A program made the translations under genes and the position numbers. Below are positions 1 to 26,932 of a DNA stretch of 26,932 nucleotides, one piece after another. Below the pieces are notes generated by a model that saw only the letters and a list, made by a program, of their open reading frames with translations, did not search any database and had not been told where the DNA came from. Every line of letters begins with the position of its first letter. The stretch's first letter is position 1. This stretch comes from Bacillota bacterium (GTDB lineage: Bacteria > Bacillota > Clostridia > Peptostreptococcales > Anaerovoracaceae): contig JAFZRK010000053.1 in NCBI GenBank assembly GCA_017619905.1, positions 1 to 26,932 on the forward strand, read 5' to 3'.

Positions 1-468
1 CAGGAGACCATAACAGGGACCGACTTCTACGCATGGTTCTTCGGCTTCAAGAGCATCCCGCTCTTCAAGATCCCGTACTTCCTGCCCTACATCTGCATCT
101 GGGTACCGTGCTTCGTGCTCTCCAACCTGGGCAACAACATCAAGCGCAGACTCCCCTCCACCGGTGTGGAATGGAAGGATACCCTCAGGGCCATAGTCGT
201 AAACGTTATCCTGGCGGAGTTCACTCTGGTGCTGAACATAGCGCACAAGTCGCACTACCAGTCCCTCGGATCCGCTGCGGACACCTCGTTCCTGCTGACC
301 TGCAACTCCGACACCCAGAGGCTCTGGGGCATGCCGGCCGGCATGGCAGTAGGAGTCGGCGGATCCACCTACCTCTTCAGAAAGACCGGAAACCTCTGGC
401 TCTCCGCCATCCTGATGGGTACCGTGGCCTGCCTCACCTGCGTCCTCTTCGGCCAGCTGAGACTGTAG
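1..468 (+). CDS. C-terminal part of a multi-pass membrane protein (5' end outside window)
   Basis: Frame 1 is open from base 1 to TAG at 466-468, with GC3-rich codons and several hydrophobic stretches. It ends in ...YLFRKTGNLWLSAILMG... No family confidently assigned. Confidence 0.7.
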   Translation, partial: QETITGTDFYAWFFGFKSIPLFKIPYFLPYICIWVPCFVLSNLGNNIKRRLPSTGVEWKDTLRAIVVNVILAEFTLVLNIAHKSHYQSLGSAADTSFLLTCNSDTQRLWGMPAGMAVGVGGSTYLFRKTGNLWLSAILMGTVACLTCVLFGQLRL

Positions 469-538
469 TCTAAAGCAAAGACAGTCCGGACTCAGAACAA
501 CTGAAACATAAACTCCTCTTGAATAAATAGAATGAATG

Positions 539-574
539 CCGCGCAACTGAAGATCAGTCGCGCGGTGTTTCTTT
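539..574 (+). terminator. Intrinsic terminator-like hairpin downstream of the first gene
   Basis: CCGCGCAACTGA-aga-TCAGTCGCGCGG (11/12 pairs) followed by TGTTTCTTT. Contains palindrome copy A. Confidence 0.6.
543..561. repeat. GCAACT-N7-AGTTGC palindrome, copy A
   Basis: GCAACT gaagatc AGTCGC (1 mismatch), intergenic. Confidence 0.75.
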
Positions 575-584
575 GCGCAAACGC

Positions 585-612
585 TTGAAAAAAACGGAGT
601 TTTACATATAAT
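585..612 (+). promoter_or_regulatory. SigA/sigma70-type promoter for the SDR-lipoprotein pair
   Basis: TTGAAA (585-590), 16 nt spacer, TATAAT (607-612). Confidence 0.6.
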
Positions 613-710
613 ATAAGAAAAACATCAGGCGATGCGGAGTTTTACAGGCAAAACATCAGACCATACAGAAACATCAGTCATTCTTCACCCTACATTTACA
701 GGAAGGCATT

Positions 711-1538
711 ATGAATAACGTATACGGAAAGCACGTGCTGGTAACGGGCGCGTCCAGAGGAATAGGCGAAGCGGTGGCCAAGGCGTTCGCGGCCGAGGGC
801 TGCAGCGTTGTTGCGGTCTCCAGGAACTGCGAGGAAAAGACCGTGGAGGTGCCGGGAGGCGGCTCCATAACCTACAGGCGCATGAACGTCTCCGACGAGG
901 CGTCCGTAGCCGCGGTCGTGGACTCCATGGAGCGCGTGGACATAGCGTTCCTGGCCGCAGGCATGGGAATTGCCGGAGCGGCGGAAGAGATGCCCATGGA
1001 TCTGGTGCGCGCGCAGATGGAGACCAACTACTTCGGAACGCTCACCGTGGGAGGCAAAGTCCTCCCAAGGATGAGGGAGCAGGGCAAAGGCCTGCTGATC
1101 GTTGTCGGATCCATCGCGGGCAAGGTGCCCATCCCAATGCAGGGCCACTATTCGTCCAGCAAATACGCGCTGGAGGCCTACGTGGAGACCGTTTCCATGG
1201 AGATGAGGCCGTTCGGCGTCCGCGCAGTAATAGTGGAGCCCGGCGACACCAAGACCGGTTTCACCGCGGCCAGAAAGACCTTCACCAAGGAAGGTTCGCC
1301 GTACTACAAGGCGGTGCTTGACAGCGTGGAGCGCATGGCCAAGGACGAGCAGGGCGGCAAGAGCCCTGATACCGTGGCAGCCGTGGCGCTCAAACTGGCC
1401 GGAAAGACCAACCCGCCGCCGCGCGTAGCGTTCGGCTTCGAATACAAGGCGCTGATGTTCATACTGCGCTTCCTGCCCGACCGCCTGAAGCGCTGGATAC
1501 TCACGAAGATGTACCTGCCGGTGCAGCCCGGGGAATAA
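711..1538 (+). CDS. Short-chain dehydrogenase/reductase (SDR) family oxidoreductase
   Basis: TGASRGIG nucleotide-binding motif, YSSSK catalytic motif, VEPG motif; 275 aa; GGAAGG upstream. Confidence 0.95.
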   Translation: MNNVYGKHVLVTGASRGIGEAVAKAFAAEGCSVVAVSRNCEEKTVEVPGGGSITYRRMNVSDEASVAAVVDSMERVDIAFLAAGMGIAGAAEEMPMDLVRAQMETNYFGTLTVGGKVLPRMREQGKGLLIVVGSIAGKVPIPMQGHYSSSKYALEAYVETVSMEMRPFGVRAVIVEPGDTKTGFTAARKTFTKEGSPYYKAVLDSVERMAKDEQGGKSPDTVAAVALKLAGKTNPPPRVAFGFEYKALMFILRFLPDRLKRWILTKMYLPVQPGE

Positions 1539-1544
1539 AATAGC

Positions 1545-2546
1545 ATGAAACACAAGAACTGCATAAGGGCGGCGCTCGTTCTGCTGCTGGCGCTGGCGAT
1601 GATCCTGTCGCTTTCGGCCTGCGGCAAGAAGAACGGCAACACCGCTCACAAGCATAATTACATAGAGAAGGTCACCAAACCGGCCACCTGCCAGGAGGAA
1701 GGCGTAGCCACCTACACCTGCTACGGCTGCGGCGACAGCTACACCAAGCCGATTCCGGTCTCGGACGGTCACAAGTACAAGAAGACAGTCGTCAAGGAAG
1801 CCACCTGCGCGGAAGACGGTCAGGCGGACTACGTCTGCGAGCTCTGCGGCTACTCCTACACGGAGACCATCCCCGCCACGGGCAACCACATGTACGTGCT
1901 CAAGGAGACGGTCCCGGCCACCTGTCTGGAGGAGGGCAAGGAGATCTACCAGTGCGAATACTGCGACAGCACCTTCGAGGACCCGATCCCGACCACGGGC
2001 AAGCACGTCTATGAGGCGGCGGTCACCAAAGAGCCCACTTGCGTAGCGGAAGGCACCCTCACCTATACCTGCACTATCTGCGGCGACACCTACACGGACC
2101 CGATCCCCGCGACCGGCGTGCACAATTACACGAAAGAAGAGATCATAGTTCAGCCCAGGTGTGACAGGACGGGCCAGAAGAAGCTCACCTGCGCCACCTG
2201 CAGCGACTTCATACTGGAAGACATTCCCAACCTGGAGCATTCGTTCACGAAGTGGGAGGTACTTACTCCCGCGACTACGACCGCCCCGGGCGAGGAGGGA
2301 AGCTTCTGCGATAACTGCGGCATCTTTACGAAGCGCGCCATTCCGCAGCTTCCGCCGGAGGAAGAACCGGAGCCAGATGACGGTTCCGGCAGCAGCGAGC
2401 CCGGAGAAGGATCCGGCGGCGAACAAGGCAGCCAGGACTCTGAAGGCGGAGCCGGCGAACAGGGCGGCCAGGGAACCGATGGCGGTTCCGGAGGAGAACA
2501 GGCAAGTCCCGACGGCGCCGGTGAAAACGGCGGAGCAGCTAACTAA
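1545..2546 (+). CDS. Lipoprotein with six 39-aa His/Cys repeats and an acidic Gly/Ser-rich tail
   Basis: Signal peptide ending LSAC (Cys26). His at aa 37, 76, 115, 154, 193, 232, each followed by a C...CxxC pattern. Starts 6 nt after the SDR stop. Confidence 0.85.
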   Translation: MKHKNCIRAALVLLLALAMILSLSACGKKNGNTAHKHNYIEKVTKPATCQEEGVATYTCYGCGDSYTKPIPVSDGHKYKKTVVKEATCAEDGQADYVCELCGYSYTETIPATGNHMYVLKETVPATCLEEGKEIYQCEYCDSTFEDPIPTTGKHVYEAAVTKEPTCVAEGTLTYTCTICGDTYTDPIPATGVHNYTKEEIIVQPRCDRTGQKKLTCATCSDFILEDIPNLEHSFTKWEVLTPATTTAPGEEGSFCDNCGIFTKRAIPQLPPEEEPEPDDGSGSSEPGEGSGGEQGSQDSEGGAGEQGGQGTDGGSGGEQASPDGAGENGGAAN

Positions 2547-2632
2547 GGCGCATACCCGCCGGCAGCGCAAGACGCGGTCAACAGCGCAAGACAACAAGCA
2601 GAAGCGCACGACCGCAGCATCCGAAAAATTAC

Positions 2633-2679
2633 AAAAGAAACCCTGCAACTAAATCTAAGTTGCAGGGCGTTGTTTTCTT
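2633..2679. terminator. Bidirectional intrinsic terminator between convergent genes
   Basis: CCCTGCAACT-aaatcta-AGTTGCAGGG perfect 10-bp stem, A-rich on the left and T-rich on the right. Confidence 0.8.
2645..2663. repeat. GCAACT-N7-AGTTGC palindrome, copy B
   Basis: GCAACT aaatcta AGTTGC (perfect arms), core of the terminator stem. Confidence 0.8.
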
Positions 2680-2744
2680 ATAACCATTGAAATTTCAACG
2701 TTCTTATTTTTCTCTCCGGGCAGTTTTTACATCGCCGGTTGGAA

Positions 2745-4367
2745 TTACAGCTCCGCGAAACGCTTCTTTCCGGGGCCCATCAGCCAGGCGTTGAGCCCTA
2801 TCGATGCCACCAGGAACAGCGCTATCAGTATCCTCATGTAAGTCTCGGGTGACATCACATTGCGGAGCACGAACGCGTACAGCGCGCCCAGCGCCAGGAT
2901 CACCACCCAGCTTCCGAACAGCGCGATGATTACCGCCATTCCCTGCTTTACCGCCATGGTCTCGTTTGTCCACTTAAGGTTGGGGAAGCACAGTCCCAGC
3001 ATCAGGCCCAGGTTGGCGCAGAAGTAGGTGAACAGTACCGTCAGGACGGCGAGGTAGAGTATGCTCATGGCGTCCAGCTTCAGAACGAAAGCAGCGGCAG
3101 CCAGGAATATAAGGCAGGGCACCAGCGTCAGCACCAGGTGCAGCTTGCGCTTTGCGCCGAAGATCTGCATTGTATCCACGGGCAGCTACTTGCTCAGCCA
3201 GAGCGTCTTCGCGTCCAGAGCGATGCTCGGCGCGGTAATGTCGTTGCTTGAGGCCAGGAAGCACAGGACGGCCGCCAGGACCAGCATCAGCAGCCCCTTG
3301 AACGGCAGGCCCGCCAGGTCTCCGCCCAGCTGGTATTCAAACATCTCCAGGATCTCGCGGACGTCGGCCGCCTTTATGAGCAGTGCCACAGCCGCCACCA
3401 CTACGAAGATCGTGCCCATGCTGCAGTTCAGCAGGTATGCCGGGCTTCCCAGGTAGTGCTTCATCTCCTTGCGGAACAGCGCGTTCGGGATGCTCTGCTG
3501 ATTCGTCTTCTTCTCCTTGTATTCCACGGTCTTTGTCTTTTCCGTGCGGGTCGCTATCTTAAAGAAGGTGCGCGACAGCACATAGTAGACGATGGCGAAG
3601 AACACCACGCATATTGCCGCAAATATCAGGAACGAGCCCGCATCGCCGGCGCAGCCCTTGCCCATCTTGTAGATCGGGTAGACGTAGCCGCTTATCTTGC
3701 CTTCCACCGTGTCGATGTTGGCCAGAATGGTGCGAAGGATAGCGTTCACACGGAAATAGAACACGTAGTAGACGCCCAGGAACAGCAGAGTGGCAATTAC
3801 GGTTAGGGCATTCTTCTTGGGGAAGAGGCCGACCACCAGAGCCACCAGCCAGCCCAGTATGCAGGACAGGGCCGTGCCCAGCAGCGCTATGAAGAATATG
3901 GACAGTATGCTGAATATGCCGGAAGCCGCGGTAGCGCCGTAGCCGCCGGTCCAGTAGATTATCAGGGCCGGGATTATCGGCAGAGCCGCGAACAGCCAGG
4001 CCATGATGTATATGGACGCCATCTTGCTGAGCAGCAGTTTCCCCGGAGGGATGGGCAGCGCCAGAAGAAGGTCGTTGTCCTTGGCCTTGTAGAGCATGCT
4101 GTAGGTCATGAACACGCTGCCGATGACGCTTATTACCAGCGAAGACAGGCCGGACATGGCCATGTAGAGCCAGAGACGGTCGGGCAGCAGCACAGAGAAC
4201 GCCGTGGAGAAGCCCAGGAACGCGGTGCCGATCGATATGTAGCACACGACGAACAGTATCGACATGCCGATTATTCCGCCCTTGGAGCGCCTGACGCCTT
4301 TCCTGCGGTCGTTGGTTATTCCCGCCGTAAGCGCCATGAACTCCTTTTTAAGAAGCGCTTTAAGCAT
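2745..4367 (-). pseudogene. ABC-2-type exporter permease (~540 codons) interrupted by an in-frame TAG at 3188-3186
   Basis: ATG at 4367 with GAGGAGG SD. ORFs 3186..4415 and 2745..3179 are in the same frame and read ...LWLSK*LPVDT... as one continuous multi-TM protein with two homologous halves. Could be a true nonsense allele or a sequence error. Confidence 0.7.
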
Positions 4368-5079
4368 TGTTTCCCTCCTCCGCAAGCTCCAGGAACACGT
4401 CCTCCAGGGACTCATCGCCCTTTACCTCGTCCATGGTGCCGGATTTTATTAAACGACCGTTCTTTATAATAGCCACTTTGTCGCACAGCTTCTCGGCTAC
4501 CTCAAGAACGTGGGTGGAGAAGAAGATGGCGCCGCCGTCGTCGCAGATCTTTCTCATTATCTGCTTAAGGTCGTGGCTGGCCACCGGATCCAGGCCGACG
4601 AAGGGCTCGTCCATAAGGATCAGCTTTGGGGCGTGGATCAGCGCGGAGATGACGGCCAGCTTCTGCTTCATGCCGTGGGAGTAGCTGGTGATGGGCATCG
4701 CAAGATTGCGCTCCAGGTCGAAGAGCTGCGAATACTCGCGGATGCGCTCCGCTCTGTCGTCCGCGCCTACGCCGAATATGTCCGCAATGAAGTTCAGGTA
4801 CTGTATGCCGGTCATGAACTCGTACAGGTCCGGGTTGTCCGGGATGTACGCGGTGATCTTCTTGCACTCTATCGGCTCGCCGGTCACGGAATGCCCGCCG
4901 ATGAAGATCTCGCCTTCGTCGAAGTTCATTAATCCGGCCACCGCCTTGAGCGTGGTGGTCTTGCCGGCGCCGTTGTGGCCAATGAATCCGTAGATCTCGC
5001 CCGGCTGGATGTGGAGCGAAAGGTCGTCCACGGCGGCTTTTTCGCCGTACTTCTTGGTGAAATGATCGATTCTAAGCAT
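4360..5079 (-). CDS. ABC transporter ATP-binding protein
   Basis: Walker A GHNGAGKTT, signature YSHGMKQK, Walker B LILMDEP, H-loop STH. Overlaps the permease start by 8 nt. Confidence 0.96.
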   Translation of the reverse strand: MLRIDHFTKKYGEKAAVDDLSLHIQPGEIYGFIGHNGAGKTTTLKAVAGLMNFDEGEIFIGGHSVTGEPIECKKITAYIPDNPDLYEFMTGIQYLNFIADIFGVGADDRAERIREYSQLFDLERNLAMPITSYSHGMKQKLAVISALIHAPKLILMDEPFVGLDPVASHDLKQIMRKICDDGGAIFFSTHVLEVAEKLCDKVAIIKNGRLIKSGTMDEVKGDESLEDVFLELAEEGNNA

Positions 5080-5118
5080 TTTTTCTCCTTCAAACTTTAA
5101 GGATGGTCCTTTCGGTAC

Positions 5119-5146
5119 ATTATAAACCTACGGAACGATCCTTCAA
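5119..5146 (-). promoter_or_regulatory. Putative SigA promoter for the ABC operon
   Basis: Minus strand TTGAAG-16 nt-TATAAT, then GAAGGAG SD. Confidence 0.5.
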
Positions 5147-5211
5147 GCATTAATGTTATCAAAATATTATGACTGCACGGTGACAGCGGAGCAGATATCC
5201 GGCCGGACAGC

Positions 5212-5234
5212 AAAACGGGCCCTTGCGGGTCCGC
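5212..5234 (-). terminator. Putative terminator of the ddl operon
   Basis: Minus strand CGGACCC-GCAA-GGGCCCG (one mismatch) followed by TTTT. Confidence 0.5.
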
Positions 5235-5259
5235 ATCGGCAAAGAATAACGGCGATCCG

Positions 5260-5598
5260 TTATCTTCTGCGCTGTTTTTCTCTCCAACCCACGAGGATGG
5301 CGCCCAGCGTTATCATGGCTCCTATTGTGTAGACCTCTTTGCGGCGCGCGAGCTCCGCTTCGGATTCCCCGGAACCGTCCTGAGAATCGCTGCCGTCCAT
5401 GGAGGCGCTCTGTTCTCCGGTGCTCTCGGAGTCGCTGCCTGTGGGCGCATCCGCGCCTATGGTCGTAGTATCTCCGGCGGGCGCGTCGTCCCCGCCCTTC
5501 GCGAAAGCGGACGCGGCGAACGCGAATACCAGAAGCACTGCAAGCGCAAGCGCCAGGATCCTCGGCAGCGCGTTTTTTGCAAACGTTCCGCGGCGCAT
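5260..5598 (-). CDS. Small membrane/secreted hypothetical protein (signal peptide, acidic linker, C-terminal TM plus basic tail)
   Basis: ATG at 5598 overlaps the upstream TGA (TGATG), with GGAGG upstream. N-terminal hydrophobic segment ends ASAFA; C-terminus is TM followed by REKQRRR. Confidence 0.7.
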   Translation of the reverse strand: MRRGTFAKNALPRILALALAVLLVFAFAASAFAKGGDDAPAGDTTTIGADAPTGSDSESTGEQSASMDGSDSQDGSGESEAELARRKEVYTIGAMITLGAILVGWREKQRRR

Positions 5599-5756
5599 CA
5601 CATTTTTCCTCCGATGATCAGTATCAGGTAATAAGCAACGCCAAGCACCATTATTGCTGCCAGCGCAATGCAGAATATCCTTACAGCCAGCGTGCGGCTG
5701 CTCGTTTTCTTAGCGGGCGCGTACGTGTATTTCTTGACCGTCTTCTTATTGGACAT
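5598..5756 (-). CDS. Small (52 aa) single-TM hypothetical protein
   Basis: MSNKKTVKK..., basic N-terminus then one TM. Start overlaps the DUF1934 3' end; stop is coupled to the next gene. Confidence 0.6.
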   Translation of the reverse strand: MSNKKTVKKYTYAPAKKTSSRTLAVRIFCIALAAIMVLGVAYYLILIIGGKM

Positions 5757-6198
5757 GCGTGTCGTCCTCCCCGGCCGGGACATCCGCGCCGGCCTGCAGT
5801 ATCTCTATGTCCAGCTGCTTGTTGGCGTCGAACAGCCCCTTGAAACAAATGGAATAGTCAATGGAAATGGTCCCCGACGTCTGGGCAAAGCCGCCCAGGC
5901 CGGAGATGTTGTTGGTCAGTATCTCTACGCCGAAGTTTCCGTGCGGCGTGGAATACAGCCCGTTGAGGCGGCGCCCCTTCTCGAAGATCATCTCCGTGGG
6001 GAGCTCCATGCTGCTGCCGGTCCTCTTCACCCGCACGCGCTTGGGCGTTATGGTGAGACTGGTGGAACAGCCCTCCATGCCGGACATTACGGTCTCGTCG
6101 TACTGGATGAGGGTGGTGCTGCCCCTTGTGTAGAGGCGCCCCTCCGTTACCAGCTCCAGGCCGTCGTCACTTTTTATTTTCAGCATTATATCTTTCAT
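5746..6198 (-). CDS. DUF1934 (YwiB-like) family protein
   Basis: Resembles the family pattern ELVTEG...YDET...MIFEKG...YSTPHG. Confidence 0.8.
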   Translation of the reverse strand: MKDIMLKIKSDDGLELVTEGRLYTRGSTTLIQYDETVMSGMEGCSTSLTITPKRVRVKRTGSSMELPTEMIFEKGRRLNGLYSTPHGNFGVEILTNNISGLGGFAQTSGTISIDYSICFKGLFDANKQLDIEILQAGADVPAGEDDTHVQ

Positions 6199-7237
6199 AG
6201 CCGTACTCTATTATCTTTTCTACGATCTCCGTGTAAGTGAGCCCCGTCGCCATGAACAGCATCGGGAACATGCTTATTTTAGTAAATCCGGGTATGGCGT
6301 TTATCTCGTTAAGGTAGATCTCCTGTGAATCCTTGTCCACAAGGAAGTCCACGCGGGAGAATCCGGCGCAGCAGCAGGCCAGATAGGCCTTTATGGCTTC
6401 CGCGCGAATCTCGTCCGCAAGATCCTGGCTGATGTCCGCAGGCACCACGGTGCGGCTCGCGCTGCTGTGATACTTGGCGTCGTAGTCGTAGAACTCCGCC
6501 TCGGTAAGGATCTCGCCCACGGCGCCCGCTACGGGCTTGAGATTGCCCATGACGGCGGTCTCCAGCTCTCTGGCGTTGATGCCCTGCTCCACGACTATGC
6601 GGGTGTCGTACTTTGCCGCGACGTCCAGCGCTTTCATGAGGTCAGCAGGGTCATTGACCTTGGTTATTCCAACGGACGAGCCCATGTTGGCGGGCTTTAC
6701 GAACAGCGGGTATCTGAGCGCGGCGTTGATCTCCGCGATCTTTTCGGGGCCTATCTCCGAGGAGTTGAGCGCCACGTAGGGCACCTGCTTTATTCCCGCG
6801 GACTTGAAGACGTCCTTTGCGGCTATCTTGTCCATTGTGAGCGCGCATCCAAGCACGCCGCTGGCCGCGTAGGGTATGTCCAGAAGCTCCAGCACTCCCT
6901 GGACCGTGCCGTCCTCGCCGTTGGGGCCGTGAAGCACCGGGAATACGAAGTCGCAGATGTCCTTAAGGCCCTTGCCGCCCGTTCCCAGTATCGTGAGCCC
7001 GAAATGCTCCGGGTCCGCTGCCAGGTCCGCCTTGGCCTTGGTCTCCCAGGTGTCTGCTTCGATGTCCTCGATGGGGCCCTCGTAGAGGAGCCATTCTCCG
7101 CTCTTGGTGATGCCTATGGTTATGATGTCGTATTTGTCCTTGTCGACCGCCTTGATGACCGACGTTGCGGAAATGCAGCTTATCTCGTGTTCTCCGGACT
7201 TGCCGCCGAACAGGACTGCCAGTCTTGTCTTTGCCAT
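6167..7237 (-). CDS. ddl: D-alanine--D-alanine ligase
   Basis: LFGGKSGEHEIS, FPVLHGPNGEDG, GSSVG, YDYDAKY omega loop, EINAIPG; GGAGGTG SD. Confidence 0.96.
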   Translation of the reverse strand: MAKTRLAVLFGGKSGEHEISCISATSVIKAVDKDKYDIITIGITKSGEWLLYEGPIEDIEADTWETKAKADLAADPEHFGLTILGTGGKGLKDICDFVFPVLHGPNGEDGTVQGVLELLDIPYAASGVLGCALTMDKIAAKDVFKSAGIKQVPYVALNSSEIGPEKIAEINAALRYPLFVKPANMGSSVGITKVNDPADLMKALDVAAKYDTRIVVEQGINARELETAVMGNLKPVAGAVGEILTEAEFYDYDAKYHSSASRTVVPADISQDLADEIRAEAIKAYLACCCAGFSRVDFLVDKDSQEIYLNEINAIPGFTKISMFPMLFMATGLTYTEIVEKIIEYGYERYNAENKK

Positions 7238-7277
7238 GGTTCACCTCCAGGGGACTCTTGGGGATATTGTTCTATCT

Positions 7278-7286
7278 ATTATATCA
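7278..7286 (-). promoter_or_regulatory. Extended -10 promoter of ddl
   Basis: TGATATAAT on the minus strand ~40 nt upstream of the ATG. The same 9-mer precedes trxA, the MFS gene and the transglutaminase-like gene. Confidence 0.65.
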
Positions 7287-7338
7287 CAGATTTGCGGTTT
7301 AGGGCTTGTCTGACGAATTAAAGTGCCGGCGGGAAACG

Positions 7339-8307
7339 CTATTTTACGACCGTGCGGTACGTTCCTGTTTCCGACAGGGTGAAATACGTGGGTCCGGCGC
7401 CGCAGAGCGTTGCGTCTGCCGGGATCGCGGAGGTTGGGGCCTGAGTGTTTGCAAGGGCAGCGGGGCTTGAGACCCGAGATGCATCTGCGCACGAAACCCT
7501 GCAACTGATATTTGGTTGCGCAGATTCCGCGTCGTTTTCTGCCTTTCTGAACAAACGCTCGGCCGGCGCCTGCAGATGGTTGCCCACAAAGCGGAGCTTT
7601 TCCTCTAAGCTCGAGGCATTCAGGAGACCCTCTATGCTGAAGCGCTCCTTGCAGTCCCCGTCCTTCAGTTCCGCGTAGACCGCGCGCGTCTTGCCGGGTA
7701 TGGAAACGTCCGAGAAGTACAGATCCACCCCGCAGTCGACCGGCTGCACGAACTCCAGCTCCGTCCCGCGTCCGCGCGCAATGGCCGCAGGGTGGCCCAG
7801 CTGGCTCGCGATGCAGAACGGAACGTCGGAACCCAGCTTGGCGCCAAGCGGCAGAAGGGCCTCCGGCAGGTCATCCGCAGTCTTCTGCGGCAGCCAGAGC
7901 TTCCCGAGCCCGACCAGCACCGCAGCCGCGTCCGCCGATCCGCCGCCAAGGCCTGCAGCGGCGGGTATATGCTTTTCAATGGCAACGCGGATCCCGCGAA
8001 CGCCGGGCGCAAGTTCCAGACCGTCCTTGTCCAGGGCGTTCGCAAGCAGCTCCGGACGGAAGGTCTCGGCCATAAGCAGCGCGGCTCTGTAGGCAAGGTC
8101 GTTCTGGCCGTACTCGAAGTCCTGCGGGCCAAGCAACGTGGAGCTATCGCACCTGTCAGCCGCGCCGGAAGCGTCGGACGCCTCCACCGTCACCTCGTCG
8201 CAGAGCGAGACCGCCTGCATCAGCATCTCCACCTCGTGGTAGCCGTCGGACCGCTCACCCAGCACGTTCAGTATAAGGTTTATCTTTGCGTAAGCGTGGA
8301 TCTTCAT
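7339..8307 (-). CDS. ispE: 4-diphosphocytidyl-2-C-methyl-D-erythritol kinase with loop insertions and a divergent C-terminus
   Basis: AKINLIL...DGYHEV, GHMP loop IPAAAGLGGGSADAAA, LGSDVPF. The real start is ATG 8307 rather than GTG 8325. Confidence 0.9.
   Translation of the reverse strand: MKIHAYAKINLILNVLGERSDGYHEVEMLMQAVSLCDEVTVEASDASGAADRCDSSTLLGPQDFEYGQNDLAYRAALLMAETFRPELLANALDKDGLELAPGVRGIRVAIEKHIPAAAGLGGGSADAAAVLVGLGKLWLPQKTADDLPEALLPLGAKLGSDVPFCIASQLGHPAAIARGRGTELEFVQPVDCGVDLYFSDVSIPGKTRAVYAELKDGDCKERFSIEGLLNASSLEEKLRFVGNHLQAPAERLFRKAENDAESAQPNISCRVSCADASRVSSPAALANTQAPTSAIPADATLCGAGPTYFTLSETGTYRTVVK
7501..7519. repeat. GCAACT-N7-AGTTGC palindrome, copy C (inside ispE)
   Basis: GCAACT gatattt GGTTGC (1 mismatch). 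Left flank AAACCCT is identical to copy B. Confidence 0.75.
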
Positions 8308-8313
8308 ACGGGT

Positions 8314-8322
8314 ATTATACCA
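8314..8322 (-). promoter_or_regulatory. Extended -10 promoter of ispE (probably leaderless)
   Basis: TGGTATAAT-acccgt-ATG; no SD. Confidence 0.65.
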
Positions 8323-8367
8323 CACGGGGCGGGGCGCAGAGGAATCTTTCCCCGCGGGCGCGGTTTA

Positions 8368-8376
8368 TGATATAAT
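8368..8376 (+). promoter_or_regulatory. Extended -10 promoter of trxA-cca
   Basis: TGATATAAT, then AGGAGG at 8385-8390. Confidence 0.65.
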
Positions 8377-8397
8377 CTTGCCGAAGGAGGCGCGGCA

Positions 8398-8706
8398 ATG
8401 AAAGAGATAACGTTAACGACAGACAACTTCGCGGAAGAGGTGCTCCGGTCCGACCGGCCGGTGTTTGTGGACTTCTGGGCGTCGTGGTGCGGGCCGTGCA
8501 GGATGCTGGCGCCGGCCGTCGCGCGTCTGGCGGAGGAGCATCCGGAGATAAAGGTCGGCAAGGTGAACGTGGACGAGGAGCCGGAACTGGCAGGATTCTA
8601 CGCGGTCGCGGCCATCCCCACCATGATGCTTTTCGTGAACGGCGAGCCGGCAAAGAAGACCATGGGATTCATGCCCTACAGCGAGCTGGAGGCGTTCATA
8701 GGATAA
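8398..8706 (+). CDS. trxA: Thioredoxin
   Basis: VDFWASWCGPC active site, IPT cis-Pro motif, 102 aa. Confidence 0.95.
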   Translation: MKEITLTTDNFAEEVLRSDRPVFVDFWASWCGPCRMLAPAVARLAEEHPEIKVGKVNVDEEPELAGFYAVAAIPTMMLFVNGEPAKKTMGFMPYSELEAFIG

Positions 8707-8769
8707 CTGTACCGAAGCGGGCGGCAAAGGCGTTCTGAGGGCACGTCAGGGCCCTGCAGAGGCATACTG

Positions 8770-10155
8770 ATGGGAAACATCACTATTACTGAAAACGACA
8801 CAAAAAGAGATATAGCGCTTGCGGAAAAGATCGCGGAAAAAGTGCGGGCGGCGGGCGGAAGAGTGTTCTTCGTCGGCGGCTGCGTGCGCGACAAGCTGCT
8901 CTGCGGCGGCGAACTGCGCGGGGACATCGACATAGAGGTCCACGGCGTGGAGCCGTCGGTGCTCTGGGACGTGCTGAACGAGGTCGGCGAGCCCCTGCAG
9001 TACGGCAGCAGCTTCGGGATCTACGGGCTTTCCGGCAGCGCGCTGGACATAGCGATACCCCGCAAGGAACACGCCACCGGGCGCGGGCACCGCGATTTTG
9101 AGGTGTTCACGGATCCGTTCATCGGGCCGGAGGCGGCGGCCAGGCGCAGGGACTTTACCGTCAACGCGCTTATGGAGGACGTGCTGACCGGCGAGATCGT
9201 GGACCTCTACGGCGGCCGGGCGGATTTGGAAAAGAGGGTGCTGCGCTGCGTGGACCCGGAGAGCTTTGTGGAGGATCCGCTGCGAGTGCTGCGCTGCGCC
9301 AGATTTGCGGCTGTTCTCGGGTTTACCGTGGACCCGGCGACCGTCGAGCTCTGCTCCGGCATGGACCTTACGACCTTGTCCAAGGAACGCGTGGAGGGCG
9401 AGCTTAAGAAAGCGCTTATGAACAGCGAAAAACCGTCCATATTCTTCGAAGCGCTGAGGCAGATGCGTCAGCTATCGCCGTGGTTCGCGGAGCTGGAGCA
9501 GACCATAGGCCTTGAGCAGGACCCGGAGTACCACCCGGAGGGCGACGTATGGACCCACACGATGGAGGTCCTGGACCGCGCGGCGGGCTACCGCGCCAAG
9601 GCGGAACAGCCGTACCCGTTCATGATGCTGGCGCTTACGCACGACCTGGGCAAGATCGCGTCCACGGAGTTCGTCAACGGGCGCATCCACGCCTACGGCC
9701 ACGAGGCGGCGGGGCTTCCCATAATAGAGGGCTTCTTGAGGCGCCTAACGGAGGAGACCGCGCTCATCAGCTACGTGCTGAACATGGCGGAGCTGCACAT
9801 GAAGCCCAACATGATGGCTTTCAGCAAGTCCCCGGTCAAGTCCACCAACAAGATGTTCGACCAGGCGGCGTCCGCGCAGGACCTCATCTACATGGCCATG
9901 GCGGACCACCCGGTGAAGTCCGGCGATACGCCGTTCTCCGGCGACGCGGGCTTCCTGTTCGAGCGGCTGGAAAAATACAGGGAAACGATGGCGCAGCCCT
10001 ATGTCATGGGCCGCGACCTTATTGAGGCCGGTCTTAAGCCGGGCGACCAATTCGGCGAGTTGCTGGATTACGCCCACAAACTGCGCCTTGCCGGCATCGA
10101 CAAACAGACCGCGCTGAAGCAGGTCCTGGCCATGGCGCGGAAAAAAACAGAATAA
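8770..10155 (+). CDS. cca: CCA tRNA nucleotidyltransferase (class II) with HD domain
   Basis: VGGCVRD, DID, RRDFTVNAL, EDPLRVLR, HPEGDVWTHT, HDLGK. Confidence 0.88.
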   Translation: MGNITITENDTKRDIALAEKIAEKVRAAGGRVFFVGGCVRDKLLCGGELRGDIDIEVHGVEPSVLWDVLNEVGEPLQYGSSFGIYGLSGSALDIAIPRKEHATGRGHRDFEVFTDPFIGPEAAARRRDFTVNALMEDVLTGEIVDLYGGRADLEKRVLRCVDPESFVEDPLRVLRCARFAAVLGFTVDPATVELCSGMDLTTLSKERVEGELKKALMNSEKPSIFFEALRQMRQLSPWFAELEQTIGLEQDPEYHPEGDVWTHTMEVLDRAAGYRAKAEQPYPFMMLALTHDLGKIASTEFVNGRIHAYGHEAAGLPIIEGFLRRLTEETALISYVLNMAELHMKPNMMAFSKSPVKSTNKMFDQAASAQDLIYMAMADHPVKSGDTPFSGDAGFLFERLEKYRETMAQPYVMGRDLIEAGLKPGDQFGELLDYAHKLRLAGIDKQTALKQVLAMARKKTE

Positions 10156-10180
10156 TAGTAAAAAGCTGTTAGTTTTATGC

Positions 10181-10378
10181 AAAACAGGGTGAAGCTGCTG
10201 GGACATTTCCCCCTGTTTTCGTTTTTTTGACCGATCAGGGGGACGATTCGAGCTGGAGTTTCCCCCTGTTTTAATGTTTTTTTAAATTACAGGGGGAAAG
10301 GAGGATATATTCTTCCCCCTGTTTTCGGTAAGATTACTAAAACAGGGGGAAACCCTCCCGGTTTTCTTCCCCCTGTTT
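10181..10378. repeat. Array of eight alternately oriented TTCCCCCTGTTTT / AAAACAGGGGGAA motifs, ~53-bp period
   Basis: Forward copies start at 10207, 10260, 10313, 10367. Reverse copies (CAGGG core) are at 10185, 10236, 10290, 10343. Linkers are variable and AT-rich. Confidence 0.9.
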
Positions 10379-10459
10379 CATGTTTTTATTCAATAATTGG
10401 GACGAGCGGGCTCTGCCCTTTTTTATATTTTAATATAACTGAGCCGTTCGATTCGGCGT

Positions 10460-10476
10460 AAAGGGCCGGCCCCTTT
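10460..10476. terminator. Possible bidirectional terminator hairpin
   Basis: AAAGGG-ccggc-CCCTTT between convergent cca and GDPD genes; short stem. Confidence 0.35.
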
Positions 10477-10512
10477 GATTTACAGGAACCGTCGACCCCC
10501 GAAGATTATTGC

Positions 10513-10531
10513 GCAACTAAATATCAGTTAC
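10513..10531. repeat. GCAACT-N7-AGTTGC palindrome, copy D
   Basis: GCAACT aaatatc AGTTAC (1 mismatch), ~40 nt past the GDPD stop. Spacer is identical to copy C reversed. Confidence 0.75.
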
Positions 10532-10567
10532 GCCAGTTTGTTCGGGCCAAACCGCAAGAATCAGTTA

Positions 10568-11344
10568 CTACAGTTCGTTCGGGTCAAACCTCTCGAAGAT
10601 GTTGATGTAGCCGAGGCGCTCGGCCTCCTTGAAGTCCTCCGGGGTGTGGATGGTCCATGCGACGCCCTGGATGCCTTTGCGCACGGCGCGCCTGAACGCC
10701 GCGTTGTCGCGGTAATCGAAATTGTAGGCCACGAAATCCGGCTTGGACAGGAAGTTGAGCCTAAGATCGGTCAGCAGACGGCGCGTGTTCTTTGGGCAGG
10801 TGCCCGGATCCTTCACGAAATCCGACGCCAGCTGGCCGCGGACTATCTCCGGACGCAGCTCGCGCACCGCCTTTATGGCGCGCGGGTCGAAACTCTCTAT
10901 GCAGAACAGCCCTTTGTAGCTGTCCAGGCGCTCGCAGACCTTCTCCGCCAGCTCCTGATAGTTGCCGTCCACCACTTTCAGCTCGATTATGAGCGGGTAG
11001 CCGCTGTCCTCGAACAGCGTCAGCACCTCGTTGAAGAGCGGTACTTTTTCGTTGGTGCCCTCCAGGCGCAGCTCGCGCACTTCCTCCAGCGTACGGCCTT
11101 CGATGGTGCCCGGCTCGCCGGTGGTGCGGTCCGTGGTGTCGTCGTGGAACACGACGAGCTTGCCGTCCTTGGTCAGGTGCACGTCCAGCTCCGCGCCGAA
11201 ATGGTTGCGGATGGCGCGGATGAAGGCCCCGATCGAGTTCTCCGGCACCTGCGGCTTGTCGTGGAACCCGCGGTGCGCGTAGCGGAACTTCCTCAGCTCT
11301 TCCAGTTTCGGGTGGCCTGTGCGGCCTGTAAAGAATTCACGCAT
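10568..11344 (-). CDS. Glycerophosphodiester phosphodiesterase family protein
   Basis: YAHRG, PENS, ELDVHLTKDG..VVFHD, IIELK. Confidence 0.93.
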   Translation of the reverse strand: MREFFTGRTGHPKLEELRKFRYAHRGFHDKPQVPENSIGAFIRAIRNHFGAELDVHLTKDGKLVVFHDDTTDRTTGEPGTIEGRTLEEVRELRLEGTNEKVPLFNEVLTLFEDSGYPLIIELKVVDGNYQELAEKVCERLDSYKGLFCIESFDPRAIKAVRELRPEIVRGQLASDFVKDPGTCPKNTRRLLTDLRLNFLSKPDFVAYNFDYRDNAAFRRAVRKGIQGVAWTIHTPEDFKEAERLGYINIFERFDPNEL

Positions 11345-11367
11345 TGCAGTTAACTTAGCTAATTAGA

Positions 11368-12147
11368 TTAAGGGTTGCAGCGTTTACATGGTTCATATCC
11401 AGCATTGATTGGTTCTGATCTGTCACCATAAAAGAGTACCATGTTGCTCTCTTTCATATCTGTTACGCTGGAGCACCAAGGATAATGGAATTTCTTAGAA
11501 TTTCTATTTCCAACAAACGATGCATTCTTAGTATCTTTCTTTTCTCGTTCAGCTTTTTCTTTAGCTTCCTGCTCGGCTTTGGCTTTCGCTTCAGCCTCAG
11601 CTTTTTCTTTAGCTTCCTGCTCGGCTTTGGCTTTCGCTTCAGCCTCCGCCTTAGCTTTGGCTTCCTGTTCTGCTTTAGCCTTTGCTTCAGCCTCAGCTTT
11701 AGCCTTCGCTTCCTGCTCAGCCTTAGCTTTAGCCTCTTGCTCAGCTTTGGCTTTAGCCTCAGCATCTGCTTTAGCCTTTGCCTCCTTGTCCGCTTTAGCT
11801 TTTGCTTCGGCGTCTGCTTTTGCCTGTGCTTCCTGTTCAGCCTTTAGTTGTGCTTCCGCGTCAGCCTCAGCTTTAGCCTTGGCTTCTTGTTCTGCTATTT
11901 TCTCTGCCTCTGCTTTGGCTTGTGCTTCCGCTTCAGCATCGTTCTTTTCTTCTTGTGTAACGACTTCTTCAGTGTTCTGGGTAGATTCAACAGAATTGAC
12001 GATAGCGGAACTAGCTTTTTTCGAAGAACCGCATGATTCAAGCGTAAGCATCGCGCCAACTAAAAACAATGCGGCAATTCCGATTACAAGCTTTTTTCTT
12101 TTACATTCAGTCTTTTTTACAGATTCTTGTTTGCCGATAAAACGCAT
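11368..12147 (-). CDS. Low-GC lipoprotein with Ala/Lys/Glu helical repeats and a C-terminal Ada-like metal-binding domain
   Basis: Signal peptide ending LESC; (KAKAEQEA/KAKAEAEA)n; C-terminus GNRNSKKFHYPWC...GYEPCKRCNP. Markedly AT-richer than neighbours. Confidence 0.8.
   Translation of the reverse strand: MRFIGKQESVKKTECKRKKLVIGIAALFLVGAMLTLESCGSSKKASSAIVNSVESTQNTEEVVTQEEKNDAEAEAQAKAEAEKIAEQEAKAKAEADAEAQLKAEQEAQAKADAEAKAKADKEAKAKADAEAKAKAEQEAKAKAEQEAKAKAEAEAKAKAEQEAKAKAEAEAKAKAEQEAKEKAEAEAKAKAEQEAKEKAEREKKDTKNASFVGNRNSKKFHYPWCSSVTDMKESNMVLFYGDRSEPINAGYEPCKRCNP
11549..11646. repeat. Exact 48-bp tandem duplication within the 24-bp-period coding repeat
   Basis: 11549-11596 is identical to 11597-11644. 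Confidence 0.9.
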
Positions 12148-12171
12148 AACTTTGCCTCACATTATAAACTG

Positions 12172-12729
12172 TTATTTCTTTTTACCCAGAATGTATCCGA
12201 ACACGGCGCCGACGATGCCGCCGACTATGTGCGCCATGTTGGAGATGTTGTCCTTAACGAACAGGCCGTCGTAGACCTGCTGCCCAAGGTAGACGATCGC
12301 CACCAGGATGAAGGTGACGGGGATCTCGCCCTTCTTGAAGCTGGTGAAGGACGTCATCAGGATGAACGCGAACACTATTCCGCTGGCTCCGCAGAGCGCG
12401 ATGTTCGGGAAGAAGATGTAGTTCACCACGCCGGTGATCAGCGCGGTAAGGGCCATAACGCCCAGCAGGCGTTTTGCGCCGTATTTCTCCTCCAGCATCG
12501 GCCCCAGCAGCAGGATGTAGGACATGTTGCCTATGAAGTGCTGCCAGCCGCTGTGCCCCAGCGCGTGCCCGAAGAAGCGCACGTAGGTGAGCGGGTCCGC
12601 CAGCGAGCTGTGATAGGTCATGAACAGCAGACGGTTGCTTGCGCCCGCGGTGACGATATTAAGGATCATTGCCGCCAGGCTCAGGAACACGAATCCCAGG
12701 ATCAGCGGCGAATTGAATTTGATCTTCAT
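12172..12729 (-). CDS. Rhomboid family intramembrane serine protease
   Basis: H..W.HF..NM, GASG catalytic Ser, AH..G catalytic His. Confidence 0.92.
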   Translation of the reverse strand: MKIKFNSPLILGFVFLSLAAMILNIVTAGASNRLLFMTYHSSLADPLTYVRFFGHALGHSGWQHFIGNMSYILLLGPMLEEKYGAKRLLGVMALTALITGVVNYIFFPNIALCGASGIVFAFILMTSFTSFKKGEIPVTFILVAIVYLGQQVYDGLFVKDNISNMAHIVGGIVGAVFGYILGKKK

Positions 12730-12762
12730 TATTGCTTGGAGCTCCGGAACGTTCTCAGAAGC

Positions 12763-14097
12763 TTAGTCGTCCATGTCCTCGTAGGCGGCCAGGCCCTTCT
12801 TGGCTTCGACCTTGGCGTCGCCGTGCCTTACGAAGGTCATGGTAACGAAGGCCAGCGCGATGAATACGGCCGAGTACGGGAAGAGCACCTTGTAGTCGAT
12901 CTGGCGCATCAGCGTTCCGGCCAGGATCGGGGTCACCACCTGAGCCGCCATGGAAGCGGTGTAGTAGTAGCCGGTGAACTTACCGATATCGGAGCCCTTG
13001 CACATTTCAACGACCATCGGCAGGGAGTTTACGTTGATGGCTGCCCAAGCAAAGCCTATTAAAACGAACACAACGTACATTATAATGGTTATCTTTGTCA
13101 TCGAGGTCGTCAGGACGTAGCACAGCGCGAAGCACACTGCAAGCAGTATGCAGCCCATGCGTATCGTCTTTCTGCGGCCCAGCTTGGAAGCGATGATGCC
13201 TATCGGAATGTAGGAGACGATGGCGCCGCCGGTGGCTACCATAAGGATGCGGGACGATTCGCCCAGGCCCATGCCCATGACCTGGCTGGCGTAGGTGGTG
13301 AACCAGGTTGTGACTCCGTTGTAGCCGATGAACCACAGCGCTATGGACGCAAGCAGGAACCCCAAGCTCTTCTTTACCGCGGGCGGCAGGGTCTCGTGGC
13401 CGGAGCCGTCGTCCTCCGCAAGGTTCCACTCGGGGTGCTGGGCCTCCAGGGCCTTGTTCTCCTCGACCAGCTTGGGCTCTTTGACGGTAAGGAACAGGAT
13501 GCCCACGCCTACGAACATTATCGCGGATACTATCATGAACAGCGGCTGGTAGTTTACGTGATCCAGGCCGGCTGTCTTGGATTTCGGGTACATTACCGCG
13601 GCTATGCCCAGGTAGATTATTCCGCCCACCGCGCCCATCAGGTTGATTATGGCGTTGGCCTTGGAACGCAGCGGCTTGGGGGTTACGTCCGGCATCAGCG
13701 CTACGGCCGGCGAACGGTAGACGCCCATGGCTATCAGCAGCAGGGCCAGCGTTACGACGAAGGAGATGATCTTGGCGTTGGACGGGGCGGCGAAGTAGCC
13801 GTTGTCGAAGAGCGGCAGGATGTTCATCAAGATGACTGCGCAGCCCGTGCCGAAGAGTATGAACGGCATGCGCTTGCCGATCTTAGTGCCCGCCTTGTCG
13901 GACAAGCTTCCGAAGAACGGCAGCAGGAACAGCGCCAGAACGTTGTCCGCGCCCATTATGACGCCCGAGACGGTCTCGTTCATGTGGAAGGTATTGGTGA
14001 GGATCATGGGCACGACGTTGTCGTACATCTGCCAGAACGCGCAGATGGTGAGGAACGCCAGACCCACGAGTATGGTCCGCTTGTTGTTGAGCTTCAT
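12763..14097 (-). CDS. MFS transporter (SLC45/maltose-permease-like)
   Basis: About 12 TMs, GSLSDK..TKIGKRMPF motif A, KLGRRK in the second half, ALMPD.TP. Confidence 0.9.
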   Translation of the reverse strand: MKLNNKRTILVGLAFLTICAFWQMYDNVVPMILTNTFHMNETVSGVIMGADNVLALFLLPFFGSLSDKAGTKIGKRMPFILFGTGCAVILMNILPLFDNGYFAAPSNAKIISFVVTLALLLIAMGVYRSPAVALMPDVTPKPLRSKANAIINLMGAVGGIIYLGIAAVMYPKSKTAGLDHVNYQPLFMIVSAIMFVGVGILFLTVKEPKLVEENKALEAQHPEWNLAEDDGSGHETLPPAVKKSLGFLLASIALWFIGYNGVTTWFTTYASQVMGMGLGESSRILMVATGGAIVSYIPIGIIASKLGRRKTIRMGCILLAVCFALCYVLTTSMTKITIIMYVVFVLIGFAWAAINVNSLPMVVEMCKGSDIGKFTGYYYTASMAAQVVTPILAGTLMRQIDYKVLFPYSAVFIALAFVTMTFVRHGDAKVEAKKGLAAYEDMDD

Positions 14098-14136
14098 TTT
14101 GGACTCCTTTCGCGTAAAGAGTTATTCAACTATATT

Positions 14137-14145
14137 ATTATATCA
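14137..14145 (-). promoter_or_regulatory. Extended -10 promoter of the MFS-rhomboid genes
   Basis: TGATATAAT on the minus strand, AAAGGAG SD downstream. Confidence 0.65.
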
Positions 14146-14167
14146 TAGGGGACGGGCGCTTACAGTC

Positions 14168-14237
14168 TACAGCAGGCCCTCTTTGAGCGCCGCCAGGACA
14201 TTGTTTACAGCAGGCCCTCTTTGAGCGCCGCCAGGAC
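14168..14237. repeat. 32-bp direct duplication of the HAD gene 3' end
   Basis: TACAGCAGGCCCTCTTTGAGCGCCGCCAGGAC at 14168-14199 and 14206-14237. Confidence 0.9.
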
Positions 14238-15137
14238 GTCGGCGATGTCGCGGAATACGTAGGTGGGGTGCACGCCGTACTTTTCGCAGTCCTCCACCGT
14301 GCCCTCGCCGGACAGCACCAGGATGGTGTCGATGCCGGCGTTGTTTCCGCAGGCGATGTCCGTGTAGAGGCGGTCGCCGATCAGGACGGTCTCCTCCGGC
14401 GCGGCGCCGTATTTTTTGAGCGCGGAATATACCATCTGCGGCTGGGGCTTGCCGATGATGACGGGCTCGCGGCCGGTGCAGACTTTCAGCGAATGGATGA
14501 TCAGACCGATATCCGGCTCGTTGCCGTTTTCGGTGGGGCAGACGAGATCCGGGTGGGTGGCCACGTAGTCTGCGCCCATGTCCAGCAGGCGCACGCAGTT
14601 GACAAGTTTTTCGTATGTGAGCTCCGTGTCGTAGCCAAGCAGAACGACGGGAAATGTTGATTTTTCAAGGGATCTGGGGTCAGCGCTCCGGACGGGTGCA
14701 GGGGCGTGTCCCGTGGACTCGGAACCCGGCGCGCCAGCGCAACTATACTTCAGTTGCTCAAATATGGCGGCCAGCTCCGCCTCCGTGAGCACTTTAAGCC
14801 CCACGGTTCTCAGCTGGCTCTTCAGGTTCTCCGTGCCGCATACATAGTAGGCGGCCGGCGGGTCATTCTCTTTGCCCGGCGCGAACGGCGCGTAGGTCTT
14901 CTTCAGATAGTCTATGGTGGCGTCCGTGGACGTCAGGAAGCTGAACGGCTTCTGCGGAATGCCCAGGCGCTCCATCTTAGCCAGGTAGCCCTCGATCCCG
15001 CGCGAGCTGTTGTTGGTCAGGAACGCGTACTGTCCGCCGCTTGCTTTTACCCACGACAAAAACTCCGCGGTGCCTTCGAAAAGGCGCTCGCCCAGATAGA
15101 TGGTCCCGTCCATGTCGAGTAAGAACAGTTTTTTCAT
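14205..15137 (-). CDS. HAD-IIA (NagD-like) phosphatase with a ~35-aa insertion
   Basis: LLDMDGTIY, LTNNS, IGKP, IGDRLYTD motifs. ATG at 15137 overlaps the GNAT stop (ATGA). Confidence 0.92.
   Translation of the reverse strand: MKKLFLLDMDGTIYLGERLFEGTAEFLSWVKASGGQYAFLTNNSSRGIEGYLAKMERLGIPQKPFSFLTSTDATIDYLKKTYAPFAPGKENDPPAAYYVCGTENLKSQLRTVGLKVLTEAELAAIFEQLKYSCAGAPGSESTGHAPAPVRSADPRSLEKSTFPVVLLGYDTELTYEKLVNCVRLLDMGADYVATHPDLVCPTENGNEPDIGLIIHSLKVCTGREPVIIGKPQPQMVYSALKKYGAAPEETVLIGDRLYTDIACGNNAGIDTILVLSGEGTVEDCEKYGVHPTYVFRDIADVLAALKEGLL
14739..14757. repeat. GCAACT-N7-AGTTGC palindrome, copy E (inside HAD insertion)
   Basis: GCAACT atacttc AGTTGC (perfect arms). Confidence 0.8.
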
Positions 15138-15694
15138 CCCATCGCCTCGTATTCGCTGCGGAGGATGCTCCAGACGCACAGATCCACAATGCCGGTGTTG
15201 TCCGACGCCGCCTGGCGCAGAGTGCCCTCGTACTGAAGCCCGCACTTGTGCATCACCTTGCCGGAGTTGGGGTTTTCCACGTTGTGTCGCGCCTCCAGGC
15301 GGTTGACTCCAACCTCGTCGAACATGAAGCGTATCACCGCCTCGAATGCCTCGCTGGTTATGCCCTGATGCCACCACTTTTTGCCTATGCAGTATCCAAT
15401 GGATACTATATTATGTTTTTCGTTCATTGAAACGACCGAAATCGACCCGATCGGCTCGTTTATCTCCTTCAGGACTATCGCCCACTGGTAGCAGGACGGG
15501 TCCGCGTAGTTTGCCGCCCAGAGCTTCAGCAGCTCGCGCGTGATCTGCGGGTCCTTGTGCGGCTGCCAGGTCAGGTGCTTGGTAACGTCCGGGTCGCTGG
15601 CCCAGTTGTCGAACATGGCCTGCGCGTCGTCCTCGGTGAAGCGCCGCAGGATCAGCCGCCCGGTCTCAAGTTGTACAGTTCCTTTGTGTTCCAT
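15134..15694 (-). CDS. GNAT family N-acetyltransferase (RimJ/RimL-like)
   Basis: LETGRLILRRF, IGYCIGKKWWHQGITSEA, N..S.KVM.KCG. Start may be TTG 15700. Confidence 0.92.
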   Translation of the reverse strand: MEHKGTVQLETGRLILRRFTEDDAQAMFDNWASDPDVTKHLTWQPHKDPQITRELLKLWAANYADPSCYQWAIVLKEINEPIGSISVVSMNEKHNIVSIGYCIGKKWWHQGITSEAFEAVIRFMFDEVGVNRLEARHNVENPNSGKVMHKCGLQYEGTLRQAASDNTGIVDLCVWSILRSEYEAMG

Positions 15695-15771
15695 GATCAA
15701 GTGCCGGCAGTCCGCCGACTTTCAGTTATTTCGCTCAGATTCCGGGGCTTTTACTATCGGCCCCCAAACGT

Positions 15772-16836
15772 TCAGAAATTTGGCGCAGTCTCCGCGAATG
15801 CCGCCATAAGCTTGCCGGCCGCCTCAATGTCCGCGATGCTGCAGACTTCCTGGGGCGAATGCACGTAGCGTGTGCCTATCGAAACGCCGCAGGTCCATAC
15901 GCCGCCTGCGTTCTTGCGCATCTCGCTTCCGTCCGTGCCGCCCGCCTGGATGACGTCCACCTGCCAGGGAATGCGTTTTTTATCCGCGATGGCCTTGAGC
16001 GCGGCCACCATCTCCGGATGGCAGATGACGGACTTGTCCATCACTTTTATCGCAGCGCCCTTGCCCGGGATTGAGGTCCCCATGTGTTTGGACTTGGGTG
16101 CGTCGTCCGTAAGCGTGGTGTCGCAGACTATGGCGTACTGCGGGTCTACGTGGAAGGACGCGGGCTTTCCGCCGCGCAGACCTACTTCCTCCTGCACCGT
16201 GAACACGAAATAGCAGTCGAAAACGGGCTTTCTGAGCGACTCCAGCGCCAGCAGCTGCGCAATGACGCCTGCGCGGTTGTCCACGTAGGGGGAAACGACA
16301 AAGCCGTTGCCCAGCGCTCTGGTAGGCGTATCGAACACGGCCATGTCGCCCTTCTGCACCAGTTTTTCCGCTTCCTTGCGGCTCGATGCGCCAATGTCTA
16401 TGAACATGCTGTCGATCGCGGGCTTGTCCGCGTCCGCGTCGCAGCCGATGGTGCCGACCGTGCCGTTGGCGAAACGCACCGGGATGGCCTTGAGGTCCTC
16501 CGGATGCAGCACGCCCACCATGCCGAAGCGCAGCAGCCCGTTCTCTTCTATATAAGTTACTATCATGCCTATGGAGTCCATGTGGGCTGCGAACATCAGC
16601 TTCGGAACAGTCGGATGGTCTTCGGGCGGCAGGGCTATCGGCAGCTCGCTCTGAGTGTTGGTACGTCTGCCGGTCCTGGCCGCGCGTTTAACGACGATAA
16701 GGTTGCCCATCACGTCCGGGTACATGTCGTCCGCGAAGGGTCTGGCCAGCTCCGCGATCTTTTCTCTTATCTGATCCTCGCAGCCGGACGGCCCGAAGCA
16801 GGCGTTGAGTTCTTTAAGTGTTTTCAGAATATCCAT
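15772..16836 (-). CDS. M42 family aminopeptidase (paralog 3)
   Basis: AAHMD, DNRAG, QEEVG, CD, YVHSP metal ligands. Confidence 0.9.
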   Translation of the reverse strand: MDILKTLKELNACFGPSGCEDQIREKIAELARPFADDMYPDVMGNLIVVKRAARTGRRTNTQSELPIALPPEDHPTVPKLMFAAHMDSIGMIVTYIEENGLLRFGMVGVLHPEDLKAIPVRFANGTVGTIGCDADADKPAIDSMFIDIGASSRKEAEKLVQKGDMAVFDTPTRALGNGFVVSPYVDNRAGVIAQLLALESLRKPVFDCYFVFTVQEEVGLRGGKPASFHVDPQYAIVCDTTLTDDAPKSKHMGTSIPGKGAAIKVMDKSVICHPEMVAALKAIADKKRIPWQVDVIQAGGTDGSEMRKNAGGVWTCGVSIGTRYVHSPQEVCSIADIEAAGKLMAAFAETAPNF

Positions 16837-17931
16837 TTATCTGATCCTTCCCGACGCCACGGCGTCCACGAACAGCTTTGTAAGGGTATAGCACTGTTTC
16901 AGATCCGAGGTCTTGGCCACGCTGTTGGGGCAGTGTATGCTGCGCACAGGGGCCGCAAGGCATGCGACCCTAACGCCCGAGCGGCTTCTCTGCACTGCTG
17001 CAGCGTCCGTGCCTCCGGCTATCCTGCCCTTGATCTGCCACGGCAACTTATTTTCAGTTGCAAGGTCCCGCAGGGCTTCAAACAGCTTTCTGTCGTATAT
17101 CGTGCCGGCGTCCATGAAGCCGATCACCGGTCCGCCGCCAATGGTGGTGACCTTCTTGTGGCCGTCCACGCCTGCCAGGTCCGCGGAGGTGGTGCCTTCC
17201 AGGATCAGCGCTATGTCCGGCTTTACGGACCACGCCGCCGCGGTCGCTCCGCGCACGCCCACCTCTTCCTGGACCGTAAACACGAAGGTAACGTCCATGG
17301 GCAGGTCTTTTTCAAGCAGTTTCAGCATAATGGCGCAGCCGCAGCGGTCGTCTATGGCCTTGGCCTTAACGAAACCGTCGCCTTTGCCGAAGCGCACGAA
17401 ATCGCTGTAAAACGCCGCGCAGTCGCCGATGTTCACCAGCTTTTCGGCCTCTTCCTTGTCTTTGGCGCCGATGTCTATGTACATGGAGGTCCACTTCGGG
17501 ATCTCCTCGCGCTCCTCGGGGGTGCTCATGTGGACCGCCTTCAGCCCGGTGACACCGGGGATGCGTTTTTCGCCCACCCATACGCGGCGGTTGAACACGA
17601 CGCGCGGGTCTATGCCGCCCACGGGCGCGAACTTAAGGAAGCCCTTATCCGTGATTCCGTTGATTATGAATCCGACCTCGTCCATGTGGGCCGCGATCAT
17701 GAGTTTTGGCAGCGGGGCGTCGTTTTCCGCGTTGCAGCTGCAGTTCGTGTTGTTGTCCGCGCAGTTTTCCGCGTTATTCGACGCGTGTTTTACCACTATA
17801 AGGTTGCCCATGCGGTCCGTACGCACGTCGTCCGTGCAGCGGAGCGCCTGCGCCTTTATGTATTCGCGCACTTCCTCCTCGGAACCGGAGATGCCGTTCA
17901 GAAGGCAGAGCTTTTTAAGAGTTCTCAGCAT
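16837..17931 (-). CDS. M42 family aminopeptidase (paralog 2)
   Basis: AAHMDE, DDRCG, QEEVG, LEGT, SIHCP. Start ATG at 17931. Confidence 0.9.
   Translation of the reverse strand: MLRTLKKLCLLNGISGSEEEVREYIKAQALRCTDDVRTDRMGNLIVVKHASNNAENCADNNTNCSCNAENDAPLPKLMIAAHMDEVGFIINGITDKGFLKFAPVGGIDPRVVFNRRVWVGEKRIPGVTGLKAVHMSTPEEREEIPKWTSMYIDIGAKDKEEAEKLVNIGDCAAFYSDFVRFGKGDGFVKAKAIDDRCGCAIMLKLLEKDLPMDVTFVFTVQEEVGVRGATAAAWSVKPDIALILEGTTSADLAGVDGHKKVTTIGGGPVIGFMDAGTIYDRKLFEALRDLATENKLPWQIKGRIAGGTDAAAVQRSRSGVRVACLAAPVRSIHCPNSVAKTSDLKQCYTLTKLFVDAVASGRIR
17043..17061. repeat. GCAACT-N7-AGTTGC palindrome, copy F (inside M42 paralog 2)
   Basis: GCAACT tattttc AGTTGC (perfect arms), encodes ATENKL. Confidence 0.75.
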
Positions 17932-18989
17932 TCCAGGGCCTCCTTTCCGGGATCCAGCGCGTACGCGGCCAGAAGCTGCGCGCAGTATTCCACGTCCGCA
18001 AAGTCCAGGCATTCCGCCGGCGAATGCATGTATCGCAGCGGCAGCTCCACTATGCCGGAAGCCACGCCGCCGCGGACTATGTGCATGGCCCAGGCGTCGG
18101 TGCCGGTCCTTCCGGGCGCGGCTATGCGCTGTCTGGGGATGCCATTGCGGTCCGCCAGCTCCGCCAGACGGTTCCCCACGTATTTAGTGATGTTCGGGCC
18201 GACCTTAAGCACCGGGCCTCCGCCGAGCTCCGTAACCACATGAGCCAGCTTTTCGCCGCCGGCGTCCGGGGAACTTGCCTGAGTTACGTCCACGGCTATG
18301 CAGACGTCGGCCTCCGAGTTGAACGCTGCCGCTGCGGCTCCGCCCTCCGAACGCTCCTCGCCTGTGCTCCCGACGAAATACACGTCCCAGGGCAGCTCCA
18401 TGCCGTGCTCCAGCGCGTCCTTCAAAAGCTCCGCGGTCCGTATAAGTATCGCAAAACAGGCCCTGTCGTCCAGAGTCTTGCTTACGTAGCGGCCGTTCAG
18501 AAGGTCGAAGCCCTCCATGCGGTAGGTTATGGGCGTGCCTATCGGCACCTCACGGACTGCCTGCTCCTGCGTGAGTCCCACGTCAACGCGAATGTCCGAA
18601 AGCTTAAGGGCCTTTGACATGTCCTCCGCCTTTAGGACGTGAGGCGGCTGCACGGAAACGACGCCCAGACGGGGCGGGTCGGTCATCACCGTAAGGTCCC
18701 TGTCCGGCAGAACGCGCGGATCCAGCCCGCCTATCTGCCCGACGCACAGGAAGCCGTCCTCGTGGCCGGTAACGACCAGGCCGACTTCGTCCAGATGCGC
18801 CGCAAGCAGCAGCTTTTTAGCGTTCTTTAATCCGCTGCGCCTTACCGCCACAAGGTTTGCCAGTGTGTCCACGTGCACCTCGTCCGCGAACGGAGCGATA
18901 AGCTCCTCCGCTGTCCGCGACACGGGGCGCTCAAAACCCGTGGGTCCTGCGGCCGCGCACAGTTTTTTAATGTATTCTTTGCTTTTCAT
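17925..18989 (-). CDS. M42 family aminopeptidase (paralog 1)
   Basis: AAHLDE, DDRAC, GEER, AVDVT, YMHSP. Confidence 0.9.
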   Translation of the reverse strand: MKSKEYIKKLCAAAGPTGFERPVSRTAEELIAPFADEVHVDTLANLVAVRRSGLKNAKKLLLAAHLDEVGLVVTGHEDGFLCVGQIGGLDPRVLPDRDLTVMTDPPRLGVVSVQPPHVLKAEDMSKALKLSDIRVDVGLTQEQAVREVPIGTPITYRMEGFDLLNGRYVSKTLDDRACFAILIRTAELLKDALEHGMELPWDVYFVGSTGEERSEGGAAAAAFNSEADVCIAVDVTQASSPDAGGEKLAHVVTELGGGPVLKVGPNITKYVGNRLAELADRNGIPRQRIAAPGRTGTDAWAMHIVRGGVASGIVELPLRYMHSPAECLDFADVEYCAQLLAAYALDPGKEALEC

Positions 18990-19906
18990 TTCCAGAGATC
19001 TTCGGGGTAGAGTCCCTCGTCCGTCATCTTCTGCATCTGCGCTACCACGACGGGGCGGTCCTCCTTGTAGGTAACGCCGTACCAGCGGTCAGGCGCGTCC
19101 AGCACCTTGACCTTGGCCTTGCCCTCGGCCACCAGGTCGCTCGTAACGATAGGAATGAAGAATTCGCCCTTCAGCGGGTTCGTCGCTAGGATCTTCTCCA
19201 GCGCCGCGGGGAACCTTTCCTTAAGCTCCGTCATGATGCTGGGGGTGAATCCGAAGAAGTTCATGGACACCGGCGTTCCGGGGGCCACTTCCGTCCAGGT
19301 GGCGCCGTCGTCCTCGGTGAAGACGATCTTTCCGTCCTGCCACTGAATTTTAGTGCGCTCGTCCAGGTGCTCCAGATAGCCGTCCTTCGTGACGCATACG
19401 CCGCGGGCCACGCTGCCGTTCTCGGTGAGCGTGTTCTCTATGTAGTAGCCCGCCATGCAGTAGTCGTAGAACTCGCCGTCCTTTGCTTTTTTAAGGTAAT
19501 TGTACATGTTTTTGAACACTTCGCGGCCGTAGTAGTCGTCGGCGTTGATGACTGCGAACGGCGCGTCGATCAGGTCCCTGGCCGCCAGGATGGCGTGCCC
19601 GGTGCCCCAGGGCTTCTCGCGGCCTTCCGGAACTTCAAACCCTTCCGGAATGTCGTTTATGTCCTGGTAAGCGTACTTGATGTTCAGGTGCTTTGCGGCG
19701 CCGCGCTCCATCAGGGCCTTGAAATCCTCCTCTATGGAGTGCTTTATTATGCATATCACGGTCTCGAAACCTGCGGCCTTGGCGTCGTAGAGCGAGTAAT
19801 CGATGATTATCTCTCCGGCCGGGCCTATGGGGTCGATCTGCTTAAGTCCGCCGTAGCGGCTTCCCATGCCGGCGGCCATTATTACGAGTATAGGTTTTTT
19901 CTTCAT
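18986..19906 (-). CDS. Sugar-phosphate nucleotidyltransferase (NTP_transferase family)
   Basis: AAGMGSRYGGLKQ, KPWGTGHA, VINADDYYG, SMN; GGAGGAG SD. Confidence 0.92.
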   Translation of the reverse strand: MKKKPILVIMAAGMGSRYGGLKQIDPIGPAGEIIIDYSLYDAKAAGFETVICIIKHSIEEDFKALMERGAAKHLNIKYAYQDINDIPEGFEVPEGREKPWGTGHAILAARDLIDAPFAVINADDYYGREVFKNMYNYLKKAKDGEFYDYCMAGYYIENTLTENGSVARGVCVTKDGYLEHLDERTKIQWQDGKIVFTEDDGATWTEVAPGTPVSMNFFGFTPSIMTELKERFPAALEKILATNPLKGEFFIPIVTSDLVAEGKAKVKVLDAPDRWYGVTYKEDRPVVVAQMQKMTDEGLYPEDLWK

Positions 19907-19941
19907 GATGCTCCTCCATCGGTTTATATTTCCAACACTTT

Positions 19942-19970
19942 ATGATATACTAAACGCAATCTTTTTACAA
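19942..19970 (-). promoter_or_regulatory. Putative SigA promoter of the nucleotidyltransferase-M42 operon
   Basis: Minus strand TTGTAA-17 nt-TATCAT. Confidence 0.55.
19943..19951 (+). promoter_or_regulatory. Extended -10 promoter of the PAP2 gene
   Basis: TGATATACT, with GAAAGG SD upstream of ATG 19985. Confidence 0.55.
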
Positions 19971-19984
19971 GAAAGGCGGCCCCA

Positions 19985-20680
19985 ATGGACGAAAATCTGC
20001 AGACTGCTCCGGCTAAACGCTTCGGCAGCGTAAGGATAATAAAGATAGCGCTTTCGATCGCGGTCTTCGCGCTCATAACCTGGCTCATGATGACCGGCAA
20101 ACTGGACGGCTTCGACGCCGCGGTCCAGAAGTTCTTCTTCGGCCTGCGCCGCGACTGGCTCACCAAGATACTGGTGCCGTTCTCCTACAGCGGCAACTGG
20201 CCTCTGCCGGCGCTCATCTGCCTTATACTGGTGCTCGTGAAAAAGACGCGCTTCAGTTTCGGCATCCCCATGTCCTGCACCTGCCTGTTCTGCGTGGGCA
20301 TCTATCAGGCGCTTAAATACACGTTCTGCCGCCCCAGGCCGGACGTTTCCGTGCACCTGCTGGTCCAGGACGGCTGGAGCTTTCCCAGCGGCCATTCGCT
20401 TACAAGCTTGGTGGCGTGGACCTTCCTGATCCTGCTGTTCAGGTATTATTACAAGACCAACGGCGCGTCGCTTCCTCTGTACAAGAAGCACCCGCAGCCC
20501 GCCGAGGCGTACATCCGCGACAACGGCAAGCGCAAGCTGGTCAGCACCCTGCTGATAATCTACATTGTTCTAATGGGTCTGTCCCGCATCTACGTGGGCG
20601 TCCACTGGCCCAGCGACGTTCTCAGTTCCTGGGTCCTGGGCATCGCCGTGATCGAGATAGTGCAGGCGGTGTTCCTGTAA
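19985..20680 (+). CDS. PAP2-family membrane phosphatase
   Basis: K...CRPRP, SFPSGHS, SRIYVGVHWPSDV. Confidence 0.93.
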   Translation: MDENLQTAPAKRFGSVRIIKIALSIAVFALITWLMMTGKLDGFDAAVQKFFFGLRRDWLTKILVPFSYSGNWPLPALICLILVLVKKTRFSFGIPMSCTCLFCVGIYQALKYTFCRPRPDVSVHLLVQDGWSFPSGHSLTSLVAWTFLILLFRYYYKTNGASLPLYKKHPQPAEAYIRDNGKRKLVSTLLIIYIVLMGLSRIYVGVHWPSDVLSSWVLGIAVIEIVQAVFL

Positions 20681-20767
20681 GCAGCGTTCCGCGCGCCGTG
20701 GATCGACGATTGAGTGTTTTACGGACAGCGCGTTCCACAGACGACGATTCGCAGAAAGGCATAAACG

Positions 20768-21031
20768 ATGGATCTCAAGGAAAGCAGAGACCGCATAGAC
20801 AAGATAGACGATCAGCTCGAGGCGCTGTTCAAGGAGCGCATGGAGATCGCTGCCCGGATCGGCGAATATAAAAAGGCGAACGGTCTGCCCGTGCAGGACT
20901 CTGCCCGTGAAAAGCAGATCCTTGCCGCCCGCACGAAAGACGCCGGCAATCTTGAGCCCTACATGCGCCGCTTCTTCAAAGAGATATTGAAGCTTTCGAA
21001 GGAGTACCAGAGAGAGCTGAATGATAAATAA
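20768..21031 (+). CDS. Chorismate mutase (AroQ/type II, stand-alone)
   Basis: R..ID.ID..L..LF.ERM.....IG.YK....LPV.D..RE pattern, 87 aa. Confidence 0.88.
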   Translation: MDLKESRDRIDKIDDQLEALFKERMEIAARIGEYKKANGLPVQDSAREKQILAARTKDAGNLEPYMRRFFKEILKLSKEYQRELNDK

Positions 21032-21060
21032 TACAGGTATAGAATAGTACGGATCACAGA

Positions 21061-21100
21061 AAACAAACAACCCCTTGCGGCAGCGCAGGGGTTTTCGTTT
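21061..21100 (+). terminator. Intrinsic terminator after chorismate mutase
   Basis: AACCCC(T)TGCG-gcag-CGCAGGGGTT followed by TTCGTTT; A-rich left side. Confidence 0.75.
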
Positions 21101-21137
21101 GGTAAAAACGGTACACACTTTAGGTAAAAACGGTACA
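21101..21137. repeat. 15-bp direct repeat, 22-bp period
   Basis: GGTAAAAACGGTACA at 21101-21115 and 21123-21137. Confidence 0.85.
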
Positions 21138-21267
21138 GTGATGCGCCGGATCGATTGACTCGGTATGCGGCCTGTGGCATTATCTGCGTACAGATCGGCT
21201 CGTTCAGTATTATTGCAGCAGGCATCCCCCAGATCAGTATCGAAAGCGTTTTCTGAGCCGAAACTGA

Positions 21268-21316
21268 AAGACCGCGTTCCCCGGGTCAAAGGCACCGTCA
21301 GAGGATACGCGGTCTT
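21268..21316 (-). terminator. Long hairpin downstream of the lipoprotein gene, likely terminator of the MBOAT operon
   Basis: AAGACCGCGT ... ACGCGGTCTT perfect 10-bp inverted repeat with 29-nt interior. Minus strand continues TCAGTTT. Confidence 0.5.
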
Positions 21317-21344
21317 ATTTTGCTTTATTTAGTATCGGGGGTCG

Positions 21345-21860
21345 TTATTTCTCCACCAGCGCTATGTACTGGATGGACGTTACCACGCCGCCGTCGAAGA
21401 TGATAAGCAGCTTGCAGTTGTCGGTCTTAAAGGTGGCGCTCGTTGCGTCCTTCTCGAAGTCGCCGTAGGCCTTCTTTACGTCCTCGGCCTTGGAACCGAT
21501 CGCGATGCCCTCCGGGGTCTCCACGGTGTCGTCGCGCAGGACCACGCCGCTGATCAGGTCCTTGCCGTTCTGGCTGTAGGTCATAAGATCAAATCCGTTG
21601 TAGGAGTAGATCTTGTCCATGCCGTCGAACGCGCAGCTGGGGGCCTCGTAACTGCTCTTGTAAGCACCCAGGGCCTTAAGCACTGCCTCGGCGTCGGCCT
21701 TCATCTCGATGACGGTGCTGCCGCTTTTGAACACGTAGTCCTTGCTGTTGGCGCCGCTGTTGGGGTTGATGCTGGTATCGTTGCTTCCTTTTTCGCAGGC
21801 GCAGAGCGCGATCGCGAGCACCAGTATAAGGGCAACTGCCGCTAAAACTCTTTTTCTCAT
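21345..21860 (-). CDS. Hypothetical lipoprotein
   Basis: Signal peptide ending ALCAC, AGGAGG SD; motifs SCAFDGMDK.Y.Y and TPEGIAIGS. Confidence 0.8.
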   Translation of the reverse strand: MRKRVLAAVALILVLAIALCACEKGSNDTSINPNSGANSKDYVFKSGSTVIEMKADAEAVLKALGAYKSSYEAPSCAFDGMDKIYSYNGFDLMTYSQNGKDLISGVVLRDDTVETPEGIAIGSKAEDVKKAYGDFEKDATSATFKTDNCKLLIIFDGGVVTSIQYIALVEK

Positions 21861-21956
21861 CCTTATTCCTCCTTTGACCGGCCGTCCGTCGGCCGTATGT
21901 TTTTATCGGTCCGCGCGCCGGTCTATCGGCTGCCGCAGGACTTCGCATTAACATAA

Positions 21957-23012
21957 TTACTTGTAGCGCGTGACTGCGCCTTCTTCGCGAAGCTGCTTGT
22001 ATTGAGCTTCCTTCATGTATTCGTAGAAGGCCTCTCGCTCGGCCCACTCGGCGGCCAGCGCCGCGTCGGACCGTCTGTCCTCCACGCCGCACTTCTCCGA
22101 CAGGTACTTGCCGAACCACGCGGACATCTTCTCCGCGCCGGAAAGGTTAAGGTGCAGGCCTGCGTCGTAGGTATCCGTATTGTAATCCATTTCGAGCTCG
22201 TCCGCAAGTTCTAAGAAGTTAATATATTCCAAGCCGTATTTTCCGGCGTAGTCCTCGATCTGCTTTTCCCACTGGTCGTACCAGGCGGGGTAGAGCGACG
22301 GCGCCTTTATAAGTATCAGCCGGATGCCGTTCTTATCGCAGGTCTCACGTATCTTGTCCAGGTACTCCCAGCACTTGGGGCCTATCGTATAATCCGGAAG
22401 CGGCACGGGATCCGGCACCTGACCGGCGGGCTTGGCGTCCACGCGCATCAGGTAGCCGTTGTGCGACAGCTTCTCGGTCTTGAACAGGTAATTGAAATCC
22501 TCGGAAGTAAGCTCGCTCCAGCGGGAGTGGAAGCGCAGCAGCGGCAGGATGTAGCTCGCCACGGTCTCCTCGTCCGTCATGGAGGCCTTTACGGCGTCCA
22601 GCTTGGTCGTAGACCACTTCATGCCGTCCAGGGTAAGGCGGTTGTAGGCCTCGTTCTGCGGCTCGGCGTATTTCATTGCCAGCACGTTGAAGACCACCAC
22701 CTTGGGCGTCTCGTAGCGCAGCGTGTCCTCCAGCATGTAGTAGGACTGCCAGGTGAGCTGCTGCGGAGTTCCGCGGATGTAGCTGGTTATTCCGTAGTCG
22801 CGCCACAGCTTTACCGGCGAGAAGTTGGTGTAGACCTCGCAGTCTCCGATGAACAGCACGTCGTTGTTGCCGGCGTTGGCGTAGTACTCGGAGGAGAGTA
22901 TGCCTTCCTCGTTGGTGGTGGCGTACTTGGGCACCAGCAGTTTCTGCAGCAGGAACAGCGTGGCGGCAAGGAGGACGACGCATATTACGATCTTTACGAT
23001 TCTTTTCTTCAT
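21957..23012 (-). CDS. SGNH/GDSL-like (DltD/AlgJ-like) membrane-anchored protein
   Basis: N-terminal TM, DVLFIGDC block-I-like motif, C-terminal DAGLHLN..GA; directly follows the MBOAT gene. Confidence 0.75.
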   Translation of the reverse strand: MKKRIVKIVICVVLLAATLFLLQKLLVPKYATTNEEGILSSEYYANAGNNDVLFIGDCEVYTNFSPVKLWRDYGITSYIRGTPQQLTWQSYYMLEDTLRYETPKVVVFNVLAMKYAEPQNEAYNRLTLDGMKWSTTKLDAVKASMTDEETVASYILPLLRFHSRWSELTSEDFNYLFKTEKLSHNGYLMRVDAKPAGQVPDPVPLPDYTIGPKCWEYLDKIRETCDKNGIRLILIKAPSLYPAWYDQWEKQIEDYAGKYGLEYINFLELADELEMDYNTDTYDAGLHLNLSGAEKMSAWFGKYLSEKCGVEDRRSDAALAAEWAEREAFYEYMKEAQYKQLREEGAVTRYK

Positions 23013-23025
23013 GTCTCCTCCTTTC

Positions 23026-24600
23026 CTAGAACTGGTTGTATATGAACTGCGTGGCGTCGTAGCCGATTCCGTAGGCCCCGAACACCAGAATTACGATTAT
23101 AAGGATCCAGACTATCAGATACCTCGGAACCAGCGGCTTTTCGGCCAGCTGCTCTGCCACAGGCTTCTTGCCCTGCAGTATTCCGACGATCAGGAAAATG
23201 ACCAGCGCTATTGCAACTATAATATAGTCGCGCACTTCCAGCCCGAATTTAAGCATGCCGCCGGAGAACATCTCGCTCCAGCCCTTGCTGCTGAAAATGG
23301 TGGGCACCATGCGGAAGGTAAGCGGCACGTTGCGGTATACGTCAAGCACTCTCAGGAACGCCATCAGCCAGAAGGTGCGGAACATCTGGAAGATATCCCA
23401 GCCCCTGGTATTGGAGAACGCGCACTTTTCGTGGAACTTTGCGTAGAGCGGCTCCAGCTCCTGCGAGATGATTATTACAAGGCAGTTGAGCAGTCCCCAG
23501 ACCACGAAGTTCCAGGACGCGCCGTGCCATATGCCCGTGGCCAGCCACACAAGTATCGTGGACAGGTAGACCGGCACGCGTTTGCCCAGCTGAGTACCCA
23601 GCTTGGCCCTGGACCACTTGGACACCTTAAGCATCCACTTGCTTACGGACACCGGGTAGAATATGTAGTCCTTGAACCACGTTCCCATGGTTATGTGCCA
23701 GCGTCTCCAGAATTCGGTTATGTTCTTCGAGAAGAACGGCCTTTCGAAGTTCTCCGCAAGATCCACGCCGAACATCTTCGCGACGCCAATGGTTATGTCT
23801 ATGCCTCCGGTAAAGTCCGCGTAGAGCTGTATGGTATAGAAGAATACCAGCGCCAGAACGTAGCCGCCGGCGTATTTGTCCGGGTTCTGGGCTATGCCCG
23901 TCACCACCGGGACCAGTCTGTCGGCCACTACCATCTTCTTGAAGAAGCCCCAGACGGCCCTCCAGGCGCCCTGGGTTATCTTCTGCGCGTCGAACGCGTG
24001 CTCCGAATAGAGCGTCTGCGAAAGCTGGTCGAAGCGGCTTATGGGGCCCTGAACCAGCTGCGGGAAGAACGTAACGAACAGCGCGAACCTGGCGGGGTTG
24101 AGCTCCGCCTGATACTTGCCTCTGCTGACGTCGATTATGTAGCCCATGCTCTGGAAGGTGTAGAACGAGATTCCCATGGGCAGGGCGAAGCGCAGGAACG
24201 CAATGTCGGTCCCGAACAGGGAATTGATGGTCCCTATGGCGAAATCCGTGTATTTGCAGACCGCGAGGATGCCCAGGTTAAGGATGAGGCAGCACACCAT
24301 TATGCTGCGGCCCTTCTTCTTGGCGGCTTCCTTGCAGCTCTTCTTTTCTTCTTTGGTAATGTCCGGGGTGTCCTTAAGGAACGCGTCGCGCGCGGCGTAG
24401 GCATCGTGGATCAGCTTGCCCGCAAACCACGTGGACAGCGCCGTCACCGCTATGTAGATAAGGTATTTGGGGCTGGCGAAGGCATAGAAAACTAAGCTCC
24501 CCGCCAGAAGCAGCGCCCACTGGAAGCGGCGCGGCAGCGCGTAGTAAAGGATGAACAGTATAAGCAGGAATAATAAGAATCCGAGCGATACGAAAGACAT
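23026..24600 (-). CDS. MBOAT family O-acyltransferase (AlgI/DltB-like)
   Basis: LPMGISFYTFQ, FFPQLVQGPI, ENFERPFFS....FWRRWHIT, GIWHG catalytic His. Confidence 0.95.
   Translation of the reverse strand: MSFVSLGFLLFLLILFILYYALPRRFQWALLLAGSLVFYAFASPKYLIYIAVTALSTWFAGKLIHDAYAARDAFLKDTPDITKEEKKSCKEAAKKKGRSIMVCCLILNLGILAVCKYTDFAIGTINSLFGTDIAFLRFALPMGISFYTFQSMGYIIDVSRGKYQAELNPARFALFVTFFPQLVQGPISRFDQLSQTLYSEHAFDAQKITQGAWRAVWGFFKKMVVADRLVPVVTGIAQNPDKYAGGYVLALVFFYTIQLYADFTGGIDITIGVAKMFGVDLAENFERPFFSKNITEFWRRWHITMGTWFKDYIFYPVSVSKWMLKVSKWSRAKLGTQLGKRVPVYLSTILVWLATGIWHGASWNFVVWGLLNCLVIIISQELEPLYAKFHEKCAFSNTRGWDIFQMFRTFWLMAFLRVLDVYRNVPLTFRMVPTIFSSKGWSEMFSGGMLKFGLEVRDYIIVAIALVIFLIVGILQGKKPVAEQLAEKPLVPRYLIVWILIIVILVFGAYGIGYDATQFIYNQF
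23213..23231. repeat. GCAACT-N7-AGTTGC palindrome, copy G (inside MBOAT)
   Basis: GCAACT ataatat AGTCGC (same mismatch and same GC right flank as copy A). Confidence 0.65.
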
Positions 24601-24662
24601 TATATCGTTATCCGTTCAGCGTTCCGGCAGCTTGGCGCCGGGCGCCGTCGGGCGTCCTTTCC

Positions 24663-24890
24663 TTATTCGTCCAGAAGCTTTTCGACCATTGCCCACAGGG
24701 CCTGGGCGGAGTTGAAGTTCTCCGGGATTATCTGATCCGCGGGCACCGCAACGTCCATCTGGCTGTTGAGCTCGGTGATTATGGATATTATATCGAACGA
24801 ATCGAGTATTTTATCGTCTATCAGCGTGGTGCAGTTCTCGAAATCCACGTCCGGCCTTATGTCTCTAAGGATATTCATGAATTCTTCCAT
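24663..24890 (-). CDS. Acyl/aminoacyl carrier protein (DltC-like)
   Basis: 75 aa, acidic; LDSF phosphopantetheine site; PENFNS; AGGAGG SD. Confidence 0.9.
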   Translation of the reverse strand: MEEFMNILRDIRPDVDFENCTTLIDDKILDSFDIISIITELNSQMDVAVPADQIIPENFNSAQALWAMVEKLLDE

Positions 24891-24944
24891 CGTGTTTCCT
24901 CCTTTGATCTTCCGGGCTGATGTCTCTGCCCAGAGCAATACCCC

Positions 24945-26264
24945 TTAGTTATATGTTAATACGTACTTTCCGTTCTTGTACTCCACATGCACCGGCGTGG
25001 TGTCCGGCGTCTTGGGATAGTCTTCCTTTACGCGGTTGTAGTAGCCGGGACGCACCTCCGTGCTGAACCAGTCCAGTTCGGAGTCTATGCCCAGGAAGCC
25101 CACGTAGTTGCGGATGTACAGCGGCACCGCGTCCACGTGGTACCAGTTGCCGTCCAGTTTCACCATTACCCAGTAGTGGTGGTTGACGTAGGTCCCTATT
25201 ACTTCCTTTATCTCAAAGCCCATGGCCTCAGCCATCGCGCGGAACCCGCATGCGCAGGTGTAGCAGTCGCCCGGCTTGCCGTCCAGACACTTTATGGCTT
25301 CGTTTACGTAGTCGAACTGCGCGTGGCCGTTCTGGTACTCTATGTGCTCACGTATCCACAGGAACGCCGCGTAGAGCTTTTCGATGTCCGTCATCTCCGG
25401 CGTTATGATCTTGGCCAGCAGCGCGTCCACCTTCTGGTTCATCTTCTCGATGTTCTTGTAGCCGATGGGCTGCTCTTCCACCTTAAGGTTTATGGAGACC
25501 TGCGTGCTGTTGCCGCAGAAGTCCGTGGCGGTGTAGGTGACCGGGTAGATGCCCACCTTGTCCAGGTCCACCTGAGTGTTGTCGATGGTCAGCTTCGGCG
25601 ACGGGTCCATGTTGTCCGTTACGGTGACCCCCGCCTTGTACGCTATGGTCTCGCCTATGTAGACGGTGCGGTTCTTGACGCCCTCGATCACCGGGGGCTC
25701 CTTGTCGTCCACCAGCTCCAGCGTCGCCTTGACGGTGGTGCTGTTCTTGCCGGCGTCCGTGGCTGTGATCTCAACGTTCTGGACCGCGGTGGACTTGAAG
25801 TCCGGCTTCTTGCCGAAGCTGAAGGTGACCGCGGTCTTGTCCTCGCAGGAGGTAATGAAGTCCTCCGGCTTCAGCTCCTGGCCCAGTGCGCCCTTAAGAT
25901 CCTGCGCTTCCACGACCGGCGCCACGGTGTCCTTGATTATGAGCCGCGAGGACAGGGTGAACAGGCCGCCCTTTATCTTAACGATCTTGGTGGCGGGGAC
26001 GCTGGTGTCCAGGCCCGACAGATCCGTTGCAAGCGTGTATTTGTCCGGGTTGCGGCGCACGAACGCCTCGATGCCGGGCACGGGGCTTCCGGCTTCTATC
26101 TCGACCCTCTTCCTGACGTTTATGTGCAGTATGGCCGACACAAGCAGTATCAGCAGGACCAGCAGCAGCGCAAACACCACGTAGGCCCGCTTCTTGAGCC
26201 GTACCTTGCGCTTTTTGCGTGAACTGCGCGTTGGCTGTGTGCTGTAACGTTCTCTTTCTGCCAT
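24945..26264 (-). CDS. Membrane-anchored protein with Ig-like stalk repeats and a C-terminal transglutaminase-like (Cys-His-Asp) domain
   Basis: Basic N-terminus plus TM; repeated D..PPV/PV..TATD..GN units; GDCYT, HYW, HVDA. Confidence 0.8.
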   Translation of the reverse strand: MAERERYSTQPTRSSRKKRKVRLKKRAYVVFALLLVLLILLVSAILHINVRKRVEIEAGSPVPGIEAFVRRNPDKYTLATDLSGLDTSVPATKIVKIKGGLFTLSSRLIIKDTVAPVVEAQDLKGALGQELKPEDFITSCEDKTAVTFSFGKKPDFKSTAVQNVEITATDAGKNSTTVKATLELVDDKEPPVIEGVKNRTVYIGETIAYKAGVTVTDNMDPSPKLTIDNTQVDLDKVGIYPVTYTATDFCGNSTQVSINLKVEEQPIGYKNIEKMNQKVDALLAKIITPEMTDIEKLYAAFLWIREHIEYQNGHAQFDYVNEAIKCLDGKPGDCYTCACGFRAMAEAMGFEIKEVIGTYVNHHYWVMVKLDGNWYHVDAVPLYIRNYVGFLGIDSELDWFSTEVRPGYYNRVKEDYPKTPDTTPVHVEYKNGKYVLTYN

Positions 26265-26316
26265 TTATATATATCTTCCCAATAAGAAATCTACTATATC
26301 TATAATATAGCAGTTT

Positions 26317-26345
26317 ATTATATCACAATGTGTAGTTTATAGCAA
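26317..26345 (-). promoter_or_regulatory. SigA promoter for the transglutaminase-ACP-MBOAT operon
   Basis: Minus strand TTGCTA-17 nt (ending TGA)-TATAAT. Confidence 0.7.
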
Positions 26346-26381
26346 CGCGGCAAGGGTGACGTTTCTGTGATGTTATCGGCC

Positions 26382-26441
26382 CGGAACCGGCATCGCGGAC
26401 TTGAGAAACAGACACGGAACCGGCATCGCGGACTTGAGAAA
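26382..26441. repeat. 27-bp direct repeat, 33-bp period, containing the -35 hexamer
   Basis: CGGAACCGGCATCGCGGACTTGAGAAA at 26382-26408 and 26415-26441. Confidence 0.9.
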
Positions 26442-26462
26442 ACGCCGCGCCGGCTATATAAT
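26434..26462 (+). promoter_or_regulatory. SigA promoter for the adenylation-domain gene
   Basis: TTGAGA (26434-26439)-17 nt-TATAAT (26457-26462); second TATAAT at 26463-26468. Confidence 0.7.
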
Positions 26463-26589
26463 TATAATGTTATGCAGCAAACTTCACGGTGTACCGTGAA
26501 TGTCGATAAAAGTGCCCCGGTAAACGGGGACCGCAGGAAAACGGAGGACCCCGGAACGCGGGGGCCCTCAGCAGACAGGGAGTCAAAAC

Positions 26590-26932
26590 ATGGAAAGATC
26601 GGTGCTGGGACGCCTGGACAGGGCCGCGGAACTCTGGCCGGACAGGACGATGCTCAAGGACAGCGAAAGGTCGCTCACTTTTTCGGAGTTCAGCGGACTT
26701 AGCAAGCGCATAGGGACCGCTCTGGCGGCCCGCATAGAAGCCGGAAAGCCGGTGGCGGTGCTGTCCGGAAGGCACGTGTTCACGCCGGCCGCCTACCTTG
26801 GAATAGTGCGGGCGGGCTGCTTCTACGCGCCCATGGACGGCGACGTCCCCAAGGCGCGCCTCAACCAGGTGCTGTCGGTGATAAACGCGGACCTGATGGT
26901 GGTGGACAGGGACCATCTGGAAGTGGCAAAAG
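26590..26932 (+). CDS. Amino-acid adenylation domain / AMP-binding enzyme (DltA-like), N-terminal part, truncated by window end
   Basis: My translation from ATG 26590: MERSVLGRLDRAAELWPDRTMLKDSERSLTFSEF...GIVRAGCFYAPMD...PKARL, matching A1/A2-region patterns (LTYxEL, AGxxYxPxD, PxxRL). Absent from the ORF track because it has no stop. GGGAG SD. Confidence 0.85.
   Translation, partial: MERSVLGRLDRAAELWPDRTMLKDSERSLTFSEFSGLSKRIGTALAARIEAGKPVAVLSGRHVFTPAAYLGIVRAGCFYAPMDGDVPKARLNQVLSVINADLMVVDRDHLEVAK

Follow-up and report, generated by a model that had tools for sequence, protein, structure and literature searches.

A palindrome clustered around the replication origin of uncultured rumen Clostridia as a candidate operator of an orphan HicB-family protein

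The 19-bp palindrome GCAACT-N7-AGTTGC is a real feature of the genome studied here, and its copies are concentrated around the replication origin. On balance we favor the view that it is an operator-type site of a toxin-less HicB-family ribbon-helix-helix (RHH) protein, and that the copies are kept near oriC to form an origin-proximal nucleoprotein domain. We hold this reading with a confidence slightly above even; the binding, the oligomeric state and the organising function are what we infer. Within the window (the whole stretch of DNA analysed, 26,932 nucleotides), all seven copies reported by a first-pass annotation are present, and on recount they divide as it had them, into three perfect copies and four with one mismatch (Table 1). 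Its judgment that this number lies far above chance is borne out: dinucleotide shuffles of the window lead one to expect 0.08 copies with at most one mismatch, with a maximum of 1 in 100 shuffles. Across the whole 1.456-Mb assembly (G000), a spacer of 7 yields 6 perfect and 12 one-mismatch copies, 18 in all, whereas each of the other spacers between 0 and 15 yields no perfect copy and 0-2 copies with one mismatch. The genome-wide spacer count that the annotation had proposed as a check thus finds an excess at 7 nucleotides only.

Table 1. Coordinates of the seven palindrome copies in the window and of the gene for the candidate binding protein.
Feature	Position	Strand	Match	Context
Site A GCAACTGAAGATCAGTCGC	543..561	.	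1 mismatch	Intergenic, core of a 12-pair hairpin (539-565)
Site B GCAACTAAATCTAAGTTGC	2645..2663	.	Perfect	Between convergent genes
Site C GCAACTGATATTTGGTTGC	7501..7519	.	1 mismatch	Inside ispE (GHMP kinase, 7339-8325, minus)
Site D GCAACTAAATATCAGTTAC	10513..10531	.	1 mismatch	Intergenic, convergent gene pair
Site E GCAACTATACTTCAGTTGC	14739..14757	.	Perfect	Inside HAD-family hydrolase gene (14205-15377, minus)
Site F GCAACTTATTTTCAGTTGC	17043..17061	.	Perfect	Inside second M42 peptidase gene (16837-18012, minus), encodes ATENKLP
Site G GCAACTATAATATAGTCGC	23213..23231	.	1 mismatch	Inside MBOAT acyltransferase gene (23026-24600, minus)
L104	G000:C182:2299-2634			Stand-alone HicB-family RHH protein, 112 aa; outside the window

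The copies had been described as dispersed, and on this point the annotation has to be corrected. When they are placed relative to origin and terminus, as it had suggested, 16-17 of 18 copies prove to be gathered around dnaA, in about 10% of the genome. In G000, which is only 70% complete, 17 of the 18 lie on contigs syntenic with a 171-kb segment (11.8% of the assembly) that includes dnaA, dnaN, mnmE and parB. In the relative G011 (98% complete), GC skew flips at dnaA and 16 of 18 copies fall no more than about 65 kb to either side of the switch; they occupy the terminal 67 kb of contig C22 and the initial 47 kb of contig C18, two ends whose adjacency was deduced and not assembled. A further genome, G018, has 17 of its 27 copies mapping to the same origin region, including 11 of the 12 perfect ones. 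All of these genomes are fragmented MAGs. Sites for Noc and SlmA cover the whole chromosome except the terminus, and those for MatP are found at the terminus only. The distribution seen here is the opposite of both, with sites near the origin; a distribution of the Noc-NBS, SlmA-SBS or MatP-matS type was accordingly rejected.

The manner in which the sites sit in genes suggests that selection acts on the DNA of the site and not on the encoded peptide. Coding sites in G000 occupy all three reading phases, and the site-bearing genes (dnaN, mnmE, ispE, HAD, M42, MBOAT) are functionally unrelated. In ten aligned pairs of G000 and G011 sites, counted by hand, the arms have changed at 11 of 120 positions and the spacers at 19 of 70. 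The G011 orthologue of Site B keeps both arms while 3 of 7 spacer bases differ, in a surrounding stretch that is only 67% identical. Site F, conserved in G011 and found as an identical 19-mer in G002 and G013, was created in the M42 gene through amino-acid replacements relative to outgroups, whose orthologues have GCCGTAGAGCACGGCATCCCC (AVEHGIP) here and which lack sites throughout the 5.6-21 kb examined. Site G, which encodes RDYIIVA with A/T-ending codons, recurs as an identical 19-mer at the corresponding point of the G011 gene and is found in G002 and G005 too, so that both coding copies singled out earlier for a conservation check are kept in G011. Site C lies within an IspE insertion of ~38 amino acids that is specific to the motif-rich clade and missing in the IspE of the distant congener G007; in G011 this position is likewise taken by a site, a perfect one, although the flanks are unalignable. 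Site E is located in a variable linker or insertion of the HAD protein, the true start of which is probably at residue 81; the G011 linker also carries a perfect site, but at another position and in another reading phase (GNCNSV versus EQLKYSC). Apart from their dispersal, the contexts originally assigned to the sites (hairpins, insertions in ispE and HAD, ordinary coding copies) thus mostly hold.

The number of sites is maintained even though single sites are gained and lost from one species to another. About one third of them are not common to two species at 80-85% nucleotide identity, which indicates that individual sites are dispensable. Site A has no orthologous site in G011; Site D, which stands between a cca-type nucleotidyltransferase gene (8770-10155, plus) and a GDPD gene (10568-11344, minus), 37 bp beyond the GDPD stop codon, has one. 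The use of three phases, the clade-specific insertions, the placement between convergent genes, the conservation of the arms and the turnover at a steady number would together argue for a structural role, centromere-like or origin-domain, over a regulon. An organising role is, however, only one of several possible uses of clustered sites.

The candidate binder is the product of L104, a match to Pfam PF05534 (HicB; E = 9.5e-19) laid out as a HicB N-terminal domain followed by a C-terminal RHH. Its AF2 model (pLDDT 86.6) has four strands and one helix, then two RHH helices; the RHH strand is not called in this monomer model, and the corresponding segment, KGSFNVR, is conserved. The best Foldseek matches are the HicB structures 6g26, 2dsy, 4p78 and 6hpb, the first being that of Burkholderia pseudomallei. 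Each of the eight orthologues has a single motif copy at the -35 box of its own gene, overlapping the box or directly next to it. The association extends to distant homologues in other genera and families: GYAACT-N6/7-AGTTRC is present upstream of 11 of 13, compared with 0 of 13 downstream, a mean of 0.28 in shuffles and 0-1 for other spacers, and where a hicA-like ORF accompanies the homologue, the site stands ahead of that ORF. A pattern of this kind, seen at the level of sequence, is what one expects of a family that regulates its own expression. RHH-type HicB proteins form tetramers with two exposed RHH modules and bind inverted-repeat operators (PMC11594946).

Close orthologues of L104 (at least 73% identity) are confined to motif-rich genomes of the genus; none was found in the motif-rich G012 (71% complete). 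Among four species the protein is 97-99% identical although identity at third codon positions is just 65-82%, and judged by this comparison it is under unusually strong purifying selection. The gene is monocistronic, with a divergent hpf on one side and, on the other, a terminator beyond which lies a convergent aminotransferase gene. No HicA toxin gene adjoins it, and genome scans found no HicA domain (PF07927) in G000, G011 or G018. No partner of the protein, either a ParA-like ATPase or an anchor protein, was identified. The contig of L104 carries the promoter site only, so that the gene may lie outside the site cluster. All motif-rich genomes probably belong to one clade, in which case the co-occurrence of protein and motif amounts to about one evolutionary event, and any clade-specific gene would correlate with the motif equally well.

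Under the scheme that we favor, the L104 protein would use one copy of the site to repress its own promoter. A further 15-28 copies would have accumulated in one subclade of an uncultured genus of rumen Clostridia, and selection would keep these extra copies within about ±65 kb of oriC, mostly in housekeeping genes or between convergent genes. The protein might clamp both arms of one site or bridge two sites. Either way, the outcome would be an origin-proximal nucleoprotein domain, centromere-like or origin-macrodomain-like, existing beside canonical ParB-parS, and not a gene regulon. The earlier suggestion of a site for an uncharacterised nucleoid or division protein agrees with the origin clustering and with an orphan HicB RHH candidate, whose binding is predicted from sequence. 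One could envision, more tentatively and with a confidence that stays below even, that a toxin-antitoxin regulator has been domesticated as a chromosome organiser, its orphan HicB RHH tetramer binding and bridging some 16-28 operator copies over about ±65 kb around oriC, and that selection seeded these copies partly by codon rewriting and in-frame insertions in essential genes. If so, non-sporulating rumen Clostridia would possess an origin macrodomain or a second centromere beside ParB-parS, a structure that would mirror MatP-matS on the origin side and would have evolved independently of it.

Some of these observations could be accommodated by an ordinary regulon, in which the HicB-like repressor would act as a transcription factor, the extra sites would tune host or neighbouring genes and the clustering at the origin would be incidental. 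HicB-family members are known as promoter-binding repressors (PMC11594946), Site A precedes by ~20 bp a strong promoter-like element (TTGAAA-16-TATAAT, 585-612) for a short-chain dehydrogenase gene (711-1538), and the copy at G000:C97:4922 is 49 bp upstream of the lysS start. Yet 11 of the 18 G000 sites are intragenic, with no fixed position in the gene, and among the 7 intergenic ones 4 separate convergent genes, where there is no promoter; this placement argues against a regulon, as does the functional disparity of the genes involved, and nothing in a regulon predicts that 16-17 of 18 sites should lie in ~10% of the chromosome centred on oriC. We consider it unlikely. An autorepressed gene with many high-affinity copies beside oriC also matches the arrangement that replication-coupled titration would call for, whereby origin-proximal decoys double after initiation, soak up the autorepressor and release a once-per-cycle pulse of expression of the autorepressor itself or of a few targets, much as datA does and with no architectural role. 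The maintenance of site number despite turnover fits this idea. However, no downstream target is evident, the same data are compatible with an architectural role, and titration leaves unexplained why certain orthologous positions retain their arms in several species, all of which makes it quite improbable to our minds. We give similarly little credence to the notion that a different protein binds the palindrome and that the HicB-like gene is just one of its targets: MerR-type and other regulators are encoded in each genome, yet 11 of 13 distant HicB-like homologues have this half-site upstream, at a spacing of N6 or N7, and members of the HicB family are documented operator binders (PMC11594946).

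Explanations that dispense with a dedicated binder fare worse. Two copies lie in lineage-specific in-frame insertions and Sites B and C have 8 flanking bases in common, as might be expected of a small RPE/MITE-type palindrome that is mobile or carried by insertions, spreading neutrally and able to sit in frame in genes. The first-pass annotation had entertained a miniature element, but nothing beyond the 19-bp core recurs. Flanks anchored on the core are 25% identical (20.1 of 80 positions; 34 of 80 in the best pair), a chance level that speaks against a mobile element, and the insertions in ispE and HAD do not align beyond the core, local alignment being weak. Moreover, several sites arose via point substitutions in conserved coding sequence, arms are conserved while spacers drift, and a neutral element is not expected to stay confined to the origin; such an origin is therefore highly improbable. 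A function as an RNA-level hairpin (terminator or attenuator), a restriction-modification target or an uptake sequence is scarcely credible. Two copies do form the tops of terminator-like hairpins, bidirectional in the case of Site B (2640-2668), but most are inside ORFs, with stems of only 6 bp and no T-runs; 18 copies per genome is a density far too low for uptake, and neither enrichment nor regional clustering would be expected of restriction-modification targets. Core sites of tyrosine recombinases are single or few and tied to a recombinase gene or to cassette boundaries. This option (dif, attC or att), also raised in the annotation, was rejected, given 18 copies of which 11 are within housekeeping ORFs and no recombinase family among the Pfam matches of the window's main ORFs.

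The proposed origin domain invites comparison with several known systems. In Bacillus subtilis, RacA, which has a MerR-like winged helix, anchors the origin to the pole at sporulation; its ram sites are ~25 GC-rich 14-bp inverted repeats over ~600 kb centred on oriC. The likeness lies in a few dozen palindromes, many in coding DNA, over ~10% of the chromosome around oriC, distinct from parS yet coexisting with it. Identity with ram was nonetheless rejected, since arm sequence and binder fold differ, the spacers here are AT-rich, and Spo0A_C was not found in five genomes of the host genus, which is thus probably non-sporulating. Identity with parS was rejected as well: the 16-bp consensus TGTTNCACGTGNAACA is unrelated to the palindrome, and canonical parS (TGTTTCACGTGAAACA) forms a separate set of 2-4 closely spaced copies ahead of parAB in motif-rich and motif-poor genomes alike (G000:C94:13487 and 13586; G011:C18:18625-18729). 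ParB is an HTH protein and CTPase, and RefZ a sporulation-linked member of the TetR family. Both parS and RBM resemble the present sites in being oriC-proximal palindromes, some in genes, with positions conserved across species, but neither the 6-N7-6 layout nor the candidate binder is related to ParB or RefZ. MatP of enterobacteria is an RHH protein with 23 copies of a 13-bp palindrome, matS, confined to the Ter macrodomain. It shares with our proposal an RHH-class binder, a short palindrome, ~20 copies marking one chromosomal region and a proposed oligomer able to bridge sites; it differs in marking the terminus and not the origin, in an unrelated sequence and in an unrelated N-terminal domain.

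With the HicB antitoxins of hicAB type II modules (Yersinia pestis HicB3, B. pseudomallei HicB and Streptococcus pneumoniae HicB), L104 shares the plan of a HicB N-domain plus a C-terminal RHH and an inverted-repeat operator over its own promoter. It departs from them in having no adjacent HicA, with none detected in a 98%-complete genome, in the apparent strength of its purifying selection, and in an operator present in about 15-29 copies, nearly all outside promoters and around oriC. SegB, an RHH centromere-binding protein of Sulfolobus, gives ~17 clustered ChIP peaks that are mostly intragenic and also occur near its own gene (PMC12858884). It thus resembles the candidate as an RHH binder with clustered, predominantly intragenic sites; SegB, however, is archaeal and shares an operon with the ParA-like SegA, whereas no ATPase partner was found for L104, and the SegB sites lie within ~20 kb of the segAB locus and not around the origin.

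All seven palindromes that the first-pass annotation had placed in the window were recovered with exact coordinates, each with at most one mismatch, and three of them are perfect, as had been counted. Dinucleotide shuffles yield 0.08 such matches (GCAACT-N7-AGTTGC, at most one mismatch) against the seven found. The excess extends to the whole assembly of the source genome, G000 (1.456 Mb in 195 contigs, 70% complete, 55.9% GC), and is tied to spacer length: spacer 7 gives 18 copies, 6 perfect and 12 with one mismatch, and the other spacer lengths between 0 and 15 each yield 0-2 one-mismatch copies and none that is perfect. An unsupervised census run on the origin region of a relative, covering every 6-mer palindrome at spacer lengths of 0-12, ranked GCAACT/7 at the top with 16 copies. 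The nested forms CAACTG/5 and AACTGA/3 score as well, pointing to a preference for GCAACTR...YAGTTGC. A terminator scan of a stretch of the cca/GDPD gap about 135 bp from the fourth window copy (copy D) returned several short G-rich hairpins (see the table).

The 18 copies of G000 are confined to eight contigs: seven lie on the window contig, three each on C94 and C97, and one each on C50, C77, C101, C108 and C182. Contig C94 holds dnaA, dnaN, mnmE, two canonical parS sites and parB, and its three copies fall within dnaN, mnmE and the gene of a trypsin-like protease. In the congener G011 (98% complete, 20 contigs), 18 copies are found, in the final 67 kb of contig C22 and the initial 47 kb of C18, with one on C17 and one in a low-GC island. 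The GC skew changes sign, negative to positive, at ~10 kb of C18 and is mostly negative in the C22 tail, so that the two contig ends most simply flank oriC and adjoin across it, an adjacency that we infer from MAGs that are fragmented throughout. G000 contigs align to G011 at 80-85% nucleotide identity, and 17 of the 18 G000 copies are on contigs that map to the origin region (171 kb, 11.8% of the assembly); the binomial estimate for this concentration is ~3e-15, for a region picked after the data were seen. In the more distant G018, tblastx maps 17 of 27 copies to the origin region, including 11 of the 12 perfect ones, and the twelfth perfect copy is 2.6 kb from parB. In both G016 and G018, the contig with dnaA has copies no more than a few kb from that gene.

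Coordinates of the features discussed in the text
Feature	Location	Strand	Remark
Canonical parS	G000:C94:13487-13502 and 13586-13601 (L099); G011:C18:18625-18729		~1 kb upstream of parA/parB
Landmarks of G011 C18	dnaA 8.2 kb; parS 18.6 kb; parB 19.8 kb
Window counterpart in G011	C22:96.4-122.1 kb
Low-GC island	G011:C18:90000-114265 (L010, L011)		GC 44-49% vs ~56%
Second ParA/ParB-like pair	G011:C18:94419-96150		inside the low-GC island
Palindrome match in the island	G011:C18:106743
Contig end and start sharing a repeat	G007:C25:75300-77541 and G007:C11:1-2400 (L096, L097)
Copy ahead of binder gene	G000:C182:2684-2702		intergenic
Candidate binder gene	L104:2299-2634	minus	112 aa, monocistronic; 50 bp downstream of the C182 copy
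HicB-like paralogue	G000:C72:694-1023 (L115)
HicB-like modules, another genus	G328:C3:115065-115385; G154:C6:783-1103 (L151, L152)
Terminator scan	window 10181-10378		hairpins at 10300-10359
Longest HAD ORF	window 14205-15377
Longest M42 ORF	window 16837-18012

Synteny in the motif-poor congener G007 bears on the same region. Here the same tandemly repeated coding sequence is found at the end of one contig and at the start of another, where the assembly is probably interrupted by a large repeat-protein gene; this would put the window's orthologue ~55 kb from dnaA. This synteny gives no support for placing G011 C17, the contig with the candidate binder gene (see below), between C22 and C18; a G018 contig, C112, joins C17-like and C18-like genes. 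In complete genomes of the family, MBOAT homologues that are probably not orthologues lie 88-709 kb from dnaA. A complete 2.6-Mb genome of the same family (G319:C1) has 23 weak Bac_DnaA-domain matches, mostly with identical scores and in ORFs of ~250 aa. They look like an IS21-type IstB helper ATPase that has expanded, hence an insertion-sequence burst.

Among 20 species genomes of the genus, nine have 15-29 copies (G000, G002, G005, G011, G012, G013, G016, G018 and G019), three have 4-7 and eight have 0-2, and the motif is at background level in other genera of the family and order. Since the motif-poor genomes are much more distant (65-74% identity across short alignable pieces), the motif-rich ones probably form one clade. 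In G007, no palindrome came out comparably enriched when 112 kb around dnaA were searched de novo, the top matches being tandem repeats of a coding gene.

What is conserved within this clade was examined between G000 and G011. Of 17 G000 copies for which the orthologous G011 region was fetched, 11 are kept with at most one mismatch, two are degenerate (three mismatches) and four are absent; conversely, G011 has at least three copies without a G000 counterpart and five more in or beside regions absent from the G000 assembly. Copy number is nonetheless equal in the two species. In the ten copies covered by BLAST alignments, 11 of 120 arm positions and 19 of 70 spacer positions are different between the two genomes (hand count). 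Both arms of the copy at 2645 are intact in a stretch of just 67% identity, and those of the copy at 7501 are kept though its flanks are unalignable. All three reading phases occur among the 11 coding copies, whose peptides are unrelated. The ispE copy falls in a ~38-aa insertion that G007 does not have, and the HAD copy in a variable linker where the G000 and G011 sites occupy different positions and phases. At the M42 site the clade has GCA ACT GAA AAT AAG TTG CCG (ATENKLP) and outgroups GCC GTA GAG CAC GGC ATC CCC (AVEHGIP), and the 5.6-21 kb of sequence at those outgroup loci contain no site. Judged by these alignments, it is the DNA sites that selection targets, not peptides or transcripts, and this selection overrides protein sequence in essential genes, for example ispE, dnaN and mnmE. 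The longest HAD and M42 ORFs of the window both start too far upstream, homology with relatives beginning at residue 81 (MKKLFLLDMDG) in the former and around residue 28 (MLRTLKKL) in the latter; their arginine-rich N-terminal extensions are probably untranslated.

These observations can be set against other explanations of a repeated palindrome. The first-pass annotation had considered the core of a miniature element, and two copies do sit in insertions, in ispE and HAD. This proposal was abandoned: core-anchored flanks are 25% identical, which is chance level, and the two insertions are unalignable past the core. A regulon was rejected since 11 of the 18 copies are intragenic and four of the seven intergenic ones lie between convergent genes. 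A RacA- or RefZ-like device for sporulation was likewise rejected, as a search of five genomes of the genus found no Spo0A. Nor can the motif be read as a non-canonical parS. Canonical parS (TGTTTCACGTGAAACA) occurs separately, in tight groups of 2-4 just upstream of parAB, in motif-rich and motif-poor genomes alike, and nearly all searched genomes of the genus and order have such a cluster. G011 has a second ParA/ParB-like pair, which was discarded as binder because it sits in the low-GC island. This island is probably an integrated element, either conjugative or of plasmid origin, and its only palindrome match looks like chance. A MerR-type protein, considered as a RacA-like binder, is present in 1-2 copies in both sets of genomes and so does not discriminate between them.

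A different candidate emerges from the copy on C182, which is identical across four species and precedes a small gene. The promoter scan of this gene gives TGCACA-16-TATAAT as -35/-10, a reading by eye TTGCAC-17-TGTATAAT, and under both the -35 overlaps the palindrome's right arm. Pfam assigns the product to the HicB family (PF05534). Its AlphaFold model (pLDDT 86.6) has a HicB N-domain followed by two ribbon-helix-helix (RHH) helices, and the structures that it matches best are HicB antitoxins, first 6g26 (probability 1.0), then 2dsy, 4p78 and 6hpb; a PDB sequence search with the family profile gave only marginal RHH matches. Orthologues with at least 73% identity are present in G000, G002, G005, G011, G013, G016, G018 and G019, all motif-rich; none was found in motif-rich G012 (71% complete). 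Motif-poor genomes have no homologue, or paralogues at 30-49% identity. Across 401 sampled genomes of the order, no homologue above 46% identity was seen outside the genus, and no independent co-occurrence of protein and motif outside the clade; the correlation probably rests on one clade. In a collection of 5.8 billion proteins, a gap in identity sets the orthologue group (71% or more) apart from all other homologues (57% or less); the group is annotated at source, where annotation is given, as "type II toxin-antitoxin system HicB family antitoxin". Searches of G000, G011 and G018 detected no HicA toxin domain. The protein is 97-99% identical among G000, G002, G005 and G011, whereas third codon positions are just 65-82% identical, which indicates vertical descent under strong purifying selection and not recent transfer.

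The link between this protein and the motif comes from upstream regions. Each of the eight orthologue genes has one motif copy at -68 to -96 relative to its start codon, where the copy adjoins or overlaps the -35. Three paralogues in the genus (40-46% identity) have G[CT]AACT-N6-AGTTGC upstream; in G000 itself, one at 46% identity is preceded by GTAACT-N6-AGTTGC, with the same arms and a 6-bp spacer. Genome-wide, spacer 6 is at background in G000; only the N7 operator has multiplied. Homologues of other genera and families (38-46% identity) have G[CT]AACT-N6/7-AGTT[GA]C within 400 bp upstream in 11 of 13 cases, compared with 0 of 13 in the 400 bp downstream, a mean of 0.28 and a maximum of 3 in 2000 shuffles, and 0-1 for other spacer classes. 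Wherever a hicA-like ORF precedes the homologue gene, the palindrome stands ahead of that ORF. The DNA-reading strand KGSFNVR is conserved among binder, paralogues and homologues. HicB proteins of the RHH type are tetramers in which two dimers are joined via their N-domains and two RHH modules are exposed; the operators that they bind are inverted repeats at their own promoters (PMC11594946). Together, the upstream sites, the conserved strand and known HicB biology amount to a family-wide phylogenetic footprint. Most likely, then, the half-site GCAACT belongs to the HicB-like family, and the window motif is the predicted operator of the candidate binder. In another genus, two loci encode a HicB-like module as the N-terminal part of a ~330-aa protein, with a perfect GCAACT-N6-AGTTGC 97 bp upstream.

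We propose that this HicB-type orphan would repress its own promoter and, as a tetramer with two RHH modules, would occupy the origin-proximal copies. One module per arm would fit both the AT-rich spacer and the arms, whose centres are 13 bp apart. Alternatively, one tetramer might bridge two sites, as proposed for two operators of Yersinia pestis HicB3 (PMC11594946). With many sites within ±65 kb of oriC, either arrangement would yield an origin domain, compacted or specifically marked, next to ParB-parS. That the origin-proximal copies serve instead in replication-coupled titration seems improbable to us. A plausible evolutionary route to an origin-marking protein is that an autoregulated antitoxin lost its toxin while copies of its operator accumulated around oriC.

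Systems of region-specific sites, parS, ram, matS, RBM and segS among them, are a way in which chromosomes get addresses; to our knowledge only a handful exist in the record, all from cultivated model organisms. Here the raw sequence of an uncultured rumen bacterium yields a new family of origin-specific sites together with a named candidate binder. RacA-ram and MatP-matS are among the closest functional parallels. Another is SegB of Sulfolobus, an RHH protein whose 17 ChIP peaks are clustered and mostly intragenic (PMC12858884). Similar systems in other MAGs could be revealed by looking de novo for palindromes enriched near dnaA and combining this with promoter footprints of small DNA-binding proteins. 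A genome-wide palindrome census of G000 also returned four CIRCE elements (TTAGCACTC-N9-GAGTGCTAA, the HrcA operator), an ordinary heat-shock regulon signal.

Follow-up and report, generated by a model that had tools for sequence, protein, structure and literature searches.

A locus at one end of a contig from an uncultured member of the Clostridia, of rumen or gut origin (JAFZRK010000053.1 of assembly GCA_017619905.1; 26,932 nucleotides, hereafter the window) raises the question of whether genes that resemble parts of the Dlt pathway still carry out D-alanylation, or instead serve another form of envelope acylation. A preliminary description had placed a minus-strand unit of five genes (21345-26264) opposite a divergent adenylation gene that begins at 26590, and we verified all six genes at these positions (Table 1). 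Their order differs from that of dltXABCD, as had been noted. The 325-bp gap between the transglutaminase-like (TGase-like) gene and the adenylation gene had also been called promoter-rich. Two back-to-back promoter-like sites are indeed present and are kept in three related strains, as are the -10 element and ribosome-binding site of the adenylation gene, and the block carrying the minus-strand site is kept in L103, L104 and L155. Such sites number 3 across the region, no excess over the 2.8 obtained after shuffling. The gap also holds a 27-nt direct repeat (copies at 26382-26408 and 26415-26441), and the -35 element of the adenylation-gene site falls in the second copy.

Table 1. Positions of genes, motif and promoter-like sites at the locus (window coordinates).
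Feature	Position	Strand	Details
Lipoprotein, 171 aa, final gene of cassette	21345..21860	-	signal peptide and lipobox Cys
Membrane-anchored SGNH-fold protein, 351 aa, remotely DltD-like, predicted acyltransferase	21957..23012	-	Cys nucleophile
MBOAT, 524 aa, DltB-like core with two-helix C-terminal extension	23026..24600	-	PF03062, 67.9 bits
Acyl-shuttle motif F519-I-Y521-N-Q-F524, extreme C-terminus of MBOAT, fused DltX equivalent	23029..23046	-	
Carrier protein, DltC-like, LDSFD	24663-24938 (ORF), 24663..24890 from likely start	-	75 aa
Membrane-anchored extracytoplasmic TGase-like protein, 439 aa	24945..26264	-	N-terminal TM helix, Ig-like domain, Transglut_core
Promoter-like site, TGase-ACP-MBOAT-SGNH-lipoprotein operon	26317..26345	-	TTGCTA-17-TATAAT, TG extension, 10/12 matches
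Promoter-like site, adenylation gene	26434..26462	+	TTGAGA-17-TATAAT, 11/12 matches
5′ third of stand-alone NRPS-type adenylation enzyme, type A2	26590..26932	+	AMP-binding; leaves contig end

One explanation would be ordinary D-alanylation, in which a rearranged Dlt pathway places D-Ala on teichoic acids. The two systems share their logic. Both have an adenylation enzyme that stands alone, a small carrier and an MBOAT whose catalytic His block is the same, and in both a FxYxxF shuttle with its Tyr is joined by an SGNH-fold transferase that is anchored. Moreover, the nearest NCBIfam matches are DltA, DltB and DltC, and some sources name the MBOAT DltB. The evidence against this reading begins with scores that all lie far under the equivalog cut-offs.

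The MBOAT is a clear member of its superfamily (PF03062 cut-off, 27 bits), and its residues 142-379 align to solved DltB, including the WRRWH302 catalytic block; H302 and H359, both of which align with that structure, are invariant in our MBOAT alignment. To count as DltB, a protein would have to exceed the TIGR04091 cut-off of 375 bits, be about 385-425 aa long and lack a C-terminal shuttle. The protein at this locus scores 158.5 bits and falls outside the DltB clade (support 100), in a separate clade (support 99) that we call type 1. Two earlier remarks, that the MBOAT is AlgI-sized rather than DltB-sized and that no dltX is visible, both hold and have a single cause, namely that the MBOAT carries the shuttle as a fused C-terminal part, in place of a separate DltX microprotein. 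Residues ~455-524 comprise two hydrophobic helices followed by FIYNQF, all borne on a roughly 110-aa extension. F519, I520, Y521, Q523 and F524 are invariant, and FxYxxF forms the C-terminal end of every type-1 MBOAT and of every MBOAT in a sister cassette, type 2, described below. True DltB proteins (384-393 aa, with one of 467) do not end in this motif. In both DltX and PatA, the Tyr of this motif has been shown to bear the acyl group (PMC12148441).

The SGNH protein departs from Dlt at its predicted nucleophile. Its AF2 model (pLDDT 90) adopts the three-layer alpha/beta SGNH fold, with Z 12-13 in comparisons with GDSL proteins such as TesA and CgnD. Superposed on DltD, 240 residues match at Z 11.4, and the residues of block III (N124, within N124-R125) and block V (D283 and H287, within D283-x-G-x-H287) are invariant among the 75 homologues aligned. 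The G56-D57-C58-E59 motif is likewise invariant (75/75), placing Cys58 (codon 22839-22841) where the nucleophilic Ser of DltD resides; true DltD carries GSSE. A direct hhalign comparison with true DltD yields a probability of only 71%, over the 55 columns of a PxxxWYD segment. The carrier most likely starts at the ATG at 24890, which is preceded by GGAGG, and its predicted phosphopantetheine site is Ser31 of LDSFD; all 71 homologues (71/71) have both D30 and S31. It has no PF00550 match in Pfam and reaches 26.9 bits against DltC models (cut-off 68); a match to AsbD is also weak and below cut-off. It shares 65-71% identity with the carriers found in type-1 cassettes, and 47% with one from type 2.

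The fused shuttle recalls the O-acetylation systems PatA/PatB and AlgI/AlgJ, whose MBOATs (~480-530 aa) also work with a separate SGNH partner and have extra C-terminal helices, two in number, that end in FxYxxF (PMC12148441). The MBOAT at this locus has the same C-terminal feature. However, such systems draw on an acyl-CoA donor and have no carrier protein (PMC12148441), whereas the operon at hand belongs to a family with a conserved carrier (76/80 type-1 loci) and adenylation enzyme (69/72 loci with sufficient flank), and its SGNH protein uses Cys. On gene content it is not a PatA/AlgI-type system, which would have neither a dedicated carrier nor an adenylation enzyme, although the chemistry of the donor is inferred.

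Type-1 cassettes occur in 80 Clostridia genomes or loci, usually as a single co-directional operon of the order TGase-(Asp-type racemase)-A-ACP-MBOAT-SGNH-lipoprotein. Among 63 loci, 48 have more than 600 bp between the TGase and adenylation genes, and in 47 of these an ORF of 183-250 aa lies in that gap. An Asp-type racemase was confirmed at all four loci sampled (TIGR00035, 205-224 bits), which is another point against D-alanylation, since this is not an Ala racemase. The SGNH gene is present at 71/72 loci with sufficient flank. Distribution is patchy, with only 6 of the 19 species of the genus carrying the cassette.

The two additional genes travel with this core. TGase is present in all 59 loci that have at least 5.2 kb upstream, and the lipoprotein in 64 of the 72 with sufficient downstream sequence; in the other eight, including Pseudobutyrivibrio, no lipoprotein gene was found. 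The TGase-like protein matches Transglut_core (PF01841, 51.7 bits; cut-off, 23 bits) and Bact_surface_Ig-like (28 bits), and its triad of C334 (codon 25263-25265), H363 and D378 is invariant in 61/61 homologues, as required of the transglutaminase-like superfamily. The lipobox Cys of the lipoprotein, C20, is kept in 60/62 homologues, and the window's copy also has L-C-A-C22. Neither Pfam nor NCBIfam contains a match to this protein. Its AF2 model (pLDDT 87) gives 4ifa, YfeY (2qzb) and DUF4309 (4ygt) as top Foldseek matches. The predicted fold is BLIP/DUF4309/YfeY-like, and the protein probably has a binding or regulatory role in the system.

The adenylation gene, which is interrupted by the contig end, continues in frame on contig C142 of genome G000 (3958 down to 2771, minus strand) through a 29-nt in-frame overlap. 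The join, which completes a protein of 500 aa, is confirmed by contiguous orthologues, 90-91% identical, in genomes G011 and G002 and on one metagenome contig. The two parts score 189.9 bits (C142) and 42.8 bits (window) against the DltA equivalog TIGR01734, far from the cut-off of 559.85. Cassette adenylation enzymes are of two kinds, A1 and A2, which together form their own clade (support 99) apart from DltA references that cohere only weakly (SH-aLRT 82), and the enzyme encoded here falls in the A2 clade (support 96-98). The preliminary description had inferred an uncharacterised pathway that activates an acid, exports it and attaches it to the cell surface, a reading that would fail if the components fell inside Dlt clades or if the flanking genes were not conserved with the core. 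Neither of these outcomes was observed, and the reading is supported. Canonical dlt operons, for their part, occur in two Clostridia of our phylum sample. Overall, we regard D-alanylation by a rearranged Dlt pathway as extremely improbable. Type 1 appears instead to be a separate, widespread Clostridia family; our literature search found no paper that describes the cassette and no biochemical data for any member.

Placement in A2 also reveals that the divergent gene is not the cassette's own adenylation enzyme. A1, the usual one, has a median identity of 62% among its members, and the A2 protein is only 33-40% identical to them. A2 enzymes belong to the type-2 cassette, whose layout of A2-ACP-PLP decarboxylase-MBOAT-SGNH is found in about 75 of 80 metagenome A2 loci, and whose decarboxylase is an Orn/DAP/Arg-type PLP enzyme. 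In two genomes of the same genus (G013 and G019), a complete TGase-A1-ACP-MBOAT-SGNH-lipoprotein cassette lies upstream of the same ntp gene as in the window species, and in G013 a DUF1846 gene on the opposite side of the cassette matches as well, marking the same chromosomal site. At this site the window species has lost A1 cleanly, leaving the TGase stop ~55 nt from the ACP start. The divergent gene is thus a replacement drawn from the sister cassette, and because the loader has been exchanged, the cargo of the cassette may have changed with it in this species.

It remains possible that A2 is merely a neighbor with an unrelated job, and that the cassette is idle or is served by an enzyme encoded elsewhere. 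A2 is read from the other strand, behind a promoter-like site of its own, and the proteins it naturally works with (ACP2 and the decarboxylase) are missing. Three type-1 loci (L051, L070 and L083) show no adenylation gene in the available contig piece, although each piece extends 2 kb or more beyond the MBOAT gene on its upstream side. Genome G011 moreover encodes a second PP-binding protein, close to an additional AMP-binding gene. However, the divergent pair has been retained with both promoters in G000, G011, G002 and one metagenome contig, A2 and the MBOAT are under equal purifying selection (dN/dS ~0.1 for each), and A2 is the only match above the cut-off of TIGR01733, the amino-acid adenylation domain model, in the 98%-complete G011 genome. 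These observations, and the clean removal of A1, make an incidental association unlikely, though not negligible. With moderate confidence, we favor a carrier-dependent MBOAT-SGNH envelope acylation system of Dlt-like logic, separate in descent as type 1, for which A2 is now the loader.

The predicted pocket bears on what A2 loads. The triplet is D-L-(M/T/L) in DltA, D-A-K in A1 (Asp235 and Lys239 in most relatives) and I-A-R in A2, and the code read from the completed enzyme is not of the D-Ala type. Every A2 sequence has Ile at the Asp235 position and an invariant Arg239, and three alignments, on which this reading of the pocket depends, also place an invariant Asp two residues upstream; the substrate could therefore be one without an alpha-amino group. 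Where Asp235 is lost, an adenylation domain typically acts on keto, hydroxy or aryl acids. A2 could thus activate a dicarboxylic, hydroxy or keto acid and produce a purely anionic surface acyl group. We consider such a non-amino acid quite improbable, because the upstream Asp could contact an amino group that lies farther away, and because in the A2 family a carrier gene and one for a PLP decarboxylase consistently follow. The same combination of adenylation enzyme, stand-alone carrier and Orn/DAP-type PLP decarboxylase is used by VinN/VinL/VinO and FlvN in loading beta-amino acids for macrolactams. In the VinN/VinL/VinO triad, Asp or 3-methyl-Asp is loaded by its side-chain carboxyl and decarboxylated on the carrier, and such a decarboxylase needs the amino group of the substrate (PMC11284099). 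Whereas that triad serves a polyketide synthase, the one in Clostridia supplies an MBOAT-SGNH exporter. The window species, in turn, has only A2, without the decarboxylase or A2's own carrier, and does not possess the module. No type-2 decarboxylase was found in G011, whose sole racemase is MurI-sized, and the best decarboxylase matches in G000, G011 and G002 are LysA-like and only 28-29% identical.

From the observed gene content, conservation, motifs, folds, phylogeny and gene exchange we propose the following route, every chemical step of which is inferred. A cytoplasmic adenylation enzyme would activate a small acid and join it in thioester linkage to the 75-aa carrier. Once the carrier has docked, the MBOAT would use its conserved His to move the acyl group across the membrane to Tyr521 of its own FIYNQF tail, such that no separate DltX would be needed. 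The anchored SGNH protein would take the group on Cys58 as a thioester and hand it to a wall or membrane polymer, and the anchored Cys-His-Asp enzyme and the lipoprotein would act at or after this final transfer. In the window species, where A1 (usually found beside an aspartate-type racemase) is gone and a lone A2 is placed divergently upstream, A2 would charge the carrier of the type-1 cassette with an acidic amino acid, perhaps by its side-chain carboxyl, without racemization or decarboxylation. A2 and this carrier are not native partners, and loading is assumed from adjacency alone. The likely function is to export an acidic amino acid by way of the carrier and deliver it to a wall polymer, with both substrate and acceptor inferred. 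A parallel exists in AlmE/AlmF/AlmG, which modifies lipid A with glycine in Vibrio cholerae: that pathway uses a DltA-like enzyme together with a DltC-like carrier, both recruited for placing another amino acid on an envelope molecule. AlmG, however, is a lipid A acyltransferase of the cytoplasmic face and not an MBOAT-SGNH relay.

A broader proposal, which we offer tentatively and as a possibility rather than an expectation, is that a family of carrier-dependent MBOAT relays in gut and rumen Clostridia decorates the wall with acidic amino acids instead of D-Ala by using two thiol enzymes, the Cys-SGNH and the TGase-like protein, perhaps ending in an amide to a wall amine and not an ester, and that the exchange of loader in this species changed cargo or linkage, for example from D-alpha-aspartyl to L-beta-aspartyl. 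If this is true, the relay is modular, and the surface chemistry of these bacteria would be re-programmable by the exchange of a single gene.

The window, which is the entire contig C100 of a 70%-complete metagenome-assembled genome (G000, 1.46 Mb), ends within the adenylation (A) gene that accompanies its cassette of TGase-like, carrier, MBOAT, SGNH and lipoprotein genes (see table). The final 29 bases overlap in frame with the end of a second contig, C142, which supplies 395 residues comprising the remainder of the AMP-binding domain plus AMP-binding_C, and the joined A enzyme is 500 residues long. We consider this join to be real because the gene is contiguous in two genomes of the same genus, G011 (98% complete) and G002, and in one metagenome contig, each of which carries a 500-aa orthologue that is 90-91% identical. 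Downstream of these orthologues lies a convergent DUF1846 gene, and the five-gene unit lies upstream in divergent orientation. No operon partner lies downstream of the window-type A gene, and its product, comparable in size to DltA, stands alone.

Features of the window and of related loci (G, genome; C, contig; L, locus)
Feature	Location	Strand	Description
Two ORFs	window, 19940-21295	minus	183 and 241 aa, between cassette and nucleotidyltransferase gene
Five closely packed genes	window, 21345-26264	minus	TGase-like, carrier, MBOAT, SGNH-like, lipoprotein
TGase-like protein	window	minus	439 aa; basic N-terminus, one TM helix, Ig-like domain, Transglut_core domain
Carrier protein	window, likeliest start ATG at 24890	minus	75 aa; GGAGG before start; motif LDSFD
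MBOAT	window	minus	524 aa
SGNH-like protein	window	minus	351 aa, N-terminally anchored
Lipoprotein	window	minus	171 aa
27-nt direct repeat	window, 26382-26441		perfect, two copies 33 nt apart; duplicates -35 region of plus-strand promoter
AMP-binding (A) gene	window, starts 26590	plus	325-bp gap from minus-strand unit; leaves contig at its end
Second MBOAT of same genome	L253, G000:C157:14913-15812		478-aa frame, ends FMYFRF
Type-1 variant	L010, 2102-9308		carrier gene on opposite strand, after lipoprotein gene
TGase-like paralogues	L106 (G019:C71), 11815-15679		3-4 in tandem upstream of type-1 cassette, same-genus genome
Cassette racemase	L035:6487-7203		above CuyB cut-off; aspartate racemase subfamily also matched
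Cassette racemase	L040:6333-7070		above CuyB cut-off; aspartate racemase subfamily also matched
SGNH paralogues	L190, L191, L198, L202 and other human-gut metagenome loci, about 14600-17900		two or three in tandem after type-2 A2-ACP-decarboxylase-MBOAT
Separate A2-type enzyme	L252 (G019:C42), 1483-6333		with carrier, PLP decarboxylase, then 605-aa COesterase-family protein, not an MBOAT-SGNH pair

Two promoter-like sites (matches of 11/12 and 10/12) stand back to back in the divergent gap, and both are kept, together with the ribosome-binding site, in three related strains in which the intervening spacer differs by hundreds of bases. The A-gene promoter takes its -35 element from the second copy of the 27-nt repeat; in related strains the repeat is single-copy and the spacer lengths are very different, with up to ~600 nt extra in G011. 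Rfam gave zero matches in the window, and thus no known leader RNA precedes the A gene. On the other side of the cassette, the two minus-strand ORFs were negative in Pfam and NCBIfam searches. The shorter occupies the same position in relatives (49-73% identical), and the longer is conserved only patchily and may not be a gene.

The architecture of the MBOAT protein distinguishes this cassette from published systems. A solved DltB structure aligns to residues 142-379, a span that contains the catalytic His block WRRWH. The preliminary description had remarked that no dltX is visible and that the MBOAT is AlgI-sized, and both observations hold: past the DltB-like core, a C-terminal extension of ~110 residues contains a pair of hydrophobic helices and terminates in FIYNQF, a hexapeptide without variation across the MBOAT family. 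This is the FxYxxF acyl-shuttle motif, fused to the enzyme, whose Tyr is the site of D-Ala attachment in DltX and of acetate attachment in PatA (PMC12148441). The true DltB proteins encoded in canonical dlt operons, which measure 384-393 aa apart from one of 467, lack this tail. In the published view, bacterial MBOAT-SGNH systems follow two designs, in which Dlt uses a carrier with a separate DltX, whereas fused-motif MBOATs use acyl-CoA without any carrier protein (PMC12148441). Because carrier protein and fused shuttle occur together here, the cassette represents a third design that bridges both. The second MBOAT of the same genome, with no carrier or A gene alongside in the piece examined, is probably an acyl-CoA-type AlgI/PatA-like enzyme.

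The possibility that the cassette is an ordinary Dlt system was weighed. NCBIfam equivalog scores of the cassette proteins fall far under the Dlt cut-offs, and no gene of the incomplete G000 genome exceeds those for DltA or DltB. In an A-enzyme tree rooted with acyl-CoA ligases, six DltA proteins from canonical operons group weakly (SH-aLRT 82), and the two cassette enzyme types, A1 (the usual in-operon A enzyme) and A2 (a second family that includes the window's own), form a sister clade to them with a support of 99. The MBOAT tree resolves a DltB clade (support 100) and places the window's protein outside it, within the type-1 clade (99), which is the Clostridia cassette family with TGase-like and lipoprotein genes. 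True DltD carries GSSE, whereas the type-1 SGNH protein carries GDCE. Judged by these sequence comparisons, the cassette is not Dlt. Of the conditions that the preliminary description set for its own refutation, clustering inside bona fide Dlt clades is not seen, and a lack of conservation of the flanking genes with the core is contradicted by their distribution.

More than 7,900 MBOAT homologues were recovered at E below 1e-20, and the same cassette genes flank the MBOAT gene on one strand in 80 species genomes, which include Lachnospiraceae, Oscillospiraceae, Acutalibacteraceae, Pseudobutyrivibrio, Roseburia, Agathobacter and Anaerocolumna. Among loci with sufficient flanking DNA, the TGase-like gene is present in 59/59, the A enzyme gene in 69/72, the SGNH gene in 71/72 and the lipoprotein gene in 64/72, most commonly in the order TGase-A-ACP-MBOAT-SGNH-lipoprotein. 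In 48 of 63 loci more than 600 bp separate the TGase and A genes, and 47 of these 48 have an ORF of 183-250 aa in that space; at all four loci sampled the ORF encodes a racemase of the aspartate type (TIGR00035, 205-224 bits). Residues D30-S31 of the carrier (71/71), C334, H363 and D378 of the TGase-like protein (61/61) and the G-D-C-E of the SGNH protein (75/75) are invariant, as are N124-R125 and D283-x-G-x-H287 of the last. Such invariance argues that the cassette parts, as predicted from sequence, are all active. A second TGase/Ig-domain gene is also found at loci L009 and L030.

The Cys at the nucleophile position is peculiar to type 1; the two SGNH proteins of L134, the one locus read of the sister (type-2) cassette, carry GDSE and GASE. 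The SGNH protein model (pLDDT 90) adopts an SGNH fold, with Z scores of 12-13 to TesA-like and GDSL proteins; DltD scores Z 11.4 but, at 240 residues, aligns over the greatest length. Compared profile to profile, the family and true DltD match at a probability of only 71%, over a common PxxxWYD segment. A search of the family profile by sequence against solved structures matched none, and the sole match for the TGase protein was an Ig-like fragment. The lipoprotein model (pLDDT 87) resembles two-repeat domains of the BLIP, DUF4309 and YfeY type, which commonly serve as binding modules. Pfam and NCBIfam searches with the lipoprotein and a Pfam search with the carrier were empty.

We infer from analogy with Dlt and PatAB, and from the invariant residues, a relay that has not been shown, in which the acyl group would pass from the carrier to the MBOAT His, then to Tyr521 of the fused shuttle and on to the SGNH protein. 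The Cys nucleophile and the presence of a second Cys-His-Asp enzyme suggest extracellular thioester chemistry, which could favor transfer to an amine. The TGase-like protein could catalyse the last transfer, or its role could be one of relocation or editing; for comparison, recent work links the esterases DltE and FmtA to D-alanylation.

The A enzyme of the window is only 33-40% identical to in-operon A1 enzymes, compared with a median of 62% among A1 enzymes themselves, and it groups in the A2 family with a support of 96-98. Hundreds of A2 relatives exist at 55-71% identity. In ~75 of 80 metagenome loci, A2 heads the type-2 cassette, which is composed of A2, a carrier, a PLP decarboxylase of the Orn/DAP/Arg type, an MBOAT with FVYMQF at its end and between one and three SGNH genes, without TGase-like or lipoprotein genes; its MBOAT clade is sister to that of type 1 (support 96). 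A further MBOAT-SGNH pair, ending PIYANF, precedes A2 at L134, L182 and L185; at L134 this pair in turn has a two-component system upstream.

The window's other four cassette proteins are of type 1, and its carrier is 65-71% identical to those of the closest type-1 loci (L004 and L007). The same-genus genomes G013 and G019 retain TGase-A1-ACP-MBOAT-SGNH-lipoprotein upstream of the same ntp gene, with the DUF1846 gene also on the cassette's other side in G013, and therefore A1 was cleanly lost and A2 gained at one site. Only ~55 nt separate the TGase stop from the carrier start in the window, and tblastn found no A1 remnant in this interval in the closest relatives, L103 and L104. A search for the source of A2 in 150 genomes of another order returned two distant copies only.

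A lone A2 gene divergent from an A1-less type-1 cassette is confined to the window's own species group, and its adjacency might be incidental. The dN/dS of A2 is ~0.1, equal to that of the MBOAT; core motifs A5, A7, A8 and A10 match their patterns, and the A3 stretch FTSGSTGRPKG was seen in a structure-search alignment; and A2 is the sole amino-acid adenylation domain above cut-off in near-complete G011. These features suggest that A2 is in use; its role as loader of the cassette carrier is inferred from adjacency. G011 has no type-2 decarboxylase, and its only racemase is MurI-sized; A1-bearing G019 has an aspartate-type racemase elsewhere in its genome.

Substrate pockets were read at positions anchored on motifs A4 and A5 and on the DltA Cys aligned to position 301, with the Stachelhaus positions and the known Asp and Glu codes as background. 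Over the nine variable positions (517 left out), DltA reads D-L-(M/T/L)..., A1 reads a nearly invariant D-A-K-C-A-G-L-G-M, and A2, including the window's enzyme, reads I-A-R-C-C-S-Q-A-S. The predicted A1 cargo, judged by Asp235, Lys239 and the adjoining Asp-type racemase, is an acidic D-amino acid, most simply D-Asp. Two of three NCBIfam-scanned cassette racemases slightly exceed the curated cut-off for cysteate racemase CuyB (200-202 versus 190 bits), and D-cysteate is therefore an alternative acidic cargo. The outlying A enzyme of L010, 44% identical to A1 enzymes, has Asp at both positions 233 and 235 (PFDFDLSVKDIY).

For A2, three independent alignments place Ile at the Asp235 position; Arg239 is invariant, as is an Asp two residues upstream of that position, in PLDYIAA(I/V)RDIY. 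A carrier and a PLP decarboxylase always accompany this family, a logic common to VinN/VinL/VinO and FlvN, in which Asp or 3-methyl-Asp is loaded via the carboxyl of its side chain and undergoes decarboxylation while carrier-bound (PMC11284099). Because of this coupling we think, by inference, that A2 binds an acidic amino acid in reverse orientation. With Ile in place of Asp235, a non-amino dicarboxylic acid is not excluded; the acidic amino acid reading rests on the coupling. If an acidic amino acid is indeed the cargo, the carrier in the window's species, which lacks the decarboxylase, would by inference retain its beta-aspartyl or gamma-glutamyl group.

Our literature search found no published papers on the type-1 or type-2 cassette. 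What is new here is the direct testing of the refuting conditions, the identification of the fused shuttle as part of a hybrid of both published designs, and the natural loader swap. To MBOAT-SGNH designs the cassette adds an SGNH enzyme built on Cys, as well as two more surface proteins. The exchange of the window's loader for that of a sister cassette constitutes a natural experiment on the coupling of substrate choice and export. Type-1 cassettes are common among abundant commensals of the gut and rumen, such as Roseburia, Agathobacter, Pseudobutyrivibrio and numerous further Lachnospiraceae and Oscillospiraceae, in which a surface modification could affect charge, antimicrobial-peptide resistance, phage adsorption and immune recognition.
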